Assembly (NCBI GenBank): GCA_023255625.1
Contig: JAHFLF010000001.1
Coordinates: 290,965-354,964, forward strand
Direction of reading: 5' to 3'
Length of the DNA: 64,000 nt
DNA from: Candidatus Harrisonbacteria bacterium
Lineage (GTDB): Bacteria > Patescibacteriota > Minisyncoccia > UBA6257 > 1-14-0-10-44-23
Shown: positions 1 through 64,000 of the stretch, piece after piece
How the letters are laid out: every line of letters begins with the position of its first letter
How positions within the stretch are numbered: position 1 is the first letter of the stretch
Program-made: the position numbers and the translations under genes
The notes under the pieces: model-generated
Told to the model about the DNA's origin: nothing
Seen by the model: the letters and a program-made list of their open reading frames with translations, nothing else
Databases searched by the model: none

Positions 1-185
1 CCATCGCCGCCGATGATCTTCTGAACGAAGTCTCTGCGATCGACCGTACTCTCACCATGCTCACGAGTAAGATCGGGTCGAGTGACGTAGTGCATATGGG
101 TTTGCATCTCAGCGACCCATTGACCATCAGGGACGACCACGGGCTCGGGACGCAAACGACTACGAATCTCGAAAACCTTGGACAT
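1..185 (-). CDS. hypothetical protein, 5' portion only; the ORF runs off the window edge
   Basis: Minus-strand ORF with ATG at 185..183 preceded by AGAGGTGG SD (rc of 186-200). It lies in a GC-rich block. No recognisable motif. Confidence 0.45.
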   Translation of the reverse strand, partial: MSKVFEIRSRLRPEPVVVPDGQWVAEMQTHMHYVTRPDLTREHGESTVDRRDFVQKIIGGD

Positions 186-304
186 CTGCCACCTCTTTGC
201 GGTAAAAAGTGAATTAGCAAACCTACCGCCAGCCTGCCAATTCCGGAACAGTTTACGTGCCGGAGATGAAAGAAAAAATCTACCATCTTCGATACATAAA
301 TTTG

Positions 305-338
305 TTGTTCGGCCGAGACCCCTGAGGGTCCCGGCCGA
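305..338. terminator. GC-rich hairpin GTTCGGCCGAGACC-CCTGAG-GGTCCCGGCCGAAC downstream of the minus-strand ORF ending at 346
   Basis: Near-perfect inverted repeat seen directly in the sequence. A related hairpin containing CCCGGCCGAACG recurs at 1250-1283. Confidence 0.4.
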
Positions 339-345
339 ACGTGCA

Positions 346-771
346 TCATCGAACTGCGTCTGCTAGGAAGCTGGCCACCTTGTGGCGGTCCCAGTCCCCC
401 ATCGCCCGCAGCTTCTGCTCGAGCTCGCCGCACTTCCCAGGCGCGGCGCGTTCCAGAGACATCGCGATGAGAGTCGCGACGATGATCCCATCGAGCTCGT
501 CGGCGCGCCTGGAGTCGAACATGAGCGCGACGAGCGAGTCGTGATCGAGCGAATTCGAGATCCTAGTGACACAGAGACGGGCGTTGCTTGAGAAGAACAT
601 CTGGTTCGCCTCGCAGAACCAGAATGCCCGGTCGTCCTCCTCACTGATCCGACCGATGTCGTGGTAGACACCGTCCCTCTCGGTGAAGGCGATCCGTACC
701 GCTGCCACCGACGGAACCTGCGGGAAGCAGGCGTAGAGACAGAAGCTCATCTGCTCCGGTGAGTCACTCAT
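346..771 (-). CDS. hypothetical protein (about 141 aa) in GC-rich island
   Basis: ATG at 771..769 preceded by GGAGGTGAGCCG. The start overlaps the upstream gene's stop as ATGA (translational coupling). No known motif. Confidence 0.55.
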   Translation of the reverse strand: MSDSPEQMSFCLYACFPQVPSVAAVRIAFTERDGVYHDIGRISEEDDRAFWFCEANQMFFSSNARLCVTRISNSLDHDSLVALMFDSRRADELDGIIVATLIAMSLERAAPGKCGELEQKLRAMGDWDRHKVASFLADAVR

Positions 772-974
772 CGGCTCACCTCCTCCGGCCGCTTCTCCAT
801 GTAGAGAATCGCCAGCGCGTGGAGCTTGTCGTAGAGTTCGCCGCCGACGCTGCTCGTGCAGTTCACGACGGTGATGCCGGAGCCCATCTTCTCCAGCCAC
901 CCGTTGACCTCGGCTTCGAGGTCAACGGGATTCCCACCCTTCCCCATCCAGTCGTAGAACACCCTGATCTTCAT
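768..974 (-). CDS. small hypothetical protein (68 aa, MKIRVFYDWMGKGGNPVDLEAEVNGWLEKMG...)
   Basis: ATG at 974..972 preceded by AGGAG. Its TGA stop overlaps the ATG of the downstream gene. Confidence 0.5.
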   Translation of the reverse strand: MKIRVFYDWMGKGGNPVDLEAEVNGWLEKMGSGITVVNCTSSVGGELYDKLHALAILYMEKRPEEVSR

Positions 975-1249
975 CGTACATCTCCTGTCAGTTGTGGCCG
1001 CCTTCTGGGGTCGGCCACTCCTACTCCTCGGTTGTGTGGTTGCCCACACTCCGAAGTTGAGGAGCGTACGCTGCGGGCACCATGCCCGGTCCGTCATCGT
1101 CGTGTGGTTGTAGTCTTAGGGCCCGAAGGCCCTATCTACATAAGCTCCACTTCATTTCGCACCCCCTTTCTGTATGAAAAGTGCGTTTCCCTAATATATC
1201 ACAAAATATATATTTGTCAATATTTTAAAAAATAAGATAGCAAAATCGA

Positions 1250-1283
1250 ACGGCCGGACCCTTGTGGGGGCCCGGCCGAACGC
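1250..1283. terminator. imperfect GC hairpin CGGCCGGACCC-TTGT-GGGGGCCCGGCCG after the minus-strand gene ending at 1296
   Basis: Inverted repeat. It shares the CCCGGCCGAACG 3' arm with the hairpin at 305-338. Confidence 0.35.
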
Positions 1284-1295
1284 TGTTGTCGCCTG

Positions 1296-2306
1296 TCACG
1301 CGGCGACGAGGTCTTGCGGCTTGATCCTCCAGCCGTGACGCAGGAGGAACTTCCGGACAAGGAAACGACCGCGGTGCTGCACGGCCGAACCGTATCCGGC
1401 GTATCTGTGCTCGCGCATCATCTGCCAGAGCTTCTGGTGATGCGACACGAGCCGAGGATCGGAGAAGATCTTGCGAATCCACTCCTTGTCCCCCGCTGCC
1501 GCAGGCTCCTCGATGTCCATCATCTGCAGGAGGATGTCAGCAGATCTGGCGTAGTTGCCCTTCAGGACCGGCTCGATGGCCAGCTCCCTGTCAGTGCGCC
1601 AGTTAGAGTCGCTCACCTGCTGGCGGATGAGCACGGCGGGCTTGATACCGTACTTCTCTCGCCAAGACTTGATATAGCCGGCGAGTGTCCGGCCCATGAT
1701 GCCAGCTCCCCGCTCGAGAGTGCCGATGCACTGCCCAACGATGTACCGACCTTCGGATTCCATCGTCTCCGGATTGCTGCCCATGCCCTCGCCCGCCTTG
1801 TAGCCATTCTCCTTGAGAATGTCGGCGAGCCTCTTGGACATCCACTCGCCCTCGCAGGCCTCCGGGAGCATCCCGAGCCAGGTGATCACGGCGTTGAGAC
1901 TCTGCATCGGAACCCGAATGGTCCCGAGTGCCTCACGCCGCTGCCGCTCGAACCTCTTCTTCCACCGACGATTCCGCCGGTGGAAACGCTTCAGCGCCAG
2001 CTCACGCTCCGGCGACATGTACGACCGCGCCGCCTGAACCTCCTCGGAAGCCTCCTCCCAGGGAGTATCCGGATCCGCAGACCTCGCCGCATCGACGAGA
2101 TCCTCGGCCGCCTGCTCGCGCCGTTCGCGGAGGTAGTGCCTCCACTCCAGCGTCGGCAGGTGGTCACTCGGACCCACCTCGAAGACCTTCCACCGGACCG
2201 TACGGCCCCGGCGCATGGCCTCGACCTTCATGGCCCGCAGCACCTCGCGGTTGCTCGGCCACTCGCCCTCGAACGCCTCGTCGTGAAGATCCTTGTACAT
2301 CAGCAT
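1296..2306 (-). CDS. hypothetical protein (336 aa), GC-rich island
   Basis: Long ORF. ATG at 2306 is preceded by GGAGGAGCTACG. The antisense ORF 1314..2414 has no SD. Function not recognised. Confidence 0.55.
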   Translation of the reverse strand: MLMYKDLHDEAFEGEWPSNREVLRAMKVEAMRRGRTVRWKVFEVGPSDHLPTLEWRHYLRERREQAAEDLVDAARSADPDTPWEEASEEVQAARSYMSPERELALKRFHRRNRRWKKRFERQRREALGTIRVPMQSLNAVITWLGMLPEACEGEWMSKRLADILKENGYKAGEGMGSNPETMESEGRYIVGQCIGTLERGAGIMGRTLAGYIKSWREKYGIKPAVLIRQQVSDSNWRTDRELAIEPVLKGNYARSADILLQMMDIEEPAAAGDKEWIRKIFSDPRLVSHHQKLWQMMREHRYAGYGSAVQHRGRFLVRKFLLRHGWRIKPQDLVAA

Positions 2307-2562
2307 CGTAGCTCCTCCATGGTTGTTGCCATGTTCCTCGGTGTAGCGAACTACACCGAAGCGAGGAACATACGAACCCAGGGCGACATGCCCCGGAATT
2401 GTTCATCGGTGTAGAGTTGAGAGGTATTACATCTCAGCTCAACCCACCGGCAGCGGAACCATTCCGCATAGCCACTTCATGCCGCCTCCTTTCTCCGTTT
2501 ATTTGGCGGTAAAATATATTATAGCATAATTTATATAGATATGTCAAGCATTTCTATGTATT

Positions 2563-2619
2563 AGTGTACTAGTACACTGTAACAGGAGAAAGGGCTATTC
2601 AGCAGCGTACTAGTACATG
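2563..2619. promoter_or_regulatory. two trp-operator-like palindromes: AGTGTACTAGTACACT (2563-2578) and GCGTACTAGTACATG (2604-2619)
   Basis: Perfect 16-bp and near-perfect palindromes built on a GTACTAGTAC core, the same core as the E. coli TrpR operator half-sites. They sit at the junction of the GC-rich block and the AT-rich backbone. Confidence 0.4.
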
Positions 2620-2644
2620 AATACATGGCAGATTTTAGACCGCG

Positions 2645-3040
2645 CTACAAATTTTCGTACTGCCGGATGTCACAGGTCTCGTGCCAATTTTTTATTGAGG
2701 CCAGCGGGTCTTTTATAGCAATGGCGACAAGATCAATCCGATACCCCAGCTTTTCGTTAACATACTGCGGATAGCGATTTGCAAACCCCTGTGCTAGTCG
2801 CCGCACACGCAACCGCTTCTCTTCATTAAAATGCATCTCTGGAATAAACATTGAGACTGGCCCGGCCAGCGTTTTCACTTCCACAAACACCAAAACCCCT
2901 TTTTGACCCCGCGCAATCACATCAATCTCGCCAACATGTTTCACGCGGTGATTTCTAACCAAAATCCGATATTTCTTTTCTTTCAGGAACTCACAGCATA
3001 TATCCTCCCCTATTTTGCCGATTTCGCTCTTGGTACGCAT
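2645..3040 (-). CDS. yraN: YraN/UPF0102 family endonuclease
   Basis: 131 aa with the GEIDVIAR...LVFVEVKT pattern typical of UPF0102 (Holliday-junction-resolvase-like fold). Confidence 0.65.
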   Translation of the reverse strand: MRTKSEIGKIGEDICCEFLKEKKYRILVRNHRVKHVGEIDVIARGQKGVLVFVEVKTLAGPVSMFIPEMHFNEEKRLRVRRLAQGFANRYPQYVNEKLGYRIDLVAIAIKDPLASIKNWHETCDIRQYENL

Positions 3041-3106
3041 AAATTTATACTATCATATCTCTAAAAAATGTGTTATACTGTATAACATGAAATAAAACCG
3101 GTATGG

Positions 3107-3134
3107 ATACCGTTACGGCAAACATATTTCACGG
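3107..3134. repeat. left arm of a 28-bp inverted repeat (ATACCGTTACGGCAAACATATTTCACGG) enclosing the LAGLIDADG ORF
   Basis: Its reverse complement recurs at 3696-3724 with one mismatch. Seen directly in the sequence. Confidence 0.8.
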
Positions 3135-3136
3135 TT

Positions 3137-3598
3137 ATGAACCTAACGAATGAATACATTAGAGGACTTATAGACGGTGAGGGCTGCTTTTCTTTTTGTA
3201 CAAGCAGTTTCGTAGTAAGAAATGAGACTCTCTACCGCGGAAAGGTACCTGCATTCCAAATTTCAATGCATGTTAGAGACAAGGATCTTATTGAAGGAGT
3301 GCGGGATCATCTTGGCCTGAAAAATAAAGTCTATGTTTATAAATCTTCACAAAAAGATGGAATAAAAAGAGGAGATAAGGCAACCCTAATAGTCAGGAAG
3401 GCTTGTGACCTGAGAATGATAATAGTTCCATTTTTCTATGGTAAATTGCGCGGTCACAAGGGAAAGCAATTCAAGGAGTGGCTAGAAAAAATTGGATCAG
3501 ATGAAAGAGTTGGTGAAAAATTCAAAATTATCCATAGACTCTATAAATGCGGATATTGGGAGAAAATCCAGAATATACCGGAAAAATTCAGGAGTTAA
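3137..3598 (+). CDS. LAGLIDADG-family homing endonuclease (single-motif type)
   Basis: N-terminal YIRGLIDGEGCF is a textbook LAGLIDADG motif. 153 aa, basic C-terminus. Confidence 0.7.
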   Translation: MNLTNEYIRGLIDGEGCFSFCTSSFVVRNETLYRGKVPAFQISMHVRDKDLIEGVRDHLGLKNKVYVYKSSQKDGIKRGDKATLIVRKACDLRMIIVPFFYGKLRGHKGKQFKEWLEKIGSDERVGEKFKIIHRLYKCGYWEKIQNIPEKFRS

Positions 3599-3647
3599 AA
3601 ATTGTTTTACACTTTTCGTGAAACAAATTCGTGATTCAGCAAACAGG

Positions 3648-3656
3648 TTATCCACA
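3648..3656 (+). promoter_or_regulatory. perfect DnaA-box 9-mer TTATCCACA inside an AT-rich iteron-like region
   Basis: Exact consensus DnaA box. It is surrounded by repeated GTTTTAC(G/A)C and GTGAAACAA motifs across 3600-3930. Confidence 0.35.
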
Positions 3657-3695
3657 GAATCTTCGTAAAACAAATAATGTTTTACGCTTTTTGAA

Positions 3696-3724
3696 CCGTG
3701 AAATTTGTTTGCCGTAACGGTATG
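3696..3724. repeat. right arm of the 28-bp inverted repeat enclosing the LAGLIDADG ORF
   Basis: Reverse complement of 3107-3134. Confidence 0.8.
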
Positions 3725-4086
3725 ATATGGAATTCCTGTTCAAATCAAAAACGATGTTTGCCAGAATGTTTCACACTCTTTTAGAGTATTTTGCAAATCC
3801 CCGTTCAGAACAATTGTTTCGCATCTTTTAAACATTTTTTGCAAGTGTAAAACATCCTGTAAAACAAAACCTGCCCGCCTTTGGAGGGAATGTTTTACGC
3901 TTGTGTTTTACAAAAAATTAGCGTGAAACAACGAATATCCGGCAAAATAATGCGGCAATCCGGCAATTGCCTTATTTTTTGCCGTATTACAAAATTCACA
4001 AAATTATCTTATACCCATATTGGCTTGCTGATCAACATTGCCGCCGTATATACCATCAGATGAAGCATGCTCGCTTGACTATCATG

Positions 4087-4104
4087 CAGCGTACTAGTAC
4101 GCTG
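4087..4104. promoter_or_regulatory. 18-bp perfect palindrome CAGCGTACTAGTACGCTG upstream of the TrpR-like gene
   Basis: Perfect palindrome with GTACTAGTAC core, about 50 bp upstream of the start at 4158. Confidence 0.5.
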
Positions 4105-4157
4105 GTACATAGAGACGGTGTCTTTGAGTAATCAATATTAGTAACCAATAAAATAAT

Positions 4158-4442
4158 ATGAATAACCAATACAAAGAAGAGTTAGTAGAACTGCTGCGCA
4201 CTGCAGCTAAAGACGCGAAACTGTTTGAGGCGGTGCTACGCGACATACTCACGCCGTCTGAATATAGAGAAATTGCTAATAGGTGGCAGATAGTTAAAAA
4301 ACTCGCGATGGGAGAGGACCAGCGCGCGATTGCCCAGGATCTTAAGGTTGGTATCACGACCGTCACTCGCGGCGTCCATGTGCTAGAAAACTCGGGCGGG
4401 GGATTCAACCAAATGCTTAGTAAACTCGTCGCACGAAAATAG
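4158..4442 (+). CDS. TrpR/YerC-YecD family (Trp-repressor-like) DNA-binding protein
   Basis: 94 aa. LTPSEYREIANRWQIVKKLAMGEDQRAIAQDLKVGITTVTRG matches the YerC/TrpR-like HTH family. Confidence 0.6.
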   Translation: MNNQYKEELVELLRTAAKDAKLFEAVLRDILTPSEYREIANRWQIVKKLAMGEDQRAIAQDLKVGITTVTRGVHVLENSGGGFNQMLSKLVARK

Positions 4443-4476
4443 CGCCGCTACCCTTCGGCTCATATGACCACTTGAC

Positions 4477-4510
4477 TATGTTACAGTGTACTAGTACACT
4501 GTAACATAGC
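4477..4510. promoter_or_regulatory. 34-bp perfect palindrome CTATGTTACAGTGTACTAGTACACTGTAACATAG downstream of the TrpR-like gene
   Basis: Perfect palindrome centred on GTACTAGTAC. Could be an operator, a bidirectional hairpin, or a recombination site. Confidence 0.5.
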
Positions 4511-4728
4511 TGATTTATCTTCGTTATTACTTAATATGAACTGCTTGACCATGGCAACTAAAAACTCTGCAGAAATTCTCCGCACCTGGTGGGCCGCCCG
4601 ACATACTCGAAGGGCGCGCTTTGTGTTTGCATAACGATTTTTTATAAAATCTTTCGAACTTAAAACCCGCTCTTGGAGCGGCGTTTCTGTTTTCTGAACG
4701 AGATCAGGGGGCTGGATGGAGGTGCTTC

Positions 4729-5427
4729 ATGCCGAATATTACGCCTGTCGATACCGAGCGATTGCTTAGACCCATCACTTCGGAACGTGAGCGGCTCGAG
4801 CGATCAATTTCGAAGTCTCTGCCGTTTGAGCTCTGGGTCACTGGGATTCTGATGCTCATGTTACTCGGCGTACACGTTTTCTGGCCCGCAGACAAACTGG
4901 ATGCACCAATCGTCGCCCCTGCTGTCGAGTCGCAACAGACCGTCCCAGATTTGGAGACGACGACCCAGGCCAGTCATGAGGTGTGCCGGCAGATTCTGCC
5001 AGAGACGATGCTCGAGGCGGCGATAGAGCCCCAGGAAGAACGAACCTACCTCGTCACCTTCAAGACCAAGAAGAACAGCAATTGGACCGACTTCGGGGCG
5101 ACCAGAGAGACCAAGGAGGTGGATGAGGCGACATACAACAAGCACAAGATCGGGCAGGAGGTTAGCAGAAAGCCCGTCGCCTTCAGCTTCCGTGACTACT
5201 ATGCCGTGACCGTCGTGGAGAAGCAGATCAAGCGGAAGTTCTTCTGGATCGACCGAATGGAGAAGCGTCTGCAGGTTGGCGAGCGTGAGTTCCAAGCCGT
5301 TCTTGCAGAATTACAGTCTTGTGGCCGGGCGCCTAAGTTGCCTGTCGCTGCAGGCAAGATTCATTCCTATACCGTGGAGAAGCCGCTCGCTGAAACCGAA
5401 GGAAGCAACTCCAGAGGTGACAAATGA
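4729..5427 (+). CDS. hypothetical protein with N-terminal transmembrane segment (232 aa), GC-rich island
   Basis: ATG preceded by GGATGGAGGTG. Hydrophobic stretch near the N-terminus. Confidence 0.55.
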   Translation: MPNITPVDTERLLRPITSERERLERSISKSLPFELWVTGILMLMLLGVHVFWPADKLDAPIVAPAVESQQTVPDLETTTQASHEVCRQILPETMLEAAIEPQEERTYLVTFKTKKNSNWTDFGATRETKEVDEATYNKHKIGQEVSRKPVAFSFRDYYAVTVVEKQIKRKFFWIDRMEKRLQVGEREFQAVLAELQSCGRAPKLPVAAGKIHSYTVEKPLAETEGSNSRGDK

Positions 5428-5660
5428 AGAAGTTCCTGAAGTACTTCCTGCTCGCGCTCGTAGCTTCTGCGGTGGCGTACACCGTTCGGGCTGAAGAGCT
5501 CGACTGGAATTGGCAGTTCAAGGTCGTGATGTTCGATCGCATCAGGCCAGGGTCACTGGACCCAAGCTGGTGTGGCTGGACTCACATGGCCGTCTGGAAT
5601 CTCTTCATCGCTTGGTGGTACTACACCTACGAATGGAAGAGGCCCCATCGGTTGTGGTGA
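5424..5660 (+). CDS. small secreted/membrane protein (78 aa), Trp-rich
   Basis: ATG overlaps the upstream stop (ATGA). Preceded by AGAGGTGA. Signal-like N-terminus. Confidence 0.5.
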   Translation: MKKFLKYFLLALVASAVAYTVRAEELDWNWQFKVVMFDRIRPGSLDPSWCGWTHMAVWNLFIAWWYYTYEWKRPHRLW

Positions 5661-5698
5661 TGGAGTTTTAATCAACGGACCGCAAAGAGGTGCTAAAC

Positions 5699-6844
5699 AT
5701 GGATATCAAGCAGGTAATGAAGAGGCATGCGTACCAGAACATGCCGCTCGGATACGATGCTGCGTACGAGTTGGGCATGTTGGCACTGCGTGGGTGTGCC
5801 GGAGACCCACTCGCACAGATCCAGAGCATCGTTGCGCTCTCTGCACTGCACACGCGTGCGACCTATCACGCGGCGGATGACGCCGCCGCGGAACAGATCG
5901 CCGGTGTCTGCGCTACCGTCTTTGATCACGACATCGCGACCTCTACGCTCGGCTTCATCGAGCCGGTCGGGGATGTGATGGACAACTGCGGGATGGGTGG
6001 GGACCTGGTTGTGACGGCGAATGTCTCGACCTTGGCCGCACTGATCGCCGCTGCTGGCGGAATCCGAATGTGCAAGCACGGATCGCCAGCGAATGCCGAC
6101 GGTGGTCGACACGGCAGCTCTGACTTCATCGATCTACTGGGCATAGAACGCTGCCCAGAGGTGGGAATGGTCGAACGCTGCGTCGATGAACTCGGCTTCG
6201 GCTACAGCGAGGCATTGGATACACGCTACAAGCGAATCCACTGCCAGACACACGAGGTAGCGCAACTGCCGCACATGAATGACATCATCGGCCCGGTCAC
6301 CAACCCGGTCCGTCCGACCAAGCTGAAGAGGCGCGTACTCGGCATCAACCACCTTATCCCGCCACGGGTGGTCGCCAAGGCGTTCAGAATTCTCAACACT
6401 CGCGGTATCACCGTGGTCACGCATGGATTGTTCGTTCGCGGATTCACCGATGACAGAACGAGCGCATCCGGCATGGACGAGGTTTCAATCTGTCAGGCCG
6501 GCACTCTTGTCGCTGAACTGAAGGATGGAGAGATCACGGAATACTGGCTGACCGCTGAAGACTTCGGTCTGAAGTCGGTCGCAAGCGCCGCAATCTCGCC
6601 GGCGTCGGGCATGTCAAAGGGGGAATTCTCAATGCGCATCTTGTGCGGCGAGATACAGGGACCCCCGCTGCAAATGGTTCTTGCCAATGCAGCGCTCTTG
6701 TTCAAACTGAACGACCCTGCGCTCACTTACCCGGAGGCGTATCAACGGGCAGAACAGATTCACCGCGACAAGCTCGACCAGAACATCGCCACAGAAGTGG
6801 CTCGGCTCATCCCGAGTCAGAAGGGAGCAATGTGTCTCAACTGA
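5699..6844 (+). CDS. glycosyl transferase family 3 protein, anthranilate phosphoribosyltransferase (TrpD)-like
   Basis: MDNCGMGGD...KHGSPANADGGRHGSSDFIDLLGI resembles the TrpD GTGGD/KHGNR region. ATG at 5699 preceded by AGAGGTG. Substrate unknown. Confidence 0.5.
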   Translation: MDIKQVMKRHAYQNMPLGYDAAYELGMLALRGCAGDPLAQIQSIVALSALHTRATYHAADDAAAEQIAGVCATVFDHDIATSTLGFIEPVGDVMDNCGMGGDLVVTANVSTLAALIAAAGGIRMCKHGSPANADGGRHGSSDFIDLLGIERCPEVGMVERCVDELGFGYSEALDTRYKRIHCQTHEVAQLPHMNDIIGPVTNPVRPTKLKRRVLGINHLIPPRVVAKAFRILNTRGITVVTHGLFVRGFTDDRTSASGMDEVSICQAGTLVAELKDGEITEYWLTAEDFGLKSVASAAISPASGMSKGEFSMRILCGEIQGPPLQMVLANAALLFKLNDPALTYPEAYQRAEQIHRDKLDQNIATEVARLIPSQKGAMCLN

Positions 6845-7668
6845 CGAAGAAAAATGTGGGCATCATGATCGACTACGACGGGGTCGTCGTGTTGCAAACA
6901 ACGCAGCGGCCCACCTGTGACCCCAAGGCGATGTTCGAGCGACTCGCCCGAGCAGGGGTGATCATCATCCCGAACTCTGACACGCCAGTGGATCGTCTCA
7001 TGAGAAACTTCGAGGAAGCTACCGGCATCAAGCCAGCGCACCTCGTCGCAGAGCGCGGAGCAGTAGTCGTGAGCGAAAAAAAGCGCCACTACTACAAGCC
7101 CCAAGGCGACTTGTTCAAGCAGTACCGCAGTGCAATACAAGAAGCGCTGACCAGGGCCGGCATCGAAGTACTCATCAATGATGCGGCGAACTGGGTGCGC
7201 GATGTCCGTACGCATACACCCAACAGTCGCATGGCAATTCTCGACGGCATGCGCGAACTAAGCTTTTGCGCCTTCTTCCGGAGGACTGACGAATCCGGAG
7301 GGCCGTACATCGACCACGAATTCATGCAGGACTGCCTGCACGTCATCGACACCGTGGAGCCGCCAGTCGAGATCGAGAGGCAGACGGACAAATGTTTCGG
7401 GATCATGATCGGTAGCATTCCCGGAGTGAGCAAGACTACCGGTTTCCGGATTCTGCGTGATCTCTTCCGTGAGCCAATGCAGTGGTACATGATTGGAGAC
7501 GGCGAGGGCGACCTGATCGACGCAGATGAAGTAACGCATTGCGCGGTCGGCAATGCACAAGACGCACTGATCCACCGATGCGCGTTCCGAGCAAAACATT
7601 CGTACACCGACGGATTGCTCGAATGCCTCGACTGGATCAGCGCAAAGGAGAATCTATCAGAGCACTAG
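6832..7668 (+). CDS. HAD-superfamily hydrolase (Cof-like)
   Basis: IMIDYDGVVV (HAD motif I DxDG) and MIGDGEGD near the C-terminus. Likely GTG start at 6832 after AAGGGAG. Overlaps the end of the upstream gene. Confidence 0.55.
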   Translation: MSQLTKKNVGIMIDYDGVVVLQTTQRPTCDPKAMFERLARAGVIIIPNSDTPVDRLMRNFEEATGIKPAHLVAERGAVVVSEKKRHYYKPQGDLFKQYRSAIQEALTRAGIEVLINDAANWVRDVRTHTPNSRMAILDGMRELSFCAFFRRTDESGGPYIDHEFMQDCLHVIDTVEPPVEIERQTDKCFGIMIGSIPGVSKTTGFRILRDLFREPMQWYMIGDGEGDLIDADEVTHCAVGNAQDALIHRCAFRAKHSYTDGLLECLDWISAKENLSEH

Positions 7669-7690
7669 GGGGAGCTCGGCTCCCCCTACC
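7667..7690 (+). terminator. hairpin GGGGGAGCTCGGCTCCCCC at the border between GC-rich and AT-rich sequence
   Basis: Perfect stem immediately after the stop of the HAD gene. Confidence 0.4.
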
Positions 7691-7699
7691 CCCAATACA

Positions 7700-8383
7700 A
7701 TGAAAAAAATTACCGTTCTCTCAACCTATAGCCAAGATCTGCACTTTCAAGCAGATGATACTTTTATTAAAAAACGCCTCGGCGGACCAGCATTTTTCTT
7801 AAAAAAAACACTTGATCAGAAAAATATTCCTCATAAGATAAAACATGGGAAATTATACCGTATCGCGATACGGTATACGCACAATGGAGAGGAAAACGGA
7901 ACGGTGCTACATAAGCCGCCTCGTAATAAGACGCCGCAAATAATAAAAACACCCTATCTTATCATCTCAACTATCCTGGATGAGTGGCCGCTGCAGATCT
8001 CGGGGTACAAAGGAATATCTTTTATAGATCTACAAGGATTTGCAAGAGGGGGAAAGCAAATAAAATTTCCGGCAAACGCAAAACCGTTCTGCGTTAAAGG
8101 AACTCGGCAAGAAGTAAAGTATTTGAACCCTGGCGACCTTCGGACGCAAAAAAAAGAATGCTTGATTGTTACAGATGGAGGGAGAGGAGTTAAATTATTC
8201 TTCAAAGGAAAACGATACTCTTTCCATATCAAAAAACCCGTGGAAACAACTAATACCGTGGGGGCAGGAGATACTTTTTTCGGTTGCTTTGTGGCAACAT
8301 TTATACAGACTAACAATCCTATTAAAAGTTGCGAAAATGCTATACGACAAACTAATACATTCCTAAAATCACATGAAAGATAA
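7700..8383 (+). CDS. PfkB-family (ribokinase-like) sugar kinase, short form
   Basis: C-terminal VGAGDTFFGCFVA matches the PfkB signature 2 (DTxGAGD). Confidence 0.55.
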   Translation: MKKITVLSTYSQDLHFQADDTFIKKRLGGPAFFLKKTLDQKNIPHKIKHGKLYRIAIRYTHNGEENGTVLHKPPRNKTPQIIKTPYLIISTILDEWPLQISGYKGISFIDLQGFARGGKQIKFPANAKPFCVKGTRQEVKYLNPGDLRTQKKECLIVTDGGRGVKLFFKGKRYSFHIKKPVETTNTVGAGDTFFGCFVATFIQTNNPIKSCENAIRQTNTFLKSHER

Positions 8384-9197
8384 GCTGGCGAAATTTTCGC
8401 AAATATTCGGAGGAAAAAATAACATAGTTATCGGAGCTATTCATCTTCCTCCTCTCTTAGGTTACGCAGATTACCCAGGTATAAAAGTCGCACTTAAGAA
8501 TGCATTAGCTGACCTGCGGGCATTCGAAAAAGGCGGTGTTCATGGGATTATTTTTGAAAACAATTACGATATACCTCATAAAGAAAAAGTCAGCCCTGGC
8601 ACAATCGCTGGGCTGATGTATGTCGGATCGGTGCTTCGCAAAAAAACAAAATTACCGCTAGGAGTTAGCGTCTTATGGAATGATTACGAGTCGGCATTGG
8701 CCATAGCAAAAACTTTAGATCTCCAGTTTATCCGTATCCCGGTATTTATTGATACCGTGAAGACTAATATTGGTATTATTCAGGGTAAGCCGGAAAAAGT
8801 GATTGCCCTGAAACAAAAAATAGCGGCCGCGAAAATAATGCTTTTTACTGATATTCATGTTAAACATTCAAAGGTCATTTCAAAAATGAACCTGGAAGAA
8901 TCAGCGCAAGCGGCTATGAGCAATGGGTCGGACGCAATCATTGTCACAGGTGCTTGGACAGGGCAGAGTCCGGATATCGCAACATTAGAAAAATTAAGAA
9001 CTAGAATAAAAAAATTCCCGCTGCTTGTCGGCAGCGGATTTAGCGCTCAGAATGCACGCACACTGATGCGCCATGCCACTGGGGCGATAGTCAGTACTGC
9101 TCTTAAAAATGGGCATTCAAAAGCTAATGAACAAAATGTCAAAAGTTATAATCAAAGAATATCATTGGAAAAGGTCAAACAGCTCTTTACTTTATAG
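8373..9197 (+). CDS. BtpA/SgcQ family TIM-barrel protein
   Basis: N-terminal IGAIHLPPLLGY resembles the BtpA family VIGMVHLLPLPG motif. Overlaps the upstream gene by 11 nt. Confidence 0.5.
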   Translation: MKDKLAKFSQIFGGKNNIVIGAIHLPPLLGYADYPGIKVALKNALADLRAFEKGGVHGIIFENNYDIPHKEKVSPGTIAGLMYVGSVLRKKTKLPLGVSVLWNDYESALAIAKTLDLQFIRIPVFIDTVKTNIGIIQGKPEKVIALKQKIAAAKIMLFTDIHVKHSKVISKMNLEESAQAAMSNGSDAIIVTGAWTGQSPDIATLEKLRTRIKKFPLLVGSGFSAQNARTLMRHATGAIVSTALKNGHSKANEQNVKSYNQRISLEKVKQLFTL

Positions 9198-9326
9198 CAG
9201 TCATATGCTATAGTTTTTTTGTTATGAAATTCCAGCCGACCCACAATTTATTTAGTAGTTATTACTACGCCGCATATATAACCACCCGGGTGCGGTAATC
9301 TTTCGTTCTATCCAATAAGTTCTACC

Positions 9327-9352
9327 AACCGCCCCCGAGCGGTTTTTTTGTT
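9327..9352 (+). terminator. rho-independent terminator ACCGCCCCCGAGCGGT followed by a T-tract
   Basis: Stem-loop followed by TTTTTTTGTTTTT. Confidence 0.5.
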
Positions 9353-9499
9353 TTTCGCACCAGCGAAAAACAACCCTGCGTAGCTTGTAGAGCGAAGCAC
9401 GGGTCAGCATTTTCTCGGGGAAAATTGTCCGCACAAGCGTCTTGAATGAAACCCTCATTCACTTGCGCGGACTGGCTCTTTGAGAAAGGAATAGCGAGT

Positions 9500-9706
9500 A
9501 TGCCGCCGTACATGGGGAGTATCGATGGGTCGACTAACGGCGAGCTGCCAAGGCGTTGCTCGCACTGGCCGACTTCTGAGGGTCGTGTCCCGTGCAACAA
9601 CTGCAACGCCTCGATCGGTTGCGGGCAGCCGCACTTCAAATGGCAGTGCGCGGAGTGCAAGCAATGGTTCTGCGTCAGGCCCGACCAATTTGGTCGGGAC
9701 GGGTAG
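9500..9706 (+). CDS. small Cys-rich protein (CNNC...C...CAEC), possible zinc ribbon
   Basis: ORF in GC-rich block. Start uncertain (ATG at 9446 or 9500). Several CxxC pairs. Confidence 0.35.
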   Translation: MPPYMGSIDGSTNGELPRRCSHWPTSEGRVPCNNCNASIGCGQPHFKWQCAECKQWFCVRPDQFGRDG

Positions 9707-9784
9707 TGCGCAAGCCGGCGCGAGCTTCAGGGAGCGTTCGCTCCCGCTCGCGCCGGCCAGAGTTCTTTCCGAGAAGGAGATGCG

Positions 9785-10273
9785 ATGTCGAAAGAGACGC
9801 TGACTCACCAGTTGTTCGCGTTGCAGTGCGGCATGGTCTTGAGGGACTACGACAACCCGATCGAGGACTCCAAGCGGCAGGAGATCAACGTCTCCGATGC
9901 CATCGCTCCGGAAGACCTCGGGTGCGGGATCTTCTTCGAGTTCCCCGGGATGACAGACGAACACGCCCCGAAGGCACTCCGCGGCCAGCAGTTCCTGGCG
10001 GTGGCAGTGCTCGAAAAAGACCGCGTGTTTGTGTCGACGGTCATCGATCCCGACACTCATCGCGAGAAGGGACTCAAGCTCGCAGCCCTGATGTTCGGCC
10101 GGTTCACTCGTCCGTCGGCCGCAAGGCTGGCGAACCCGGACAGCATCTGGCAGTGGGCGGCTCGATCCTCTCGGGCCAGCCTCGACGGCTACGAGAGCGC
10201 CGAGGTGATCGCTCGCGAGACGCCGTGCCACTGCGGGCGCATGCATGCCCCGGCGAACTGCTGGGCGACCTAG
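9785..10273 (+). CDS. hypothetical protein (162 aa)
   Basis: ATG preceded by AAGGAGATGCG. Overlapping ORFs in other frames lack an SD. Confidence 0.5.
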   Translation: MSKETLTHQLFALQCGMVLRDYDNPIEDSKRQEINVSDAIAPEDLGCGIFFEFPGMTDEHAPKALRGQQFLAVAVLEKDRVFVSTVIDPDTHREKGLKLAALMFGRFTRPSAARLANPDSIWQWAARSSRASLDGYESAEVIARETPCHCGRMHAPANCWAT

Positions 10274-10276
10274 CAG

Positions 10277-10843
10277 ATGCACGACACCCTCGGCATCATC
10301 GCTGGCATCCTGACGCTCGCTGGGTTTATCCCGGCGGGCGTCGGGGCAGTACGCGGACCAGTTCGCCCAAGCAGAGCGACTTGGCTCATTTGGGCGGTGG
10401 AGGCCATCTTGATCTACAAGACCTTCGCCGCCGCAACTCCAGACTCAAGCGCTCTCTGGATCCCGCTTGGATTTACCGTTGGAGCCGCAGGGATGTTTCT
10501 CCTGTCTGTTCCGTTCGGTGAAGGCGGGTGGAGCACGCTCGACAAGTGGTGTCTGGCAGGCGCAGGTGCCACGATCATCTTCTGGCACCTCGTTGGACCT
10601 GTCGCTGGACTGCTCGCCGGTATCGCCACCGACATGATCGGAGCGGTGCCGACGGCGGTCAAGACATGGAGAGATCCGAAGAGCGAGAGTCGTGCGCAGT
10701 GGTTGCTTTGGTGGCTCGGTGCCATCTTCAACCTCTGTGCGATCAAGAACTGGCAATCCGTGGAGGCGGCGTATCCGCTTTACGGATTTGTTCTGACAAC
10801 CACGATGGCCGGCGTGATTGCCGGCAGAAGGAATGGTGTCTGA
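10277..10843 (+). CDS. multi-pass membrane protein, paralog of the 46542..47126 product
   Basis: Shares TWLIWA..., K(T/S)W(R/Q)DP(K/W)SE and NLC(A/S) motifs with the AT-rich paralog. Confidence 0.5.
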   Translation: MHDTLGIIAGILTLAGFIPAGVGAVRGPVRPSRATWLIWAVEAILIYKTFAAATPDSSALWIPLGFTVGAAGMFLLSVPFGEGGWSTLDKWCLAGAGATIIFWHLVGPVAGLLAGIATDMIGAVPTAVKTWRDPKSESRAQWLLWWLGAIFNLCAIKNWQSVEAAYPLYGFVLTTTMAGVIAGRRNGV

Positions 10844-11238
10844 TGCCGCCGTATCTGAGAGAGCTTCCGACGTGGTATGGAGATCCGCCGCCGCGTTGTC
10901 AGCACCCCCACCAAAAGCCATCACGTTCGCGTTGCTCATCGTGTGGCTATCCGGGCATCGAGTTCGTCTGTTCGAAGTGCGAAGAGAAGGTCAAATTCGT
11001 ACCAGACGAGCGACGCAAAGAACGCAAGAGTCCTCCAAAGGGCAAATGCGTCTATGAGCACAAAAGCGCCTGTCGCCATGACGGGAAGCTCTATCCGGAT
11101 CGGTGCTTCCATTGCGAGTGCGTGACGATGAAGTACAAGTGCACCACATCTAAAACCTTCATCGAGTCCTCTCGTGGTTCGCCCAACGTCGAGAGGGAAC
11201 CGGGGAAAGGCGAGTTTTCGGGAGCTGAGAGTTATTAG
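10843..11238 (+). CDS. Cys-rich protein (131 aa) with several CxxC motifs
   Basis: ATG overlaps the upstream stop (TGATG). CSSC, CSKC and CFHCEC motifs. Confidence 0.45.
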   Translation: MPPYLRELPTWYGDPPPRCQHPHQKPSRSRCSSCGYPGIEFVCSKCEEKVKFVPDERRKERKSPPKGKCVYEHKSACRHDGKLYPDRCFHCECVTMKYKCTTSKTFIESSRGSPNVEREPGKGEFSGAESY

Positions 11239-11337
11239 CCGGAGGTGTAAGACTCCGGCAAGCAACGCGGCGGCATCGACCCACAAGGTTGATGACCGCC
11301 GCGCTTCATTTTTCAATATTAAAAAACAACAATTTTG

Positions 11338-11409
11338 TGGGCGGTGCAGGGAATGATCCTGCGGCCTACTGCGTGTAAAGCAGTCGCTCTACCACTGAGC
11401 TAACCGCCC
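11338..11409 (-). tRNA. tRNA-Val (anticodon TAC)
   Basis: Cloverleaf read from rc: GGGCGGT acceptor, GCTCAGTGGTAGAGC D-arm, anticodon loop TTTACAC, T-loop. It sits at the right border of a GC-rich block. Confidence 0.8.
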
Positions 11410-11544
11410 ACTTAGTGTGCAAAAGCACACTGTGCGCCTAGGAGGAGTCGGACCTCCGACCAGAATGTATAAGATTCTTGTTTTACCGTTAAACTATGGG
11501 CGCCCATATAGACTAGCGGATTGAGGAAGTTTATTCAATGAGAA

Positions 11545-11577
11545 CTGGGCGAGATCCCTCGGCTTCGGGATGACAGA
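11545..11577. repeat. GGGCGAGAT-hairpin repeat, copy 1 (ACTGGGCGAGATCCCTCGGCTTCGGGATGACAG)
   Basis: Hairpin ATCCC / GGGAT around TCGGCTTCG. Other copies are at 25349-25385 and 50903-50940. Confidence 0.7.
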
Positions 11578-11583
11578 AAAAAA

Positions 11584-13422
11584 CTAAATGGCGAGCGGCT
11601 TAAGGTCAAACTCCTTGATCAGCTCATTAAACTCCTCCTGTTCAATCGTTTCCTTCTCAAGCAAGCGCTTGGCAATTGCATCCAGAATTTTCTTGTGCGT
11701 TATTAGCATCTTCTTGGCCAGATCCTCGGCGCTGTGGAGGAACGCGGAGACCTCGCTGTCTATTTTTGCGCTCATTGCTTCAGATGAACGCTGTTCGTGA
11801 TGAAAATCACGACCCATGAACACCGCCTCCTCGCCATTGGCAAACACAACCGGGCCTATGACATCGCTCATGCCGTACTTGGTAACCATTCGCCGCGCAA
11901 GTTTGCTGGCCTCCTGCAAATCACTGCTCGCTCCGGTTGAAACATCTTTAATCACAATTTGTTCGCTGGCATAACCACCCATCATGGTCGCCATCTCGGC
12001 CATGAACTGTTTCTTGGTTTTCAGCCGATTCTCTTCAGTCGGGAGCTTCATGGTGTACCCACCGGCACGACCACGGCTGATAATTGAGATTTTATGAACT
12101 GGATCAGCGTCTTGTAGACTGGCCGCTACTAGCGCATGACCGGCCTCGTGATAAGCGGTAACATTTTTCTCACGATCGCTAATAATTCTACCCTTGCGCT
12201 CCGGGCCAAGAACCACTTTTTCAATAGACATAAACAAGTTGTCCTGGCTGATTGTTTTTTTCTCCTCACGCGCCGCCAAAATCGCGGCTTCATTTAAGAC
12301 ATTCTCAAGATCAGCGCCGGAAAATCCAGGAGTGCGAACTGCAACTGGACGCAAATTAACACCCTCGGCCAGCGGTTTATTTTTCGCGTGAATCTTTAAG
12401 ATCTCCTCGCGATCAGCAATATCCGGCAGATCAAGCACCACCTGGCGATCAAACCTGCCTGGGCGCAGCAATGCGGAGTCAAGCACATCCGGACGGTTAG
12501 TCGCAGCCAGCACAATCACCTGATTTTCCCGCTCAAAACCGTCCATCTCAACCAGAATCTGGTTCAGAGTCTGCTCTCGTTCATCGTGGCCGCCGCCCAT
12601 ACCGGCGCCACGCTGCCTGCCAACCGCGTCAATTTCGTCAATAAACAAGATTGAAGGCGAATGTTTCTTTGCCGTCGTAAATGCATCGCGAATACGGCTG
12701 GCACCAACACCAACAAACATCTCCACAAATTCAGAAGCCGAGATATAAAAGAAGGGGACGCCACTTTCGCCGGCCACTGCCCGCGCGAGCAGAGTTTTAC
12801 CGCTACCCGGACTGCCCATGAGCAAGACACCACGCGGAATCTTTGCGCCCATGTCTAAAAACTTTTTTGGATTTTTCAAAAAATCAACAATCTCAATTAA
12901 TTCCTGCTTAGCTTCTTTTAATCCGGCAACATCAGTAAAGCTGACTTTTTCTTTTCCGCCCGGCGCAGAAAGTTTTAAATTGGCCTTACCAAAACCTAAA
13001 ACTTGATTTTGGCCGCCTTTAGCCCCGCGCATCATAAACCAGAAAAATCCGAGCAAAACTAAAAGAGGCAAAAGAGATTGAGCGAGCACGCCGATCCAAA
13101 ACTGCACGCCGGACTCTTCTTTAACCTCAAGGGCGACCTGGCGAAGAGCCGATTGATCAACCCCGTAATTCTTCAAAGTTTCCGAAAATCCGGATTCAAA
13201 CTCTTTTTTGGCGGTTGCCTTCGTACCGTCTTTGAGGGTAATCGCTAAGTCGTTGCCGGAAACTTCTATCCTGGTTACTGCCCCGGCATTGATTTTATCA
13301 ACCAGCTCATTGACCGTCAGCGCAGCGGGCTTGGGCTCTCCGCCCATGAAAAATGAAAAAACTAAAGCAACCATGAGCAGAATCGTGGCGACTGCGGTAA
13401 TATTTTTGGAAAATGATTTCAT
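11584..13422 (-). CDS. ftsH: ATP-dependent zinc metalloprotease FtsH
   Basis: Walker [15 protein letters not shown] region, HEAGHAL zinc site, N-terminal TM segments. 612 aa. Confidence 0.9.
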
Positions 13423-13437
13423 AGAGTAATCGCTAAT
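13423..13437 (-). promoter_or_regulatory. conserved motif ATTAGCGATTACTC directly abutting the ftsH start codon
   Basis: The same 14-mer abuts the start codons at 55881 and 59837. Confidence 0.45.
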
Positions 13438-13572
13438 GAACGAATAACTAATAATGCGAATGAAATACGAAACGAAGTACGGACATATTAGCGCAGTGCC
13501 AGCCAGAAATCAAATGAGTCAATCCTCACGATTGACTCATTTGATAGACCATCCATATAAAGAATAGCCGGA

Positions 13573-14748
13573 TTATTTTTTCGGCAGCTGCTTGCTCAAT
13601 TTAATCACCAAAAAAAACTCGTTATAGGCCAATTTGATAGCATTCACCTCGGCTGTAACATAAAACTGAACTGTCTTGGTTGGCTGCTTACCGAGCACGG
13701 CTTCAAGAACGCTGGCTCCAGACGGAATTCCTGCTGTGCTGGTTGGCTGACTCTGGTCGTCTGTCGGATCAGCCGGTTTGAGTAAATTCAGACTATCGAC
13801 AAAAAGAGTTCCGGCGATGGTCTCGTCTCTAAAAATTGGATCAAGAAAGACTAGCTGCCCTTGAACTCGATAAACATCGTGAGCCGAATACTTGAGCGGT
13901 TTGCCATCGCTGGTGATTAGGAGATAATACAAACCGTTTTGCGTTTTAAAAACTGGCAGGCATTTAGTGGCAGCGCTGGCAAAAACTTGCGGAATACAAG
14001 TAAAGTCGCCGTCAACTCCGCCGGTCAGAGTTACGGATTTCATAAAAGATACCTCTGGCGCATTTAACAAATCGCGCAGCAACTCCTGGTTATCAACGAA
14101 AAGTTCGTATGCACTGTTGTAGGCGATTCTGGCCCTCTCTACTTGTTTGCGAGCCACTTCAAGGTGCGGCAACAGAATGTTTGCCTGCACACCATTGCTA
14201 CCTTGCAGATAGCTGACATCAGAACCAACTTTTTCCAAACGGTGCAGCGCAGTAGCAAAAATCTCCTGACCTTGAGCAAGCAGCAGCGCGTCAAAAACCT
14301 GATGCATGGTCGGATCATAGATGTTTTCGCGTAATTGCTTAAAAGAACCGGCAATCTGTTGTAACTGCTCCTCGCCAATAGATGGCCTGGCTAATTGCGC
14401 ACTAACTAAGTCTGCGTAATGTTCAAAGCCGCGCACCCATAATAGAAGTGCATTGATACTAGAAATAAATTGAGGATCGCCGCTCTCAAGAAGCGTGAGT
14501 TTACTGACTGCGTCTTTGGCCTCGGCACTGGTCAGATTGACAATACTCACGGCTGCGGCCAGCCGATCTTTAAATTCAGCCGGAGAAAACACAGAGCCCT
14601 GATCGGCTCGCTCAATACTCTGCTTCGCCGCCTCGCGCGCCTGCTGCACAGCCGGAGATGCGGCAAAAGCCGTCTGAAAAGATAAAAGAGCCGCCAGGAT
14701 AGTGGCAGCAATAATGGCGGCTTGCCGAATAAATCCAGGGGCTTTCAT
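13573..14748 (-). CDS. secreted hypothetical protein (391 aa) with signal peptide
   Basis: N-terminal MKAPGFIRQAAIIAATILAALLSFQTAFA. No recognised domain. Confidence 0.6.
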   Translation of the reverse strand: MKAPGFIRQAAIIAATILAALLSFQTAFAASPAVQQAREAAKQSIERADQGSVFSPAEFKDRLAAAVSIVNLTSAEAKDAVSKLTLLESGDPQFISSINALLLWVRGFEHYADLVSAQLARPSIGEEQLQQIAGSFKQLRENIYDPTMHQVFDALLLAQGQEIFATALHRLEKVGSDVSYLQGSNGVQANILLPHLEVARKQVERARIAYNSAYELFVDNQELLRDLLNAPEVSFMKSVTLTGGVDGDFTCIPQVFASAATKCLPVFKTQNGLYYLLITSDGKPLKYSAHDVYRVQGQLVFLDPIFRDETIAGTLFVDSLNLLKPADPTDDQSQPTSTAGIPSGASVLEAVLGKQPTKTVQFYVTAEVNAIKLAYNEFFLVIKLSKQLPKK

Positions 14749-14753
14749 AAAAA

Positions 14754-15182
14754 TTATGGCTCTTTAGAAAGTTTGTCGAGCGCACTGACCACTTGTTCGG
14801 ACGACTCGGCAAAATTATCTACCTCCTTAATCTGCACCGAGCTAACCAGTTTCGAGGCCTCCTGTAACAGCGCAACCGTATCGGCATCTTTGCTAGCCGG
14901 CGAAATTGTAGCAACCGTGGCGACTCCTGACTGCTGGCCCAAGTAGGATATACCGCCTAAAACAACTAGCAGCATTAGACTGGCCAAAGCAAGAGCGCTG
15001 CCGACTGTAATTGATTCCAGAAAACGAGTACGGAAAGTATTGAAATTGATTGGCTGTTGCTGCTCTGTGAGTAAAATTTTTGCCATTGAACTGGACACAA
15101 AATCAGCCCGCGGTGTAAGCGTTTTATATCGGGAAAAATAAGTTGTGAGTTTCTGGTCAATCATGGCAGTATTCACTAACAC
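14754..15182 (-). CDS. membrane protein, possible anti-sigma factor
   Basis: Immediately downstream of the ECF sigma gene. Single TM helix in the middle. Confidence 0.4.
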   Translation of the reverse strand: MLVNTAMIDQKLTTYFSRYKTLTPRADFVSSSMAKILLTEQQQPINFNTFRTRFLESITVGSALALASLMLLVVLGGISYLGQQSGVATVATISPASKDADTVALLQEASKLVSSVQIKEVDNFAESSEQVVSALDKLSKEP

Positions 15183-15247
15183 GCGAATGAGGACTAATAT
15201 GCTAATAGATTCATTCGCGTATTCGGTTTTTATTAGCGTGTTGGCGA

Positions 15248-15790
15248 TTACTGTAAAATTTCTTGCAATTTTTTCAGTGCTCGGAACTGGATGATACGAA
15301 CTGTGCCCTCTCGCTTTCCCACAATCCCGGCAATCTCGGCGGGGGATAAATCGGCGACAAATCGTAACTGAATTATTTCCTGCTGCTCATCGGTTAATTG
15401 TGCAAGCGCTCCGCGGACAGCTTCGAGGTCAAAATTCAGATCAATCGCCTCCTCAACCGGTGCGCCGAGATCGGCCAACTGATCGAATCCACCCTCCTCG
15501 TCGTCGATACTGGCAGCCACCTTCTTGGTTCTGTAGTAATCGATAACTCGGTTCCTGGCTATCTTATAGAGCCAGCTTCCGAAAGGAAAACCCTGCTCTT
15601 TGAATCCTGGTAGTTTCTGCCAAGCCGATAGGAAGACCTCGTGCATCAGATCTTCGGATTCTTGCCGCGTGGAAACTTTAACGGCTATAAAGCGATAAAT
15701 AGCAGGTGCATAGTGTCCATATAAGACACCAAATGCTTCGCCATCACCCTCTTTAGCACGGGCAATATAAGTTTGTTCAGCTTCTAACAT
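15248..15790 (-). CDS. ECF-subfamily RNA polymerase sigma-70 factor
   Basis: 180 aa with region 2 (DLMHEVFLSAWQKL...YKIARNRVIDYYR) and region 4 HTH. Confidence 0.75.
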   Translation of the reverse strand: MLEAEQTYIARAKEGDGEAFGVLYGHYAPAIYRFIAVKVSTRQESEDLMHEVFLSAWQKLPGFKEQGFPFGSWLYKIARNRVIDYYRTKKVAASIDDEEGGFDQLADLGAPVEEAIDLNFDLEAVRGALAQLTDEQQEIIQLRFVADLSPAEIAGIVGKREGTVRIIQFRALKKLQEILQ

Positions 15791-16225
15791 ATAGAACGAA
15801 TAAGGAGTGCATCAGTTACTCTTATATAATACCTTATTCGAGGGTAGTTTTGAACGGGAACTTGTTTGCGGGCAGCAGTTTTTTAATTTTTGCCGGGCTC
15901 ACCCTGCGGGATGGAAAAAACTAAAAAACTGCTGCCTGGGCACGGGACGCACGGATTTCATTTTTAAAGCCGGGCCCACCGCGAGCGGATGGCTTTAAAA
16001 ATGAAATCCGTGCGTCCCACTAGACAAGTGTTTGACACGATGCTACTATTGCATCATAGTTGCATTAGCAAATGCTCCGAAAGTCTACGCTCCAGTGTCA
16101 TTGCGAGGTATAGGACTGTGGCTCGCACACCAGTGCATTGGTCACACCCGTATGCCCTTGCGGTGCTCCGTGGCAATCCAGAAATTCTCCTTTACTTTAA
16201 AACTTGATAAACTTTATAACTCATT

Positions 16226-16981
16226 ATGACAACCCTAGGATACATTCTCGTCTTTACCTTTCTCGGCAGCATTGTTTCGCTGATTGGCGGCATTCTACTG
16301 CTCTTCAAAAAGAATATTGCCCTGAAACTATCTGACTACCTCGCTGCCTTTGCCGCCGGCACATTGTTGGGTACCGCCTTTTTTGATCTCTTGCCGGAAG
16401 CGCTGGAAACAGATGCGGGGCCAACCACCGTTCTAACCTGGACGCTTATCGGTATTTTAACCTTCTTCTTGTTAGAACGATTCGTGCATTGGTTTCATCA
16501 CCACCACGAACACGCCGACGAACAGCCGGGCACAAAACCAACTGCTGCTTTAATTATTTTAGGCGATAGTGTTCACAATTTTATTGATGGCGTTGCGATT
16601 GCAGTTACATTTTTAATTAATCCGTCGCTCGGCATCATCACGACGCTGGCAGTAGGCGCACACGAAATACCACAAGAGATAGGTGACTTTGGTATTCTGC
16701 TCAAAGCCGGCTACTCGCGCAAAAAAGTGCTCTGGTACAATGTACTTTCCGCGTGTACGGCATTTCTCGGAGCAATTTTAACCTACCTAATTGGGCCGAG
16801 TATCGCCGAGTATTTACCGGTGCTCCTCGCCGTTACCGCCGGCTTCTTTATCTATATTGCGTTATCTGATCTGGTGCCGGAAATCCACGCCTGGGGCAAG
16901 AAAAAACTGGCAGTTACAGAAAGTTTTCTGCTCATCTTCGGCGTTGCCGCAGTCGGAGTGTTGGTGCATTTGTTGGAGTAA
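16226..16981 (+). CDS. ZIP-family divalent metal transporter (ZupT-like)
   Basis: His-rich loop HHHHEHADEQ, HNFIDGVAIA and GAHEIPQEIGDFGIL motifs. Confidence 0.75.
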   Translation: MTTLGYILVFTFLGSIVSLIGGILLLFKKNIALKLSDYLAAFAAGTLLGTAFFDLLPEALETDAGPTTVLTWTLIGILTFFLLERFVHWFHHHHEHADEQPGTKPTAALIILGDSVHNFIDGVAIAVTFLINPSLGIITTLAVGAHEIPQEIGDFGILLKAGYSRKKVLWYNVLSACTAFLGAILTYLIGPSIAEYLPVLLAVTAGFFIYIALSDLVPEIHAWGKKKLAVTESFLLIFGVAAVGVLVHLLE

Positions 16982-16984
16982 TTC

Positions 16985-17100
16985 TTATTCTCCCTTTGTA
17001 AAAGGGAGGGGACCGCAGTAGCGGTGAGGGATTTAGTTCCGCCCCCTAGTTTAAATCCCTCCCGGCTACTGCCGTACTCCCTTTAGGAAAGGGAGAATAA
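16985..17100. repeat. inverted pair of REP/MITE-like elements
   Basis: TTATTCTCCCTTTGTAAAAGGGAG-GGGACCGCAGTAGCGGTG-AGGGATTT followed by its inverted counterpart AAATCCCTCCCGGCTACTGCCGTACTCCCTTTAGGAAAGGGAGAATAA. Confidence 0.8.
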
Positions 17101-17106
17101 ATGTTT

Positions 17107-17138
17107 CAGGGCCGGTTTGCTTTCGCAAACCGGCCCTG
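17107..17138. terminator. perfect hairpin CAGGGCCGGTTTGC-TTTC-GCAAACCGGCCCTG
   Basis: Perfect 14-bp stem at the border of a GC-rich block. Confidence 0.45.
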
Positions 17139-17275
17139 ATGCGTGCGGATCTGCCTTGCCTTGCCGTAGCTTTAGCGAAGGCAGGTTCCCGCGTGGCTCA
17201 CAACTACGCATGTGACGCGTCACCACTTTTGGCCTCTAGGCCCCGCGCAAGTGACGCGCGTTGAAAACGCATCTG

Positions 17276-17667
17276 CTACTGAAAACCGTCCAGCTCGAAA
17301 CGGACAGGCTCCACGGTGGTGCGCAGCCCAAGCGCCTTCTCGACCGTCGTTCTCTCAGCATCCTCGAGAAAGAGGCGCCCGTGCTTCAACTGCCTGCACT
17401 CGGAAGTGTCAGATCTCCTGTAGGCCACCACTGAGTACCATCCCTGACTCCGAACCTCCACCGTGAAAGGGGCGAAGGACGGAGAAACCCAGAAACATGT
17501 GAATGGGGAGTCGAGACCCGACACTGAGTCGGGAATGATCACCCACTCGTCTTTCCCGTTGGGAGCGACAAAGGGATTGAGCTGCTCCAGGGCGGCCCTG
17601 ACCGCCTCCATCTGCTTCTGATCCAATCCCTCGAACCTCAGCCTCTTCCCGATCATCACTGACATGC
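17276..17667 (-). CDS. hypothetical protein (about 130 aa) in small GC-rich island
   Basis: ATG at 17667 preceded by AAGGAGGACGC. Confidence 0.5.
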
Positions 17668-17908
17668 GTCCTCCTTTGCCAGTGCGGTCAACCATTGACC
17701 CCGCCTGACAAGAGTAAGCATGCGCTCAACTTGACATATTTGCAACATTATTTTATACTATATTTATACAGATATTGACTTTATATAATAAAAACATCAT
17801 AATAACGACATCAAAATAAATGACACTTCTTCGCTCTAGTGAGCTACGAAGTGCAAGCAGTTTCCGCTATGGTGAGCTACGGACTGCAGGCACTTTATTA
17901 AAATAACC

Positions 17909-17956
17909 AAATCCCTCCCGGCTACTGCCGTACTCCCTTTAGGAAAGGGAGAATAA
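17909..17956. repeat. REP/MITE-like element, identical to the copy at 17053-17100
   Basis: 48-nt identical copy AAATCCCTCCCGGCTACTGCCGTACTCCCTTTAGGAAAGGGAGAATAA. Confidence 0.85.
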
Positions 17957-17960
17957 TAAT

Positions 17961-18689
17961 ATGGACATTGAAACTGGTTTAAAAAATCTCGGCCTAAAAA
18001 AGTCAGAAATTGCGGTGTATCTATACCTTTTGCGCGCCGGCGCCTCTACGCCGCCGATGATTGCAAAGGGGACGGGAATAGCGCGCACCAACTGTTATCG
18101 CGTACTTACGGCGCTACACGAGAAGGAACTCATCCAAACACAGCCGCTACGCAAACGCCGGGCCTATTTTGTGCGCGACCCGGAGTCATTAGTTTCCGGA
18201 CTGGAGCGAAAAACAGAGTTTGCCCGTCAGATTGTGCCGGAGCTGCGGGATTTTTATACAACGCAAAAAAATAAACCGAAAATCCGCTTTTTTAGCGGCT
18301 GGGAGGAGGTCAAAGAGGTGTTTCGCCTAACACTTGAGGCCAAAAAATTGTTTGCGCTTGGATCAACTGAGACGCTAGCAAAGATTGACCGTAAATTTAT
18401 GGAGTGGCACTGGAACGAGATGCAAAAACGAAAAATTATCTTTGACGACATCCTAACGGCCGATGCAAAAGGGAAAACTGCAGAAGAAATCAAGAGCATC
18501 CGTGGCGCGCTCCAGACCGTCAGATTTCTGCCAGAACAATTCGGCGACCAACCCATGGACATCTTTATCTGGGACGACAATATCGCCTTTATGGCGCTTA
18601 GCGAGCCAATCTTCGCCACGCTCATCACCGACGCGCCGCTCGTCAAAGCAATCAAAATCATGCACCGGGCGCTGTGGGAAAAACTTTAG
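17961..18689 (+). CDS. TrmB-family transcriptional regulator (paralog 1 of 5)
   Basis: N-terminal wHTH (EIAVYLYLLRAGASTPPMIAKGTGIARTNCYRVLTAL) and TrmB-like C-domain. Paralogs at 23945, 33303, 49865 and 61190. Confidence 0.6.
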   Translation: MDIETGLKNLGLKKSEIAVYLYLLRAGASTPPMIAKGTGIARTNCYRVLTALHEKELIQTQPLRKRRAYFVRDPESLVSGLERKTEFARQIVPELRDFYTTQKNKPKIRFFSGWEEVKEVFRLTLEAKKLFALGSTETLAKIDRKFMEWHWNEMQKRKIIFDDILTADAKGKTAEEIKSIRGALQTVRFLPEQFGDQPMDIFIWDDNIAFMALSEPIFATLITDAPLVKAIKIMHRALWEKL

Positions 18690-18790
18690 GGGGCTTGCCA
18701 TTCGAAGCCTAACGTTGATTTACCGTAGAGTAGAGATAGCCCGTGCTTCGCTAAAGCTATGCAGGGCCATTCTCCGCCAAGGCGTAGAAT

Positions 18791-18863
18791 GGAGCGGGCG
18801 ACGGGAGTCGAACCCGTGGCTAGACCTTGGAAGGGTCTCGTATTACCGTTATACAACGCCCGC
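18791..18863 (-). tRNA. tRNA-Gly (anticodon TCC), CCA encoded
   Basis: rc reads GCGGGCG...anticodon loop CTTCCAA...T-loop GGTTCGACTCC...CGCCCGC-T-CCA. Confidence 0.8.
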
Positions 18864-19082
18864 GATAGAGCTAGTCTAACGAAAAATCAGCTTTGGGGCA
18901 ACTAAAAAGTCAGCCCCTAGGCCCGGTAGCATTTTTCGCTTTTTAAGCCATTCGCTTGCGATGAGCCCAGCAAAAAAAGTAAAAACTGCTACCGGACGCC
19001 TTGGGGTTGCAATTGCGGCTCACTTTCGCTACTATACCTCTACATAAATAAGGCATAATACTGCCTTATTTTTATTATAGAC

Positions 19083-19685
19083 ATGCTCAAAAATACCTCG
19101 CAAACAACCAAATGGGCTATCGGCAGTGCGGCTCTTGTCGTAGTTATCCTGCTCTATGTCCTCTGGGCAAACCCAAGCACCCCGCCAGCCGACTTTTTAG
19201 AGGCGCGGATTGCTGCTGTAGGTGCAGTGAACAACTTGGCGCAACTTGTCGATAACTCTCTGGCCAACTTAGAAAAAGTTGATACCTTCACCAAAAACGA
19301 AAATGATATCGAGGCACAAAATCTAATCGGTTTTGAATTCCAGCAACGCGCCGAAAAACAGAATGCGGCGCTCCGGCTGGCCCTACAGCTTGATCAGATG
19401 GCAAAAACCGCGCCGTCAATTAGATCATCTCGCGCTCGCACTTATGCAGTACAAAGTATTACGAGCGGCGTGGCCATGGTCTCCAGAATCATCAGCTACA
19501 ATAACAATCTCGACCAACTCTTTACGGCAATTCAGCAAAAAATCCAATACAAAAACCAGCCGAATCCAACCAATATCCGAGCTCTCTCTGCTAATCTTAA
19601 TGCCGACGCAAAAGCGATTAATGGATTGAGTAAGGAGTTTAATGACGCGCTCGCACAGTTTGATAAGGAGTACGGGATCAAGTAA
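19083..19685 (+). CDS. hypothetical protein with N-terminal TM anchor (200 aa)
   Basis: ORF with hydrophobic N-terminus. Confidence 0.5.
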   Translation: MLKNTSQTTKWAIGSAALVVVILLYVLWANPSTPPADFLEARIAAVGAVNNLAQLVDNSLANLEKVDTFTKNENDIEAQNLIGFEFQQRAEKQNAALRLALQLDQMAKTAPSIRSSRARTYAVQSITSGVAMVSRIISYNNNLDQLFTAIQQKIQYKNQPNPTNIRALSANLNADAKAINGLSKEFNDALAQFDKEYGIK

Positions 19686-19769
19686 TAATAGTTGGTTGGT
19701 TAATTAGTTAGTTGGTTGCTTAGTATAAAGCAATAAAACGGGCTATTATTATATAGAGGATTCAAAAAC

Positions 19770-19838
19770 GGAGAGTAGTATAATGGTAGTATACTTGCTT
19801 TGGGAGCAAGAAGTCCGAGTTCGATTCTCGGCTCTCCG
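19770..19838 (+). tRNA. tRNA-Pro (anticodon GGG)
   Basis: GGAGAGT acceptor, anticodon loop TTGGGAG, T-loop TTCGATT. Short D-arm. Confidence 0.65.
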
Positions 19839-19855
19839 ACACTTCAACCTGCTCA

Positions 19856-20257
19856 GTGCAAGCCAACACTCATATGAAATGGACTCCGAACGGCTTTCTG
19901 AAAATCTGTGGCCCCCTGATCTTTCTTGTCGGCCTTGCTGGTCTTTTTGGTTTTATCGGGCCGAGCTGGCGAGTTACTGAAGCTGACAATCTACTCCATG
20001 CAATAACCGGCTTTGTCATGTTTATTGCCGGGCTCACGCTGCCCGCGGCAACGCAAAAAAGGGTTACTATACTTTTTGGTATCGTGACGCTTGGTGTCGC
20101 GCTGTATATCATCACTGGGGTGCTCTTTGCTGATATACCATTTACTGAACCAGCAAACCTTATTGTCCACGCAGTTATCGCAACCTGGGCTCTGGCAGTC
20201 GGGGCGAGAAGATCTTCTGGCCTTATTGCGCAGCAAGCGGAGACAAAGGTATTATAG
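19856..20257 (+). CDS. small membrane protein (133 aa)
   Basis: Three or four hydrophobic helices. Confidence 0.5.
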   Translation: MQANTHMKWTPNGFLKICGPLIFLVGLAGLFGFIGPSWRVTEADNLLHAITGFVMFIAGLTLPAATQKRVTILFGIVTLGVALYIITGVLFADIPFTEPANLIVHAVIATWALAVGARRSSGLIAQQAETKVL

Positions 20258-20271
20258 TATTCATGCTCGCG

Positions 20272-20335
20272 TCCTCGTAGTTCAACTCCGACGCTCACAG
20301 TAGTAAGGTCGGAGCCCCGACCTACTGCGTCGGGG
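20272..20335. repeat. about 64-bp direct repeat, copy 1 (nested hairpin GACGC-tca-CAGTAG-AGGTCGG-agcc-CCGACCT-CTACTG-CGTC)
   Basis: Repeated at 20695-20758 with two mismatches. The two copies flank the GIY-YIG gene and tRNA-Arg. Confidence 0.8.
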
Positions 20336-20346
20336 TGAATAGAATT

Positions 20347-20613
20347 ATGATCGGATATGTTTACATATTGCGAGCTGCCGATGACCGCTTGTATGTCGGC
20401 AGCACCAGCAATTTAGAATATCGTATGCGCCAACACATAGCTGGTCATACGCAAACAACTCGCAATATGAAAAAATTTGCGCTTGTTTTTAAGCAAGAGA
20501 CGGCTAATTTGAAAATAGCCCGTGCTGCTGAACGAAAGCTCAAAAAACTAAAACGCAAGGATTACCTAGAAAAAATCATCAAAGACGGCTATATTAAGAT
20601 ATTACCCCCATAG
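20347..20613 (+). CDS. GIY-YIG nuclease superfamily protein (YhbQ/UPF0213-like)
   Basis: GYVYILRAADDRLYVGSTSNLEYRMRQH carries the GIY...YIG motif. The 3' end overlaps tRNA-Arg. Confidence 0.65.
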   Translation: MIGYVYILRAADDRLYVGSTSNLEYRMRQHIAGHTQTTRNMKKFALVFKQETANLKIARAAERKLKKLKRKDYLEKIIKDGYIKILPP

Positions 20614-20674
20614 TTCAATGGATAGAACAAAACTCTTCTAAGGTTTTGATGTAGGTTCGATTCCTACTGGGGGT
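20604..20674 (+). tRNA. tRNA-Arg (anticodon TCT)
   Basis: ACCCCCA acceptor, anticodon loop CTTCTAA, T-arm GTAGG-TTCGATT-CCTAC. Confidence 0.7.
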
Positions 20675-20694
20675 ACAAAATGATAAGATTGGGT

Positions 20695-20758
20695 AGTTCA
20701 ACTCCGACGCTCACAGTAGTGAGGTCGGAGCCCCGACCTACTGCGTCTGGGTGGATAA
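20695..20758. repeat. about 64-bp direct repeat, copy 2
   Basis: See 20272-20335. Confidence 0.8.
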
Positions 20759-20808
20759 GACAAGGGGTTTCTAACCCCTCAATCTAGGTTCGATTCCTAG
20801 CGGGGACA
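20757..20808 (+). other. tRNA-like 3' fragment (anticodon-arm-like AGGGG-TTTCTAA-CCCCT, T-arm CTAGG-TTCGATT-CCTAG, CGGGGAC-A-CCA) with no adjacent 5' half
   Basis: Canonical T-loop and encoded CCA. The only candidate 5' acceptor strand (GTCCTCG) lies at 20274-20280, immediately before repeat copy 1. Confidence 0.4.
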
Positions 20809-20868
20809 CCATGGATAGTTAATCGGTTAGTCAGTTAGTTGGTTAGTTGGTAAAACGAAAAACTAATT

Positions 20869-21354
20869 ATGCAAAAAGGTGTTGATTTCATCGGCGTATC
20901 GGTTTCGTACTTTTGCCACGACGGCAAGGGGAATTATTTATTCCAAAAACGGGGATCCGGGGCTCGCGATGAGAACGGCAAGTGGGACTGTGGTGGCGGG
21001 GGATTGGAGTTCGGCCAAACAGTCGAGGAGTGCCTGAAGGCGGAAGTCAAAGAGGAATACTGCGCTGATATTTTGGATTCGGAATTCATTGGATACTACG
21101 AGGCATTTCGTACTATCAAAACACAAAATCCCTCACCGCAAGGCGGTCCCCTCCCTTTAGAAAAGGGAGAAGGAAAGCCAACGCACTGGATTGCTCTCCA
21201 CTTTAAAGTCTTGGTTGATCCAAAACAGGTCAAGAATGGAGAGCCGCACAAGTTTGACGAGATTAAATGGTTCCGACTTGATAATTTACCGCCAGCATCA
21301 GAACTTCACTCACAGCTGCCGGCGGAGATTGAGAGGTATAGGGGGAAATTGTGA
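20869..21354 (+). CDS. NUDIX hydrolase carrying an in-frame REP-like repeat insertion
   Basis: Nudix box GGGGLEFGQTVEECLKAEVKEEYC. Residues NPSPQGGPLPLEKGEGK are encoded by a copy of the repeat family at 21126-21172. Confidence 0.65.
   Translation: MQKGVDFIGVSVSYFCHDGKGNYLFQKRGSGARDENGKWDCGGGGLEFGQTVEECLKAEVKEEYCADILDSEFIGYYEAFRTIKTQNPSPQGGPLPLEKGEGKPTHWIALHFKVLVDPKQVKNGEPHKFDEIKWFRLDNLPPASELHSQLPAEIERYRGKL
21126..21172. repeat. REP/MITE-like element inserted in frame in the NUDIX gene
   Basis: AAATCCCTCACCGCAAGGCGGTCCCCTCCCTTTAGAAAAGGGAGAAGG. Confidence 0.7.
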
Positions 21355-21488
21355 ATTTGACCAAATCCTATCCATAAACTAGTATCAAGATATGATTCAG
21401 GAAAAGGCACAAAATTTTGTTTTCAACATGGTCCCGCCGGGCTCGCTCAAAGGGCGAGCTTTGCTTTTCTGAACTTCAGAACTTCATT

Positions 21489-21520
21489 CAGGAAATCAGC
21501 GCCCGCTCTTTGAGCGGGCG
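21489..21520 (+). terminator. terminator GCGCCCGCTC-TTTGA-GCGGGCG followed by TTTTCGTTTT
   Basis: Stem-loop followed by a T-tract. Confidence 0.5.
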
Positions 21521-21570
21521 TTTTCGTTTTGGTTCGCTAGAAAACCGAAACAACACAACGGAGGTGGTTT

Positions 21571-21732
21571 ATGTCGGCCTGGGAGATGCATTCGGCGGAG
21601 CGTCCGGACATGAAGTTCAAGTGGTGGGACGTGGTGACGACGCCCCTCGTGCTCGTCGTGTTCGCCATCCCGCTGACCTTCTGCTGGACGATGGAGGGAG
21701 TCAGGAGGATCCGGAAGCAGCCGGTGTCATAG
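21571..21732 (+). CDS. 53-aa hydrophobic peptide in a GC-rich mini-cassette
   Basis: ACGGAGGTGGTTT SD 7 nt before ATG. One predicted TM helix. Followed by hairpin GCAGCCGGGGAG-TCGTC-TTCCCCGGCTGC (21745-21775). Confidence 0.45.
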   Translation: MSAWEMHSAERPDMKFKWWDVVTTPLVLVVFAIPLTFCWTMEGVRRIRKQPVS

Positions 21733-21846
21733 ACCTGACAAGCAATGCAGCCGGGGAGTCGTCTTCCCCGGCTGCAGAAAACTCAATATTACACTAACAG
21801 ACGGCCGTTTCTTAGTGCAATATTCAATTAATTATCAATAATTTAT

Positions 21847-22182
21847 ATGAAACAAATTACCTGGGCGGATTTTGAGAAGGTGGAGCTGCGGGTCGGGACA
21901 ATTATGACGGTTGAGGATTTCCCTGAGGCAAAAATTCCTGCCTATAAAATCGCTGTTGATTTTGGTGAATTTGGCATAAAGAAATCCAGTGCCCGAATTA
22001 CCGTCCTTTATACGAAAGGGGAATTGGTGGGGAAGAAGGTGATCGGCGTGATTAATTTTCCCATCAAAAAGATTGGTCCGTTTGAGTCCGAGGTATTAAT
22101 CTGCGGATTTTACCGCGAAGACGGCTCGGTTGTGCTCGCCGTGCCAGACAAGGAGATTGGCAATGGAGCTCGAGTCTGTTGA
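21847..22182 (+). CDS. csaA: tRNA-binding protein CsaA (EMAP/Trbp111-like domain)
   Basis: 111 aa. The EKVELRVGTI...IPAYKIAVDFGE pattern matches the MetRS C-terminal-like tRNA-binding domain. Confidence 0.6.
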   Translation: MKQITWADFEKVELRVGTIMTVEDFPEAKIPAYKIAVDFGEFGIKKSSARITVLYTKGELVGKKVIGVINFPIKKIGPFESEVLICGFYREDGSVVLAVPDKEIGNGARVC

Positions 22183-22195
22183 GCAGCCTATTTCG

Positions 22196-22410
22196 AGCCG
22201 CGTTGCCAGGTAGTTTCGCTCGTATGGCTATCTTTTGAGGAAAGGACAATATGCTTAAGCATAGGCCTTTACTCGAAAGTAGTTCAGACGACGAAACTAA
22301 CGGCAACCACTTCGGGATCTGACATATTTTTGCCATTTCATTGTCGAATCGTCCTCGAAGTAGCTGAAGCTACTCCTTGCGGCGATTCTTCGCGACCTGA
22401 CAAAAATATG
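22196..22410 (+). ncRNA. candidate structured noncoding element, copy A (the second copy is at 50629-50835)
   Basis: Conserved blocks GAGGAAARGACAATATGC...GCATAGGC and CATTGTCG..TCGTCCTCGAAGTA-hairpin-TACTCCTTGCGGCGA. The internal hairpin is GTAGC/GCTAC here and GTACG/CGTAC in copy B. Confidence 0.4.
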
Positions 22411-22473
22411 TCTTGATCGCGGCCGGAAAAGGTTACTCAACAGACTCTGGCTGGGGTAGATCTAGACCCCATC

Positions 22474-23898
22474 TTAAACTTCCTTTCGTCGAATCAAAAT
22501 ACAAAACAAAGTGCTTATCGCCACTATCAGTAGCGATGACCCGACAATCCAAATTGGCCTATCGGCAATATTCGAATAGACGAATAGTGGAATGCCCACG
22601 ACAAAAGATGTCAGTACGCCCCAAAAAACGCCGCGTTCACCCAAATTTTTCCAGTACAGGCTCAAAATTGTCGGCACCATGACGCACGCCGCGATAGTAT
22701 TAAATATCCACCATAGCTGCTTCAGTCCAAAACCGGGAATATATACTGCTGCCAAAGATATTAAGAGCCCTGCTATCGTCATACCGACCATAGATTGTCT
22801 GGCCACCCGCACAGCTTCTATATCATTTTTTGGTTTTGCGATATCAGTGACCCAGAGTGAGCTCGCGGCAGATAATCCCGCGTCTAAAGCTGAAGATAGG
22901 CCCGCCAAAAGCATAATGACAAATAGAGACACTGCCCAGAGCGGCAGAAGTTGTGCAACAGCCTGCACCCCGATCATGGACACATCAATTCCTTGAGGTA
23001 GAACGATATGAAGTGCGGGATTCGCCGCAAGAAATCCAAGCGTGGACAAACCAATAGGTACGATACCAAAGAGAATTGAACCGAAAACAAATGCCTTAAT
23101 GACTTTGCCTTCTTTGATTGCGAATGCTCGTTGCCAATTTGATTGGTCTGAAATAGAACCTGCGATAAGTCCGATTGCGGTAACAATGCCGAAGGAGAAG
23201 GCGACCCCCGGATCAAAAATATTCCCTATATTCGCTATGCCGTGAAAGCCGGCAGCAATGGCTTGAAACCCTCCTGCGGCATGCCACGCAAGCGGAAATA
23301 TGACGGCACCAATCACATAGATCAATCCTAATTGCACAAAGTCAGTAATAATGGATGCTTGGAAACCGGAGATCAAGGTATAGATCAAAACAATGGCGGC
23401 GAGCAAAGGCATAATAATGGTTAGAGGTATACCCGTAAGCAAGGCCAATAAGCTACCGCCGGCAAAAAGCTGAACTACCACTGCCATCAGCTGATAAAAA
23501 AGATATGGAAAAAGAAAAACTTTGTGCACCCGCTCGCTTCCCAAACGGTACTTAATGTACTGTGTAAATGTGTAACCTGCCGGCAACTTTGCCCGGATTC
23601 GCGGAGCCAAAACCGCAAAGATGGCTAGGGCGAGAATATTCGGCAGAGTAAACCAGAAGATGCCCGCCAATCCGTTTTGATATGCAACCTGTACTGACAC
23701 AAAAAGAGCTGGTGCCCAGATCCAAGAGGAGGCGATACTGAACCCTCCTAATACCCAACCTACCTCACGATTAGCAAGCAGGAAACCCTCTTTGCTCTGC
23801 CAGCCTTGTTTCCGCGAGAAAAAATATGTGAAAAGGGTGATTCCTACGCCAAAAATCGCGAGAAACCAATATCCGGTGCTTTGTGATACGAAGCTCAT
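22474..23898 (-). CDS. sodium:solute symporter (SSS) family transporter
   Basis: About 13 TM helices. The N-terminal GWQSKEGFLLANREVGWVLGGFSIASSWIWAPALF region is typical of SSS family. ATG at 23898. Confidence 0.6.
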   Translation of the reverse strand: MSFVSQSTGYWFLAIFGVGITLFTYFFSRKQGWQSKEGFLLANREVGWVLGGFSIASSWIWAPALFVSVQVAYQNGLAGIFWFTLPNILALAIFAVLAPRIRAKLPAGYTFTQYIKYRLGSERVHKVFLFPYLFYQLMAVVVQLFAGGSLLALLTGIPLTIIMPLLAAIVLIYTLISGFQASIITDFVQLGLIYVIGAVIFPLAWHAAGGFQAIAAGFHGIANIGNIFDPGVAFSFGIVTAIGLIAGSISDQSNWQRAFAIKEGKVIKAFVFGSILFGIVPIGLSTLGFLAANPALHIVLPQGIDVSMIGVQAVAQLLPLWAVSLFVIMLLAGLSSALDAGLSAASSLWVTDIAKPKNDIEAVRVARQSMVGMTIAGLLISLAAVYIPGFGLKQLWWIFNTIAACVMVPTILSLYWKNLGERGVFWGVLTSFVVGIPLFVYSNIADRPIWIVGSSLLIVAISTLFCILIRRKEV

Positions 23899-23944
23899 AT
23901 AAATTAAAATAAAGTTAGTAAACTTGACCTTTGCCTGAACATAC

Positions 23945-24730
23945 ATGATAATGAGTGAGTGGCAAATACCACCACTCAATAGATATATGTACCAAGAAAT
24001 TCTTGAAGAATTAGGTCTATCGCAAAATGAAGCGAAGATCTACGAAGGCCTGATTGAAATCGGCCAGGCTTCGGTACCGGAAATATCCCTGAAAATAGGA
24101 GTTCATAAGCGTAATGTGTACGACATTATCCCCAAACTTTTAAAACGCGGCCTGATATATCAGATTGCGGATAGCAAGGAAAATACCTATGCTCCGGTCG
24201 CGCCGAATAAACTCTCTGACCTAGTTTGGGAAAAAGAAACAAAACTCAATAGCATTCTTCCAGGGCTCAATAGACAATTTAAAAAAGCCGCAACAGAAGA
24301 AGCGGTGTACATCTATAAAGGTGTTGAGGGATTTAAAAATTATCTTCGCGACATCTTAGCCACAGGGGAAGACGTCTTTTTTATAGGAGCTAAAGGAGGA
24401 TGGTTTGACGCTGACTTGCAAATTTTCATTAAAAAATTCTTAAAGCAAGCTCGCGAAAAAAAAATTAAATATCACCATATTTTTGATGCTGAAGTGAAAA
24501 CGCTGGCTCCCGACCTATTAAAAGCATTGGGGCAGCCATATCGTTTTTTACCGCCGGAATATTCCACAACCGGCGCTATCGATATCTTCGGAGACCATAT
24601 TGTAACCTTCTCTGGGCTAACGTTAAAAAATATTACGGAAGATGCAACTCTGGTCGTGATACAGAATAAAGAATTGGCGGATTGCTACCGAACCTGGTTC
24701 CGGTTTATTTGGGACCATTGCAGAAAATAA
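23945..24730 (+). CDS. TrmB-family transcriptional regulator (paralog 2)
   Basis: wHTH (EAKIYEGLIEIGQASVPEISLKIGVHKRNVYDIIPKL) and TrmB C-domain. Confidence 0.6.
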   Translation: MIMSEWQIPPLNRYMYQEILEELGLSQNEAKIYEGLIEIGQASVPEISLKIGVHKRNVYDIIPKLLKRGLIYQIADSKENTYAPVAPNKLSDLVWEKETKLNSILPGLNRQFKKAATEEAVYIYKGVEGFKNYLRDILATGEDVFFIGAKGGWFDADLQIFIKKFLKQAREKKIKYHHIFDAEVKTLAPDLLKALGQPYRFLPPEYSTTGAIDIFGDHIVTFSGLTLKNITEDATLVVIQNKELADCYRTWFRFIWDHCRK

Positions 24731-24767
24731 AACAATAAATGATGTGACTGGGCGAGAAGCGAAGATT

Positions 24768-26210
24768 CTACCCAATCATTCTATTCTTGAGATGCAGGGT
24801 GCGCGTGATAGCGATTTTGTCTAGAAAATATCTATCATGCGAGACAACCAGGAGTGCGCCACCATATTCGCGGAGCGCCTCTTCGATCACTTCACGCGCT
24901 TGTAGATCAAGATGATTGGTTGGCTCGTCCAGCACGAGCAGTTCATTTTCTTGATGAGTAATCTTGGCAAAAATCAGCCTGACCCGCTCGCCGAAGCTCA
25001 AGATTGCGACCTTCTTAAACACTTCCTGCCCGCTCAAGAGGAAGGCGCCAAGAATAGCGCGTGGACTTTTTGACGCACAGTTCAGTCGGTCGGTGCTTAA
25101 AAATTCCTCTAAAACCGTCTTATTAGGGTCAAGGATTTCCTGCTGCTGTGAAAAATAGCCGATTCGTACCTTTTCGCCAACAGTAACCTCGCCTTTGTCC
25201 GGGGCAAGCTCGCCGGTAATAATTTTGAGCAGCGTTGTCTTGCCTGAACCGTTTTCTCCGGCGAGCAAAACTCGTTCTTTGCCACGCAGCTCAAAGGTAA
25301 TATCCCAGAGCACAGAAACTGGCTTCCGGGTGAGTACCCCGGAATGACAAGCGGGGCGAGATCCCTCGGCTTCGGGATGACGGGGAGGGGATACGGGGGT
25401 GTTGCCGAAAGACTTTTTGATTCCCGAAAGCCGCAATATAAGTTTTGATTCAGCGGTCTGCCCATGCAATTCTAACGCTCTCATCTTCTTTTGACTGCCT
25501 GGCCTCACAAGTTCTTGATCATAAATTTCGCGCTGAAGGCGCTTTTCCATCGCTTGAATCATCTTTCCTTTGGCAGGGTCGCCGTGGAGAGTTGCCTCCT
25601 GGCGTTTGAGCGTAAGCCACAGCTCCATACGCCGCTTCTCGCGCTGCTGCCGCTCGTAGGCCTCCTGCTGCTGGGCTAGCGCTAGCCCTTTCTGGGCAAC
25701 ATACTCCGTGTAGCCACCTTGATACGCCACAAAAGCGTGATTAACAGGATCAATTTCCAGAATAGTGTCCACGACTGTATCCAGCAGTCTGCGGTCATGC
25801 GAGACGAGCAGCACACCGCCTTTGAATTTTGTTAAGAAGTCTTCAAGCCACTCTACCCCCTGCGCATCAAGATGATTGGTCGGCTCGTCAAGCAAGAGAA
25901 GCGTTGGTTTAGTGAGGAACAATTGCGAAAGCGCCAATCGTGTTTTTTGACCGCCGCTTAACTGACTGACGAGCGCATCGCCGGGCTGGAAGGGAAGTCC
26001 CTGTGGCAGATACCCAATTCGCTCCTGCTGGATGTCTACCGCGCCGCCGTCAGGTTCAATTTCGCCCAGAAGTATTTTAAGCAGAGTAGATTTTCCGGAG
26101 CCGTTCGGACCAATCAACCCAATTTTGTCGCCCTTATGGATAACAAACGACACCTGTTCAAAGAGCGGTTCGCCGAGAATATGCTTTGTAAGATTTTTGA
26201 TAGTAATCAT
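24768..26210 (-). CDS. ABC-F family ATPase (two ABC cassettes) carrying an in-frame repeat insertion
   Basis: Two Walker A motifs (GPNGSGKST, GENGSGKTT) and two signatures (LSGGQKTRLAL, LSFGERVRLIF). An extra segment NTPVSPPRHPEAEGSRPACHSGV is encoded by the GGGCGAGAT-hairpin repeat. Confidence 0.8.
   Translation of the reverse strand: MITIKNLTKHILGEPLFEQVSFVIHKGDKIGLIGPNGSGKSTLLKILLGEIEPDGGAVDIQQERIGYLPQGLPFQPGDALVSQLSGGQKTRLALSQLFLTKPTLLLLDEPTNHLDAQGVEWLEDFLTKFKGGVLLVSHDRRLLDTVVDTILEIDPVNHAFVAYQGGYTEYVAQKGLALAQQQEAYERQQREKRRMELWLTLKRQEATLHGDPAKGKMIQAMEKRLQREIYDQELVRPGSQKKMRALELHGQTAESKLILRLSGIKKSFGNTPVSPPRHPEAEGSRPACHSGVLTRKPVSVLWDITFELRGKERVLLAGENGSGKTTLLKIITGELAPDKGEVTVGEKVRIGYFSQQQEILDPNKTVLEEFLSTDRLNCASKSPRAILGAFLLSGQEVFKKVAILSFGERVRLIFAKITHQENELLVLDEPTNHLDLQAREVIEEALREYGGALLVVSHDRYFLDKIAITRTLHLKNRMIG
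25349..25385. repeat. GGGCGAGAT-hairpin repeat, copy 2, inserted in frame in the ABC-F gene
   Basis: GCGGGGCGAGATCCCTCGGCTTCGGGATGACGGGG. Flanked by G-rich sequence that is absent from normal ABC-F genes. Confidence 0.7.
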
Positions 26211-26516
26211 AGTTTTGTTTAAATTTGTTCAAAATTAATACACCCCAACGCGCGTGCATTGGGGTGTATCGGAATTCTTGTTCTAATTACTATATTTCCG
26301 AAATTTTTCCCAATGCAAAATAAGCCTGGGCGATTGCTCCCTTAAAATTTTCCGGACAAATGTAGGCGGGGGATGTCATAAATAACGATTTTGACTATAG
26401 CAGAGGGGGATGAAATAGGCAAAAATGCGTAGAAGATTGGCACTGGGACTAAATTGTGTTGTGTTTGCATTTAGAAATTAAAGTGATAAACTGAGCTAAA
26501 TTAAAGTTTAAAAAAT

Positions 26517-26888
26517 ATGAATCATGAACGAGGTGAGTCGGTTCAGTTTGTCGTCAAAGAAATAACCGACCTAGATGCGGAAAGCGTGCGCGAAGAATTC
26601 AGAGTGAAAGGTGTTGACCTAGGGGTTGAAGCAATAATGCAAGCAGTCGAAATTGACAAATTTATTAGCAAGATGAGGGAGGGCCAAGGGGGGCGTAAAT
26701 ATCTCGTTGCCTGGGTGGGCGAAAGATCGCCACGAGGCCTCACAGTTGAGGGCAAAACCATAGGTTGGACGCAACACGGCACGATCAGAAGTGTAGATAA
26801 TGAAGAGATTGGAACGTATGATAGACTCATTGACGAACGGAGTCCCAATGGACACAAAGAAGCTATGGTAATCTACATGAACGAGTAA
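26517..26888 (+). CDS. hypothetical protein (123 aa)
   Basis: ORF followed by a clean terminator. No motif recognised. Confidence 0.5.
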   Translation: MNHERGESVQFVVKEITDLDAESVREEFRVKGVDLGVEAIMQAVEIDKFISKMREGQGGRKYLVAWVGERSPRGLTVEGKTIGWTQHGTIRSVDNEEIGTYDRLIDERSPNGHKEAMVIYMNE

Positions 26889-26902
26889 GCGCAACACACA
26901 AA

Positions 26903-26932
26903 AACCGCCGAAAGGCGGTTTTTGGTTGAAAT
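26903..26932 (+). terminator. rho-independent terminator AAAACCGCC-GAAA-GGCGGTTTTTGG
   Basis: Perfect stem with GAAA loop and T-tract. Confidence 0.65.
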
Positions 26933-27275
26933 GACAATAAATGATTGGAATAAGTGAGAAGCGCAGATTTTGATGCAGTTCTAGGCGCGGGAGGGCGGTT
27001 TGTGAGCCGTACTTTTATATAAGTACGGTGAGCAAACCGACGGGACCCGCAACAACGAACTGCTCAAAATATGCATTTCTCACACACAATAACTCTGTAG
27101 TTGCCCCAAATTACGATTCCGGTTCTTGCGATTCCTCCGAAGGAGGATCCGCCTATGGCGGAAAAGTGTCGTGACTTAGAGCTCCACGACCAACACTCTT
27201 TTTCTATCAATCCAGTATATAAATATACTGAAGTGTCGCTTTTTCCTAATCTCCATTTACAGAGAAAGAAAAAAG

Positions 27276-29180
<1,905 letters not shown>

Positions 29181-29630
29181 TAATAAGTAATTTGAAATTC
29201 ATCTAGCCGAAGCCAGATGAATAACAAACACTCTTGTTTTGGGACAACTACACAATTATTGTTGCATACTTTATATCTGCTTGAAGGATATAAAGATTTT
29301 GATTTCCTAATCATTCATTTATCTTTATAGTTTTTAGTATCTTTCGATACAAACATTTTCAAAGAACGAAAGGTATACTCAATTCACTTTTTGAAGTGAA
29401 AATAATACACCCGTCTCGGCGACCTATCGTATGATCTGCAATACGACGACGAGACGGATGCGCTGGTCTGATATATGTTTTTCCGCCAGAGGCGGATCCG
29501 CCTTCGGCGGACAATTTGTACGAATTTCGCGGGATGTTTCGCTGGTTCGTTTGTACTGCCTTAAGCCAGTACTAATGTGGCTTCTAGTATAGTCGACCGA
29601 ATAATAAAGTCAAGACCTTATTAACGAAGC

Positions 29631-29667
29631 CGGGTTTGCCGCGCAGCTGCGCGGCAAACCCGGGCCA
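29631..29667. terminator. perfect hairpin GCCGGGTTTGCCGCGCAGC-TGCGCGGCAAACCCGGGC
   Basis: 18-bp perfect palindromic stem between the 16S leader and doxX. Confidence 0.5.
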
Positions 29668-29700
29668 AAAATCACCAAATAATTCTTCGGTTACTTTAGA

Positions 29701-30093
29701 TTACATCGAGCGCGGCCGATCAATCGAGTGCTTGCCGCCGCCGGTGCAAAACAAACTAAAACAGACAGCAAGCATGACTAATGGGAGCGTCGCCATCTGA
29801 AATCCCTGCTGAAGCGAAAGCAAAGTCGCGACCAGCATGATGATACCGAGCAACTTAGCCGCGACCCGAGTCCAAAGCCCGGCGATGAGCGCGATGCCGC
29901 CGACTAATTCAATAATCGCCACCAGATAGGCAAAAAAGTTTGCCGCCGGAATGCCGGCCTGGCCGAAAAATCCAATCGTCGCCTGCATGTCCTGAAACTT
30001 CGTCCAACCGCTGTAGACAAAAATAATACCGGCTACCACCCGCAAGACAACCGGTGCCCAACTTGACCACCGCTGACCCCAATGCTCCGCCAT
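29701..30093 (-). CDS. DoxX-family membrane protein
   Basis: Four TM helices. The WAPVVLRVVAGIIFVYSGWTKF pattern is typical of DoxX. Confidence 0.55.
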   Translation of the reverse strand: MAEHWGQRWSSWAPVVLRVVAGIIFVYSGWTKFQDMQATIGFFGQAGIPAANFFAYLVAIIELVGGIALIAGLWTRVAAKLLGIIMLVATLLSLQQGFQMATLPLVMLAVCFSLFCTGGGKHSIDRPRSM

Positions 30094-30265
30094 TCTGTGC
30101 AACATAAATTTTTAATTTTGAAATTAAATATAATGAATACTAGGAATAAGTATACCTGAAATACAAAAGTTAAAAACTTGACTGCTCCAATATTTATAGT
30201 ATGATGTTAATCAACATCGCGCATCCCGTGTAAGGGTGCAAGATGAGCCCGGAGGGAATCGGATC

Positions 30266-30463
30266 ATGGCCTTCCAAGATTATCCGCATGCGGGAAGGGT
30301 GTTCAAGTGTCCACCAGATGTCGGAGAAGAAGCAGCGCAGGCCGCCAAGGACTTCTTCAAGGCAGCGGAGAGAGGGTTCAGTTGTCGGGTTACCCCAGCG
30401 GTGGGGAACCCGCTCAACAACGCTCAACACGAAGGCGACCACGAAGGCGTTCTCACCGACTGA
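30266..30463 (+). CDS. 65-aa acidic small protein in a GC-rich mini-cassette
   Basis: GGAGGGAATCGGATC before the ATG. Followed by hairpin CACCCTCGTCACC...GACGAGGGTGACG and TTTTT. Confidence 0.45.
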   Translation: MAFQDYPHAGRVFKCPPDVGEEAAQAAKDFFKAAERGFSCRVTPAVGNPLNNAQHEGDHEGVLTD

Positions 30464-30641
30464 TCTCCGCACCGCGTCTCACCCTCGTCACCCTTGCCCG
30501 GCGACGAGGGTGACGAATTTTTAAAAGGATTGACCTTATCAAAAAAATCCGTATACTATCCGTATCAATAAGTAGCTAGCCACCCCAGAGAGATAGGCGC
30601 AGTAACGCCATCTCACGGGGTGAAAATTTAGTAAAATTTTC

Positions 30642-30899
30642 ATGAAACCCGACCTCCACCCGACATACTTCGCAAGCGCCATCGCCACCTGCGGCTGCAG
30701 CAAAAAATACACACTCGGCTCAACCGTAGAGAATATTGAAGTTGAAATCTGCGGTAACTGTCACCCGTTCTACACCGGCAAAGAAAAATTGATTGACACC
30801 GCTGGTAAGGTTGAGAAGTTTAAGCAGCGCCGCACCAAAGCCGAGACAGCTCCTGTCAAAGTCAAAAAAGTCCGCGTAGCCAAAAACAAAAAAGCGTAG
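30642..30899 (+). CDS. rpmE: 50S ribosomal protein L31
   Basis: MKPDLHP...CGC...ICGNCHPFYTGKEK matches the L31 zinc-ribbon pattern. Confidence 0.8.
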   Translation: MKPDLHPTYFASAIATCGCSKKYTLGSTVENIEVEICGNCHPFYTGKEKLIDTAGKVEKFKQRRTKAETAPVKVKKVRVAKNKKA

Positions 30900-30960
30900 A
30901 GCTACGAATAACGAATCAATCCGCCGGCTGGCGGAACGAAAGTACGAATAATTTTATAAA

Positions 30961-30986
30961 ACCGCCCTAAAGGGCGGTTTTGTGTT
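30961..30986 (+). terminator. terminator AAACCGCCC-TAAA-GGGCGGTTTTGTG
   Basis: Stem-loop and T-tract after rpmE. Confidence 0.6.
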
Positions 30987-31021
30987 GCTCAAAGCACGAA
31001 AAATCAGTAAGATGAGCATAT

Positions 31022-33331
31022 GTGTCATTTGAAAGACCATCGGAAAAGCCGCAGAGCGCCGAAAGAAGCGAAGGTGCAATTGAAAGGACGCGGCTTTTAG
31101 CGCAGCTGCAAGAGTTAAAAGCTCAACTACTAGCAAACGGAGGTCCTGCCCTAGTGGCCAAAGCCGCCGCTTTCATGGCTGGAGAAGTGACTGCGGCAAA
31201 ATTCTGCCGACGAAGCGAATTACTGCCTCAAGAAGAAGAGCTCCGTAGCACAGCAATTAATGCGCTCGTGCGAGAAGACATTATTAGCGGAGATCAAAAC
31301 CCTGATACCGGCGAGTTCGTGTTCGTCATTGACCCAACAAAAATCAATGGTATCAGCCGCGATAAGTTGCTGAAATACGTTGGTGGGATCGGATATGATG
31401 GCTCCGGCAATCAACTGAAAAAATCCGAAATAATTGCACGCATATTCCGCGACATCCAATCAATCACTCCGGGGCAGCAGGAAGAAGGAGACCTCAATCC
31501 CAAACCATTCCTATATATTCCAAAAAACGCAAAGGACGCGCTTGACCCGGCCAAAATCAAAAAAGCAGAATTTCAAACGACGCTCTGGGACATTGCCGGA
31601 AATAAAGAAGATGGTAATGAGGAATACCCTGTTGCCGATGGTCCGGGGGCCAATGCGCTTGAGACTCGTCTCGCGACGATTATCTTCCATCCGTCATACG
31701 GTGATGGATATCGCGATAAAAGCGGCGTTCTTCTGGTTCGTGATCCGGCCACGCGTGAGTACAAAAAATTCTCTACCGGCACCTTGAGTGACTACAATAT
31801 CAGCGGAACTCGACTTAGTGTTCGCGGCGGCAAGGTTGTACGCAGCAGTCGCCAAGGCCTTGCAGAGATGGCTCCCAGTCTCATCCGGAACGGCGCTCTG
31901 CGTAAAGAAGATTTAATGGCTATTAGAGGTACAAAAACCGGCGTCTATGACAGACGCCCCTCAAAACGAGGTATTAAAAAGTTAGTCATGTTTAACGGGG
32001 TGCGACACTATGTCGGCCCGCATGCCGAGGGTGCGGCGGCCGTACTATTAAGCCCGACAACCGCCGGCATTATAGAAAAAGATGCCTCCGGCAAAGAAAT
32101 GCTGACGCGAGTCTTCAATGCCTTTGATTCAAGCCAATTTGAATTGAAACAAAAGGAAAAGTTCCATGATTCAGGAGTTGATGAAACAAAACCCCGCCCG
32201 TTTGACCTTGCAGAATTTAGCGGCCCTAAAAAAGATGGCGAGTCAGAAGAGCTGTATGCAAATCGCCGCGCAGTCGTAGACTATGTTGAATTCATGAAAA
32301 TAAAAGATGATCTTGCGAAAATAGGTATTCCGGTTGATTCCGGCAATATTGAAACCGAAACCAACCTTGCCCGCGCTGTGCGTATCCTGTCGCAGACAAA
32401 TCGCTATGAAATATTTCTTGCCTTTGCAAAGAAAACGGGCGAATCCGGTATAGCTGCCATCATAACCGCCGGAGATGACGCTCCGTATGTTGAAGCAATC
32501 CTGAAAATTGGCGAGAAATTATCGGCCGATAAGGCACGCGAATTTTTTGAAGAAACCGACCAAGAGAAAATCTTAGAATCTCTTCATGAAAACTCCGGCG
32601 ACAAAACAATCGTAGCACTTCGAGAAAACATTAGGCGTACAAACAGAGAGCTATTCATCCGTTGTGCGGCGAGCGAAACAGCGATCAAAAACCCGCGCGA
32701 AACTAAAAAGATACTCGACCGCGCGAAAGCGGAGATTCGGCTGTTTGAAAATATGCTCCGAATCATTGAAGAAACTGAACAGCTACCGTCAGAATATCTC
32801 CGCGGAACTGAAATGGCGATTACTGAAACCGGCGAACTCTCCGACCTGGATCTTGCGAACATGCTTAAGCAATTTGAGGAGACTCGGAAAAATGACCTGG
32901 ATGAAAAGGGGAAGCCGATTTACGATGCTGAACATCTTGAGGGCCTCGTACAAGATTTCAAACAAAAACTAGAAAATCCCAAAGCGCGATTTTATACTGT
33001 TCGCCAAGGTGGCGCCATCATTGCCTTTGTTCGCTTTGAAGACCTACCGAACGATCATGTCTACGCCGGATCATTCACGACAAGCAAAGATTTGCGCGGC
33101 GAAAAGCTCGGCTCCGCGCTCATGCGAACTGCGTTTGCACAAGAAAACGCCGACAGAACCCTAGAGGCAATTGTTTTTTCCGGAAATCCACGGCTGATGG
33201 AATACCATACTCAAAAGCTCGGCCACGAAATCCATTATGACCAGCCACTCAAAATCGGCGGTGCGTTGTATTACCGGATGACTCGCGAGCCGCGCAAGCA
33301 AGCTACGGTTTCGCTTGGGGCGGCCGCATAG
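31022..33331 (+). CDS. large hypothetical protein (769 aa) with a C-terminal GNAT-like acetyltransferase fold
   Basis: The C-terminal IIAFVRFEDL...RGEKLGSALMRTAF resembles GNAT motif A. About 650 N-terminal residues are unrecognised. Start uncertain (GTG at 31022). Confidence 0.5.
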   Translation: MSFERPSEKPQSAERSEGAIERTRLLAQLQELKAQLLANGGPALVAKAAAFMAGEVTAAKFCRRSELLPQEEELRSTAINALVREDIISGDQNPDTGEFVFVIDPTKINGISRDKLLKYVGGIGYDGSGNQLKKSEIIARIFRDIQSITPGQQEEGDLNPKPFLYIPKNAKDALDPAKIKKAEFQTTLWDIAGNKEDGNEEYPVADGPGANALETRLATIIFHPSYGDGYRDKSGVLLVRDPATREYKKFSTGTLSDYNISGTRLSVRGGKVVRSSRQGLAEMAPSLIRNGALRKEDLMAIRGTKTGVYDRRPSKRGIKKLVMFNGVRHYVGPHAEGAAAVLLSPTTAGIIEKDASGKEMLTRVFNAFDSSQFELKQKEKFHDSGVDETKPRPFDLAEFSGPKKDGESEELYANRRAVVDYVEFMKIKDDLAKIGIPVDSGNIETETNLARAVRILSQTNRYEIFLAFAKKTGESGIAAIITAGDDAPYVEAILKIGEKLSADKAREFFEETDQEKILESLHENSGDKTIVALRENIRRTNRELFIRCAASETAIKNPRETKKILDRAKAEIRLFENMLRIIEETEQLPSEYLRGTEMAITETGELSDLDLANMLKQFEETRKNDLDEKGKPIYDAEHLEGLVQDFKQKLENPKARFYTVRQGGAIIAFVRFEDLPNDHVYAGSFTTSKDLRGEKLGSALMRTAFAQENADRTLEAIVFSGNPRLMEYHTQKLGHEIHYDQPLKIGGALYYRMTREPRKQATVSLGAAA

Positions 33332-34100
33332 ACAAATCAGCAGCCACAAACGGTTGCGCCTTTTCCCATTGCGCCTCAAACAGTGTTCGGTGCATCTGGC
33401 TAATGTATGGATCATCAATAATCACGCCGATGCGGCCGCGCTCATTAAAGCTCAAAAAACTCACTTTATTTTCATAAATTTGTACGATACTGCTAAACGG
33501 AACTTGCGGCGGCGGAATGAGGCGGATAGAGACAATCTGTTTGCTTAATTTTTCTTGGAGCGAACGAATATATTTTGTGTCCGGGCCGATAATCCGTTTG
33601 TGGATGCCGCGTTTTACGCGCTCATTAATATACCGCGCATTTTCTGCCGGTAGATACTTGTCCATAACCTCGTGATCAAGATAGGTTAAGACCTCCCCAC
33701 CTGAAACAAGCGTATCATCAGCCAAAATCCTGATTGCGCTATCGCCCTCGTAATACTGCACACCCGGCTTACCGGAAATCAAATTAAAATCTGATGTTAA
33801 GTTGGCGATAATGCCGCCGAGCGCCTCTTGCGCGACTTTGGCCGATTGCTCTTTCTGCTCCGCAAGCTCTTTCAGCCGAAGCGGATGCGTCGGCTCAAAG
33901 CGCAATACTTTTGCCTTTGTATTTTTTGCGACTAACCCGAGCGCAACGAGCTCATCGAGCACCTTGTAAGTGAGCCCGCGCTTGAGTCCTGATTTTTCGC
34001 TGATTTCACCAGCGGCAAGCGCGCCGTGCTTAAGCAACACCTCGTAAATTTTGGCCTGATCAGCGCTCAATCCGGCTTTAGATAAAGTTTGTTCGTACAT
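33303..34100 (-). CDS. TrmB-family transcriptional regulator (paralog 3)
   Basis: wHTH (QAKIYEVLLKHGALAAGEISEKSGLKRGLTYKVLDEL) and TrmB C-domain. Confidence 0.6.
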   Translation of the reverse strand: MYEQTLSKAGLSADQAKIYEVLLKHGALAAGEISEKSGLKRGLTYKVLDELVALGLVAKNTKAKVLRFEPTHPLRLKELAEQKEQSAKVAQEALGGIIANLTSDFNLISGKPGVQYYEGDSAIRILADDTLVSGGEVLTYLDHEVMDKYLPAENARYINERVKRGIHKRIIGPDTKYIRSLQEKLSKQIVSIRLIPPPQVPFSSIVQIYENKVSFLSFNERGRIGVIIDDPYISQMHRTLFEAQWEKAQPFVAADLSMRPPQAKP

Positions 34101-34113
34101 CGGGCAGTAGAAA

Positions 34114-34386
34114 TTATTTTTGAATGCTTTTTAAAAATTCCATCGTAGCATTCACGGCGGCGTTATCGGTTGGCAGCAATACTAAGCGCTCGCCAAGCTG
34201 TTTATATAATGGCGTGAAAAATTCATCCGCCCATGATGGGGTAAATGTAAAAATTCCGCTAAAATCTATTTCAAGAATCTCTGTTTCCGCTACATTTCGC
34301 AGGTCGGCCTGAAAGGCCTTAAAGGCTTCGCTACCGGATTGGCGCGAGATTAGTGTCGTTCCAAATTTTTTTAGTTCAATACGCAT
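34114..34386 (-). CDS. small STAS-like (DUF4325-type) protein
   Basis: 90 aa. The MRIELKKFG...EILEIDFSGI pattern is typical of STAS-like partners of GHKL ATPases. Confidence 0.4.
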   Translation of the reverse strand: MRIELKKFGTTLISRQSGSEAFKAFQADLRNVAETEILEIDFSGIFTFTPSWADEFFTPLYKQLGERLVLLPTDNAAVNATMEFLKSIQK

Positions 34387-34411
34387 AGAAATTGTTATTG
34401 TTTATCATAAA

Positions 34412-35131
34412 CTAATACATAATTACTGCAAAACACCCTCTGATAGTTTCTGCGCCTCGTGTGAATCGTAGCTCTCCCTTTTCTGTGTCTACGCGCACTT
34501 CGGCATCGCCATTCTTGAAATAGAGATTAATTTTATTTTCCAAAATAACTTTGCGGACAAATTTTAATCCGTTGCCGCGCGCCTCCGGCGCGCGCCCGGA
34601 AACGACTTCTGTAAATGCGACCTGCACGGCCTCCAGATGGCTGGCCAGTTGCGGCCGCACTTGGCGCAGTGTAGCGAGAATCCCCACGCCTCGGTCCGCC
34701 AAAACAATTCGTCTTTTGGCAAGATCATATCCGAAAAAAATGCCGGCAGTATCAGGCCATTTACCCAGGTTATGCGCAAACGAATTGTCGCCAATCTCAC
34801 TCGCGGCTGCTGTTATGAGAAATCCCAACTTTTCCAGGCCATCTGTAGCAGCGAGAAAAGTTTCCAGCTTGCTGATTCTTCCTTGGAACACGGAGCTATT
34901 GGCGCAATAAAACTGACTAGAAAGGTCACCGCCGTCTTTTGCCCATTCATAAGCAGTTTTCTGTATATCGCCGGCGAAAAGGTTCAGATCCGCCTGGTGA
35001 TAATAACGATGAGTGCCTCCTTCTTTGCGGATAGCTAACAGTTTTCCGGATTTGTCCCACCGGCGCAAAGTATCAATAGACACGCCTAAAAATTCCGCCG
35101 CTTCAGCAATATTTAGTAAGTTTTCTTCCAT
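34412..35131 (-). CDS. MerR-type HTH fused to a GHKL (histidine-kinase-like) ATPase domain
   Basis: N-terminal LLNIAEAAEFLGVSIDTLRRWDKSGKL (MerR/excisionase HTH). C-terminal EIGDNSFAHN (N-box) and LADRGVGI (G1-box). ATG at 35131. Confidence 0.55.
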   Translation of the reverse strand: MEENLLNIAEAAEFLGVSIDTLRRWDKSGKLLAIRKEGGTHRYYHQADLNLFAGDIQKTAYEWAKDGGDLSSQFYCANSSVFQGRISKLETFLAATDGLEKLGFLITAAASEIGDNSFAHNLGKWPDTAGIFFGYDLAKRRIVLADRGVGILATLRQVRPQLASHLEAVQVAFTEVVSGRAPEARGNGLKFVRKVILENKINLYFKNGDAEVRVDTEKGELRFTRGAETIRGCFAVIMY

Positions 35132-35213
35132 ACCTACAAAGCATAGCATCTTAGAATAAACTATGCAAATAATTAGCAAAACTATGCAAAGTATATAAAA
35201 CTATGCATTTAAA

Positions 35214-35259
35214 ATACTCCCTTTCATAAAGGGAGTACGGCAGGGCCGGGAGGGATTTT
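35214..35259. repeat. REP/MITE-like element copy (CTCCCTTTCATAAAGGGAGTA-CGGCAGGGCCGGG-AGGGATTTT)
   Basis: Same family as 16985-17100. Confidence 0.7.
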
Positions 35260-35913
35260 GATTGATTAATTTTATCAATATTTTCACAGAAATATGACAT
35301 TTTGGGGCATATCTAGGAAGTCCTAAAAAGCTAGTATTCATAAGGATTTTAGCCCATTTTAGGATTATATTTTGCCACATGTACTTGACAGATTTGTCAA
35401 ATGGTGCTATAGTGTCTTTGTAAGATGACAAATGGAAGGAGAGCGGCGCTAGGCCGGATCCGCGCCAAATGAAGTCTTACAAAGCCGCAGCACCAGAGAT
35501 TGCACGGCAATCACGGTGCAGGGCAGGCATTTGAAATAGAAAGCGTTAGTCGAATATCGCTAGATGTATGGTTTCCACCCCTGATCCGGACACTCAACGG
35601 ACGGTATCTGCGCCGGTAAGGCAGAAAAGAGGAGGGAGTGGTCACTGAAAAGCAAACATCTAATTGTATTCTGTTGCCCTTAGCGACCTGGGAAGTCGAG
35701 CTGGAGAGCTCGACCGAAGGGTAAATAGGCAACACAACGGCTACATATCACTTAATTCATAGAGGAGAGAGTGATAAGGAGATCCGCTGGACACAAGAAC
35801 CTAAACCCGTCTTGCGTCCAGAAATCTCTTTTTGGCGTAGAGCCAGATCGAGCGAACCTTGAAAACTAAACCCAGCACTAACTTTTGCCTAACCCAGCAC
35901 TAACTTAAATAAG

Positions 35914-36168
35914 TTAATGCTGGGTCAAGCTTTGCCGCAAACGGAGTTTTAACTTCGCCAGCGCCCAGCCATGGTACTTAAGTTGCTTCTCGCGCTCTCG
36001 AGCGTCAGCTTCAACGCGATAGGCCTCGTAGTATATCAGTTCCCACTTATGCCCTCGCGTAGAAAAAACCTTGCCGTTGTTATGTGCGGCAAAGCGAACT
36101 CGCAAATCGTTTGTACTTCCAGTGTACAACTCATTGAGTTCATTACGAATTACATAAACATAATGCAT
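35914..36168 (-). CDS. GIY-YIG nuclease superfamily protein (YhbQ-like), second copy
   Basis: MHYVYVIRNELNELYTGSTNDLRVRFAAHN carries the GIY-YIG motif. Flanked by inverted ACCCAGCACTAACTT copies. Confidence 0.65.
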   Translation of the reverse strand: MHYVYVIRNELNELYTGSTNDLRVRFAAHNNGKVFSTRGHKWELIYYEAYRVEADAREREKQLKYHGWALAKLKLRLRQSLTQH

Positions 36169-36300
36169 GCAGTGATTCTATCACTGCATGCAGGCAAAAG
36201 TTAGTGCTGGGTAAATAGAAACGAATTGTGAGTAGGCGATACTCGGGGATTATATACCGGAGTGCCTATCAGCAACGTTCGCGGATTCCTGTGATTGAAT

Positions 36301-36447
36301 GATTCTCCCTTTCCTAAAGGGAGTACTCCGACGTTACGTCGGAGGGAGGGATTTAAGTCCTCCAAAAAACCAATTGATTCGCAGACCCGGCTTTTCTTAT
36401 TCTCCCTTTCCTAAAGGGAGTACCGCCACTAGGCGGGGAGGGATTTT
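36301..36447. repeat. two tandem REP/MITE-like elements (36301-36355 and 36396-36447) at the left border of the largest GC-rich island
   Basis: GATTCTCCCTTTCCTAAAGGGAGTA-CTCCGACGTTACGTCGGAG-GGAGGGATTT and CTTATTCTCCCTTTCCTAAAGGGAGTA-CCGCCACTAGGCGG-GGAGGGATTTT. The central hairpins differ but keep their pairing. Confidence 0.8.
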
Positions 36448-36594
36448 CTCTCTTCTGCAAAAGCCGGATAAGCGAGTCCGTTGATCGCGCACAAGGTGTG
36501 CGCGGAAGCGAACTCAACTCGTGCATCTTAATGGTAGAGATGCAGCAGAGTAGGATTTTCCCCCTAGGCGAAAAGGGGAAAGGAGAAATATACC

Positions 36595-37326
36595 ATGCGT
36601 CGTAATCCAGAAAGTTGCGTTGCGCGCGCCCTGCGCGCGCAGGGCGACCTCGCGAAGCGCGAGGCGGCCCAGAAGGCCGCGGCGGCTCGTGCCGCCGCGG
36701 AAGCTCGGCGGAGCGCCCTGCTCCGCGAGCACTCCGTCCTCGCCAGTTGGCGGGGCGGGTTCGAGGAGGCGGCACGCCGCTTCCTCCTGTGCGCCGCCAA
36801 AGGCGGCGCATTCCACGCGGACGCCGCCGCCTGGCTCGCCGGTCTCTCCGAGGGAGTGGTGGTCTCGGGCTGGGATGTCCAGCGCGCTGCCACTTTGATG
36901 GTGGCCGAGACCGAGGCGCTGGAAGCCGTCGGTAGCATCCGCCGCGTGCCGCGTACGCCGGCAGAGCTCGATGCTCTGCTGACCGCGGCTTGGCCGGTCG
37001 CGGTCGCCCGGGACGGGCGGACCGAAGGATACAACGGCCCGGCCAACGGTTTCGACCGTTGGAACGGGCAGTTGACGCCGCCCGAGGGGAAATCCTACCT
37101 CGGTGGCGAGGTCGCCGACGCCGGCTTCGTCTGGAACGCGGGTGGGCGTTCCACCCCCGGACTCCGTCCGCTCGCGGACGGTCGGTGGGAAGTGTTGGTC
37201 GCCGTCCCGCGGTGGTACCTGGAGGGGGACTCGACGGCGCTCAACGCCGTCGGGGGCTACTGCTCCATGGGCGCGCCGCTCCCGCGGTCCCAGTGGGACT
37301 GGCGCTGCGAGCCCCTGCGCTCGTAG
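36595..37326 (+). CDS. hypothetical Ala/Arg-rich protein (243 aa), island gene 1
   Basis: AAAGGAGAAATATACC before the ATG. Overlapping alternative-frame ORFs are probably GC artefacts. Confidence 0.5.
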   Translation: MRRNPESCVARALRAQGDLAKREAAQKAAAARAAAEARRSALLREHSVLASWRGGFEEAARRFLLCAAKGGAFHADAAAWLAGLSEGVVVSGWDVQRAATLMVAETEALEAVGSIRRVPRTPAELDALLTAAWPVAVARDGRTEGYNGPANGFDRWNGQLTPPEGKSYLGGEVADAGFVWNAGGRSTPGLRPLADGRWEVLVAVPRWYLEGDSTALNAVGGYCSMGAPLPRSQWDWRCEPLRS

Positions 37327-37723
37327 TCGCCACCCCTCACCCGTTTTGAAGCAACGGGAACGATGAGGTAACGCTTCAAGAGAGGAGGTGAGTCGTAAGG
37401 GGTCTTTTCATCCTGGTTTTCGCCATCAAGCAAAACCAAGGAGTTTTCGGGAATCAGTCCCGACGAGTATCAGCTTCTGAGCGGCTGATACTTTAGAATG
37501 GTTAGCTCTTCGCGCTGGTGGGGGAGGTCAGACTCGTTCTGATCTCTCCCCACCGCAAATTTTATGAATTCGTATCAGGATTTTTCTGGATTCCCGCTTT
37601 CGCGGGAATGACAGACAGAAAATTGATATGAGTTCGTAAGGTACGGGCTCAAGAATCACTACCACGCGTTGCTGTCATGGGCAGCGCGTTGGTTTCGCCC
37701 TGACGGGCAATTGGAGGTTTACC

Positions 37724-38212
37724 ATGACCGAGCCGACATACACAGGGGAAGCGATGAGCTTTCGGAAGCGGCTGCCGGAGCCGCTGGCTGGGTTGGTCCG
37801 AGACCTCTCGGACCAACGGACACGGTTCGCCGCGTTCCAGTTCTCCGGGTGGCTGATCGGCGCCTTGGAGGCGGTGTCCCCCCGGAAGTTGGTTCCGGGG
37901 CCGGAGTACATCAAGGACGAAAAGGTCAACGCCAGGCGGGAGCTGGCGTTGTCGGCGGCACGGAGTGCACACGAACTTCTCGAGTGGTACCAAGACATGG
38001 GCTGCAGGGGGCGCCTGTGGGTATCTCGTCTTCTCCCCACGCGCGCCGAGTATGGGAACATCTCTGCCTCCCTGAGGGACGGCATGGAATTCCTCCGTCA
38101 GGAGGATGTCGTCGTTGCGCTCAATCGCGCGATGGAAGAGGCGAAGAATGCCTCGGATCAGGAGGTTGACCTCCCTGCGCGCAAGAAGGAGAGATTCGCT
38201 CGGCCGAGCTGA
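37724..38212 (+). CDS. hypothetical protein (162 aa), island gene 2
   Basis: TGGAGGTTTACC before the ATG. Confidence 0.5.
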   Translation: MTEPTYTGEAMSFRKRLPEPLAGLVRDLSDQRTRFAAFQFSGWLIGALEAVSPRKLVPGPEYIKDEKVNARRELALSAARSAHELLEWYQDMGCRGRLWVSRLLPTRAEYGNISASLRDGMEFLRQEDVVVALNRAMEEAKNASDQEVDLPARKKERFARPS

Positions 38213-38544
38213 CCGAGCGGCGTAAAAATACCAGAATGGCTCTCTGGCAGTGAGTTAAAATCCAGTAGCTCATGCGAATGTAATCCGCTCATCGGATACT
38301 GGTTCAGCGTGCGAACAAGACTCGCGCACGCTGGAAAGGGTTTCAGGAGTCAGCCTTGGTGAGGGGTCGGCAGCGATGTCGGCCCCTCCCAGAAAAACTG
38401 CGTATTCGCGGGTGGAAGTTTCAAACGGAAATTTTTACGCGCGAGTCCGTTGTAACCGGATTCGAAAAGAGAAAACCGCTATCGCATCCTTCGTGGTAGG
38501 AGGTGCGATGAGCTTCGTCCTTCGGGACAAAAGGAGTGACTACC

Positions 38545-38865
38545 ATGAGTCTAAGGGGAGACGACAGCTATCTCGGACCATTCCACCGTCAGCGCACCCC
38601 GGCCGAGGCGGCGGCTGACGCGCCGCATGAGCTCCTCCGGAAGCAGGAGCTTGACGCCGCCGAAAGGATGTACCGCGCGGCGACTGCGGCCGAGTCGCCG
38701 CGGAAATCCAGGAGTGTCGTAGATCTCCTGGATCAGGGCTGCGCGGCGACTGCGGCGGAGAGGGAGTACCTCGCCGCCCGACATCGGGCCGAGAGACGCT
38801 TCGGCAACCGGAACATCCCGGGGGCTGACGGAGGGCCGGGTGGTGGCCAAACGCCCGACGCGTAG
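38545..38865 (+). CDS. hypothetical protein (106 aa), island gene 3
   Basis: AAAAGGAGTGACTACC before the ATG at 38545. Confidence 0.5.
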   Translation: MSLRGDDSYLGPFHRQRTPAEAAADAPHELLRKQELDAAERMYRAATAAESPRKSRSVVDLLDQGCAATAAEREYLAARHRAERRFGNRNIPGADGGPGGGQTPDA

Positions 38866-39156
38866 CCGGGCAGGTCAGCCGAAAACGCCGGGTTAGCCAC
38901 CGGCGTAAATATTCCCAGAGTGGCGCTCTGGGCTGGATGACAAAATACACCCTGTCATCCTGTGGGTTTCTCCGGCGCTGTTAAACGCCGGTGATAAGGG
39001 TAGCGCGTGGCGGAGGAGTGGGAAGACCCCACCCTCCGCCGCACAAAATTCAAACAAAGATTTTTGCGATGGACATTTACATTATGCGTTCCTGGGGACG
39101 CTTGGTCTATCGCAGAAACCTCTGCTTGAAAGACAGCTGGGGAGAAAGAGTGGTTT

Positions 39157-39375
39157 ATGGAGCTGTGGGAGGTCAGTGTCACAGTCCTGTCACCAAGGAG
39201 GGGGACTGTGAAGGCAGAGGTGAAGTCTTCCGAGGCAGAAGTTCTAGATCTTTGCAGAAATTACCCTGCAAGGTATTTAGGACTTAAAATTTCCGTGGCG
39301 AAGATGGAGTCAGAAGGGGTTCAGTGTACTGACCCGCTCTTCTGCGTCATCGACATATCCCCGGGAGGTGATTAA
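39157..39375 (+). CDS. hypothetical small protein (72 aa), island gene 4
   Basis: GGGGAGAAAGAGTGGTTT before the ATG. Confidence 0.4.
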   Translation: MELWEVSVTVLSPRRGTVKAEVKSSEAEVLDLCRNYPARYLGLKISVAKMESEGVQCTDPLFCVIDISPGGD

Positions 39376-39386
39376 TCCGCGTCCTG

Positions 39387-39770
39387 ATGATCACGGGACG
39401 GTTCGCTGGTCAGGTGCGGGAGATCCCGCCGACCACCGACCCGATGGAGCTCTTCGGCTTCTGCGCCCGGGAAAACTGGGCGTGGGAGGTGGAGTGGGCT
39501 TCGGCAACGAGCACACAGGAGAAGTTCGTCTGGGGGCGTGCTGACATGGTCGGCCGTTGCCTGCGAGCGCTCCTGCATGGCCGGCCGGTTTTCCTCAGCG
39601 GTAAGAGATATGCCGCCAAAGGAACCGATGCGGCTGGCGTAGTTGCCGGACAGCTCGAAGACGCCATCGTTAATTCCGGCACCAACGTTCGCGTTGGCTC
39701 AGATGACGAGGATGGCGTCGTCATTGAGCTCTGCTCGGACGAAGAGCCCGGCAGTTCTGCGCGCAACTGA
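39387..39770 (+). CDS. hypothetical protein (127 aa), island gene 5
   Basis: GGGAGGTGA upstream. Acidic C-terminus. Confidence 0.4.
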   Translation: MITGRFAGQVREIPPTTDPMELFGFCARENWAWEVEWASATSTQEKFVWGRADMVGRCLRALLHGRPVFLSGKRYAAKGTDAAGVVAGQLEDAIVNSGTNVRVGSDDEDGVVIELCSDEEPGSSARN

Positions 39771-39849
39771 CAAAGCGCGCTATCTCAAAACCTCTGCTTG
39801 AAACACAACGGAGGAGAAAGGTTAGCCGTTGCGGAACCGGAGGGCTAAG

Positions 39850-40137
39850 ATGGAGCGGCTACGAAAAGTAGCCGCAAAACTGTGTCTGAGAGTTCGACTC
39901 TCAGAACAGTATTGTGTCAGCTACGACACAATCATGCGGTTCGACAGGGTAGTTCACGCGGAAGGCGTGAGATTTATCCTGGCGTTTCCAGGGAGCGTAG
40001 TTGCGGTCTTCTTCAGCAGTAAGACGCTTTGGTCAATTGTTGAAGAAGCTGGCGCCCTTTTGGCGGTATACGATAGCGTTGACACTATCAACCGCCTTCT
40101 TAAGGAAGAGGAGGAAGAGGAGGAATTGGAGGGATGA
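39850..40137 (+). CDS. hypothetical protein with poly-Glu tail, island gene 6
   Basis: CCGGAGGGCTAAG before the ATG at 39850. Ends with EEEEEEELEG. Confidence 0.4.
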   Translation: MERLRKVAAKLCLRVRLSEQYCVSYDTIMRFDRVVHAEGVRFILAFPGSVVAVFFSSKTLWSIVEEAGALLAVYDSVDTINRLLKEEEEEEELEG

Positions 40138-40387
40138 GATAGTCGTCCCTTCCAAACAATTAGCGTTTTCCGGGCGGTGCGCACACAACGCGCCGCCCGG
40201 AGAGAATTAAAATTTACCCGATAACGGGCTGGAAGTGAGTATCGTGGGCTCCGCGTAGAGGTCGTGAGTTTGAAAAGCCGGGCGAGGCGTTTAGCCGAGC
40301 CCGGATAAATCTCTCTCCTCTAAGCGACCTCTGCGCGGATTTTGCGCGACTTGCTTCCGGCCCAGTGTCGGGTATTTTGACGGAAAT

Positions 40388-40425
40388 TAACAAAACCCCG
40401 GGCGGCCAGCTGGCCGCCCGGGGTT
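40388..40425. terminator. bidirectional hairpin AAAACCCCGGGCGGCCAGCTGGCCGCCCGGGGTTTTGGTTT at the right border of the island
   Basis: 16-bp perfect stem flanked by A-tract and T-tract. Confidence 0.6.
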
Positions 40426-40439
40426 TTGGTTTGGAAAAT

Positions 40440-41540
40440 TTAAATTTTAATATACCGAGTTCCTCGCCCTTGTCCAATTCTCTCCAGAAGTTTCAACTTC
40501 ACCAGACGAGTCAATGCTTGCTTAACAGTTTCTCTCTGAATTGTACCGGAAAGTCGCTCGACAACCTCCGCTACACCCATTTCTTGACCCGGCGAGAAAA
40601 GTTGATACACTGCTTTTTGTTTTCCAGAGAGAAGTTTTTCTGGTTGGTCCGCGTCCATAATCTTTCGCGCTCGCGCACACTGCTCTATAAGCGCGGTAAG
40701 AAAATAATCAATCCATGACGAGATGTCTTCGTTTTCTGTGCCGTGATTTTTTTGGGTTGCACGAAGCGCGAGGTAATAATCTACTTTGGTCTGCTCAATA
40801 ATTTCATCAAGCGAGACATATGGAACATAACTATATCCAGCTTGAAGAAGCAGGAAATGAGTAAGTGCTCTACTGACTCGACCGTTGCCATCCGCGAATG
40901 GGTGAATAGCTAGGAATTCAAAGATAAAATTTGCAATCACGAGCAGCGGATGAATCGTGCGGTCTTTAAGTCGCTCGTTGGTCCATTCTATGGCTGTGAG
41001 CATTTCTCCTTTAACGAGATATGAATGAGTAGGATTAAAAAGCACTACATTTTCTTTTTGTTCGTTTGTCAGGACGACTGCGTTATCGCCGTCTTTGTAT
41101 TTACCTTTGTGAAATTTATCTTTCGCAGAAAATTGGAGGAGGATACTATGAAACTGTTGTATCCAACCTTCGGTTAACTTCATTGTTCTCCAGCTATCAA
41201 AAATCCGCCCAATGAGATCGGCGTAACCCGCTACCTCTTCTTGGTCTCGTCCTTTCGGTACATTTACTTTGAGCCCGCGCAAAAAGCGGGCAATTTCTTC
41301 GTCGGTCATTTTTGCACCCTCAATACGCGTCGAAGCGCCGGTCGAGGTGATAATCACAAACGATTTAAGACGCCCGAGTATTTGCGGACTAAGACGCTGG
41401 CTGCCTTGCCAGAGACCTTGAAATTGATCTATTTTTGCGATTCTAGCGAGAATATCTTGAGACAAAGGTATTCTTTTTTCAAAACGCTGCGTATTATTGA
41501 TATTTCTGTTGTTTTTCATAATGTATTGACTATATACCAA
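40440..41540 (-). CDS. Fic/DOC family protein (AMPylator-like) with C-terminal wHTH
   Basis: Canonical Fic motif HPFADGNGRVSRAL. Confidence 0.8.
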   Translation of the reverse strand: MVYSQYIMKNNRNINNTQRFEKRIPLSQDILARIAKIDQFQGLWQGSQRLSPQILGRLKSFVIITSTGASTRIEGAKMTDEEIARFLRGLKVNVPKGRDQEEVAGYADLIGRIFDSWRTMKLTEGWIQQFHSILLQFSAKDKFHKGKYKDGDNAVVLTNEQKENVVLFNPTHSYLVKGEMLTAIEWTNERLKDRTIHPLLVIANFIFEFLAIHPFADGNGRVSRALTHFLLLQAGYSYVPYVSLDEIIEQTKVDYYLALRATQKNHGTENEDISSWIDYFLTALIEQCARARKIMDADQPEKLLSGKQKAVYQLFSPGQEMGVAEVVERLSGTIQRETVKQALTRLVKLKLLERIGQGRGTRYIKI

Positions 41541-41698
41541 CTATATCCGATAGTACACGATTATATCCAATAAAGCAACTACGATTATTCTCTGGATGCT
41601 TTCTAGCCCACCGCCAGTTTTTTAGATCTGAAAATCAGTGAATTCGAGCTGTTTTATACCTGTATTCACTGATTATTGTGATTTTATGACGAATACCG

Positions 41699-42205
41699 CT
41701 ATTTCTTGGCCCTACCAACCAGTGGCACGAGACACGCGGCAGCAATCAGCGCGCCAACGGTGTTGCTAGTCAAATCCAGCCAGGTGTCGGTTGCAGAAGG
41801 GGAGAAAATAATGCCGGTCGTACTTTGGAGAAAGAATTCAAGAAGTTCGTTGCCAACACCAAGGGCGGTAACGATGAGCAGAGATAGAATTATAAATCTA
41901 GAATTATGAATTAAAGTTTTAGAGTCGCGCCCAGCCAAAAAACAGGTGAAGAAGGCAAGAAAGCCGCCGCCAACCGCATGCAAAAAACGGTTGCCAAGAT
42001 CCTGGTCGGGGATGGCATAACTTATGGCAAACGCTAAAGCACTGGCAATCACAAGATATATAATAGACCGGACTGATTGTGCACTCATGCGCGGCTTTGG
42101 AGCTCCAAAAAATGCGGGAAAGGCACGGAACAAAACTATATAGGCGACACAAAAAAGAACAATGAGAAGTAAAAGGTAAAGGATGTCGGAAAGGTGCAGG
42201 GGCAT
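41699..42205 (-). CDS. membrane protein (4-5 TM), unknown function
   Basis: Hydrophobic ORF. ATG at 42205. Confidence 0.45.
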   Translation of the reverse strand: MPLHLSDILYLLLLIVLFCVAYIVLFRAFPAFFGAPKPRMSAQSVRSIIYLVIASALAFAISYAIPDQDLGNRFLHAVGGGFLAFFTCFLAGRDSKTLIHNSRFIILSLLIVTALGVGNELLEFFLQSTTGIIFSPSATDTWLDLTSNTVGALIAAACLVPLVGRAKK

Positions 42206-42532
42206 CGTATTGCTGATTTTACGCCGACGCACTCCAAAAGTCTACGCTAATAAATACGCGGCTTCCGACAAGATGAGCAGGGATACCTTTTACTGCTCCC
42301 TTTGTCGGAAGCCGCGTATTTATTTACCAAAATAAAAAGGTGCGGGTTCGGCTGAAGGGGACAGTAAAAAGTCTCCCTGTCCATCTCAGCCGAACCCGCA
42401 CCGTCTTTACTCGCTATTTTTCCTCCCCAGGATTTTTGATTTTGCCTTGAAGCGCGGCGCAAAACTGATTTCGCAGCCATTCGCTTGCGATGGGCCCGGC
42501 TGCAAAATTAGTTTTGCGCCGCGCTCTCCGCT

Positions 42533-45028
42533 CTACCCGCATCGACTAAATCCACAGGATCCACAGGACATACACCCCTCCTTCAGAGTCAAATTTCCGC
42601 CGCAGTCTGGACAGCCCGGCATCATACCGAAATTGGCAATCGTTTGTTTCTTCGCCGCTCCTTCGCCAGAACTGGCGACTCTCTGTCCTTCCCCGGCAGA
42701 AACTGGCGCACTGATTAATTCATTAATCGTTCCCTCCGAAACCGTCTTCTGTCCTCCGGTAACATGCTCTTCTAGAATCTGCGCAATCGCATCAGGGAGG
42801 GAAAGAATTGTTCCCCGATTTGTCATGACCGGCATCGGCCCGCGGATACCCTTCATCTGCTTAATTATCTCCTCGACTTTAATGTGGCTGCGTAGAGCAA
42901 TGGAAATAAGCCGGCAAAGCGCTTCGGATTGTTCCTGGAAAAATCCGCCGCTCTTGCCCAGAGTCGCGAAGACCTCAATCGGTGCACCATACTCGTCATC
43001 ATTCACCGTAACGAAGAGAATGCCGTAACCGGTCTTCACTTTATAAGTCTTGCCGGAGACAACATCTGGCCGCACTCGCGGGGTCAACTTGCCGGCGTCA
43101 ATCGCCAAGTTCAGCGGCTTTTCAATCTGCTGCACTACTTTTTCTTTTGTGCCAAAACCCTCGGTCGTTGATTTGATATTTTCACCGGCTCCGATATTCA
43201 ATACCTGCACCTCGCGACTACCGTCGCGATAAAAAGTCATCCCTTTGCAACCTTGTTTCCAAGCCAGCACATAACCGGCCGCCACCTCCTCACGCGTCGC
43301 GCTGTTTGGAAAGTTAATCGTCTTACTAATTGAATTATCAACATGCTTCTGAAATGACGCCTGCATCTGGATATGATCTTCGGCTGCAATATCCATGGAA
43401 ACCACAAATGTATCGCGCAAATCTTTAGGCAGGGTCGAGAGGTTCTGGATGCTGCCGGTCTTGAGGAGCTCGTCCATAATACCGCTCTTATTAATATCAA
43501 TCTTGCGATCTTTGAGCGCCTGTTCGAAAACCGGATTTAAATACTTATATTGCAAACCGTCTTTATCCTGCTTGGTAAAGTACAAGGCAAAGTTTGGTTC
43601 TATGCCGCTAGAGCAGTCGGTAAACATCGAGATCGAACCGGTCGGCGCAACGGTCGTGAGCGCGGCATTACGCATCTTAATCCGTTTTTTGCCAAACACA
43701 CTGTCTTTCCAAAGTCCGAATGCACCTTTTTCTTTGGCGAGCACCTGGCTCATTGCATGGGCCTCGTCGTTAATAAAGCCCATTACTTTTTCGCCCAGAT
43801 CGCGGCCCTGCTTAGAGTTATATTGCACGCCGAGCTTATAGAGCATGTCGGCAAAACCCATAATTCCCAACCCGATTCTACGCGTAGACTGGGCCCGATC
43901 AGTCACTTTCTGAACCGGATGCGCATACAAATCAATCACATTATCGTGCAAACGAACTGCAGTACGGGTTACCTTGCGTAGCCGTTGCCAATCAATCTTT
44001 TCTCCCTTCACAAAAGCAGAAAGATTTATTGAACCAAGATTACAGACATCATAGTGATGCAGGAACTGCTCACCGCACGGGTTAGTCGAATCAATCGCGC
44101 CGAGTTGAGGCAGAGGATTAGTCTTGTTGGCAGCATCCAGGTTCACTACACCGGGCTCGCCATTAAACCAGGCGCCCTCAACGAGTTCGTCAAAAAGTTG
44201 CTTGGCCGTCATGTCTAATTCCTCGAAACCATTTACCGAACCGTTGCCGGAGCGTAACACCCGGTGCGGCTTCATCCGCTTGCCATTCCAACGAGCGAGC
44301 CAGGGCTCATTTGGTTTTTCCGTAACGGCTTTCATAAACTCATCGGTGATGCCGACGGAAATATTAAAGTTGCGGATACTGCCTTCAACAGTTTTGCAGT
44401 GAATGAAATCCAGAATATCCGGATGATCCACCGGCATGATGGCCATGTTCGCACCGTGGCGTCCCTGCTGCTTAATAATTCCAAATGCAGTGTTGTAAAT
44501 TTTTAGAAATTCAACCGGGCCGGAGGACATGCCGTTGGTGCGCTTCGTCGGCGTACCGGCCGGACGCAGATGACCGAAAGAAAAGCCCAGCCCACTGCCG
44601 GCCTGCTGCAAAAGTGCGGCTTCTTTTAAAGTCTGAAAAATATCTTCGAGCGTATCTAAGACGGGGAGCACAATGCAGTTGGCAATAATCGGCGTACCGG
44701 CGCCGACATTGGTCAAAGTGCGGCCGGCCGGTGTGTGCTCCTTGTTGGCCATGATCTCAAAAAAATCTTGCTCGATTTTTTTGACCTGCGAATCGGTTTT
44801 TCCGTATTTTTCTTTTTCAATCTGCGCCAACCCGCCGGCAACACGGTGAAAAAGTTCCGCCGGAGTCTCCTGCGTGCCGTCTTCGCGTTTGGCGAGATAG
44901 CGTTTCTTCATCATTTTCAGAGCGTTCTCGGAAAATGACTGATTTATTTTTTTATCAAATTCTTTTTGTGAATTCACGGCTGATTTTTTTGCTACGAATA
45001 CTCTTTTCGCGACAGCTTTCTTCTTCAT
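42533..45028 (-). CDS. nrdJ: class II (adenosylcobalamin-dependent) ribonucleotide reductase NrdJ with C-terminal zinc ribbon
   Basis: Long RNR core with C-terminal CPDCGG...CMSCGSCGFSRCG. ATG at 45028. Confidence 0.8.
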   Translation of the reverse strand: MKKKAVAKRVFVAKKSAVNSQKEFDKKINQSFSENALKMMKKRYLAKREDGTQETPAELFHRVAGGLAQIEKEKYGKTDSQVKKIEQDFFEIMANKEHTPAGRTLTNVGAGTPIIANCIVLPVLDTLEDIFQTLKEAALLQQAGSGLGFSFGHLRPAGTPTKRTNGMSSGPVEFLKIYNTAFGIIKQQGRHGANMAIMPVDHPDILDFIHCKTVEGSIRNFNISVGITDEFMKAVTEKPNEPWLARWNGKRMKPHRVLRSGNGSVNGFEELDMTAKQLFDELVEGAWFNGEPGVVNLDAANKTNPLPQLGAIDSTNPCGEQFLHHYDVCNLGSINLSAFVKGEKIDWQRLRKVTRTAVRLHDNVIDLYAHPVQKVTDRAQSTRRIGLGIMGFADMLYKLGVQYNSKQGRDLGEKVMGFINDEAHAMSQVLAKEKGAFGLWKDSVFGKKRIKMRNAALTTVAPTGSISMFTDCSSGIEPNFALYFTKQDKDGLQYKYLNPVFEQALKDRKIDINKSGIMDELLKTGSIQNLSTLPKDLRDTFVVSMDIAAEDHIQMQASFQKHVDNSISKTINFPNSATREEVAAGYVLAWKQGCKGMTFYRDGSREVQVLNIGAGENIKSTTEGFGTKEKVVQQIEKPLNLAIDAGKLTPRVRPDVVSGKTYKVKTGYGILFVTVNDDEYGAPIEVFATLGKSGGFFQEQSEALCRLISIALRSHIKVEEIIKQMKGIRGPMPVMTNRGTILSLPDAIAQILEEHVTGGQKTVSEGTINELISAPVSAGEGQRVASSGEGAAKKQTIANFGMMPGCPDCGGNLTLKEGCMSCGSCGFSRCG

Positions 45029-45317
45029 AATGGGAAAGGGATAATTAAAATAATAAAATTTTCGATGAAGAAAAAATATGCACTGGAAATCATCAGGAAT
45101 TTTTTCGTTCCTCAATTCTACTCCCCGTTCTCAAGACCTGGCAAGAGTGGATAACTCAAAAATGTTCAAGCTAAAAAAGATTTTTAACAAGTGTCAACGA
45201 CGCCAACCTAAAAATCGCTTCACAAACCAAAAAATCAGCTCCGCGGGGCTGATTTTTTGGGCCTTTTTCTTAGTTTCGACCAATTAACCAACTAACCAAC
45301 TAACTGATGAACTAATT

Positions 45318-45675
45318 CTGGTGCCGCGGGTCAGAATCGAACTGACAACCACTTCCTCTTCCAAGGATATTCTCTGCATTACTGCAAAGTTTGGACTATA
45401 TCATCTCCCCAGAGGGGAGTCGGGCGCTATCTGCGAGGTTATTGTTGGGACTCACTCGCTAGTCTCTACACCTGCCTCCGCTAAAGCTACTGCAGGCAAG
45501 CCTTCTTCAACGATTTGGCTTGCTTGCAATCCGTAGCCTCCCGGCGAAGGATTGGCTCGGGATTTTCCTCTCACAAGGAGTTCCCCCGAATTCACCCAAT
45601 TATTCAATCCATATTACTATGGAAGGCCCCAAAGAGTTATCAATAGGGAAATGCTCTACCATTGAGCTACCGCGG
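45318..45675 (-). tRNA. tRNA-Phe (anticodon GAA) interrupted by a 283-nt group I intron between U33 and G34 (exons 45644-45675 and 45318-45360)
   Basis: Exon 1 GCCGCGGTAGCTCAATGGTAGAGCATTTCCCT. Exon 2 GAAGAGGAAGTGGTTGTCAGTTCGATTCTGACCCGCGGCACCA. Intron carries group I R-like (TAGAGACTAG) and S-like (GATATAGTCC) elements, a GGGG internal guide, and ends in G. Confidence 0.7.
45361..45643 (-). mobile_element. group I intron within the tRNA-Phe anticodon loop, with no homing-endonuclease ORF
   Basis: See the tRNA-Phe entry. The 5' exon ends in U and the 3' exon follows a G. Confidence 0.6.
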
Positions 45676-46377
45676 CAGCGGCGCGAACTGCTTCAAACCC
45701 TCAATCCACCCCATAATTTTATAGAACAGTTGAGTATTGTTGATTCTAATTTGAATGACCCCAAAAGGCAAGCGATTAAAGGGTCTTTTACCTTTGCTAG
45801 ATAAACTTACGAAAATATGCACTTTGCCAAAACGACTCTTGGGAATCTTAGTAATCTTTGACCAATAACTAATTGCTTCATCTTCTTGAATATGTTTAAA
45901 GATTCTTAAATCTGCAGTGATCTTTTCTTCTGGTACATTGCAAATCTCGCGGATAAATCTTAGAAACATCTGCACCAACAACGGATCAGAATTTGTAAGA
46001 CTTATTGAGTGTGCTGTTATTTCACGACCCTTAACTTTTCTCACTCTTTTATAACCTTCCGCCCAGTAAAGCGCGATTCCGACAATAAACAAATTTTCTC
46101 TTGATACCTCACGAATCTCAGATTGAGCCAATTCCAAAATATCATCTCTCCGCTTAATGGCTAGGGCTGTCTGCTCCTTATTTCTTTTTATAAAACCAGC
46201 AAGGGATTTTTCGCGGCTCCGGACTGCAATTTTTTTCCGGGCCTCATCAGAAAGGGGAACTTCTTTCAACCATAAAGAAAGGGTTGATTTAGAAATCCCT
46301 AGCAACAGTTTTTGAATCTGACCATAACTCAGACCTTCTAACCTCAACTGAATCGCACGATTTTTATCTTTCCTCAT
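45667..46377 (-). CDS. hypothetical HTH-domain protein (236 aa) immediately upstream of, and slightly overlapping, tRNA-Phe
   Basis: N-terminal GLSYGQIQKLLGISKSTLSLWLKE HTH. Basic. Function unknown. Confidence 0.45.
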   Translation of the reverse strand: MRKDKNRAIQLRLEGLSYGQIQKLLLGISKSTLSLWLKEVPLSDEARKKIAVRSREKSLAGFIKRNKEQTALAIKRRDDILELAQSEIREVSRENLFIVGIALYWAEGYKRVRKVKGREITAHSISLTNSDPLLVQMFLRFIREICNVPEEKITADLRIFKHIQEDEAISYWSKITKIPKSRFGKVHIFVSLSSKGKRPFNRLPFGVIQIRINNTQLFYKIMGWIEGLKQFAPLPR

Positions 46378-46468
46378 CTATATAGTGTATCATAGTCGTT
46401 CTATTTATTACAAATAAAACAAAGACTTCACATTTTGCCTTACTTTCTGTATAGTATTCCAGTCAGAT

Positions 46469-46540
46469 GGTGCCCATAGTTTAGTGGTAAAACTCTTCCC
46501 TGTGGCGGAAAAAATACGGGTTCGATTCCCGTTGGGCACC
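46469..46540 (+). tRNA. tRNA-His (anticodon GTG) with encoded G-1
   Basis: G-1 plus GTGCCCA acceptor, anticodon loop CTGTGGC, discriminator C73. This is the tRNA-His signature. Confidence 0.75.
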
Positions 46541-46541
46541 C

Positions 46542-47126
46542 ATGAAAATTTTATTTGCCGTTTTGTCAGTCATCATCGGGCTTTCGGCCTTTGGTACATA
46601 CATCAAAGATATATTCCTGAAGCGGACGAAGCCGCACGCCTACACCTGGCTTATTTGGGCGCTCACACAGGGGACTGCGACCGCTGGTCTTTTATACGGT
46701 AATGGGGGCCTTGGCGCGATTGAGCTTGTTATTGGAACAATGCTCGTGCTTGTTGTTTTCGTTTTTTCTCTTAGGCACGGAACCAAAAATATCACAAAGA
46801 GCGATACGGCCGTCTTAATACTGGCGCTGCTGGCAATCTTTGTCTGGTGGCAACTCCATAACCCGGTCGCCGCAGTCCTGATGGTCTCGGCGATAGATGC
46901 CTTTGGCTATATTCCGAGTTTTAGAAAATCATGGCAAGACCCATGGAGCGAGACGCTGCTCTCATGGGGACTATTTTCAGTTGGCAATCTATGCTCGCTA
47001 GCCGCGCTCACTGAATACAACCTGCTAACAGTAACTTATCTCATAACTATTTCTAGCTTCAACATCATGCTTATGATCCTCTGTCTATTGCGAAGAAGAA
47101 AGGTTGCGCGTCTGATTACACCTTAA
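46542..47126 (+). CDS. multi-pass membrane protein, paralog of the 10277..10843 product
   Basis: Shared motifs with the GC-rich paralog (TWLIWAL, KSWQDPWSE, NLCS). Confidence 0.5.
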   Translation: MKILFAVLSVIIGLSAFGTYIKDIFLKRTKPHAYTWLIWALTQGTATAGLLYGNGGLGAIELVIGTMLVLVVFVFSLRHGTKNITKSDTAVLILALLAIFVWWQLHNPVAAVLMVSAIDAFGYIPSFRKSWQDPWSETLLSWGLFSVGNLCSLAALTEYNLLTVTYLITISSFNIMLMILCLLRRRKVARLITP

Positions 47127-47134
47127 AATCTCAC

Positions 47135-48202
47135 TTATCTTGCTCGCAAGACAGATTCACAAATAGCGCTGTCGGTTTTGAAGAGGGCGCAGGTGGCGGT
47201 CAGTTCATCGTTGCTAATTCCGGAAAGCGTAGCGTAGCCAAGCACGCCTTCATAAAATGCCCGTTTTTGTTCTGTTGGCAATCCGTCGACATACATTTCG
47301 GAACTTTCCAAATGTTGGCCCTTGAATTTACTCATCATGGTAATGCCGAGCCCCTTGAGACAAAATTGGGCGTCGGAATTACTAAGACCACTGCGCGCGC
47401 AGGTCTGCACCGCGCCCGGATAATCTTTGACATGTGTGCGGAGGTACCCGAACGGGGCATACAGAAAACAGGTGGGCTTCTCGTCGTCTTTGGCGGCGAT
47501 GCACGGGGCGAGCGGCTTTTGGATATCCCAACCAAACGAGCTGGCTGGCGCCTGGGCATTGCCCCAAAATAACTCCATCCAGACGCCCTCAAAACAGCGG
47601 TACATGTCTTTTGAGTGCTGAATATTCCGGCAGTCAGTGAGCGCGGCCTCTGCGTGGCGATCGTCGCTAAACATAAGCGCGTGGCCGATACCGTGATAGC
47701 AGCTTTCGCGATGAGCATCCGGCACCTGGGCGCAGAGAATATCCGGCGCGGCTTTAAATTTTGGCTCGTGTAACGCCAACTCTTCAACAATGCCGTGCAT
47801 ATACCCACCGGCGCAGATGTACTCCACCAAGGTGTGTTTGAGGTGCTCGGGATTATTAAAAGTCATGGCATCTAAAAACCCGTACAGCTCGTATGCTTTG
47901 TGGCCGATGTCATGCCCGACATCATGGCAGTTAAGGGCAAGTGCCTTGTCAGCCCCTATCACATCAACGACTTTAAAAATAGAATTTGGGTCGTGCGGGT
48001 CTAACATGGCAATCAATTTATCGCGCACCGCCTGCTGCGCCGGCAGGGTTTTGGAGATGTCGGGTAGCGGCTTCGCTGGAATGACTGACTCATCATTTTT
48101 TGGAACCTGCGCCACCGGTTTGGTTTGCAAAAATAACGCCGTTCCAAAGATTGTAAGCGCCGCTCCAACAAAAATTAGGCAGACAGATGGCTTTAATTTC
48201 AT
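47135..48202 (-). CDS. secreted Cys/His-rich protein (355 aa) with signal peptide
   Basis: Signal-peptide-like N-terminus. Many Cys and His residues. Confidence 0.5.
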   Translation of the reverse strand: MKLKPSVCLIFVGAALTIFGTALFLQTKPVAQVPKNDESVIPAKPLPDISKTLPAQQAVRDKLIAMLDPHDPNSIFKVVDVIGADKALALNCHDVGHDIGHKAYELYGFLDAMTFNNPEHLKHTLVEYICAGGYMHGIVEELALHEPKFKAAPDILCAQVPDAHRESCYHGIGHALMFSDDRHAEAALTDCRNIQHSKDMYRCFEGVWMELFWGNAQAPASSFGWDIQKPLAPCIAAKDDEKPTCFLYAPFGYLRTHVKDYPGAVQTCARSGLSNSDAQFCLKGLGITMMSKFKGQHLESSEMYVDGLPTEQKRAFYEGVLGYATLSGISNDELTATCALFKTDSAICESVLRAR

Positions 48203-48301
48203 ACCCGTGAGTGTATATTCTTTTCGTCAAAAACAAAACCGCTCGTCCACAACCTTGGTAGATCGGGACGAGCGGGTACTGCTTCGTTCATGGGGCGGGA
48301 A

Positions 48302-49669
48302 CTACCGTTCAAAAGACGCGTGCCGATTGATGAACTGTGCAATCTTACGGCCGAGCCACCATCTCGGCACGGGCACGAGCGGACTCGTACGGCAGAGTCG
48401 GAACGGGGTCAGGAGCAAGACAATAAGAAGATAGGCGATGTTCGCGCGCCACCGTTGCGGCCAGAGCGGGTGCGTCTCTTTGCAGGCGAGCATTGTATAG
48501 TCGAGCCGTATGAGCAACTTGGGATTCTTGCGAAACTCCTCAACCTGGGGATTGTCGTCTGGCCACTCACCGCTCGGCGTGTATGCCCTGGCGCAATAGG
48601 GACGTATGACCACGCCTCGCAGAGCGTGGCGAAACACGAAACGAAGCGTCAGGAAAACATCGCGAAACATATCGGCTGGGAAACCGACAACGGTGAGCAT
48701 CTCCGGCTCAATACCCGCCTCCTGCATCAGTCGCAGAAACTCCTCCGCTTCAGACAGCGTGTTGTGCCCCTTGTTCACACGACGGAACGCCGCCTCACTC
48801 CCACCGTCAGCCCCGAACCCGACAGTCTCAAGTCCGTACGACCGAAGTCGCGTTGCTAGCTCGAGATCTTTCCTGCACTCACGAACCGTCCACTTGGAGG
48901 TGGCAAGACCGCGCAGGTGCAAGACGATGCCGTGTCGCCTCGCGATTCGACTCACAGCAGCAAGACACAGTTCAAGCTTGTCAACGCTCTGAAAGACATC
49001 AAGGTTGGTCAGGTAGGCCGTGAAGGTAGAGTGACCAATAGAGACGAGGGACGAACAGATGTACTCCACCTCCTCCTCGAGCGCACGCAAGCTTCGGTAC
49101 TGCTCCGGCCGATTCTTCGCGGCCGCACAAAAGCTGCAATTGAACATGCAGCCGTTCGCTAGAAAGAGCGCGAACTCGCTAGTGAGATATAGGCGGCGCT
49201 GCGCCTCCGTCAGTTGCATGAGCATCCGCACCGACGAGGTGTCGAAGGCGGAACGCAGACTGCCCGGTGCAAGATCGAGGGCCTGCTCGCATGCCTGATC
49301 CGTCGTCACGGGAACAACCTGACCAAGCCGACTGAACCAGTTCGTGAAATCAGCGGGGCAATGCAGGTTGTTGATGCCCTCGCCTCCCACAAGCACAAGC
49401 TGCTGATACCCCATGAAGCGCACTCTCGCAATGTCGCGCATAACATCAGGGATGTAAGGCGTGCCAATCACGCTCCAACCAACGAAGTTAGAGCGGTCAA
49501 GCTCTGATCGAACTTCTGGCGACTCAAGGTCGGTGTGGTTCAGGTCAAAAAACGAAACCTCAATACCGGCCTCAAGCAACCGACTCCCGAGATTCATAAG
49601 ACCTCCCGGGAGATACGTCTTAACCCGACCGTGCGGGTAGCGCGGCTCAAATAGGGTAATACGACGCAT
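48302..49669 (-). CDS. radical SAM domain protein
   Basis: CMFNCSFCAAAKN (CxxxCxxC). N-terminal region could be a B12-binding-like domain. GC-rich. Confidence 0.6.
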   Translation of the reverse strand: MRRITLFEPRYPHGRVKTYLPGGLMNLGSRLLEAGIEVSFFDLNHTDLESPEVRSELDRSNFVGWSVIGTPYIPDVMRDIARVRFMGYQQLVLVGGEGINNLHCPADFTNWFSRLGQVVPVTTDQACEQALDLAPGSLRSAFDTSSVRMLMQLTEAQRRLYLTSEFALFLANGCMFNCSFCAAAKNRPEQYRSLRALEEEVEYICSSLVSIGHSTFTAYLTNLDVFQSVDKLELCLAAVSRIARRHGIVLHLRGLATSKWTVRECRKDLELATRLRSYGLETVGFGADGGSEAAFRRVNKGHNTLSEAEEFLRLMQEAGIEPEMLTVVGFPADMFRDVFLTLRFVFRHALRGVVIRPYCARAYTPSGEWPDDNPQVEEFRKNPKLLIRLDYTMLACKETHPLWPQRWRANIAYLLIVLLLTPFRLCRTSPLVPVPRWWLGRKIAQFINRHASFER

Positions 49670-49864
49670 GGCGCTCTCCTTTTGGGTGGACTTACATTTT
49701 CAGTTGTACTACGGGAACTTCCCGTAACCTAGGTTTTCGTAGAATACGCGATAGATTGGTTATTGTCAATGCCTTATGGCGTAAATAACCCTTATTTAAT
49801 AAGGGTTAATAGGATTTCGTTAAAGCCACTTGACACAATATTTGCTATGCGCTAGAATGAATTT

Positions 49865-50617
49865 ATGAAAAAAATAACTAAAACCATAGCCGGATTATCG
49901 GCTCGCCAGACAGAGGTTTATTGTGTTTTATTAAAACTAGGAAAGGGGACTGTTGCCGAGGTCATGCGCGAGGCAAAGATGAACCGCACAACCGGTTACA
50001 GTGTTTTAGATTCACTGGTTGGCAAAGGGCTCGTGACGATTTCAGGGAAGGAGCCAAAGCAGGAATATGTCGCTGAATCACCAGACAATTTACTCAAGTA
50101 TCTGAATCATGAGGCAGAGGAGGCGCAGGCGCGAGCCAAAGAAGTTGAAAATCTAATTCCAGAATTAAAATCTATCCACAATGTTGCCGGCCGGCCAAAG
50201 GTGATGTTTTATGAGGGCGAGGAGGGGCTGGAGCGCGTTTATGAAGACACGCTGACCTCGCATGAGCCAATTCGGGCGTATGCCAATTTTGAGGATGCAA
50301 CAAAAACACTGCCTCACTACTTTCCGGAGTATTTCCGACGCCGTGCAGAGAAAAGAATTTCAATCCGCGGCATCGTGCCCGACAACCTTGCGGGCCGCCA
50401 AAATGCAGAGCGCAACCGGGAAGAATTGCGCGAAATGGCACTTGTGCCGACAAATAAATATTATTTCTCTCCAGAAATCAACATCTACGACGACAAAATC
50501 ATGATCGCTTCATGGAAGGAAAAACTTGGTATCATTATCCAAAGCAAAGAAATCGCTGATGCGATGAAATCTATCTTTGAGCTCGCCTGGGCAGAAGCTA
50601 AGCGTCTATCTCGCTAA
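49865..50617 (+). CDS. TrmB-family transcriptional regulator (paralog 4)
   Basis: wHTH (QTEVYCVLLKLGKGTVAEVMREAKMNRTTGYSVLDSL) and TrmB C-domain. Confidence 0.6.
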   Translation: MKKITKTIAGLSARQTEVYCVLLKLGKGTVAEVMREAKMNRTTGYSVLDSLVGKGLVTISGKEPKQEYVAESPDNLLKYLNHEAEEAQARAKEVENLIPELKSIHNVAGRPKVMFYEGEEGLERVYEDTLTSHEPIRAYANFEDATKTLPHYFPEYFRRRAEKRISIRGIVPDNLAGRQNAERNREELREMALVPTNKYYFSPEINIYDDKIMIASWKEKLGIIIQSKEIADAMKSIFELAWAEAKRLSR

Positions 50618-50628
50618 AACTTTGCCCC

Positions 50629-50835
50629 GCGTTGCGAAGCCCGTTTTGCCGTATGCTAGGCGCGAGGAAAAGACAATATGCCCAAAGCATAGGCTTTTCT
50701 GAACAACAACGCAGACGGGCAAACGGGCTTCAACCCGAAGGGCTCTGGCCAATTTCCGTCATACCATTGTCGGCTCGTCCTCGAAGTACGTAAACGTACT
50801 CCTTGCGGCGAGCCTTCGCGGTCTGACAGAAATTG
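50629..50835 (+). ncRNA. candidate structured noncoding element, copy B
   Basis: See 22196-22410. The hairpin GAAGTACG-TAAA-CGTACTCC covaries with copy A. Confidence 0.4.
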
Positions 50836-50902
50836 ACCTAGAGCTCGGGAAAAAGATTTTAGCGAGATAGACGCTGAACGGATTGATGTAAGAAATAAAA
50901 GA

Positions 50903-50940
50903 GTTGGGCGAGATGCTTCGGCTTCAGCATGACAGAGGGG
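50903..50940. repeat. GGGCGAGAT-hairpin repeat, copy 3, with compensatory stem (ATGCT/AGCAT in place of ATCCC/GGGAT)
   Basis: GTTGGGCGAGATGCTTCGGCTTCAGCATGACAGAGGGG. Confidence 0.7.
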
Positions 50941-51049
50941 TCCCGATCTGCTACAATATCTACATAAAATGTATCGCATACGGCGATGCTTTTTTATTAG
51001 CTTTCTCGCCTCTCACTACTCCCTACAACCTACGCCCTAATCCTTATCT

Positions 51050-51676
51050 ATGTCTGGCATTGAATATTTTATCCATAGCAACATAGCCCTGGTTTACATA
51101 ATCATCTTCTTCGGTGTGATTATTGAGGGTGAGGGGATAGTGCTCTTCTCCAGCGTCTTTGCCTGGCAGGGACTTCTGAACTGGCCGCTCCTAACCCTGG
51201 TTATCATAACCGGGACGATCTCTGGCGACTTACTCTGGTACGGGGCAGGAAGATATCTGAAAGGAACAAAATTTGGCTGCTGGCTGGACAAAAGGTATGA
51301 AAAATATGGGGGCGCCCTTTTGGGCGACAAGGTGATGGCCCGCTACCACTGGTATGCGATTCTGAACAAATTCATGTACTTTACGACCAAACCGACTATT
51401 TTCCTGGTCGGCTGGCATGACTTCAATTTTAAAAAATTCCTAAAAATCACCAGCTACTCAACGGTAATCTGGACTCTGACTATGCTGCTTTTAGGTTCAA
51501 TTTTCGGCTACACAATCCATCTGATCGGTTTTAAAAAAATCGTCCACCGCGTTGAAATCTTCGCGGTCTTACTCTTTGTGGGCATCTTTATATTAGAATG
51601 GGGGATTAAAAAACTGGTCACAAAGCGCGTTCTGCGTATCGGCCCGACTAGCCCAATAAACCAACCAGAAAAATAG
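51050..51676 (+). CDS. DedA/TVP38-family membrane protein
   Basis: The VIIEGEGIVLFSSVFAWQG...GDLLWYGAGRYL pattern is typical of DedA. Confidence 0.6.
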   Translation: MSGIEYFIHSNIALVYIIIFFGVIIEGEGIVLFSSVFAWQGLLNWPLLTLVIITGTISGDLLWYGAGRYLKGTKFGCWLDKRYEKYGGALLGDKVMARYHWYAILNKFMYFTTKPTIFLVGWHDFNFKKFLKITSYSTVIWTLTMLLLGSIFGYTIHLIGFKKIVHRVEIFAVLLFVGIFILEWGIKKLVTKRVLRIGPTSPINQPEK

Positions 51677-51766
51677 CGCCGGGAATCAAAATACCGTTTG
51701 CTGCAGGGCGCCGTAAAGTTCCCTAGGCGCATCGCAGCAAACGATATTTTGATTGTAAAACCAAAC

Positions 51767-52846
51767 CTATTTTTCTTTCTCCAAATCCTCTTCGCTCGTA
51801 TCCTGCCCGCCGCCCGCGTCCGGCGTGACGAGGGCATTTTTAATCATCTCTTTTGTCTTCTTTTCAACTTCCTTAAGCAACTTTTTGTCTTCTTTGAGCT
51901 TGTTCATCGTGTTCTCAATACCGGTTGCCAGCTTCTGCCCTTCAAATGTATATGTTGCGCCGGCGCGGGTGATAACCCCGTACTTTACGGCGGTCATTAT
52001 CACATCGTTCTCATAGCTGATACCGGTGCCGTACATGACATCAAATTCAGCAATCTTAAACGGCGGAGCAACTTTGTTTTTGACAACTTTTGCCTTCACC
52101 CGATTGCCAACAATGTCGTCACCCTTTTTGATTTGCGCTAATCGGCGAATATCAAGACGCACGGAGCAGGCAAACTTAAGCGCATTACCACCCGGCGTCG
52201 TCTCCGGATTACCAAACATCACGCCAATCTTCATACGAATCTGGTTGATGAAGATAACCAGCACATTGTACTTAGCCGTAATCGCCGTGAGTTTGCGCAG
52301 CGCCTGACTCATCATGCGGGCCTGGAGACCCATAAACTGCTGGCCCATCTCGCCCTCAATTTCGGCCCGCGGTGTCAGAGCGGCAACCGAGTCAACAACA
52401 ACAATGTCCACCATACCTGAACGGACAAGGCTCTCTAAAATATTAAGCGCGTCCTCACCATTATCTGGCTGGCTGATAAGCAAATCTTTAATCTTCACAC
52501 CAAGCCGCTGGGCATACTCCGGGTCAAGCGCGTGTTCAGCATCAATAAACGCGGCGCGACCACCTGTCTTCTGCGCCTGCGCAACAACATTCAGTGCCAG
52601 CGTTGTCTTGCCCGAGCTCTCCGGCCCGTAAATCTCAACAATACGGCCCTTTGGTAACCCGCCCACGCCAAGCGCGGCATCAAGAGAAAATGAACCGGTT
52701 GAGATAACCTCAACATTCACATTGCTCGCCTCACCCATGGTCATGACCGAGCCCTCGCCAAACTTACCCTGCAAATCCTCAACCAGCGCGTGAATATCTT
52801 TATATTCCGGCCGAACCTTCTCCTCCTTGTCGCCTTTTTTAGCCAT
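51767..52846 (-). CDS. recA: recombinase RecA
   Basis: [24 protein letters not shown] Walker A and the conserved RecA core. Confidence 0.9.
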
Positions 52847-52908
52847 ATTTTTAAATAAAATTTATTACTTTAAGTGTACTACATTTGTCGAAAGTTCACA
52901 CCCGGAAT

Positions 52909-53601
52909 CTATTGCACCGTAGTTGTGGCGGATGGAGCACCCAATAAGTTGGCCGTTGTCGAACTCTGATCAAAATACACCTGCCTAGTTTCTTTAATCT
53001 CCCGGCCCAGGAACCGTTTACTTGAAAATTCAATTATATTAATTTCCGGCAAAAGTTGATACTCCTTAAGAAAGGAGCCATCGGTTGCCACAGGAACATG
53101 CTGACCATTAACTAGCAGAGCATCGCCCGGATCGGTGCGCCCGGAGAGCAGAATTGTTGAGGAGGAAACAATAAACGGAGTTGGTTCGGCCGGCGGGACA
53201 ATAATCGTTAGATGCGGCTGGCCCAAAAAACCAGTTCGGCTGACAAAAAATCCAAACACAATCAGGACTAAAATACCGCCGCCGACTAAATACTCGCGCC
53301 GATGTGAGGGAAGCGAAAATCGGTTGCCCGGTAACCTGTCTCCAGCGCCAGAATGCATTGCGGCAAATTCTTCGCGATACTTTTCTGTCAATAAATCCGG
53401 AGAAATACTTAAACTCTCGGCAATTTTGACAAGATGGGGCCGGATATATGGAAATGCCGGCAACCGATCGGTTTCCCCGGAAATTAGCTGCTCAATGTAA
53501 TTTTCCGGCGTGCCAGTTTTCCGAGACAGCTCGACTGGGGTGATACCCTTGGCCTCGCATTGGTCAACAATTATATCGCGTAATTTACGGGGGTCGGTCA
53601 T
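52909..53601 (-). CDS. HTH (XRE-like) domain plus single-TM protein, RodZ-like architecture
   Basis: N-terminal HTH, central hydrophobic helix, extracellular C-terminus. Confidence 0.45.
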   Translation of the reverse strand: MTDPRKLRDIIVDQCEAKGITPVELSRKTGTPENYIEQLISGETDRLPAFPYIRPHLVKIAESLSISPDLLTEKYREEFAAMHSGAGDRLPGNRFSLPSHRREYLVGGGILVLIVFGFFVSRTGFLGQPHLTIIVPPAEPTPFIVSSSTILLSGRTDPGDALLVNGQHVPVATDGSFLKEYQLLPEINIIEFSSKRFLGREIKETRQVYFDQSSTTANLLGAPSATTTVQ

Positions 53602-53712
53602 GGGTAACTAATAACTTAAAACTTATGCCTGATGACTTATAACTTATACCAAAAAATCAGAATGCACAACTTTTCTGGCTTCGTTATGAGTTATTAGTTT
53701 GAAGTTATGAGT

Positions 53713-55065
53713 TTAATTAGCCGTAATCGCCGCGATGTCATCCTCAAACTTATTCATTCGTGCAAGAGTGGCGCTGCCGTAAGTCGAAAGAAAGCTATTT
53801 TTGTACCAGTTACCACCGGCATAATAACGGGCAGCGGCGCATTTTATTTGACCGCCACCAGAGCCATATATAGGCCCAGTGCAAGCGTTCATAGCATCTT
53901 TCAGATAAAGCGCTGTCCCAACGAAAGCATCGCTATTGACCCATGGCGAAGGCGGGTTGTGCCCGGTGATTGCACTGATTCTGTCCCGGAAAAGCATCCA
54001 AGTTGTCGGAATAAATTGTGCCGCCCCCATCGCCCCGCCAAAAGCGCCGTCTACTTTAATCGCGCAGGAGACAAGCGTCTTCTCCGGATCAAGACCGAGC
54101 TCGGCGGTAATTTTCAAAAACGGAGTAATATCGTCGCGCTTACCTGTGCGCGGAATTCCGGGCGACATCGCCGTCTTGTAGCTGCATTTACCAACATTTC
54201 TGCCAAGCCCGGACTCGCGGTCGAGAACTGCCAATAGAAAAGCGGCTGAGACACCGGTGGCTTTTTCGGCAGTTTTTGCCAAATCATAGGCCTCCTCAAA
54301 AGTCATCTCGCCACCGCCGAGTAATTCGAAAATGCGGCTGCGGATTTTGGCCGCCTCGGCGCGTTTCTGGGCGGCCAGTTTTTGGAACTCGCTCTCTTTG
54401 CCCTTGGTCTGCACGAGCAAATTATCTTTTTCTTGCTTAGTTGAAACCGCATTCTGCCGCTGCCTATCTTGAAGTTCCTTGAGGGCTAAAGTTTCGGATT
54501 TTTTGGCGACTAAATCCTCTTGTGCATCTAACAATTCATCTTTCAAATTATTAACCTCCTGGATTGTTTCGGTAAGCGTGTCTTGGATAGCCAGCAAATT
54601 ATTAATATCGGCAAAAAAATTGGTCAGATTTGGATTATTCAATAAAATCGTAATTAAGCTGACCTGCTCCTGTTCATTCATTGCCTGCAAAGCATCCATC
54701 ATGGCCAGCCGGCTGCGATCCAGCTTCTGCTGCATGGCCGTAACCTGTTGCTGATTGGTCACGATTTCACTGCTTAACCGGGTTAAAGAAAGGGTTACAG
54801 CTTTAATCTGCAAATTAATCTTATCTATTTTCGCGTTCAAGCTGGAAATTTCGCCCTTGAGTGAGGTGCCTTGCTTACGATACTGTTCGATAAGTGCTTC
54901 ATTTTGCGCAATCTGATTTTCCAAATCCAGAAGATCTGATTCAAGCTGCGCCCGCTCTTCCGGCGATATCTGCGCGTGAATCGGCGAATACGAAAAAAAT
55001 CCGGCGACTATTGCCGTGAGGACAACGAAAGTTACTAAACGGTTAGGAAAAAATCCTGCTTTCAT
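53713..55065 (-). CDS. secreted coiled-coil protein with C-terminal lytic transglycosylase (MltB-like) domain
   Basis: Signal peptide and long coiled coil. The C-terminal GAMGAAQFIPTTW resembles the MltB-family motif. Confidence 0.55.
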   Translation of the reverse strand: MKAGFFPNRLVTFVVLTAIVAGFFSYSPIHAQISPEERAQLESDLLDLENQIAQNEALIEQYRKQGTSLKGEISSLNAKIDKINLQIKAVTLSLTRLSSEIVTNQQQVTAMQQKLDRSRLAMMDALQAMNEQEQVSLITILLNNPNLTNFFADINNLLAIQDTLTETIQEVNNLKDELLDAQEDLVAKKSETLALKELQDRQRQNAVSTKQEKDNLLVQTKGKESEFQKLAAQKRAEAAKIRSRIFELLGGGEMTFEEAYDLAKTAEKATGVSAAFLLAVLDRESGLGRNVGKCSYKTAMSPGIPRTGKRDDITPFLKITAELGLDPEKTLVSCAIKVDGAFGGAMGAAQFIPTTWMLFRDRISAITGHNPPSPWVNSDAFVGTALYLKDAMNACTGPIYGSGGGQIKCAAARYYAGGNWYKNSFLSTYGSATLARMNKFEDDIAAITAN

Positions 55066-55152
55066 ATATAGAGCTGTTTATAGTATAACAAGAATGCCCC
55101 GATTGCGGGGCATTCTTGTAAAACATGAGAGAAGTTAATCTCTATTTCTCTA

Positions 55153-55881
55153 TTACTTTTTGGCCGGAGCTTCAGACCCTGGCTTACCGGCTGCCGGCTT
55201 AACTGCAGCCGCGGGAGTGCCATCTGCCGAAACTTCAGTTGTTGCAGCTTGCTCCTTCTTTTCCTCTCCTTCAGTCTTGATTTCGCTAACATCTGCGCCT
55301 TTGGCCGCGAGTGCCTGCTCCTGCTCTTCGGTCATACGAGCAGTAATTGTAGCAACAACAAACTCTGGCTTAACCAGCACGCGCACCCCGCTCGGAACTT
55401 GCAAATCGCTGACATGCAAAGAAGTTCCGACATCAATAAGTGCCTTCAAATCAACCTCAATGGTGTGCGGGATATCTGCCGGCAATCCTTCTACCTCTAA
55501 TTCTGAAAGCGAACGCACCAGCACGCCGCCTTTTTCTTTAACACCGGCCGGCTCACCGATGAAGGAAAGGGGAACCTTAATACGCATCTTCTCATCCATA
55601 CGCACCCGATAAAAATCAACTGCAACAATCACATCAGTAATCGGATTGTACATCACATCATGAATAAAAACCGGATGCTTCTTGCCGCCAACATTCAAAT
55701 CAACAATCGAGGTCTCACCGGCATGGCGAAGCACTTTGCGGAGATCTTTCATCGAGACCGCAACATGTTCGTTTTTAATGCCGTGGCCATAAAGTTCCGC
55801 CGGGACCATGCCGTCCTTGCGAAGTCCTTTTACTGCTCTACCAAGCTGTGTGCGCGGCTGCGCACTTAATTCCATCGCCAT
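55153..55881 (-). CDS. rplY: 50S ribosomal protein L25 (Ctc form)
   Basis: The TQLGRAVKGLRKDGMVPAELYGHG pattern is typical of L25/Ctc. ATG at 55881 immediately after the ATTAGCGATTACTC motif. Confidence 0.75.
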   Translation of the reverse strand: MAMELSAQPRTQLGRAVKGLRKDGMVPAELYGHGIKNEHVAVSMKDLRKVLRHAGETSIVDLNVGGKKHPVFIHDVMYNPITDVIVAVDFYRVRMDEKMRIKVPLSFIGEPAGVKEKGGVLVRSLSELEVEGLPADIPHTIEVDLKALIDVGTSLHVSDLQVPSGVRVLVKPEFVVATITARMTEEQEQALAAKGADVSEIKTEGEEKKEQAATTEVSADGTPAAAVKPAAGKPGSEAPAKK

Positions 55882-55886
55882 AGATG

Positions 55887-55900
55887 AGTAATCGCTAATA
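55887..55900 (-). promoter_or_regulatory. ATTAGCGATTACTC motif upstream of rplY
   Basis: Identical 14-mer to those at ftsH and thyA. Confidence 0.45.
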
Positions 55901-55988
55901 ATGCGAATTAAAAAATAATAGTGCGAATAGGGCGCGAGCCCATTCAATAGAGTTGAATACTACACAAAATCAAGAAAAATGGCAAATT

Positions 55989-56798
55989 CTAAGGTTGCCG
56001 CACCTTACGCCAGGACTCCAAAATCTTTTCGTGCAGTGATGTGCCGTTACTCATCAGAAAGACAGTATTCGTATCGTCTTGCTCCGGATTCCCATTAATA
56101 TCAGTAATTTTCGCGCCGGCCTCGCGACCAATAATCTTGCTCGCAACGACATCGTACGCTTCATTGCCATCATTAATGATTGCCTCAAGCTTGCCGCAGG
56201 CAACAAGACACGCGTCAGCAGCGCCAGACCAATTACTCAAGACTCGTTTAAGATGGAGATTGTCATACAGTGCCGAAGTGACTATGCCGGCCTGCTGCGC
56301 ATAATTTCCATAGCCCGCCGTAAAAGAAAGAGCGGCATGCGTCGCATCACTTTCATTATTCACACGAATCGGTGCACCATTTAAGAATGCCCCCTTGCCA
56401 TCTTCTGCGTAGTAAGCCGCATCAATCATCGGATGATAAATAAGCCCGGCGATTGCATGCTTCCCGCGCAACAATGTTATCAAAATCGTAAAATTCGGAA
56501 TTCCGGAAACAAAATTATTAGTACCATCTAATGGATCAACAACGATTGTATATTCAGAACCATTAAGCGTCTCACCACGCTCTTCAGAAAGAATATCAAA
56601 CTCCGGATAGGCCTTTTCCAGAATTGCCAGAATTGCAGTTTCCGACTCCACATCAGCTTTTGTCCGAAAATCAGCTGCACTCGTTTTTGCAATTGTCTCT
56701 AAATTTTTGCCGAAATACTCACGTACGATTTTTCCGCCCGCTTTGGCGGCTTCCAAAAATACGGGAATATATTGCATCTGCGGATTAATTTTCATCAA
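55989..56798 (-). CDS. inositol monophosphatase family protein (SuhB-like)
   Basis: VVDPLDGTNNF and WIIDPIDGT-like motifs of the IMPase fold. Confidence 0.65.
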   Translation of the reverse strand: MMKINPQMQYIPVFLEAAKAGGKIVREYFGKNLETIAKTSAADFRTKADVESETAILAILEKAYPEFDILSEERGETLNGSEYTIVVDPLDGTNNFVSGIPNFTILITLLRGKHAIAGLIYHPMIDAAYYAEDGKGAFLNGAPIRVNNESDATHAALSFTAGYGNYAQQAGIVTSALYDNLHLKRVLSNWSGAADACLVACGKLEAIINDGNEAYDVVASKIIGREAGAKITDINGNPEQDDTNTVFLMSNGTSLHEKILESWRKVRQP

Positions 56799-57525
56799 AC
56801 AAAATTGCTAAATCGCGGCTTAGCCGTACGAGCATTAAACGATAATCTGTATCAGCACGATAATCAAAAATAGCCAGGGCCGTTGGATCGGCAAAGTCAG
56901 GCGCACCAGCAAAAAGTACAATTACTTTTTTTGTGGCTAATTCACTTTGCAGTGGTTTCAGCGAAATATTCACCTTCGTAAGAGCAGGAATGAGTTCGGC
57001 GGGCGGGCTGTCTACATAATAAAGGTCAAGCGGGAAAGGAAATTTGCCACCGCCCTGTTTGCCAGCATCGCGTTTCTTTTTATACTCCTCCTGCGCATTT
57101 TCAAGCAAAAAAAACTTTGTTACACCAACGGTTTTTGCGGCCTCCCAGCACGACATACAGGCCCAATAATGACCGGCAAGATACAGCTCGCCGCCTGTCG
57201 CATCTAAACCCTTTTCTTTTATTTCTCTGGCGGCGTTCGGTTCGGCATGATTACTAAAATGGCAGTGATCTGGGCAAAATTCATAATCAGTACCACTTTT
57301 GCTTCCCATCGCGATGCGTGGGCAAAAAGTTTCGTGCGCCGATCCATTGTGCGTGGCCGCAAGCACTTTTCCGTTTTTTACGACAACTGCAGCGGTTGGA
57401 TTACTTACCTCCGGGTGCTCCTGCCGCATCTGCTCACAGATTGCGAGTGCCTGCGCCATAAACGGATTACTCGCAGGAACAGTTGCCTGGGTGCCCCACG
57501 AGGGAATAATTTCATCAAGAATCAT
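56785..57525 (-). CDS. CMP/dCMP deaminase zinc-binding family protein with C-terminal extension
   Basis: HAEPNA...ACMSC zinc-binding motifs (HAE and CxxC). Confidence 0.55.
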   Translation of the reverse strand: MILDEIIPSWGTQATVPASNPFMAQALAICEQMRQEHPEVSNPTAAVVVKNGKVLAATHNGSAHETFCPRIAMGSKSGTDYEFCPDHCHFSNHAEPNAAREIKEKGLDATGGELYLAGHYWACMSCWEAAKTVGVTKFFLLENAQEEYKKKRDAGKQGGGKFPFPLDLYYVDSPPAELIPALTKVNISLKPLQSELATKKVIVLFAGAPDFADPTALAIFDYRADTDYRLMLVRLSRDLAILFDEN

Positions 57526-57634
57526 AAATTTTCAATTTCTAAGTTTCAATTTTCAAACAATGATTTAATTTCGGAATTTCTAAATTGAGAATTGTTTAGA
57601 AATTAGAAATTGAGAATTAGAAATTATTTTGCCG

Positions 57635-58291
57635 TTATGCCTTAAATTGCTCCTTAATCTTCGCTATCTCGCCGCTCTTAATAAACTCAAGTTCATCTTC
57701 GCTGTCGGTGCGCGCCTCAAGACCGTGTGCGGTTGAGTCATGATACTTTGCCTTTGCCCCGCCGTGCATCTGCGCCTCAACCATATCCATGCCGTTACTC
57801 ATCGTGTGGAATACAAGCTGGCAGGCGCGCTCACCCGGATACAAACGCAACGGGGCGGGCGTGGCATTCATAATCGGAATTGTCAGATGGCCATGGTAGC
57901 CGATATCAACAAGTCCGCTTTCAATAATAAAGCCGCGGCGGATCATGGAGCTACGCGGGTACAGAAGGGCAATCAAGTTGTCGGCTTTAAAACTAACCTT
58001 CTCTAGTGTTGAAGCGATAACAAATTCGTTCGGCAAGAATTCAAAATACTGGCCCGGCTTTAACTTTACTAATTTAAAATGATTTTGATTGGCCCGCTTT
58101 TCTAAATAATCCGGTCGCATCACCACGCGGCCGGCGTCAGTCATCTGCCACTGTTCAGGGATATAAAAAGTCCAGCCAATTCTTAAATCCAGCGAATTCG
58201 GCTGCACCTGAAATTTGTCTGCGCCCGGCTCAAGCACTAATTTGCCGGAGGCGATATGCTCTAAAATATCTTTTTTATTCAAAATTGCCAT
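57635..58291 (-). CDS. dcd: dCTP deaminase family protein
   Basis: ILNKKDILEHIASGKL...PNSLDLRIG matches the Dcd N-terminus. Confidence 0.6.
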   Translation of the reverse strand: MAILNKKDILEHIASGKLVLEPGADKFQVQPNSLDLRIGWTFYIPEQWQMTDAGRVVMRPDYLEKRANQNHFKLVKLKPGQYFEFLPNEFVIASTLEKVSFKADNLIALLYPRSSMIRRGFIIESGLVDIGYHGHLTIPIMNATPAPLRLYPGERACQLVFHTMSNGMDMVEAQMHGGAKAKYHDSTAHGLEARTDSEDELEFIKSGEIAKIKEQFKA

Positions 58292-58352
58292 GAGAGTAAA
58301 TAGTCTTTAACAAAAAAAGAATACCATGCAACGCTTACTCCTTACAAATCCC

Positions 58353-58991
58353 TCAGCGAAGATGTAATTCTGTTTTGCGTGGGTGGCCCCGCTGGTCTGT
58401 AAAAGTAAAAAATCCGCAGTACACCGCGGTGAAATTAAGAACGGCGTGCGCGATAGAAGAAGCTATCAAATTCGGATACAAGGTATATAAAATCGCAAAA
58501 AATAATCCGGCAACTAATCCCAGAAAGAAACTAAAAAGCGGACGCGGATAAATAGTATGCACATATCCGAAGATAAGCGCAGTGACTAAAATCGCTGCGG
58601 TTGCGGGGATAACGGCCTGCAATCGAGAGAGGATAAAGCCCTGAAACAAAAACTGCTGGGCAATACTAATCGGAATGAACAGAAAGAGAAAATGGGGGTC
58701 CTGATGCCAACTGGTTGCGAATGTATTTTTCATTTTTCGCCCCAAAAATCTTAAAAATAAAATCGCCGCGAGGGCCGCAACGACGTACACTGCCATGGCC
58801 GAATAAAAAGTATCTAGGCGCATACCAAGCTGATTAAACGAAAGGCCGTGTACAAACACCAATGCAACGACGCCCAAGAAAACAAAAGCCAATAGAACGA
58901 GCCGAAACTTACGCGGCAAGATTTTAAAGCGGATTAAAGAAATCGGCAAAATCGAGATTAAAAAAATCTCTAACAGAATCTGAAACAGCAT
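58353..58991 (-). CDS. CPBP-family (CAAX-protease-like) intramembrane metalloprotease
   Basis: Multi-TM with FGYVHTIY and HAVLN motifs (FxxxH, HxxxN). Confidence 0.45.
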   Translation of the reverse strand: MLFQILLEIFLISILPISLIRFKILPRKFRLVLLAFVFLGVVALVFVHGLSFNQLGMRLDTFYSAMAVYVVAALAAILFLRFLGRKMKNTFATSWHQDPHFLFLFIPISIAQQFLFQGFILSRLQAVIPATAAILVTALIFGYVHTIYPRPLFSFFLGLVAGLFFAILYTLYPNLIASSIAHAVLNFTAVYCGFFTFTDQRGHPRKTELHLR

Positions 58992-59006
58992 CTTGTAAGT
59001 ATACTC

Positions 59007-59837
59007 CTACAAAACAATTTTCATTCCTTTTATCGGCCCCAGCGGATTATACTGCTCCGTCAGCTTATTCGTTATCTCGTCCACCAGTTGTTCATCTCCT
59101 TTTTCGGCGCGGTCAAAATAATTTGGCTGTGCATCAAACAACACCTCGCGGTGAGTATTGGTACGGCCGGCAATCTCCCATGCCTGATCGTAATGAATGT
59201 CGTAAATGTGCGCGTTTGAAATCGTGTGCGTGAGCGTACCGGCCTGCAAACCAAGTTTTGCCGCCAAAATATGCTGGAGCAGCGCAAAGCCGGCAACATC
59301 GTGCGGGCAGCCAAGCATCATGTCGTTAGAGCGCACCACATTGTGCAAATGCAGCTTGTTGCCGAATACATTGACGGTAAACACAAACGGGCAGGGGACA
59401 TTCTTTTTCGGTGTGCCAATACCAAGACCGTCGTCAGCCGCGTCCCAGGTCATGACCACGCCGTGCCGACTGCCCGGCTCCTTCTCAAGTAGTTTCAAAA
59501 GTGCGCCAAGCTGGTCGCGACCAAAGTGTTTGCGCCAGCGATATCCGTAGGCCGCCGGGATTGTCCCGTCCGGCTCCATAAAGTCCTTCCAGATTGGCGT
59601 GAACTTGTTTACAAAGTCATCGGGCTTGTTGCTGCCCATCACAAACCAAATCTGTTCAGCGACAAAAAGTTTGATTGGAATTTTACGCAATGTCAGCAAA
59701 GGGAATCCGGCGTCCAAATGAAAAGTAACGCCCGGCAAAATCTTTGTCCTGTGCCCGGTGCGCTCGTTAAGCTCCTCGTAACCGCGATTCATGATGTCTA
59801 GAATCGCGTTTTGGTATTGCTGGTCGAATTGAGTCAT
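59007..59837 (-). CDS. thyA: thymidylate synthase (ThyA family)
   Basis: PCPFVF, VRSNDMMLGCPHDVAGFALL and WRKHFG motifs of the ThyA fold. ATG at 59837 after the ATTAGCGATTACTC motif. Confidence 0.7.
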   Translation of the reverse strand: MTQFDQQYQNAILDIMNRGYEELNERTGHRTKILPGVTFHLDAGFPLLTLRKIPIKLFVAEQIWFVMGSNKPDDFVNKFTPIWKDFMEPDGTIPAAYGYRWRKHFGRDQLGALLKLLEKEPGSRHGVVMTWDAADDGLGIGTPKKNVPCPFVFTVNVFGNKLHLHNVVRSNDMMLGCPHDVAGFALLQHILAAKLGLQAGTLTHTISNAHIYDIHYDQAWEIAGRTNTHREVLFDAQPNYFDRAEKGDEQLVDEITNKLTEQYNPLGPIKGMKIVL

Positions 59838-59853
59838 TGGAGTAATCGCTAAT
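59838..59853 (-). promoter_or_regulatory. ATTAGCGATTACTC motif upstream of thyA
   Basis: Third copy of the 14-mer abutting a start codon. Confidence 0.45.
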
Positions 59854-59935
59854 ATCGCGAATTGTAGCAAAATATCGCAAATTAAGAAAACATAGTATCA
59901 TTAGCGATATTCCTGGCCCTTAATTAGCGTTATTA

Positions 59936-60421
59936 GTGAATACTCTCATGATTGCAATCATCGCCGCAGTGGCAAAAAATAATGTAATAGGTATTAAGAA
60001 CCGGCTTCCGTGGAACTTACCGGAGGATCTCAAACGATTCAAAGAACTTACGGCCGGAAAAACAGTGATGATGGGCAGCAAAACCTTTGAATCTATTGTT
60101 TCTATGCTTGGCAAACCGCTCCCAAACCGTACCAATGTCGTTCTCGCGCGCGAGGCCAACTATAAAGTTCCGGAGGGTGTGATCTTGCAAACCAGCATTC
60201 CCGATGCACTCAGAAATTACGGCAGCTCAGACATTTTCGTTATCGGCGGCGGCGAAATTTACCGCCAAACAATTGATTTAGCCGACACGCTCTACATCAC
60301 GCATATCGATAAAGAGGTAGAGGGCGACACGCACTTTCCAATAATTGACCCAAAAAAGTGGCATCAAGTTAGTAATGACCCGCACGACGGCTACAGCTTC
60401 GCGGTCTACAAACGGATCTGA
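59936..60421 (+). CDS. folA: dihydrofolate reductase
   Basis: MIAIIAAVAKNNVIGIKNRLPW...GKTVMMGSKTFESI is the classic DHFR N-terminus. Confidence 0.8.
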   Translation: MNTLMIAIIAAVAKNNVIGIKNRLPWNLPEDLKRFKELTAGKTVMMGSKTFESIVSMLGKPLPNRTNVVLAREANYKVPEGVILQTSIPDALRNYGSSDIFVIGGGEIYRQTIDLADTLYITHIDKEVEGDTHFPIIDPKKWHQVSNDPHDGYSFAVYKRI

Positions 60422-60503
60422 CCATCCCGCGCCCGATTCTTCCATCAGTATACTAAACTGACGGCCGTCAGTTTAGTATACTGAACGCAAAACGCAAGAA
60501 AAA

Positions 60504-61112
60504 TTATGCGAGGTGTTCGAGTGTTCCGGTTCCGCCAACCTCAACAATCTCAACAAAATCTGCCAGCTTGCGCATAGCCAAATCTTCAATGAGTTTCCGG
60601 GGAATGGCAACCTTGCCAACCCACACGCTCTGCTGTAACTGCTCAAGACCAATCCGTTTTAAAACTGCCCGCAACCATGCTCTATCATTTCTGCTTTTTT
60701 CGGGAATATCATACACGACGATAACGACTTTCTTGCCGGGCGACAACTCGTAGCCAAAACCAGGCAGATTATGCTTCCGCTCGTACTTAAGACGGCGCAG
60801 TTTTTCACGACCTACCTTTGTTAAACGTAATCTTACTTTACCCTTGATAGTTTCTTTAGAAAGCATTCCTTGTTTAGATAGGTAGCGGACCATCATAGAA
60901 TACCGATGATACTGCTGTCGAGGCGCCGCTTCAAAATGTACCGTATTGCGACCAAATGCCCGCTCAATCTCTCCGGCAGACGCTCCATAACCGGCCTCCA
61001 AAATCGCGCCCACCATCGCCGGTACTGTCATTGCCGCATCTTCAAGGGTATTTAAAATACGAAAAATAACATCGCCGCTACCGCGCCTTTTGTTGTTAGT
61101 TCTTTTGTTCAT
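60504..61112 (-). CDS. PaaX-like winged-helix regulator
   Basis: N-terminal wHTH. The C-terminal VVIVVYDIPEKSRNDRAWLRAVLKRIGLEQLQQSVWV resembles the PaaX middle domain. Confidence 0.4.
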   Translation of the reverse strand: MNKRTNNKRRGSGDVIFRILNTLEDAAMTVPAMVGAILEAGYGASAGEIERAFGRNTVHFEAAPRQQYHRYSMMVRYLSKQGMLSKETIKGKVRLRLTKVGREKLRRLKYERKHNLPGFGYELSPGKKVVIVVYDIPEKSRNDRAWLRAVLKRIGLEQLQQSVWVGKVAIPRKLIEDLAMRKLADFVEIVEVGGTGTLEHLA

Positions 61113-61189
61113 ACAACAGATAAAGTATACTAAAATGACGGCCGTCAGTTTAGTATATCATAGATATGGCGAGATAGGATGGTTGGTAA

Positions 61190-61996
61190 TCAAAGTTGGG
61201 ATTTGAGTTCGCGGTCTGGCGTTGAGATCTGCCAGAGGGCTTCAAAATAGTTGCGGTGGGCGGCGGCGATGTCGACACTTTCGATGATCAGACCGAACAT
61301 TTCGGCCTTGGAGGAGAGAATCATCACCTTGTTACCATAAACAAATGTAGTGGTGGCAAAATCCATGCCGTCCGGAGAAATGCGCATGTCACGCAGGTTG
61401 CCGGCGCTGCTCGGATAGGTACCGGGTGAGCGACTGACGCTCGGATGAATCACGCGCAGGTGGATTCCTTTTTTGACGCGCTTCTCAACCGCGCGATCAA
61501 CGTAATCCCGACCGAGCACCTCCCACGTTGCTTTGGCGGAAAAAATCCCAAACAACTGTTTGTCCGGCGTGGTGAGCGAATCCTCATACGCTGTTTTATA
61601 ACCCTCAATGCCTGGGTAAAATAAAATCTTTGGTTTAAATTCAGTTCGTCCGTTAAATACTTCCAGTTGCGGGATTAATTCGTCTAATTCAATTTCTTGC
61701 TCACGCAATAATTTTTTAAGCATTTTTGGCGGCTGCGCCACGTAGATGTGCCGTTTGCCATCCATAGAAATACTCACTAAACCTTTGGCGATAAGCGCGT
61801 GAATCGCGTCATAGGCATTTGTCCGACCCAACTTTGCCTGAGCGGCAACTTTTTGCAGGGGAGCAGGACCGGTTTTCAAAGCAGCAATATACAGCCGTGA
61901 CTGCTTGTGGGTCAGACCGTACTTTTGCAGTGACTCCTCGAAGTCGCCTGATTTGTATACTTTTTTCATACAATCTAATATACCATATTTGAACAT
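61190..61996 (-). CDS. TrmB-family transcriptional regulator (paralog 5)
   Basis: wHTH (QSRLYIAALKTGPAPLQKVAAQAKLGRTNAYDAIHAL) and TrmB C-domain. Confidence 0.6.
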   Translation of the reverse strand: MFKYGILDCMKKVYKSGDFEESLQKYGLTHKQSRLYIAALKTGPAPLQKVAAQAKLGRTNAYDAIHALIAKGLVSISMDGKRHIYVAQPPKMLKKLLREQEIELDELIPQLEVFNGRTEFKPKILFYPGIEGYKTAYEDSLTTPDKQLFGIFSAKATWEVLGRDYVDRAVEKRVKKGIHLRVIHPSVSRSPGTYPSSAGNLRDMRISPDGMDFATTTFVYGNKVMILSSKAEMFGLIIESVDIAAAHRNYFEALWQISTPDRELKSQL

Positions 61997-62112
61997 AAAA
62001 TTACAAGATTTGTACTAAAATATACAACTTTTTCAGTCTTTTTTTGACATATCTTGCCAAGTTAGTAAAGTTGTGTTGTTCTCGCAATTTCGCGGAACGA
62101 ACGGGGGGCGTC

Positions 62113-62796
62113 ATGGGAAATGCGTTCTTTGAAGAGTATCGTGCCTTTGAGAACGAGCTGGTTGAGCGTTTCAACCTGCATCCGTTCTTCGTCTCGTTCG
62201 GCTCGCTCCCGAACGAGGCGGTCATGGCGGCCCTTCTCCAGCTTGGTTTCATCTCGCTGGAGTTCGTCCGCTGGTACGAGCGGGCGAAACTCGGAATGAC
62301 CTCCGAGGAGGCAAAGGAGCTCATCCGCTGCATCCTGCGCGACGAGATCCCGAGTCGACTGCCGACGCACCAGGACGATCGGCTCGCTGACCTCTTGGCC
62401 ATGGGAGCGGCCAAGGAGCGAGTGCTGAACGAACCGGCGAGTGAGCGGACAGTGCAAACTGTTCGGACGCTCTACGAGCTCGTTCGCTATCCGCAGGAGT
62501 CATATGACCTGCGGGTGCTGGTATATCTCCGTATCTTCGGAGAGATACTGGTTGCGGAAACCTATGGACATGTAGTGCGGTCCATGGGGGAACGTTTCGG
62601 ATTGCAACCGGAGTGTTCGCGGTTCTACGAGCCGCACTACCGGCACGACGACAAAGACGAGGGAGGCCACAGCGTGAAGTTCGAAAGGGAGCTCGAAAAG
62701 CTCATCACGGACGAACACATGTTGGCGCTTGCCAAGTCCGCATCGGAGGCCGCCTTTACGGATCGCTACAAATTCTACGACCAGTTCGTGGAATAG
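62113..62796 (+). CDS. hypothetical protein (227 aa) in GC-rich island
   Basis: ATG at 62113 after GGGGGGCGTC. Followed by GC hairpin 62885-62925. Confidence 0.45.
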   Translation: MGNAFFEEYRAFENELVERFNLHPFFVSFGSLPNEAVMAALLQLGFISLEFVRWYERAKLGMTSEEAKELIRCILRDEIPSRLPTHQDDRLADLLAMGAAKERVLNEPASERTVQTVRTLYELVRYPQESYDLRVLVYLRIFGEILVAETYGHVVRSMGERFGLQPECSRFYEPHYRHDDKDEGGHSVKFERELEKLITDEHMLALAKSASEAAFTDRYKFYDQFVE

Positions 62797-62977
62797 CTAC
62801 ATCACCTGAAGCGTGTCACATACGCTGCGGCTAGAGCCGCGAAAGTTGTGAGCGTCACCTGGCAGTGGTGAGCCCTCGGGAAGCAGAGCCCGAAACGCAC
62901 GCGCCCCGGGCAGGAATGTCCGGGGCGCAGTGATTTTTACAACTTATTAAGTTAACTCTAGAATCCTATCTACGATA

Positions 62978-63400
62978 TCAAATTCCTGATTCTAAATTTT
63001 TTACGTCTCTCTCGACTTCTTCGCGAATCTTTTTTGCCAACTGAGCAGAAATCTCAGCTATTTTCCCATTTGCAACTTGCCGAACAGCCTGTGCTAGTTG
63101 AGCAAAATCATCAACGGTGTAGCCAGGATAATACCCTTGAACGGTTGGGTCCATATCCTTGGCGCCCTCGAAATCCTTGATAAGACCTGTCATTGCACTT
63201 TTGAACCTGTTGAGGTTGCCGCTATATCTCTGTCCCTCTTTTTGAAGATCCTCCGTCATAGCTGCTTCAAGATAATGAGCGTTGCCCTGCAGTATCTTGT
63301 CAGCTTGTTTATGTATATCTATTGGCGTAATAACTTGTTCCTGAGCGCCCCCCCCAGCAGGTGCTTGCTTCACTTTGAATGCGTCATCTTCAATGCCCAT
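62978..63400 (-). CDS. hypothetical protein (140 aa)
   Basis: ORF only. Confidence 0.4.
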   Translation of the reverse strand: MGIEDDAFKVKQAPAGGGAQEQVITPIDIHKQADKILQGNAHYLEAAMTEDLQKEGQRYSGNLNRFKSAMTGLIKDFEGAKDMDPTVQGYYPGYTVDDFAQLAQAVRQVANGKIAEISAQLAKKIREEVERDVKNLESGI

Positions 63401-63414
63401 ATTTTAATGAATTA

Positions 63415-64000
63415 TTAATTAATCTTATTAAACAACTTTAAACGGGCCAGTGCAACTGCTTTGACGTCAACGAAGGCGGGTTTAAGCAGATTATATGGTG
63501 CGACTTCGCTTGGCAGATCATGCAATCCTTTTTCGATACCGGTGCGCAAGGCTCGCCGCAATTCGGTTGAAATGTGAATAATGCTGACGCCGACATCAAT
63601 CGCTTTTAAAAATTCTTCGTCTGGGGTGCCGCTGCCGCCATGCAATACCAGCGGCACTTTGGCGGCGCGCCGAATTTCCTTGATACGCTTAATGAAAAGA
63701 TGTTTCGTGAAGGTTCCCGAATCTTTGAACATCCCGTGCACATTGCCGACGGCGGGCGCAAGCATATCAACCCCCGTAAGCTCCACGAACTGAGCGGCCT
63801 GCTCGGGCTTCGTAATAGTATCCTCAGTAATCTCCACGCCATCCGGCAGCTTATCGTGCACCTGCGAACCGGCCCCGATAAAGCCAATCTCGCCCTCTAT
63901 TAATACCTTCTTGTTTTTGCTGGCGCGGGCATACTGGACAATTTCTCGAACCATCGCAACATTGTCCGCAAAAGGCTTATCTGCCTCATCAATAATCACT
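63415..64000 (-). CDS. fba: class II fructose-bisphosphate aldolase, C-terminal part only; the gene continues beyond the window
   Basis: The LVLHGGSGTPDEEFLKAIDVGVSIIHISTELR and MLAPAVGNVHGMFK motifs are typical of class II FBA. Confidence 0.75.
   Translation of the reverse strand, partial: VIIDEADKPFADNVAMVREIVQYARASKNKKVLIEGEIGFIGAGSQVHDKLPDGVEITEDTITKPEQAAQFVELTGVDMLAPAVGNVHGMFKDSGTFTKHLFIKRIKEIRRAAKVPLVLHGGSGTPDEEFLKAIDVGVSIIHISTELRRALRTGIEKGLHDLPSEVAPYNLLKPAFVDVKAVALARLKLFNKIN

Follow-up and report, generated by a model that had tools for sequence, protein, structure and literature searches.

GC-rich, Shine-Dalgarno-led gene blocks, probably exchangeable accessory cassettes, in a Parcubacteria genome without a 16S anti-Shine-Dalgarno

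Integron gene-cassette arrays and CALINs consist of small, co-oriented and mostly ORFan genes with their own Shine-Dalgarno (SD) sequences and hairpin-forming spacers, together with the integrase IntI and attC sites. In replacement-type flexible genomic islands, variable cargo is exchanged between conserved flanks by homologous recombination; the usual examples (glycosylation and O-antigen loci) are large and carry host-like translation signals. The 64,000-nt stretch of DNA analysed here (hereafter, the window) resembles both systems in part. With integron arrays it shares small, co-oriented, mostly ORFan units of deviant composition with own SDs and hairpin spacers, and, in island 7, variable cargo that follows a conserved 5' platform. 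However, no IntI integrase or attC repeat family was detected here, the promoter-bearing units have their own promoter and terminator, and the island-7 platform is a TrmB gene plus a ~700-nt leader, not intI/attI/Pc. As in replacement-type islands, flanking genes and regulators are kept while cargo differs (islands 1-3, 4, 7 and 8), but the cargo here keeps foreign GC and SDs.

According to an mSystems 2025 study (PMC12455944), streamlined Patescibacteria carry compositionally deviant islands of up to 13% of genome length, and most transfer was inferred among Patescibacteria themselves. The window likewise shows deviant islands in a streamlined CPR genome. Here, in contrast, blocks with GC of 0.55-0.73 account for ~25% of the window, and the islands are very small, some consisting of one peptide gene. 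Their GC exceeds that of the host, their genes are SD-led although the host has no anti-SD, and at least one lies in a slot conserved across sister genomes. A text search of that paper returned no mention of Shine-Dalgarno.

The host is a Candidate Phyla Radiation (CPR) bacterium of the Parcubacteria, with Candidatus Colwellbacteria as nearest named relatives. Its 16S rRNA gene is found at:

27274..29184, reverse strand: 16S rRNA gene, 1911 nt, with insertions; 3' tail GGAUCAAUUAAACU

As this 16S rRNA ends in GGAUCAAUUAAACU, with the anti-SD CCUCC absent at the canonical place of the tail, the host lacks an anti-SD and falls into the subgroup described in the literature as having lost this motif from its 16S rRNA. 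Accordingly, core genes start behind AT-rich leaders without an SD. Parcubacteria lineages without the 16S anti-SD motif were described by Tsurumaki et al. (RNA 2022, PMC9297842), with the motif detected less often in that subgroup (48% of Parcubacteria). The present 16S without CCUCC and the core genes without SD match that description; that such genomes may also hold a minority of accessory genes with high GC and SDs, however, is not reported there. Nor does the paper report an orphan GGAUCCUCCUU hairpin such as the one at 27150-27140, 124 nt past the 16S end.

The deviant GC is concentrated in about nine blocks, referred to as islands 1-9 in their order along the window (0.52-0.73; islands 0.58 overall vs 0.46 for the backbone). 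A GC scan placed them as follows:

1-2450, 4750-7700, 9400-11300, 17000-17750, 36450-40350, 47350-49550, 62100-62950: GC blocks
21500-21800, 30200-30550: two small GC blocks

Tetranucleotide profiles set the islands apart (r 0.15-0.67 with the backbone vs 0.76-0.92 for backbone chunks). Most islands are closer to one another than to the backbone; islands 7 and 8 correlate equally with both. Real frames were picked by codon-position GC, and GC3 in island genes is 0.6-0.93. An SD motif, mostly of the canonical GGAGG type, precedes 17 of 22 island genes vs 2 of 33 backbone genes (Fisher 5e-8; binomial p 7e-10 relative to a background frequency of 0.167 in the islands themselves). In 80 relatives' loci, a crude analysis found SDs in 7% of genes overall and 31% of GC-outlier genes (Fisher 5e-7). 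Most modules are self-contained expression units that pair GC-rich coding sequence with a GC-hairpin terminator, and a sigma-70-type promoter was found for islands 1, 2, 3 and 7 and the mini-cassette at 30266. The preliminary description of this DNA had proposed GC-rich, SD-rich blocks in an AT-rich backbone. Composition (GC, tetranucleotides, GC3) and the SD counts bear out the blocks, but a backbone GC of 0.46 is not very AT-rich. Its further claims of strong SDs and high GC in every block hold for most genes and blocks, but not for island 8, whose first gene has no SD and whose enrichment is mild (0.52-0.575).

The island-7 locus comprises:

33303..34100, reverse strand: TrmB-family regulator, in sister genomes directly divergent from the island-7 leader promoter
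35380..36594, forward strand: island-7 leader, conserved promoter TTGACA-17-TATAGT and ~700-nt structured RNA to the first ATG
36595..40430, forward strand: island 7, GC 0.51-0.73 by ORF, SD-led co-oriented genes
36595..37326, 37724..38212, 38545..38865, 39157..39375, 39387..39770, ~39851..40137, forward strand: SD-led island-7 genes

The lowest GC is that of a 98-aa ORF (38991..39287, 0.505) and a 102-aa ORF (39829..40137, 0.511); leader repeats are shared between 39116-39148 and 39788-39820. The leader RNA is conserved and covarying, and it has no Rfam match. In the window, a GIY-YIG element (35830-36213) splits it, as do two REP-like hairpins, which are window-specific insertions. Two sister genomes, L085 and L169, carry island 7 at the same locus, the window being the third. 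Both retain its first gene and one retains its last, while the inner genes are ORFans that are not the same in each genome. The end genes are 46-69% identical to those of the window (flanking backbone genes, 49-90%), a divergence about as for most backbone genes, which makes island 7 old and not ameliorated. In all three genomes the end genes retain GC of 0.6-0.7 and SDs, and the SD of the first gene together with 130 nt of upstream sequence is ~90% conserved. Leader and first gene thus form a conserved slot in which the inner cargo has been swapped.

Island 3 has the following organisation:

9186..11312, forward strand: island 3, with promoter, leader, three genes and terminal hairpin
9186-9214, forward strand: predicted promoter
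9327-9344 plus T-run, forward strand: predicted intrinsic terminator in the leader
9785..10273, 10277..10843, ~10850..11238, forward strand: island-3 genes
11266-11312, forward strand: terminal GC hairpin
11337..11409, reverse strand: tRNA-Val(UAC), 3' end 25 nt from the island's right end

Its left end (88%), middle gene (88%) and right-end hairpin (100%) are shared with L170/L171, from another CPR-like genome, where the neighbourhood is unrelated to that of the window and the remaining cargo is not the same. Island 3 is thus a mobile cassette, and at least one block moves horizontally. Homologs of its membrane gene occur in two further contexts (72% and 65% identical), both with their own SD beside neighbour genes without one; in these other CPR genomes their GC is only 0.49. 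One of these two homologs, the copy in L167, has IS110 transposases on its flanks. A large serine recombinase and a defence island adjoin the L170 copy, and one island-3 homolog match carries the name Colwellbacteria. The backbone paralog previously noted for the membrane protein is real yet distant (28% identity, E 1e-12).

The junctions proved sound, being identical in sequence across four assemblies from different pipelines and samples (Logan SRR14366769, ENA ERZ27296333, ENA ERZ27297344 and an NCBI contig of 601,890 bp). Relatives keep the order FtsH, tRNA-Ile, tRNA-Val ... LAGLIDADG/YraN ... NusA, in which the first three form a conserved synteny anchor, and these syntenic relatives have none of the genes of islands 1-3. 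The gap from tRNA-Val to the TrpR gene, for example, is ~1.2 kb in L098 vs 6.9 kb in the window. Variable slots thus lie amid conserved gene order. Comparative data cover islands 1-3 (absence), 7 (presence), 8 (absence, one genome) and, weakly, 4 (98 nt of L173).

Islands 1 and 2 lie on either side of a TrpR-like gene:

1..2450, reverse strand: island 1, GC ~0.60, co-oriented ORFan operon; NusA next
1296..2306 (336 aa), 768..974, 346..771, reverse strand: island-1 genes, with one more gene (254 aa) left of the window
2554..2625: two GTACTAGTAC palindromes immediately 5' of the island-1 promoter
4079..4109: GTACTAGTAC palindrome upstream of the TrpR-like gene
4158..4442, forward strand: TrpR-family repressor gene (PF01371), backbone composition, no SD
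4476..4506: GTACTAGTAC palindrome overlapping a promoter-like site (4472-4500) at the head of island 2
4729..7668, forward strand: island 2, GC 0.56-0.59, four genes
within island 2, forward strand: genes for a 232-aa membrane ORFan and a 78-aa secreted peptide (SD scan, protein search)
5699..6844, forward strand: TrpD-like phosphoribosyltransferase (island 2, profile search)
~6832..7668, forward strand: HAD-like protein (island 2, profile search)

Island 1 extends ~650 bp left of the window (seen in L082) and has a 12/12 sigma-70 promoter (2547-2518) and a GC-hairpin terminator (1278-1251); its proteins are ORFans by protein search, and the scripted scan found SDs. Low-GC PfkB-like and BtpA genes lie downstream of island 2. 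The TrpR-like protein, for which L098 has a 49% identical homolog, matches TIGR01321 with E 5.7e-13 and 49 bits, below the curated cutoff of 67 bits. Four palindromes were observed vs 0.46 expected. In both the window and L098 such palindromes flank the TrpR-family gene, and the 2.3 Mb of loci that were fetched hold no other copies. Several supposed island borders are therefore probably regulatory sites; the palindromes, once taken for such borders, are probably operators of the adjacent repressor. The operator core of E. coli TrpR is GTACTAGTT.AACTAGTAC. Like that system, the window has a TrpR-family gene flanked by perfect palindromes that overlap or abut promoters, and one block beside them contains a TrpD-like gene. 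Unlike it, the protein falls short of the TrpR equivalog cutoff, and the putative targets are ORFan islands rather than a trp operon.

The remaining larger islands are each next to a TrmB-family gene:

16982..17100: REP/MITE-like hairpin elements, core CTCCCTTTnnnAAAGGGAG and GGGAGGGATTT
17909-17956, 35205-35263, 36293-36360, 36390-36450: further REP-like copies (repeat search)
17101..17956, reverse strand: island 4, one SD-led ORFan at 17276..17665 (129 aa)
17961..18689, forward strand: TrmB-family regulator, divergent from island 4
46470-46541: tRNA-His (tRNA scan)
47135..49669, reverse strand: island 8
47135..48202, reverse strand: Cys/His-rich secreted protein of island 8, 355 aa, without SD
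48302..49669, reverse strand: radical-SAM protein of island 8, with SD
49865..50617: TrmB, divergent from island 8
61190..61996, reverse strand: TrmB-family regulator divergent from island 9, its family deduced from paralogy with the other TrmB genes
62113..62796, forward strand: island 9, with one gene, coding for a haem-oxygenase-like iron redox protein

Island 4 ends in a GC-hairpin terminator (17139-17106), and its ORFan protein hit only itself among 1.84 billion representative proteins. The REP-like repeats proposed near borders do exist, among them a perfect 48-nt direct repeat (17053-17100 and 17909-17956) on both sides of island 4; the tail of the element also occurs in L083. In L173, the homolog of the TrmB gene beside island 4 is paired with another divergent ORF that has a GAGGT SD-like motif (seen by eye, not a called gene). 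Island 8 is absent between tRNA-His and VTT in L169. Island 9 has GC 0.57 and GC3 0.72, and GGAGG is visible by eye before the ATG at 62113, where the scripted scan found no SD motif. Four TrmB regulators are thus divergently placed next to islands 4, 7, 8 and 9. From position and co-occurrence only, we infer that TrmB- and TrpR-type regulators may control the islands.

What, then, is the origin of the blocks? Repeated small acquisitions from a high-GC donor, as the preliminary description had it, would agree with the distinct composition and translation signals, the variable slots and the mobility of island 3. Were the donor a single recent SD-using one, such as the cell on which this episymbiont lives, the high GC3, SDs and hairpin terminators common to all blocks and the mutual tetranucleotide similarity of most islands would follow, and in a host ribosome without anti-SD the SDs would look like donor relics. 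However, four of six tested island proteins had no homolog or two marginal ones among 1.84 billion representatives of ~15 billion proteins (same metagenomes included), and all homologs found so far lie in CPR-like contigs (AT-moderate backbone, SD-less genes, TrmB neighbours). Island 7 is in the sister genomes by descent or long co-residence, island GC spans 0.52-0.73, and islands 7 and 8 are as near to the backbone as to other islands. With so few homologs, CPR-like contexts for those found and an old island 7, a single recent donor is unsupported, and we regard it as quite unlikely. It is also unlikely that the blocks are native, vertical and merely fast-evolving lineage-specific genes whose GC and SDs are kept by selection (e.g., for mRNA structure or a special expression regime). 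The backbone-like divergence of the island-7 end genes with persisting GC and SDs, the conserved sequence upstream of the first gene and the pairing of islands with host regulators would suit such an origin, but the island-3 cassette recurs at 88-100% nucleotide identity in an unrelated neighbourhood, island 7 has other inner genes in every genome, the genes of islands 1-3 are missing from syntenic relatives, and island 4 sits between the copies of a perfect direct repeat.

Remnants or cargo of a classical mobile element (prophage, ICE/plasmid, or integron-type/CALIN-like array) would account for small, co-oriented, mostly ORFan units with conserved terminal hairpins and shared leader repeats, and for the recombinase and IS110 genes near the L170 and L167 cassettes. 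We consider this very unlikely, as the 64 kb hold no integrase, attC-like repeat family, phage or conjugation gene, and units with a found promoter carry their own, unlike integron cassettes. Island proteins had no PHROG hits and no IMG/VR relatives, 50,697 phage records gave no match to the ORFan proteins, the 162-aa island-3 gene or the two mini-cassette peptides, and plasmids gave only distant TrpD hits. Sharp GC steps could also suggest an assembly chimera of two organisms, but this is effectively refuted by the identical junctions in four assemblies and by the same mosaic at the same locus in sister genomes; nine interleavings with intact operons and regulators would moreover be implausible. 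We therefore favour the reading that the blocks are probably exchangeable accessory cassettes circulating in related Parcubacteria, both as island-3-like mobile cassettes and in island-7-like slots. The modules, mostly clade-restricted ORFans, would form a flexible gene pool, gained or replaced via recombination in conserved flanking sequence or the action of some trans-acting recombinase, most likely through DNA uptake and homologous recombination. Neither the window's islands nor their immediate surroundings yielded a recombinase, att site or transfer gene, so that this mechanism of gain is one that we infer. Judging by composition and SDs, the pool would ultimately stem from GC-richer lineages that use SDs, or would still be passing through them. 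Resident modules may be wired to host regulators, through TrpR-type operators at the island 1 and 2 promoters and the divergent TrmB-family regulators. High GC and SDs retained in an AT-moderate host without anti-SD are not explained by simple transfer followed by amelioration; such retention needs either constant re-supply or selection.

The smallest units are two mini-cassettes, both with genes called in public assemblies:

21540..21790, forward strand: mini-cassette with SD ACGGAGGTGG, 53-aa membrane peptide and GC hairpin
30178..30522, forward strand: mini-cassette with promoter TTGACT-17-TATGAT, SD, 65-aa ORF (30266..30463) and GC-hairpin terminator

As first described, both have a plausible SD and a hairpin terminator, and the one at 30266-30463 has its own promoter as well. 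GC3 reaches 0.93 in the 53-aa peptide gene (21571..21732), and the cassette at 30178..30522 is identical in a second assembly.

The window is part of a small Parcubacteria (CPR) genome. Its 16S rRNA gene is bacterial (1911 nt, minus strand, 27274-29184) and carries insertions, a known trait of CPR bacteria. Seven scattered tRNA genes and one group I intron are also present, and the encoded proteins include FtsH, RecA, an ECF-type sigma factor, ribonucleotide reductase, ThyA, ribosomal protein L25 and five TrmB-family regulators. Among species representatives, RecA matched Candidatus Colwellbacteria best (69% identity), followed by other Parcubacteria, and none of the species-representative genomes probed with RecA was close enough for synteny. 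A 72%-identical homolog of one island protein is also named Candidatus Colwellbacteria by NCBI. The 16S rRNA gene exceeds the bacterial model by about 380 nt; one of its insertions (see, for example, 28818-28978) forms a 68-nt inverted repeat built of short repeats of the AATTTCT/ATTGAAA type, and similar repeats occur at 57519-57625.

Sliding-window GC separated the following blocks from the backbone.

1-2450, GC-rich block (island 1)
4750-7700, GC-rich block (island 2)
9400-11300, GC-rich block (island 3)
17000-17750, GC-rich block (island 4)
21500-21800, small GC-rich block (island 5, mini-cassette)
30200-30550, small GC-rich block (island 6, mini-cassette)
36450-40350, GC-rich block (island 7)
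47350-49550, GC-rich block (island 8)
62100-62950, GC-rich block (island 9)

Together, the blocks account for about one quarter of the 64 kb; island 1 extends ~650 bp further to the left, outside the window, where NusA comes next (extended locus L082). The islands have a pooled GC content of 0.58 versus 0.46 in the backbone, and their tetranucleotide profiles correlate with the backbone profile at 0.15-0.67, compared to 0.76-0.92 for backbone chunks, i.e., they deviate in base composition and oligonucleotide usage as genomic islands do. In each block, one frame shows GC3 > GC1 > GC2, with GC3 up to 0.93, a pattern typical of coding sequence from GC-rich genomes. A Shine-Dalgarno (SD) motif, scored as GGAG/GAGG at -18 to -4 before the gene start, precedes 17/22 island genes and 2/33 backbone genes (Fisher 5e-8). 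Since the background frequency of the motif within the islands themselves is only 0.167 (binomial 7e-10), this enrichment is not a by-product of GC content. The preliminary description had proposed GC-rich, SD-rich blocks in a lower-GC backbone from the sequence alone, and all of these measures bear it out. The blocks are further accompanied by GC-hairpin terminators and strong sigma-70-like promoters. The motif TGCTATAGT was considered as a marker of island heads and ruled out; as it also precedes a backbone ABC-F gene, it represents an ordinary extended -10 promoter. In loci from 80 relatives, GC-outlier genes had an SD in 31% of cases versus 7% overall, based on crude gene calls. Within island 7, a 33-nt leader repeat (39116-39148 and 39788-39820, 88% identical) with an SD-like motif (GGGGAG/GGAGGAG) lies ahead of two successive small genes, which hints at duplicated or modular cassette heads.

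Infernal alignment to RF00177 placed the 16S rRNA 3' end at GGAUCAAUUAAACU, versus GGAUCACCUCCUUu with CCUCC(U) in the bacterial consensus, so its canonical place holds no anti-SD, in keeping with the core genes, whose leaders are AT-rich and lack SDs (GGAG/GAGG in just 2/33). Loss of the anti-SD in a subgroup of Parcubacteria has been reported, the motif being detected in only 48% of them (PMC9297842). A single exact copy of GGAUCCUCCUU, nearly the canonical 16S 3' terminus, lies orphaned at 27140-27150 (minus strand), 124 nt past the 16S 3' end, where it is paired with GGAGG in a UUCG-loop hairpin of the 16S trailer. This copy could be a remnant of the lost anti-SD, or it could have a function of its own. 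An excised intervening sequence before GGAUCCUCCUU was rejected, given that the 137 nt from GGAUCA to GGAUCCUCCUU form no closed stem.

The window is not a chimera of two organisms, an explanation that the preliminary description had named as fatal to its reading. The junctions between backbone and island 1 are 100% identical in Logan contigs of SRR14366769, and a contig of a second ENA assembly (ERZ27297344) matches 28302-40899, covering islands 6 and 7, with one mismatch. The window sequence is also present in ENA (182,625-bp contig), in NCBI (601,890-bp contig) and in Logan assemblies, and island and backbone proteins are recorded together on the same three to five contigs.

Comparison with relatives, which covered islands 1-3, 7 and 8 and, over just 98 nt of the related contig L173, island 4, gave a divided answer as to whether sites without the blocks exist: the genes of islands 1-3 and island 8 are absent from relatives, whereas island 7 is present in both sister genomes. 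Contigs encoding an FtsH 62-68% identical to that of the window keep the order FtsH, tRNA-Ile(UAU), tRNA-Val(UAC) ... LAGLIDADG/YraN ... NusA. No homolog of any island 1-3 gene was found in these syntenic FtsH-to-NusA contigs, and the intervals are filled by other lineage-specific genes. Since relatives with conserved gene order hold other genes at these places, the islands occupy variable slots. The gap from tRNA-Val to TrpR, for instance, measures ~1.2 kb in the related locus L098 and 6.9 kb in the window, where it holds islands 3 and 2 plus PfkB and BtpA. Island 8 is missing from the sister locus L169. The tRNAs, repeats and palindromes previously listed as block borders are all present in the window: island 3 ends 25 nt from tRNA-Val, island 8 adjoins tRNA-His and its paralog, and island 4 is bracketed by perfect 48-nt direct repeats. 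Flanking tRNAs and direct repeats are thus found, as in genomic islands, and no tRNA-derived att duplication was seen at the island borders. The membrane-protein pair noticed earlier is a case of genuine but distant paralogy (28% identity, E 1e-12).

Island 3 indicates how such a block may travel. Its membrane protein gene (10277..10843) has homologs in three other contexts. In a Colwellbacteria MAG (L167), a 72%-identical copy lies between IS110 transposases, and in a CPR-like contig (L168), a 65%-identical copy lies between PBP and TyrRS; in both, the gene has an AAGGAG SD and its neighbours have none, at a GC content of just 0.49. The third copy, in GCA_964641225.1 (L170/L171), is 88% identical at the nucleotide level and resides in a context unrelated to the window. 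There, the left end of island 3 (9256-9358, a leader with an intrinsic terminator) is conserved at 88% identity and the right-end hairpin (11266-11312) at 100%. The two remaining cargo genes differ, yet they are GC-rich and SD-led within a surrounding backbone of GC 0.40-0.48 without SDs. This attests directly that a unit running from promoter to terminator moves between genomes. In L170 (1-9400), the island-3-like cassette has a large serine recombinase and a Hachiman defence module (HamA plus helicase) as neighbours, a hint that larger mobile or defence islands can carry such cassettes along.

Island 7, in contrast to islands 1-3 and 8, marks an old, conserved slot. The corresponding position in both sisters, L085 (JGI contig, 633,618 bp) and L169 (GCA_040384425.1), is occupied by a block of co-oriented, SD-led genes with a GC content of 0.56-0.70, which follows a TrmB regulator; the order in L169 is GNAT protein, TrmB regulator, block, Fic, DUF2238, ribonucleotide reductase. 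The flanking backbone proteins are 49-90% identical between window and sisters. The first island-7 gene is 54% identical in L169 and 46% in L085, the last is 69% identical in L169, and the inner genes are unrelated in each of the three genomes. With the slot and end genes shared and the inner genes unrelated, island 7 has been kept, unameliorated, since the lineages diverged, while its cargo was exchanged. Further small GC-rich blocks occur in the sisters, for example at 2712-3065 in L085 (GC3 0.83, GGAG upstream) and at 1-2500 in L169, where the genes have weak GGAAG-type motifs at most. The mosaic is a property of the clade.

Upstream of the first island-7 gene, conservation and covariation define a candidate leader RNA, found in four loci:

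35380-36594 (plus strand), window, candidate leader RNA
7245-8000, L085 (sister contig), candidate leader RNA
6240-7024, L169 (sister genome), candidate leader RNA
1-396, L083 (related locus), candidate leader RNA, partial copy

A conserved promoter (TTGACA-17-TATAGT, 35380-35413) is followed by ~700 nt up to the ATG of the first island-7 gene, and this leader is 83-93% identical in nucleotide sequence between genomes whose proteins are ~50% identical. RNAalifold predicted 180 pairs from three sequences, 33 of which are changed on both sides, compared to 14.2 in shuffles (0/500 reach 33) and 2-5 with slid partners. The partial fourth copy shows further compensatory changes by eye. Searches against Rfam 15 returned no match at E up to 5 for the window copy and E up to 1 for the uninterrupted L085 and L169 copies. 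Because only three or four sequences are available, the leader RNA stays a candidate. The window copy is broken up by one GIY-YIG element and two REP-like hairpins, which appear to sit in loops.

The preliminary description had attributed the blocks to repeated acquisition from a high-GC donor. Their codon-position GC resembles that of GC-rich genomes, but the homologs that a well-sampled donor should provide are few or lacking. In an exhaustive HMMER search against 1.84 billion representative proteins, 9785..10273, 37724..38212 and 17276..17665 returned only themselves, 1296..2306 had nothing beyond two marginal hits, 36595..37326 had two homologs, and the 127-aa protein (39387..39770) belonged to a family of about 140 clusters. 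The 90% clusters of the ten island proteins examined are all species-confined singletons, except that the 10277..10843 cluster has two members. No PHROG family and no IMG/VR relatives were found for island proteins; the ORFan proteins, the 162-aa island-3 gene product and the two mini-cassette peptides had no match in 50,697 phage records, and among plasmids only remote TrpD hits were obtained. With island proteins mostly ORFan, their clusters species-confined and no phage or IMG/VR relatives, a well-sampled high-GC donor is unlikely. A prophage origin predicts phage hallmark genes or homologs in phage genomes, and the PHROG, phage-record, IMG/VR and BFVD searches recovered neither. The 127-aa family, which had no fold match in BFVD, is predicted to fold confidently and has no known fold relative.

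Small SD-led genes in series also recall an integron cassette array or CALIN. Those systems have attC sites and an IntI with attI and Pc, whereas neither an attC-like repeat family nor an integrase was found with the islands: the repeat search between island genes yielded only the 33-nt leader repeat and unrelated hairpins, and neither the window nor the loci surrounding island 7 in the sisters contain an integrase. Pfam identified no mobility genes in or beside the islands of the window, just homing endonucleases (LAGLIDADG, GIY-YIG) nearby, although recombinase or IS110 genes adjoin the island-3-type copies in L170 and L167.

Several blocks stand next to transcriptional regulators. The gene 4158..4442 is a putative member of the TrpR family (PF01371 hit on record; TIGR01321 at E 5.7e-13 and 49 bits, under the 67-bit cutoff) and is surrounded by GTACTAGTAC palindromes. 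This CTAG-centred palindrome has four copies in the window versus 0.46 expected, and among 171 loci (2.3 Mb) its 10-mer occurs only in the window and in L098, where two copies flank a 49%-identical TrpR homolog and one of them overlaps a promoter. At the head of island 1, two window copies lie directly against a perfect TTGACA-18-TATAAT promoter (2547-2518, minus strand); at that of island 2, which has a TrpD-like gene, another overlaps a promoter-like site (4472-4500). By position, the palindromes thus lie at promoters and co-occur with a regulator gene, as predicted operators should. By analogy with the E. coli trp operator, GTACTAGTAC is best read as a probable TrpR operator and not as a recombination site. 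Islands 4, 8 and 9 each have a divergent TrmB-family gene alongside, and so does island 7, where this gene adjoins the block in the sister genomes. In the related contig L173, a homolog of the TrmB gene next to island 4 (17961..18689, plus strand) faces another divergent ORF, one preceded by a GAGGT SD-like motif and different from that of island 4; this ORF was read by eye rather than called as a gene, and the contig ends after 98 nt.

CPR bacteria represent a large share of bacterial diversity, and how their minimal genomes gain functions is poorly understood. On balance, we lean towards the blocks being accessory expression cassettes: a flexible gene pool circulating among related Parcubacteria would supply them, they would be gained and replaced at conserved slots, and resident cassettes would come under host regulators. 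As no recombinase is present, we infer the route of recombination, and the regulatory wiring of the islands and the origin of the pool's GC-rich, SD-using character are likewise presumed. The model does not account for GC-richness and SDs persisting where the host has lost its anti-SD. Previous work has documented both genomic islands and horizontal transfer in Patescibacteria (PMC12455944). New here are the systematic coupling of islands with anti-SD loss, the non-amelioration and the regulator-guarded slots. The locus illustrates that a quarter of 64 kb can consist of tiny, self-contained, foreign-style cassettes that are exchanged within a clade, parked at conserved regulator-guarded slots and resist amelioration. 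It also yielded, as by-products, a candidate large structured RNA, the 127-aa family with no known fold relative and a probable TrpR operator.

Canonical SDs in a host whose ribosome lost the matching sequence pose a question that can be tested directly. One alternative is that the SDs are inert relics of the donor and the genes are translated SD-independently or barely, which bears on how fast translation signals decay; the other is that a hidden SD-dependent initiation route is retained, and this would revise how translation in these lineages is understood. A specific form of the latter would treat the SD-led, GC-rich cassettes as a separate translational class, with SDs kept by selection and recognised by a conditional or minority subset of ribosomes. 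In favour of selected SDs, the first island-7 gene has an SD and leader that are ~90% conserved while the proteins are ~50% identical, and such ribosomes may contain 16S rRNA retaining the 3' trailer with GGAUCCUCCUU, normally sequestered by its GGAGG hairpin partner. We nevertheless regard this as very improbable; if true, it would provide a built-in switch for exchangeable accessory genes beside the TrmB/TrpR regulators and the ~700-nt leader RNA.

Several smaller elements were noted. REP-like hairpins act like small mobile insertions: two of them are inserted, in the window only, in loops of the conserved leader RNA. Another copy (21127-21174, 90% complementary to 16988-17016) lies within a NUDIX ORF (20869..21354) near residue 91; either an in-frame insertion or similarity by chance may explain it. 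Both small GIY-YIG genes likewise behave as mobile insertions. One (35914..36168, element 35830-36213) has inverted ACCCAGCACTAACTT repeats on both sides and replaces ~60 nt of the conserved leader; the other (20335..20613, region 20277-20811) lies between 65-nt direct repeats, 95% identical, and adjoins tRNA-Arg(UCU) and a degenerate second copy of that tRNA (20745-20811). The LAGLIDADG gene (3137..3598, within 3107-3723) lies between the arms of a 30-nt inverted repeat, which are 97% complementary. Because it is conserved beside a YraN-like gene in three related loci (L088, L090, L091), it represents a free-standing, vertically kept homing-endonuclease gene outside any intron. A group I intron of ~270 nt (RF00028, 60.9 bits) interrupts the anticodon loop of a tRNA at ~45318-45663 (minus strand), which is why ARAGORN misses it; its ortholog in L169, at the corresponding position, is an intact tRNA-Phe(GAA). 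The HTH protein encoded at 45667..46377 was rejected as an intron-encoded homing endonuclease: its ORF sits upstream of the tRNA and outside the intron, the tRNA-Phe 5' exon starting just after it. Finally, the 28-nt GGGCGAGATCCCTCGGCTTCGGGATGAC occurs at 11547-11574, 25354-25381 and 50906-50933 (two perfect copies and one at 86%; one inside the ABC-F ORF), and a 109-nt repeat, 74% identical (22314-22422 and 50740-50848), joins the noncoding stretches 22200-22470 and 50620-51050; these repeats may be small RNAs or another repeat family.

Follow-up and report, generated by a model that had tools for sequence, protein, structure and literature searches.

The trpR locus in the 64,000-nucleotide stretch of Candidatus Harrisonbacteria DNA analysed here (the window) is probably a control module that senses tryptophan in a CPR bacterium and follows the design of the E. 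coli trp control region, a reading to which we give a probability of about 0.8. The evidence is comparative or computed throughout, and comprises the palindromic sites and their conservation, the promoter geometry, the family and fold of the regulator, a leader open reading frame, and alternative RNA structures with covariation. The module would extend a known mechanism to a new phylum, carrying an unexpected cargo, since an E. coli-style circuit appears in a tiny-genome bacterium ahead of genes other than the usual tryptophan genes.

The palindrome core GTACTAGTAC occurs four times within 2 kb, as the initial annotation had reported. Exact copies were counted over the full 64 kb, and no fifth copy exists elsewhere in the window (0 expected); dinucleotide-preserving shuffles of the window yielded a match in 0 of 100 cases. 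Allowing up to two mismatches gives 12 copies against 9.3 expected, with no surplus elsewhere, as the 8 additional copies are dispersed across the window. The central CTAG is itself rarer than base composition predicts (97 versus approximately 249). A weight matrix trained on relatives only and scanned over the 64 kb selects exactly the following four sites (24.5-39.8 bits), the best non-site in the window scoring 6.2 and the shuffle maximum being 11.7.

2557-2584, unstranded: site 1, candidate extended TrpR-type operator TGTATTAGT-GTACTAGTAC-ACTGTAACA, core 2566-2575, 39.8 bits
2598-2625, unstranded: site 2, weaker candidate operator copy, core 2607-2616, 28.6 bits
4082-4109, unstranded: site 3, predicted autoregulatory operator over the trpR promoter, core 4091-4100, 24.5 bits
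4476-4509, unstranded: site 4, predicted operator over the leader promoter, core 4488-4497, 39.7 bits

The perfect palindrome spans 16 bp at site 1 (AGTGTACTAGTACACT, 2563-2578) and 18 bp at site 3 (4087-4104), both being the lengths first described. Site 2 had also been taken for a perfect 16-bp palindrome, wrongly, because positions 2604-2619 read AGCGTACTAGTACATG, in which the perfect palindrome is the 10-bp core only. The 34-bp length of site 4 holds, and its coordinates shift by one, to 4476-4509 rather than 4477-4510.

The regulator gene lies between sites 3 and 4.

4158-4442, + strand: trpR, Trp-repressor family, 94 aa (Pfam PF01371, 60.4 bits, E 1.8e-16)

This Pfam Trp_repressor match bears out the earlier assignment to the TrpR family, and the protein aligns over its full length with E. 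coli TrpR chains in the PDB (E ~4e-6). Structurally, the AlphaFold model contains six helices (pLDDT 88.7), and its best Foldseek matches are 1trr and 1tro, with a TM score of 0.78 and 33-34% identity, compared with 16-22% identity for the Firmicutes TrpR-like proteins 3frw, 3kor and 3g1c. The equivalents of E. coli T44, R54, R69, T81 and R84, including the arginine pair R54/R84, are invariant in the TrpR alignment; the window protein is also identical at I79, T83 and G85, and carries A, T and V in place of K72, A80 and S88. It shares Pfam family and size (~100 aa) with the YerC/YecD proteins of Firmicutes, but the YerC-like label once attached to it fails on the NCBIfam scores, which are 18 bits for YerC/YecD (cut-off 42) versus 49 bits for TrpR, the latter lying below the equivalog cut-off of 67 bits. 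Judged by these comparisons, the gene encodes a true TrpR-type protein and not a YerC-like one, with tryptophan as its presumed corepressor.

Two promoters with the same layout accompany sites 3 and 4.

4075-4103, + strand: predicted trpR promoter, -35 TTGACT (4075-4080), 17-nt spacer, -10 TACGCT (4098-4103)
4472-4500, + strand: leader promoter, -35 TTGACT (4472-4477), 17-nt spacer, -10 TACACT (4495-4500)

The trpR promoter, whose spacer ends in CTAG, was read from the sequence; the promoter scan made no call there, its -10 being weak (3/6). Its geometry matches that of site 4 and of lineages L001 and L002, in which TTGAC starts 16 nt before the core. The leader promoter was found by the scan (9/12 matches), and its 38-nt promoter-operator is identical to the L001 sequence upstream of trpR. 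No Shine-Dalgarno sequence precedes trpR or the leader. The core of site 3 ends 58 bp before the trpR ATG, and since the site overlaps the trpR promoter, autoregulation is implied. The initial annotation had proposed autoregulatory operators for all palindromes; this fits site 3 and not the other three, site 4 belonging to the separate leader promoter.

The full operator spans about 28 bp (TGTAnCAGT-GTACTAGTAC-ACTGnTACA) with an invariant core. The E. coli operator consensus GTACTAGTTAACTAGTAC, present in the 1TRO DNA (PMC2504314), matches site 4 at 13/18 positions in each of two registers 8 bp apart. Since the 28-mer amounts to a pair of 18-bp operators of the E. coli type, shifted by 8 bp relative to each other around a common CTAG, two TrpR dimers most likely bind each site in tandem. 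The window layout TTGACT-N17(...CTAG)-TAnnnT has its parallel in the natural trp operator CGAACTAGTTAACTAGTACGCAAG (PMC11748629).

The core is conserved in position as well as in sequence. The 131.8 kb of sequence from 12 lineages contain 25 distinct exact GTACTAGTAC sites, none of them farther than 1.6 kb from trpR, and 11 of the 12 core-carrying lineages have an exact core 2-77 bp upstream of the gene; the twelfth, L011, has a one-mismatch copy there. At 11 of the 25 sites a TTGAC begins ahead of the core, by a fixed 16 nt in the window clade or by 27-29 nt, and the same offsets apply to 8 of the 11 exact sites just upstream of trpR. Distant lineages carry one-base variants at the same position, GTAGTAGTAC in L024 and L026 and GTACTGGTAC in L036, where the order is operator, trpR, WWW leader, trpE, trpG, trpD, trpC, which ties the design to tryptophan metabolism. 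This conservation supports the proposal that the palindromes act as operators of the adjacent TrpR-family protein. The order nusA ... trpR ... ftsH is common across lineages.

Sites 1 and 2 lie 1.5 kb further upstream, beside two genes that had been grouped with the palindromes.

2645-3040, - strand: YraN/UPF0102 (gene call, family search)
3137-3598, + strand: single-motif LAGLIDADG protein, 153 aa (gene call, family search)

The gene calls confirm both neighbours, which are neighbours through synteny and not demonstrable as regulatory targets. The G+C content at 3-4 kb is 36%, flanked by stretches of 57-59%. Together, the two high-scoring copies form a 24-nt inverted repeat (88%). Site 1 is 3' of YraN, 23 bp upstream of the -35 of a leftward promoter (2547-2518), and lacks TTGAC at the offsets found for other sites; counterparts of site 2, likewise 3' of YraN, occur in L007 (1879) and L018 (1795). 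No recognisable promoter overlaps either site, so a repressor role there is not evident; they are most likely auxiliary operators or a roadblock at the border of YraN and the leftward promoter.

Downstream of site 4, an element missed in the earlier note appears to be a trpL-type attenuator.

4536-4634, + strand: trpL-like leader ORF of 32 codons, MNCLTMATKNSAEILRTWWAARHTRRARFVFA and stop, with in-frame tandem Trp codons at 4587-4592
4587-4694, + strand: attenuator RNA with hairpin 1:2, antiterminator 2:3 and terminator stem

The ORF has an alternative start at 4551, and the start context TTAATATGAA is common to the window and its relatives. Twelve lineages keep a small ORF that contains TGGTGG in frame, WW or WWW being invariant; in close relatives its ATG directly follows the trpR stop (TAA-T-ATG), unlike E. 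coli trpL, and this start 1 nt past the stop indicates that trpR and leader are co-transcribed. In hairpin 1:2, positions 4591-4599 pair with 4612-4621, in the antiterminator 4606-4629 pair with 4655-4678, and the terminator stem (4667-4681), also found by a terminator scan, is followed by a U-rich tail to 4694. Constrained folding gives the antiterminator (-22.9 kcal/mol) with a ribosome stalled at WW and the terminator (-13.2) with a ribosome at the stop codon; the unconstrained minimum-energy fold of the window leader is the antiterminator and not 1:2 plus 3:4. With the ribosome on the Trp codons, the antiterminator replaces all terminator pairs in 10 of 12 lineages, the switch being absent from L012 and L036 under this simple ribosome-mask model. 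For the 20 antiterminator pairs, pairing over 7 lineages amounts to 96.4%, compared with 27-57% when the partner is slid by 1-3 columns, and three pairs (5 cells) are altered on both sides; the covariation score was reached by 1 of 500 shuffles.

It is very unlikely that the sites are operators and this element is an ordinary trpR terminator with a chance ORF, involving no attenuation. In L001 and L002 the element comes immediately after trpR, a place at which a terminator would be expected in any case, and the leader has neither a match to any Rfam family, Trp_leader included, nor, as noted, a Shine-Dalgarno sequence. A chance ORF would nevertheless not explain the invariant in-frame tandem or triple Trp codons in 12 lineages with divergent peptides, nor an antiterminator kept through compensatory changes. 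The leader also has its own operator directly upstream in the window, L005, L007, L012, L018 and L023, together with a recognisable -35/-10 pair in the window, and a like design precedes TrpD-like genes without a nearby trpR (L054) and trpEGDC (L036).

The initial annotation had alternatively suggested recombination sites of an inserted element, to which crossovers of an invertible YraN-LAGLIDADG segment may be added. L001, L002 and the P0003 contig carry the YraN(-LAGLIDADG) segment in the opposite orientation to the window, L007, L018 and L011. A site is present at both ends of the segment in the window, L007 and L018, and sites 1 and 4 share 90% identity across 31 nt. These features are outweighed by the lack of any recombinase or transposase family among the neighbouring ORFs scanned (Pfam, NCBIfam), by the unchanged orientation in L003, an independent assembly of the same strain, and by the single site of the flipped-segment lineages. 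Moreover, the nusA ... trpR-leader ... ftsH backbone is conserved, which indicates that the syntenic module is not an insertion, the positions of the sites follow trpR promoters and not the ends of an element, and sites downstream of trpR before leaders show no rearrangement. Such a recombination role is very improbable, and the palindromes would at most be passive substrates of rare inversions.

That the palindromes work as RNA hairpins only (terminators or processing sites) and not as protein-binding DNA is highly improbable. Site 4 starts 34 nt past the trpR stop and was scored by the scan as a weak terminator-like hairpin, possibly an RNA hairpin at the trpR 3' end, and at L007 site 1879 a long hairpin precedes G7T5 on the YraN strand. 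Hairpins, however, tolerate compensatory change, and here 25 distinct sites with varying flanks keep one and the same 10-bp core; the T-run is missing at most sites, and 11 of the 25 lie upstream of or at a predicted transcription start, after a TTGAC -35. At site 4, hairpin and operator roles could coexist. Least probable, and barely credible, is cleavage or recognition by the neighbouring LAGLIDADG protein as a homodimeric endonuclease: single-motif enzymes of this family prefer ~20-bp palindromic targets cut across the central 4 bp, the one-motif gene lies between sites that are 16-34-bp palindromes around a 4-bp CTAG, and the synteny of LAGLIDADG, YraN and trpR extends to L001, L007 and the P0003 contig, but L002, L011/L020 and L018 keep the core by trpR with ample flanks and no LAGLIDADG homologue, site position tracks the -35/-10 boxes and trpR or leader instead of the endonuclease gene, and the core fits the operator of the adjacent regulator's own family.

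In the proposed control module, Trp-loaded TrpR dimers would recognise the palindrome with its invariant core. When tryptophan is plentiful, site 3, lying across the spacer and -10, would shut off trpR, and site 4, placed likewise across a second promoter at a distance of 46 bp from the end of trpR, would control leader transcription. Under scarcity of charged tRNA-Trp, the ribosome would stall on WW, antiterminator 2:3 would form, and RNA polymerase would read on; with plentiful tryptophan, the ribosome would reach the stop codon and cover segment 2, allowing terminator 3:4 to form at 4667-4694. Read-through would express the 4729-9197 unit, with a TrpD-like and BtpA core and HAD-like and PfkB-like proteins. 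We infer both the operation of this switch in vivo and the biochemical role of its cargo from these comparisons.

4729-5427, + strand: ORF of 232 aa with a hydrophobic stretch (ORF list, composition)
5424-5660, + strand: ORF of 78 aa, N-terminus signal-peptide-like, containing 9 Trp residues (ORF list, composition)
5699-6844, + strand: TrpD-like phosphoribosyltransferase-fold protein, 381 aa (Pfam Glycos_transf_3, E 3.9e-32)
6865-7668, + strand: HAD-like protein, 267 aa, weak assignment (NCBIfam phosphoglycolate phosphatase model, E 3e-4)
7700-8383, + strand: short PfkB-family kinase-like protein, 227 aa (weak NCBIfam ribokinase/PfkB matches, C-terminal part)
8373-9197, + strand: BtpA/SgcQ-family TIM-barrel protein, 274 aa (NCBIfam TIGR00259, 189.6 bits, above cut-off)
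9327-9354, + strand: intrinsic terminator ending the transcription unit, AACCGCCCCCGAGCGGTT then TTTTTGTTTT

Between 4694 and 9327 the + strand has no comparably strong terminator and no promoter-like site above 9/12 matches, and 4729-9197 appears to be one tightly packed transcription unit. The 232-aa and 78-aa ORFs match no Pfam or NCBIfam family and have no homologues in related loci. A 9-Trp peptide ORF inside an operon supposedly expressed at tryptophan scarcity counts against the model, as do the unrelated GC-rich ORFs that follow the leader in the close relatives L001, L002, L005 and L007.

The Glycos_transf_3 match upholds the TrpD-like phosphoribosyltransferase call made earlier. The best PDB match is AnPRT 4hkm (E 4.6e-21), the NCBIfam trpD score of 144 bits is under the cut-off of 199, and the protein lacks the residues lining the anthranilate site of canonical TrpD; the cargo is not the canonical trp gene set. 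The relatives found number at least 480 at E <= 1e-10. Identity is 56-67% for the 119 that are listed apart from the window's own protein, and the organism names given for them all belong to the CPR/Patescibacteria group or read as an unclassified 'bacterium'. L024 has a Pfam HAD hydrolase at the equivalent operon place and a counterpart of the PfkB-like protein, 30% identical, with a Pfam PfkB match. The BtpA-family protein is modelled as a generic phosphate-binding barrel (pLDDT 89.5), and its gene adjoins the TrpD-like gene in every context examined. This pair, conserved across CPR, adjoins trpR in L012, L013, L024 and L026. It lies behind a TrpR site and WW leader in L012, directly behind the variant TrpR site in L024 and L026, after a WWW leader and beside a gene for a 331-aa class-I aminoacyl-tRNA synthetase of the Trp/Tyr family in L054, and after a T-box-like leader in L052. 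The link suspected between the palindromes and the TrpD-like gene thus gains support, as relatives place that gene directly behind TrpR sites and Trp-codon leaders.

Among known systems, E. coli TrpR (1TRO; trpEDCBA, aroH and trpR operators) resembles the window protein in family and fold; its operators are likewise ACTAGT/CTAG-based, lie over the spacer/-10 or start site of a sigma-70-type promoter, and include that of its own gene. It differs in length (108 versus 94 aa, the latter below the NCBIfam equivalog cut-off), in operators with two CTAGs 8 bp apart instead of a single CTAG-centred 10-bp core with weaker flanking repeats 8 bp off, and in its targets, which in the CPR host are not canonical trp or aro genes. 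The 1TRR structure, the best structural match of the window model, has TrpR dimers in tandem on a short one-CTAG palindrome, in DNA that we take to contain GTACTAGTAC; in the window, tandem occupancy is predicted from sequence and the flanking half-sites (ACAGT/ACTGT) are degenerate. As in E. coli trpL, a short ORF with adjacent Trp codons precedes mutually exclusive hairpins and then structural genes. The window leader is longer (32 codons versus 14 in E. coli) and resembles Rfam Trp_leader neither in sequence nor by covariance model. E. coli combines trpL attenuation with TrpR repression at one promoter (PMC7755916), and the window would likewise combine its attenuator with predicted TrpR repression of the leader promoter. 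In the case of Chlamydia trachomatis, another reduced-genome, host-dependent bacterium with a trpR-first layout, trpRBA begins with trpR, after which come an intergenic regulatory region, carrying a second promoter under YtgR control, and then Trp-supply genes; the annotated TrpL, with no consecutive Trp codons, was judged a poor attenuator (PMC7755916). The window, by contrast, has a clear WW attenuator and a predicted second TrpR operator, with TrpD-like/BtpA cargo instead of trpBA.

The initial annotation correctly called a Trp_repressor-family gene at 4158-4442 (+, 94 aa; trpR below), a TrpD-like gene at 5699-6844, a YraN gene at 2645-3040 (-) and a gene for a one-motif LAGLIDADG protein at 3137-3598 (+). 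The TrpR protein matches Pfam PF01371 above the gathering score (60.4 bits vs a cut-off of 27, residues 8-90), and misses the cut-offs of NCBIfam TIGR02531 (YerC/YecD; 18.4 vs 42.2 bits) and of the TIGR01321 'trp operon repressor' equivalog (49.1 vs 67.25 bits); it is a divergent family member for which TIGR01321 cannot call an equivalog. The protein can be aligned over its whole length to E. coli TrpR structures (E about 4e-6), and its AlphaFold model (pLDDT 88.7) shows the six-helix TrpR fold. The top Foldseek matches of the model are 1trr_A and 1tro (TM 0.78, probability 1.00, 33-34% identity), and Firmicute 'TrpR-like' structures share just 16-22% identity with the protein. When relatives and E. 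coli TrpR are aligned together, residues T32, R42, R56, T68 and R71, equivalent to E. coli T44, R54, R69, T81 and R84, do not vary; the window protein also shares E. coli I79, T83 and G85, as I66, T70 and G72, and has A, T and V in place of E. coli K72, A80 and S88. From the 1TRO/2OZ9 literature we take T44, R54, R69, I79, T81, T83, R84 and G85 to serve in the corepressor pocket or in DNA contact: in the E. coli structures, the corepressor's indole ring is held between R54 and R84, and R69 and the I79-T83 helix face the operator. Conservation of these pocket and contact residues makes tryptophan binding and recognition of a similar DNA half-site plausible for the window protein.

The gene is accompanied by four palindromes with the core GTACTAGTAC (at 2566, 2607, 4091 and 4488), designated sites 1 to 4. 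These sites and the elements downstream of them are arranged as follows:

Sites 1 and 2: beyond the YraN 3' end, 23 and 64 bp upstream of the -35 box of a leftward promoter
Site 3: within TTGACT(4075-4080)-N17-TACGCT(4098-4103), covering the spacer and -10 box of the trpR promoter
Site 4: within TTGACT(4472-4477)-N17-TACACT(4495-4500), a promoter called by scan
4667-4694: terminator, CCGCTCTTGGAGCGG plus a T-rich tail, between leader and structural genes, called by scan
4729-5427, +: 232-aa ORF
5424-5660, +: 78-aa ORF with a signal-peptide-like N-terminus and 9 Trp (11.5%)
5699-6844, +: TrpD-like gene
6865-7668, +: HAD-like gene
7700-8383, +: PfkB-like gene
8373-9197, +: BtpA-family gene
9327-9354, +: strong terminator at the end of the unit

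The 64-kb window contains no copies of the core beyond the four, and none of 100 dinucleotide-preserving shuffles contains any. CTAG is depleted in the window DNA (97 observed vs ~249 expected), and degenerate cores with up to two mismatches are scattered elsewhere in the window at chance level. The earlier description of perfect 16-, 18- and 34-bp palindromes holds for sites 1 (16 bp), 3 (18 bp) and 4 (34 bp, spanning 4476-4509), but not for site 2, which had been taken for a perfect 16-mer and is perfect over its 10-bp core only.

The window stems from a genome of CPR (Patescibacteria) type. To define the operator across lineages, loci encoding TrpR relatives at 35-66% identity were compared with the window (loci of relatives carry L numbers here and below); the relatives are labelled Saccharibacteria, Yanofskybacteria, Harrisonbacteria and Liptonbacteria. 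In 131.8 kb from 12 lineages the exact core occurs at 25 distinct sites, every one within 1.6 kb of trpR, and in 11 of the 12 lineages a copy lies 2-77 bp upstream of the gene, L011 carrying a one-mismatch copy there. Of the 25 sites, 11 are preceded, on the strand that reads in the sense of trpR, by a TTGAC -35 box at one of two fixed offsets: 16 nt in the window clade, where the core occupies the last part of the spacer together with the -10 box, or 27-29 nt in other lineages, where the core directly follows the -10 box and lies over the predicted start site. Distant lineages have one-base core variants in the same position (GTAGTAGTAC in L024 and L026, GTACTGGTAC in L036). The symmetrised consensus comprises 28 bp, TGTAnCAGT-GTACTAGTAC-ACTGnTACA, and a weight matrix trained on the relatives, excluding the window's own sites, retrieves from the window these four sites and no others (24.5-39.8 bits), the next match scoring 6.2 and the shuffle maximum 11.7. 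The sites are conserved, promoter-embedded candidate operators. Site 4 can be aligned with the E. coli consensus operator GTACTAGTTAACTAGTAC (1TRO; PMC2504314) in two registers, offset by 8 bp and each matching at 13 of 18 positions, so that the 28-mer looks like two overlapping E. coli-type operators with the central CTAG common to both; this putative tandem arrangement would fit the tandem TrpR binding seen in 1TRR.

Among a sister group of TrpR homologues (46-52% identity), GTAGTAGTAC replaces GTACTAGTAC directly after the -10 box, at both the trpR and the TrpD-like promoters (L024 4965-4985 and 5405-5440; L026 1475-1495 and 1890-1910), and the operator change in this group may accompany an altered protein. 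L001 carries, at 4258-4280 between its divergently oriented LAGLIDADG and YraN genes, the palindrome AGTGTACTC-C-GAGTACACT, in which the operator arms enclose CTCCGAG instead of CTAG.

The four sites differ in their promoter context. Site 3, a palindromic operator of the CTAG/ACTAGT type lying over the promoter of the regulator's own gene, 58 bp before the trpR ATG, is in a predicted autoregulatory position. The 38-nt promoter-operator of site 4 is identical to the single one of L001, which precedes trpR. The promoter beyond sites 1 and 2 is a perfect TTGACA-18-TATAAT at 2547-2518, directed leftward, and no -35 box was found for these two sites at the offsets used elsewhere. L007 and L018 each have a site at the corresponding location, which lies upstream of the nusA promoter by 49-73 bp; the position is conserved, and sites 1 and 2 could represent an auxiliary operator, a roadblock or a duplication relic. 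On the minus strand (2547-2333), the leftward promoter is followed by a tiny ORF, MKWLCGMVPLPVG (2480-2439), with a strong Shine-Dalgarno sequence, and by a long hairpin (2369-2333) just before a 336-aa GC-rich gene; promoter and tiny ORF (MKWNLSIPLLVG in L001) are conserved in L001.

Three other readings of the palindromes were weighed. The initial annotation had offered, besides operators, recombination sites of an inserted element, and sites of programmed inversion are a related option. Relative to the window, L007, L018 and L011, L001, L002 and the related P0003 contig have the YraN(-LAGLIDADG) segment inverted, and it is the group with the window that has sites at both ends of the segment. 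However, lineages with the flipped segment have one site only, no recombinase was found among the neighbouring ORFs scanned with Pfam and NCBIfam, and L003, an independent assembly of the same strain, shares the orientation and arrangement of the window; recombination sites of either kind are rejected, and the palindromes may be passive substrates of rare inversion. A role as RNA hairpins or plain terminators only is also rejected, because the core is invariant while its flanks vary and because the 11 sites at a fixed offset from a -35 box lie upstream of or at the predicted start. Target sites of the (homodimeric) LAGLIDADG protein are dismissed since the exact core persists without the endonuclease gene, adjoining trpR in L002, L011/L020 and L018, loci in which no homologue of the LAGLIDADG protein was found by tblastn.

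The intervening segment shows further features. The YraN(-)/trpR(+) layout of 2620-4080 is common to the window, L007, L018 and L011 and looks ancestral; what is flipped in the three relatives is YraN(-LAGLIDADG-box cluster). A 30-nt inverted repeat, 97% complementary (3107-3136 and 3694-3723), brackets the LAGLIDADG ORF from 1 nt before its ATG, and L001 has the same 29-mer twice as a direct repeat beside its LAGLIDADG gene; the repeats may mark the termini of a small mobile cassette or form a stem enclosing the mRNA. At 3603-3930, GTRAAACA 8-mers are dense on both strands (10 of the 13 window matches; whole-window expectation 3.55). Canonical DnaA boxes are not enriched in this cluster, which holds one perfect box only (TTATCCACA at 3648). 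Similar clusters occupy the same intergenic position in L001 (3420-3770), L002 (4880-5420) and L007 (2900-3100), and could be iterons or origin-like protein-binding sites.

Downstream of site 4 lies a stretch whose nucleotide sequence is conserved among all close relatives. This stretch contains a leader ORF (4536-4634, MNCLTMATKNSAEILRTWWAARHTRRARFVFA) with an in-frame TGGTGG at 4587-4592; WW or WWW is invariant in the leader ORFs of the 12 lineages, and the peptides diverge otherwise. In L001, L002 and L036 a single T separates the leader ATG from the stop codon of trpR (TAA-T-ATG), and the TTAATATGAA start context of the leader is kept in the window. A GC-rich hairpin and a U-rich tail are also present in the relatives, the tail being weak in L012. 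Ribosome positions were mimicked in constrained folding by masking the 5' part of the RNA. When the ribosome occupies the Trp codons, the minimum-free-energy structure is an antiterminator (4606-4629 with 4655-4678, -22.9 kcal/mol) that uses up the 5' arm of the terminator; with the ribosome at the leader stop codon, the terminator forms instead. This switch is reproduced in silico in 10 of 12 lineages. In a seven-lineage alignment pairing is kept at 96.4% over the 20 antiterminator pairs, three of which (five cells) are altered on both sides; for the 1:2 hairpin the figure is 82.5%. The covariation score is matched by 1 of 500 shuffles, and sliding the partner strand by 1-3 columns reduces pairing to 27-57%. 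At the gathering threshold, a search of the whole window with Rfam returned nothing at the locus, and at E <= 5 neither Trp_leader nor another leader family matched 2250-4800, the permissive matches there being chance resemblances to miRNAs and snoRNAs that stem from the palindromes. The element is predicted to work like trpL and lies outside the Rfam Trp_leader sequence family; the folding of the window leader follows the attenuation logic of E. coli trpL as summarized in PMC7755916.

From the attenuator to the terminator at 9327-9354, the plus-strand ORFs are tightly packed or overlapping, and no comparably strong plus-strand terminator or promoter was found in between. The 9-Trp ORF at 5424-5660 sits in a unit expected to be read through only under Trp-tRNA scarcity, and may be a paradox or not a real gene. 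Canonical trp genes were not detected when the window was searched by tblastn with TrpE, TrpG, TrpD and TrpC of L036, and the TrpD-like gene is the only genomic tie of the window to tryptophan genes. In L001, L002, L005 and L007 the leader is followed by unrelated GC-rich ORFs; since no homology was found among the post-leader genes of the closest relatives, the cargo is variable. Base composition also varies within the operon, with 57-59% G+C in the TrpD-like and HAD-like genes and 39-41% in the PfkB-like and BtpA genes. GC-rich stretches of the window (1-2500, 5000-7600, 9400-11300 and 36000-40000) reach 57-62% vs about 47% elsewhere, and their ORFs mostly belong to no family; those flanking the trpR module vary among close relatives and behave like variable islands.

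Gene order in other lineages connects the regulator with tryptophan genes and with a recurrent pair. L036 has the order operator-trpR-WWW leader-trpE-trpG-trpD-trpC, which indicates that this TrpR family does regulate canonical trp operons. L012 (Liptonbacteria) has operator-trpR-operator-WW leader-TrpD-like-BtpA, and L024 has TrpD-like, HAD, BtpA and PfkB genes behind the variant TrpR operator right after the -10 box, an arrangement similar to those of L013 and L026. BtpA again follows the TrpD-like gene in three further contexts without trpR (L050, L052 and L054). In L054 (5720-5900), a promoter, the WWW leader MNRLSSVNWWWIKMTFCKA and a terminator precede the TrpD-like gene, and upstream lie genes for a 331-aa class-I aminoacyl-tRNA synthetase (Trp/Tyr family) and a chorismate-mutase-domain protein. 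L050 (5772-5910) has a W-containing leader with two separated Trp codons before the TrpD-like gene. The corresponding region of L052 (5707-5905) holds a T-box-like leader (RF00230, 51.9 bits, E 1.6e-10, below the gathering score) with a very short stem I, the only bulge of which reads UUGG, a possible UGG specifier. Depending on the lineage, three independent Trp-sensing devices precede the pair: TrpR operators, WW/WWW leaders and a T-box-like leader.

The TrpD-like protein misses the cut-off of NCBIfam TIGR01245 (144.2 vs 199 bits) and contains PF00591 only; the N-terminal helical-bundle domain PF02885 was not detected in it, whereas the TrpD of the L036 operon has both. The PRPP/Mg motifs GxGGD, NxST, KHG and DE are present as GMGGD, NVST, KHG and MDEVS and align with L036 TrpD and 4hkm. 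The residues that we take to form the anthranilate site, namely the KHGN asparagine together with the His and Arg counterparts of M. tuberculosis H183 and R193, are absent (KHGN to KHGS, ..YHP.. to ..LDT.., VRR to QTH), and these changes are conserved across the CPR subfamily. At least 480 members of this subfamily were found. The 119 listed members besides the window's own are 56-67% identical, and the organisms named among them all belong to CPR/Patescibacteria groups or are an unclassified 'bacterium'. With its PRPP/Mg motifs kept and its acceptor pocket remodelled, the enzyme may ribosylate a substrate other than anthranilate. The model of the BtpA-like protein is a generic phosphate-binding TIM barrel with no discriminating structural neighbour, and nothing relevant was found in the literature on BtpA together with TrpD. 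We tentatively propose, at less than even odds, that the TrpD-like and BtpA pair, here with the HAD-like and PfkB-like proteins, forms an unrecognised route in CPR that supplies or spares tryptophan.

The predicted circuit would work like the E. coli trp control region (TrpR and trpL), and resembles the chlamydial trpRBA operon (PMC7755916) in gene order: trpR first, then a regulatory spacer and Trp-supply genes. It differs from these systems in four respects, namely the single-CTAG core, the trpR-coupled leader (in relatives), the phylum and the cargo. A literature search for TrpR operators or Trp attenuation in CPR bacteria found no paper. The genomes of CPR/Patescibacteria are tiny, with few recognisable regulators and hardly any amino-acid biosynthesis, and to our knowledge gene regulation in these bacteria has been little studied. 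The locus offers a fully specified, testable circuit of predicted elements (a repressor, a 28-bp operator consensus, two promoters and a leader-peptide attenuator) that is conserved across several CPR lineages. Classical dual trp control, by repression and attenuation, would then not be confined to Proteobacteria. The TrpD-like and BtpA/SgcQ families, which carry no functional assignment and are widespread in CPR, would gain the label 'induced when tryptophan is scarce', and a specific biochemical question would take the place of an annotation dead end.

Elsewhere in the window, the 16S rRNA gene (27274-29184) measures 1911 nt vs the 1533-nt model, pointing to an insertion, and a group I intron lies at 45372-45644. 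A tRNA-Ile with anticodon UAU is encoded at 11432-11503, and a second tRNA-Arg(UCU) at 20745-20811, short (67 nt) and low-scoring, stands beside a normal one.

Follow-up and report, generated by a model that had tools for sequence, protein, structure and literature searches.

A LAGLIDADG gene at a fixed intergenic site beside yraN in Paceibacteria, probably a free-standing homing endonuclease gene

What is a LAGLIDADG endonuclease gene doing in an AT-rich intergenic region full of short repeats, in a patescibacterial genome, and what are the repeats that surround it? The gene lies near the left end of the window (the whole 64,000-nucleotide stretch of DNA that was analysed), and a sequence-only reading had offered a plasmid or phage-type origin, a degenerate intron and a homing-endonuclease landing pad as candidate explanations. 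For comparison we used 55 orthologous loci from genomes and 80 metagenomic yraN loci; 30 window ORFs were run through Pfam. The features of the locus are listed below by window position.

2645–3040, minus strand: yraN, encoding a UPF0102 protein of the PD-(D/E)xK nuclease fold (Pfam UPF0102, E = 3.6e-18)
3071–3087, no strand: 17-bp palindrome TGTTATAC-T-GTATAACA in the divergent promoter region, read from the sequence
3107–3136, no strand: left arm of an inverted repeat, containing GGCAAACA and a degenerate half-box, TATTTCAC, and ending at the ATG
3137–3598, plus strand: free-standing, single-domain LAGLIDADG homing endonuclease ORF, 153 aa, ATG start (Pfam LAGLIDADG_1)
3603–3930: array of ten exact TGTTTYACR half-site boxes, five on the plus strand (3603, 3678, 3767, 3891, 3904) and five on the minus strand (3617, 3664, 3846, 3858, 3922)
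3648–3656, plus strand: perfect DnaA box, TTATCCACA(G), an exact match and the only perfect copy in 64 kb
3664–3686, plus strand: everted box pair GTAAAACA-AATAA-TGTTTTAC, which is also a terminator-like hairpin and is followed by CTTTTTG
3694–3723, no strand: right arm of the inverted repeat, containing GTGAAAT and TGTTTGCC
3934–3990, no strand: palindromes of a second motif (ATCCGGCAAT / ATTGCCGGAT type), clustered beyond the box array
4158–4442: Trp-repressor-like gene (Pfam), adjoining the far end of the AT-rich stretch

The region between the two flanking genes (3041–4157) has a GC content of 0.36, compared with about 0.48 around it, and the stretch that follows the endonuclease ORF contains no long ORF, in agreement with its earlier description as AT-rich and non-coding. 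That description had misplaced the YraN gene to the far end of this stretch, where the Trp-repressor-like gene is found instead. The yraN gene lies upstream of the LAGLIDADG ORF, in divergent orientation and 96 nt away. A yraN homologue adjoins the ORF divergently in 54 of 56 loci, with a median start-to-start distance of 51 nt, and is the invariant left neighbour of the array and the endonuclease gene, while the remaining neighbours differ between loci. The palindrome noted earlier in the divergent promoter region is present; judged by its letters, it looks like a degenerate box pair, with one mismatch per half to TGTTTTAC, and similar palindromes of the TGTTAT.. kind occupy the same place in L001, L003 and L005.

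The endonuclease ORF is intact, as first read, with its own start and stop codons, and its position is intergenic; again as first read, no host gene is interrupted. Its product matches Pfam LAGLIDADG_1 (PF00961) with E = 2e-8 and 35.5 bits (cut-off 23.1), and a profile of 29 homologues matches chains of the I-OnuI family with E-values down to 1.9e-20. In the AlphaFold2 model (pLDDT 94.6, pTM 0.86) the product adopts the LAGLIDADG fold, with the elements in the order H, E, E, H, E, E, H, that is, alpha-beta-beta-alpha-beta-beta-alpha with a DNA-binding beta saddle; Foldseek matches this model to I-OnuI, I-SmaMI and I-TnaI (E about 1e-7, TM about 0.6). The acidic residue E15 of the motif YIRGLxDGEGxF, located at the C-terminal end of the LAGLIDADG helix, where metal would be bound, is invariant in 29 of 29 homologues, as are 24 other residues, and pairwise dN/dS values of 0.03–0.16 indicate strong purifying selection on the intact copies.

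The protein shares with single-domain LAGLIDADG homing endonucleases a domain of about 150 aa, the fold, and an acidic residue that is retained where the motif helix ends, and a patchy taxonomic distribution is common to both (I-ShaI was used for the comparison). Because it is a single-domain LAGLIDADG protein, it presumably acts as a homodimer, and by analogy with those enzymes a homodimer on a palindromic site would be expected here too. By sequence it is nearest to the I-OnuI group (LAGLIDADG_1) and not to I-CreI; its cleavage activity is putative. Unlike the usual LAGLIDADG enzymes, it is encoded by a free-standing gene in an intergenic repeat array, outside any rRNA gene, intron or intein.

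Part of the clade lacks the ORF. No LAGLIDADG ORF is present in at least 14 yraN loci from metagenomes that have 6–23 boxes directly upstream of yraN, and roughly half of the unbiased yraN-array loci are without the gene; comparison with homologous loci lacking the ORF, which had been proposed as a check, thus revealed the same yraN gene and box array. Filled loci are intermingled with empty ones in a neighbour-joining tree of YraN (130 aa) whose finer branching is not reliable, and YraN identity is 70% in the closest filled–empty pairs and as low as 35% in filled–filled pairs. The pairwise identities of the LAGLIDADG proteins and of YraN are correlated with an r of only 0.28. Nucleotide mosaics are seen in three pairs of loci: ORF identity is 58% between L025 and L039, with flanks at 82–86%; 87% between L056 and L059, with yraN at 67% and flanks at 44–65%; and 77.5% between L030 and L032, with flanks at about 41–45%. 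Decayed copies also occur, one with an in-frame stop (L046) and one of 99 aa with an internal deletion (L063), and partial LAGLIDADG matches are present in L062 and L069. The ORF has been exchanged horizontally, independently of its flanks, and its presence is patchy. Given the empty sites, the decoupled similarity, the dead copies and the purifying selection on intact ones, the ORF is probably a free-standing homing endonuclease gene at a fixed intergenic site within a clade of Paceibacteria (Parcubacteria), where it lies at the yraN-proximal end of a conserved array made up of TGTTT-NN-C half-sites. Among the explanations first offered, the landing pad is the one that these data favour, with the same site used beside yraN, arrays that lack the ORF, and an ORF decoupled from its surroundings.

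The array itself is well defined. TGTTTYACR has 12 matches on both strands of the 64-kb window, against 2.1 expected and with none of 100 shuffles reaching 12, and ten of them fall within about 330 bp (3603–3930). Degenerate copies, e.g. TGTTTGCC and TGTTTCGC, stand between the exact boxes, and the 8-mers of the window boxes are about 110-fold enriched beside the ORF in the 56 loci. The arrangement GNNAAACA-N4/5-TGTTTNNC occurs 16 times across loci, and direct box repeats have a period of 10–12 bp, about one helical turn. In one Paceibacteria clade, the array begins right at the yraN start codon. Since it is present beside yraN also in loci without the ORF, the boxes are part of a host element and the array exists independently of the ORF. 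Repeats had been recognised here before as iteron-like: the ten boxes bear out the repeats, and their iteron nature does not hold, as they are half-sites of the parS type in an array of the host.

In the ORF-less loci, most of the half-sites form palindromes of the parS type, 16 bp long. Among these loci, L103 has seven exact canonical parS sites (TGTTTCACGTGAAACA) within 500 bp and L108 about ten variants of the parS 16-mer; three exact copies are found in L046, and variants also occur in L049, L050, L078 and L082. The canonical sequence is the one used in studies of ParB (e.g. 10.1101/724823). The box of the window array equals a half-site of the parS palindrome bound by ParB/Spo0J (TGTTNCACGTGAAACA), of which the window contains half-sites only and no complete copy. 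In comparison with parS as known, the yraN array is very dense (4–11 sites per 500 bp) and fixed to the yraN start, many of its half-sites stand in other arrangements, and positions 6–7 of the half-site vary by lineage. The parS sites of chromosomes usually lie close to the origin. The most likely role of the array, to which we would give a nearly even chance, is that of a centromere-like loading site for a ParB-type protein. Because no GERRxRA or deviant Walker-A motif of ParB or ParA was found in 1.43 Mb (the window and the loci), and no ParA or ParB family among the 30 window ORFs run through Pfam, this assignment is one of sequence identity. Beside the arrays of ORF-less loci, no conserved small DNA-binding ORF was found. 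The literature searched yielded no description of YraN together with LAGLIDADG, oriC or parS in Patescibacteria, nor of dense arrays at the yraN start in Paceibacteria in which 4–11 parS-type sites are joined by half-site variants particular to a lineage and by a further family of palindromes. A paper on TIGR-Tas, itself an unrelated system, mentions ParB-like genes in CPR bacteria.

Of the boxes nearest to the ORF, the upstream one is minus-oriented in 26 loci and plus-oriented in 13, and the downstream one plus-oriented in 33 and minus-oriented in 11; the ORF has a minus-oriented half-box before it and a plus-oriented one after it. A perfect palindrome is split by the cassette in L059, with CAACAAACATTA on one side and TAATGTTTGTTG on the other, and the L056 ORF occupies the place where its empty relative L087 has three 16-mers. 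Five of the 53 filled loci have strict 16-mers, against 9 of the 14 empty ones, a comparison that ignores kinship and for which the empty loci had been chosen to have at least 6 boxes. Three or four 16-mers stand alongside apparently intact ORFs in L049 and L050.

The inverted repeat that encloses the ORF is also to be seen against the boxes. It had been described as 28 bp long; the repeat is there, and its arms are 2 nt longer, being 30 nt each, complementary at 29 of 30 positions and 557 nt apart (score 27, z = 20.8 against shuffled flanks). As a defining feature of the locus it was rejected, as a long inverted repeat reaches significance in no more than about 6 of the 53 loci, each time built of boxes, and is absent from about 40 of them. 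Sequence related to the right arm directly follows the ORF stop codon in L044, whose YraN is 70% identical to that of the window. We infer that the 30-nt repeat, which is lineage-specific, consists of two box-bearing units on either side of the insertion and represents neither the end of a transposon nor an RNA stem that is conserved. The likeness of its arms might be due to gene conversion, or the arms might be the halves of a longer palindrome that was split.

Read differently, the arms could be the terminal repeats of a small transposable element, or the region could be an integrated plasmid or phage origin with iterons. The near-perfect repeat around the ORF, the long repeats at two further loci (40/40 in L031 and 21/21 in L052) and the many short repeats of the region would suit such an element, which we nevertheless consider very unlikely: the repeats differ between loci in sequence and position and persist in ORF-less loci, no transposase or Rep gene is present, and the element would be single-copy and always at the same site. 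Its arms are flanked by GGTATGG on the left and GATATGG on the right, which is not a clean target-site duplication, and an insertion sequence or MITE was rejected on these grounds together with the lack of conservation of the repeats. A plasmid or phage iteron origin was likewise discarded, given the missing Rep gene and boxes of 8–9 bp that occur in both orientations at irregular spacing, as opposed to direct repeats of 17–22 bp. No relatives emerged from phage, plasmid and viral collections except for a single weak match to a plasmid and two short, fragmentary matches to viral contigs. It is exceedingly improbable that the region is a degenerate intron or another structured RNA in which pairing of the arms would loop out the ORF, in the manner of intron-encoded endonucleases. 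The segment 3095–3735 does fold as RNA with the 30-bp stem closed (−182.6 kcal/mol, z = −7.75), but the stem is not conserved among loci, the long inverted repeat being absent from most orthologous ones, no host gene is interrupted, and a terminator-like hairpin with a T-run precedes the right arm. A weak left arm in L003 and L005 would be untranscribed because it overlaps the TATAAT box. Neither the group I and group II intron covariance models nor any other Rfam model matched positions 2400–4700 even at E <= 10, and at the gathering threshold a scan of the whole window gave nothing in the array region, so that the intron suggested at first finds no backing; the arrays of six ORF-less loci gave only tRNAs. 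The sole Intron_gpI match in the window is at 45372–45644 and is unrelated to the ORF locus.

The DnaA box raises the question of whether the AT-rich box cluster is an oriC, with the boxes as diverged DnaA boxes and the endonuclease gene merely inside it. The box had been read correctly at 3648–3656 (TTATCCACA) and is unique in the window; its placing (boxes, TTATCCACAG, N7, everted box pair) is the same in L050 and L057, and 11 of the 56 loci have a perfect DnaA box close to the ORF, where such boxes are enriched 8-fold. The locus resembles a bacterial oriC in being AT-rich (GC 0.36), in this perfect box at the same relative place in several lineages, and in short boxes that occur in either orientation, direct copies being spaced by about one helical turn, a period of 10–12 bp reminiscent of arrays of low-affinity DnaA sites; TGTTTCACA equals the DnaA box at 6 of 9 positions. 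It differs in that its DnaA box is single, dnaA and dnaN are not close by, and the switch in skew is not sustained within the window. DnaA boxes with one mismatch show no enrichment (18 in the window, 11.4 expected), and a single one, inside the ORF, is near the locus. A six-frame scan for the DnaA C-terminal signature and Pfam on the 30 ORFs, which belong to other families, found no dnaA or dnaN in the window, and the signature occurs within 10 kb in only 1 of 56 loci, as expected by chance. GC skew changes sign locally at about 3 kb, is negative again from 11 to 64 kb and has its cumulative minimum at the right end of the window, away from the locus; in the 10-kb flanks of 28 loci, skew and gene strand are mixed and on the whole unlike those of an origin, and some loci have divergent gene orientation. 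Through dnaA genes called as two ORFs, which were found with a DnaA C-terminal fragment from L032, we reached the dnaA–dnaN loci of relatives. These (L072–L074) have a conventional origin-like region that combines DnaA boxes and trio-like repeats with an AT-rich stretch and contains no TGTTTNNC cluster. Moreover, the true DnaA box remains canonical, in contrast to the boxes, whose positions 6–7 differ from lineage to lineage, and the 16-mers equal parS, not DnaA boxes. Of the tests named at the outset, gene location speaks against a chromosomal origin, the skew of the window gives no clear signal of one, and the plasmid or phage variants fare no better; the evidence of origin type is weak, and we regard an oriC here as quite unlikely. 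Unlikely, too, is a vertically inherited host gene that has lost its role as a mobile nuclease and whose product would bind the boxes beside it and might, for instance, regulate yraN or organise the array. The absolute synteny of the gene with yraN and the array, the low dN/dS with twenty-five invariant residues, the half-box 7–14 nt before the ATG in many loci, and palindromes of the form GNNAAACA-N4-TGTTTNNC, which have the 8+4+8 geometry expected of a homodimeric LAGLIDADG site, would all fit such a role. The gene is, however, missing from about half of the unbiased yraN-array loci, its similarity is decoupled from that of yraN and the flanks, and dead copies stand alongside intact arrays. 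WhiA, a known domesticated LAGLIDADG protein, has two degenerate LAGLIDADG domains and a helix-turn-helix, without the catalytic acids. Both are LAGLIDADG folds encoded at a conserved bacterial chromosomal position, but the window protein has one domain in which the acid is invariant, and its gene is dispensable and exchanged between lineages.

If the gene is a homing endonuclease gene, its enzyme would cut an array sequence in genomes without the gene, and repair from a gene-carrying copy would install the gene together with some flanking sequence, i.e. homing with co-conversion. Carrier genomes would be protected by the loss or rearrangement of palindromes in their own arrays, which is suggested by the depletion of 16-mers in filled loci. 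The target, which for single-domain LAGLIDADG enzymes would be 20–24 bp long, could be the 16-mer, the spacer between boxes, or another sequence; hints of site-specific cleavage are indirect, namely the place of the ORF between inverted half-boxes and the scarcity of 16-mers in filled loci. Free-standing homing endonuclease genes (seg and mob) are known from T-even phages, where the process is called 'intronless homing'. Like these genes, the LAGLIDADG ORF has a fixed intergenic position, is present or absent among relatives, and shows mosaic similarity with co-converted flanks; carrier immunity would likewise stem from a change of the target sequence and not from its interruption. Unlike seg and mob, which are of the GIY-YIG or HNH type, the family is of the LAGLIDADG type, resides on a bacterial chromosome and has a presumed non-coding target. 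Among the points against homing, strong purifying selection and universal synteny would also fit a gene that benefits its host, 16-mers persist in some filled loci, and the DnaA box conserved in the array has no explanation in this model.

Combined with the parS likeness, homing suggests a bolder reading, possible though doubtful, in which a selfish LAGLIDADG nuclease preys on the chromosome's own centromere-like parS array, a segregation or loading site for a ParB-type protein, and homes by cutting its palindromes; the conflict would drive the erosion of 16-mers to half-sites in carriers and the drift of half-site positions 6–7 between lineages. Known settings of homing endonuclease genes are introns, inteins and the genomes of phages; in CPR bacteria, they occur in rRNA insertions. 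The present family would be one that homes into a non-coding, repeated and presumably protein-bound chromosomal element, and it would provide natural enzymes with parS-like palindromes as putative targets. Should the array be a centromere, it would be a place of conflict between a selfish nuclease and chromosome segregation, and an entry point to the chromosome organisation of very small uncultured bacteria. In annotation, ORFs of this kind should not be taken as markers of introns or origins. The second palindromic motif of the window also recurs: homologous clusters, in lineage-specific variants, follow the box array in L018, L050, L057, L063, L075 and L078.

The LAGLIDADG ORF, the inverted repeat, the DnaA box, the short repeats and the palindrome noted in the sequence-only reading are all present as claimed, and its observation is confirmed. 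The YraN gene that it placed beyond the AT-rich stretch is indeed a neighbour, but it lies upstream of the ORF in divergent orientation, and the far end of the stretch adjoins a Trp-repressor-like gene instead.

2645-3040, minus strand: YraN/UPF0102 gene
3071-3087: palindrome TGTTATAC-T-GTATAACA
3107-3136 and 3694-3723: inverted repeat enclosing the ORF, 30 nt, 29/30 complementary
3137-3598, plus strand: LAGLIDADG ORF, 153 aa (Pfam LAGLIDADG_1, E = 2e-8, exceeding the curated cut-off)
3648-3656: perfect DnaA box TTATCCACA, the sole perfect copy in 64 kb
4158-4442: Trp-repressor-like gene

The inverted repeat stands out against shuffled flanks (z = 20.8), the non-coding sequence over 3041-4157 has a GC content of 0.36, and TGTTTYACR occurs 12 times in the window versus 2.1 expected, 10 of the 12 falling within 3603-3930.

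We identified approximately 146 relatives of the 153-aa protein (42-62% identity), every one of them in a metagenome-assembled genome of Parcubacteria/Paceibacteria. The first three contexts inspected had the same layout, with a UPF0102 gene in divergent orientation upstream of the ORF and 200-400 nt of non-coding sequence rich in TGTTTCAC/GTGAAACA behind it. An orthologue scan with one genome per species yielded 55 loci, 56 including the window (related loci from other genomes and metagenomes are given L numbers here). A YraN gene is adjacent in 54 of the 56, with a median start-to-start distance of 51 nt, and is opposite in strand to the ORF in 51 of these; all other neighbours are variable (FtsH, NusA, H+-PPase, UvrD, ComM, S20 and others). 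The ORF flanks show an enrichment of about 110-fold for the 8-mers GTGAAACA and GTTTCACA over the remainder of the loci, and in most loci the densest cluster of the TGTTT-NN-C box lies directly past the ORF stop codon, with the two middle positions varying by lineage (CA, TA, AT, GT, AG, CG). A second palindromic motif, ATCCGGCAAT/ATTGCCGGAT and variants, comes after the boxes, where AAACCTAC is likewise enriched. No description of this locus was found in the literature searched, and the yraN-linked, parS-like box array is apparently undescribed.

Several further features accompany the array. The second palindromic motif changes by lineage, with AATCCTGCAATTGCAGGATT, TCTGCAAT and ATTTCCGGAAAT as other forms (window 3934-3990 and 4037-4049; L047, L075, L022, L059), which suggests a second, co-evolving dimeric DNA-binding protein. 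The extended form AAACCTAC(AT), whose first eight bases are those of the reported Thermotoga DnaA box AAACCTACCACC, is 28-fold enriched beside the array (24 copies in 17 loci) and sits 50-260 nt past the ORF in L012, L018, L049, L057, L058, L059 and others. In 10 of the 56 loci (L005 8884-9552 and nine more), a gene of a second family lies near yraN, some 1.4 kb from the endonuclease ORF; its products of about 221 aa combine an N-terminal helix-turn-helix with the motif 'LAGLMLYWGEG', and the family appears to be related to window ORF 45667-46377.

Judged by its sequence, the box is a parS half-site. Four arrangements of the half-sites are seen in the loci:

16-bp palindrome TGTTTNNC|GNNAAACA
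everted pair GNNAAACA-N4/5-TGTTTNNC
convergent pair with a gap of 7-9
direct repeats, period 10-12 bp

Exact TGTTTCACGTGAAACA is found three times in L046 and TGTTTCGCGCGAAACA three times in L049, and the canonical 16-mer is the sequence employed in ParB-parS studies. Within the 20-kb loci, near-parS 16-mers are nearly restricted to this site. Neither a ParA/ParB signature in the 1.43 Mb of sequence scanned nor a conserved small DNA-binding ORF accompanying the arrays was detected. The function of the array is one that we infer, and candidate readers of its boxes include YraN and the endonuclease as well as a ParB-type protein.

The comparison with homologous loci lacking the ORF came from a metagenome scan with a YraN alignment, which yielded 80 yraN loci. 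Outgroup yraN genes have neither boxes nor ORF, and the Paceibacteria-type group includes about a dozen filled loci and at least 14 empty ones, which keep 6-23 boxes directly upstream of yraN, mostly as complete 16-mers. Among these empty loci, L103 packs seven exact canonical parS sites into 500 bp; about 10 variants, TGTTTCACGGCAAACA and TGTTTGCCGGCAAACA among them, occur in L108, with TTGTCCACA and TTATCCACA after them; and L078 combines four 16-mers and a single everted pair with a CCGGCAAT cluster, beyond which lie a DksA-like gene and comM. Because the array is kept in ORF-less yraN loci, it is a host element tied to yraN, to which the ORF was added. In L090, the site that holds the endonuclease gene in its relatives L027 and L052 has a different occupant: a GC-rich insert of about 350 nt, which lacks a long ORF and any Rfam match and lies between boxes 2 and 3 of the array upstream of yraN (at 4001).

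The nearest box upstream of the ATG, often 8-35 nt away, is minus-oriented in 26 loci versus plus-oriented in 13, and the nearest box past the stop is plus-oriented in 33 versus 11, so the ORF is located between two array units. Complete 16-mers flank it in L027, L046 and L052, in L059 the cassette interrupts the perfect palindrome CAACAAACATTA|TAATGTTTGTTG, and the ORF of L056 occupies the position of three 16-mers in its empty relative L087. Long flanking inverted repeats (L031, 40/40; window, 29/30; L052, 21/21; also L027, L036 and L018) contain boxes in every case, with sequence and position changing from locus to locus; in about 40 of 53 loci, no flanking inverted repeat exceeds chance. 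The window repeat is therefore probably lineage-specific, a result of box-bearing units on either side of the ORF, and not a conserved structural element; these units may have been homogenised by gene conversion or may be halves of a longer palindrome.

Five lines of evidence concur in indicating that the ORF is mobile. On the YraN tree, filled loci are intermingled with empty ones; YraN identity is 70% in the closest filled-empty pairs and drops to 35% among filled-filled pairs. Pairwise LAGLIDADG identity correlates poorly with that of the adjacent YraN (Pearson 0.28, Spearman 0.12), as in L030/L058 (YraN 87% versus LAGLIDADG 48%). Nucleotide comparisons of locus pairs are mosaic: identities are 58% for the ORF, 82% for yraN, 79% for the array and 83-86% for the outer flanks in L025/L039; 87%, 67%, 57% and 44-65%, respectively, in L056/L059; and 77.5% for the ORF, 66% for yraN and 41-45% for the flanks in L030/L032, where the blastn alignment is confined to the ORF and the 5' end of yraN. 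Some ORFs are decayed, by an in-frame stop in L046 and by an internal deletion in L063 (99 aa, beside an intact array), and L062 and L069 have partial matches only. Intact copies are under strong purifying selection (dN/dS 0.03-0.16 in five pairs). The confident AlphaFold2 model of the product (pLDDT 94.6) structurally matches I-OnuI-family enzymes and the single-domain I-TnaI, and the motif acid E15 is invariant. Taken together, mobility, selection, predicted fold and the invariant E15 are the pattern expected of a homing endonuclease gene that is free-standing and functional.

In our judgement, the locus probably represents a LAGLIDADG homing endonuclease gene that is free-standing and occupies a fixed landing pad. 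Among the explanations initially proposed, the landing pad is favoured by the fixed site beside yraN, the empty loci and an ORF history decoupled from the flanks. A degenerate intron was another; the repeat arms would pair if transcribed, according to predicted folding, but a terminator-like hairpin with a T-run (3664-3686) lies ahead of the right arm. This reading was rejected, as covariance models gave no Rfam family at 2400-4700 even at E <= 10 and no gene is interrupted. The sole group I intron match in the window (45372-45644, minus strand, 60.9 bits) lies between minus-strand ORFs 45667-46377, with HTH_23 and a LAGLIDADG-like 'IALYWAEG' motif, and 42533-45115, a class II ribonucleotide reductase.

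The single DnaA box inside the array is conserved, which recalls the suggested replication origin. The window has only that one box, with near-matches unenriched; its GC skew is positive only over 3-11 kb and negative again over 11-64 kb; and a DnaA-signature scan and Pfam searches of 30 window ORFs detected no dnaA, dnaN, parA or parB. One of the 56 loci has a DnaA C-terminal signature at most 10 kb away, about as expected by chance. In relatives (L072-L074), the dnaA-dnaN loci carry the features typical of an origin: TTTTCCACA/TTATCCACA boxes both ahead of dnaA and between dnaA and dnaN, along with trio-like repeats (TAC/TAT) and an AT-rich segment; no TGTTTNNC cluster is present there. A chromosomal origin is not supported, and neither is a plasmid or phage element, for which phage, plasmid and viral collections gave only one weak plasmid match and two short viral-contig fragments. 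In the dnaA-dnaN loci of L072 (610-1869), L073 (8901-10186) and L074 (70-1196), which come from independent assemblies, the dnaA gene appears as two called ORFs (AAA+ and Bac_DnaA_C parts) 15 nt apart, either a real split or a shared in-frame stop or recoding.

For the endonuclease gene in its landing pad, the palindromes are a candidate target. Strict 16-mers occur in 5 of 53 filled loci (mean 0.21) versus 9 of 14 empty ones (mean 3.5), a comparison that ignores shared ancestry; when a relaxed pattern is applied to loci with at least six boxes, filled ones average 0.75 and empty ones 3.8. In the window there are 14 boxes and zero 16-mers, and L049 and L050 are exceptions among filled loci. 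This depletion fits a model in which the enzyme would cut the palindromes of naive arrays, while carrier genomes, whose arrays are eroded, would survive. Free-standing endonuclease genes of phages act in the same way, cutting their target in naive genomes while carriers survive, and the model may be likened to those of T-even type.

Other features of the window deserve mention. Four palindromes around GTACTAGTAC, the E. coli trp-operator half-site, at 2554-2584, 2595-2625, 4079-4112 and 4476-4509, bracket the entire yraN-endonuclease-array region and flank the Trp-repressor-family gene (Pfam E = 1.8e-16), downstream of which lies a TrpD-like gene (5690-6844); this looks like an autoregulated TrpR-type regulon. 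The 16S rRNA match (27274-29184, minus strand) is 1911 nt long against a 1533-nt model, implying an insertion of about 380 nt, common in candidate phyla radiation bacteria and too short for an endonuclease. Blocks with GC of 0.57-0.61 (1-2400, 5000-7000, 9000-12000 and 36000-40000; genome about 0.46-0.48) may be foreign DNA, and ORFs in the first have no Pfam match. A short second tRNA-Arg(TCT) (20745-20811, plus strand; a low Rfam score of 32.8 bits), 70 nt past the normal tRNA-Arg(TCT), may be a degenerate duplicate.
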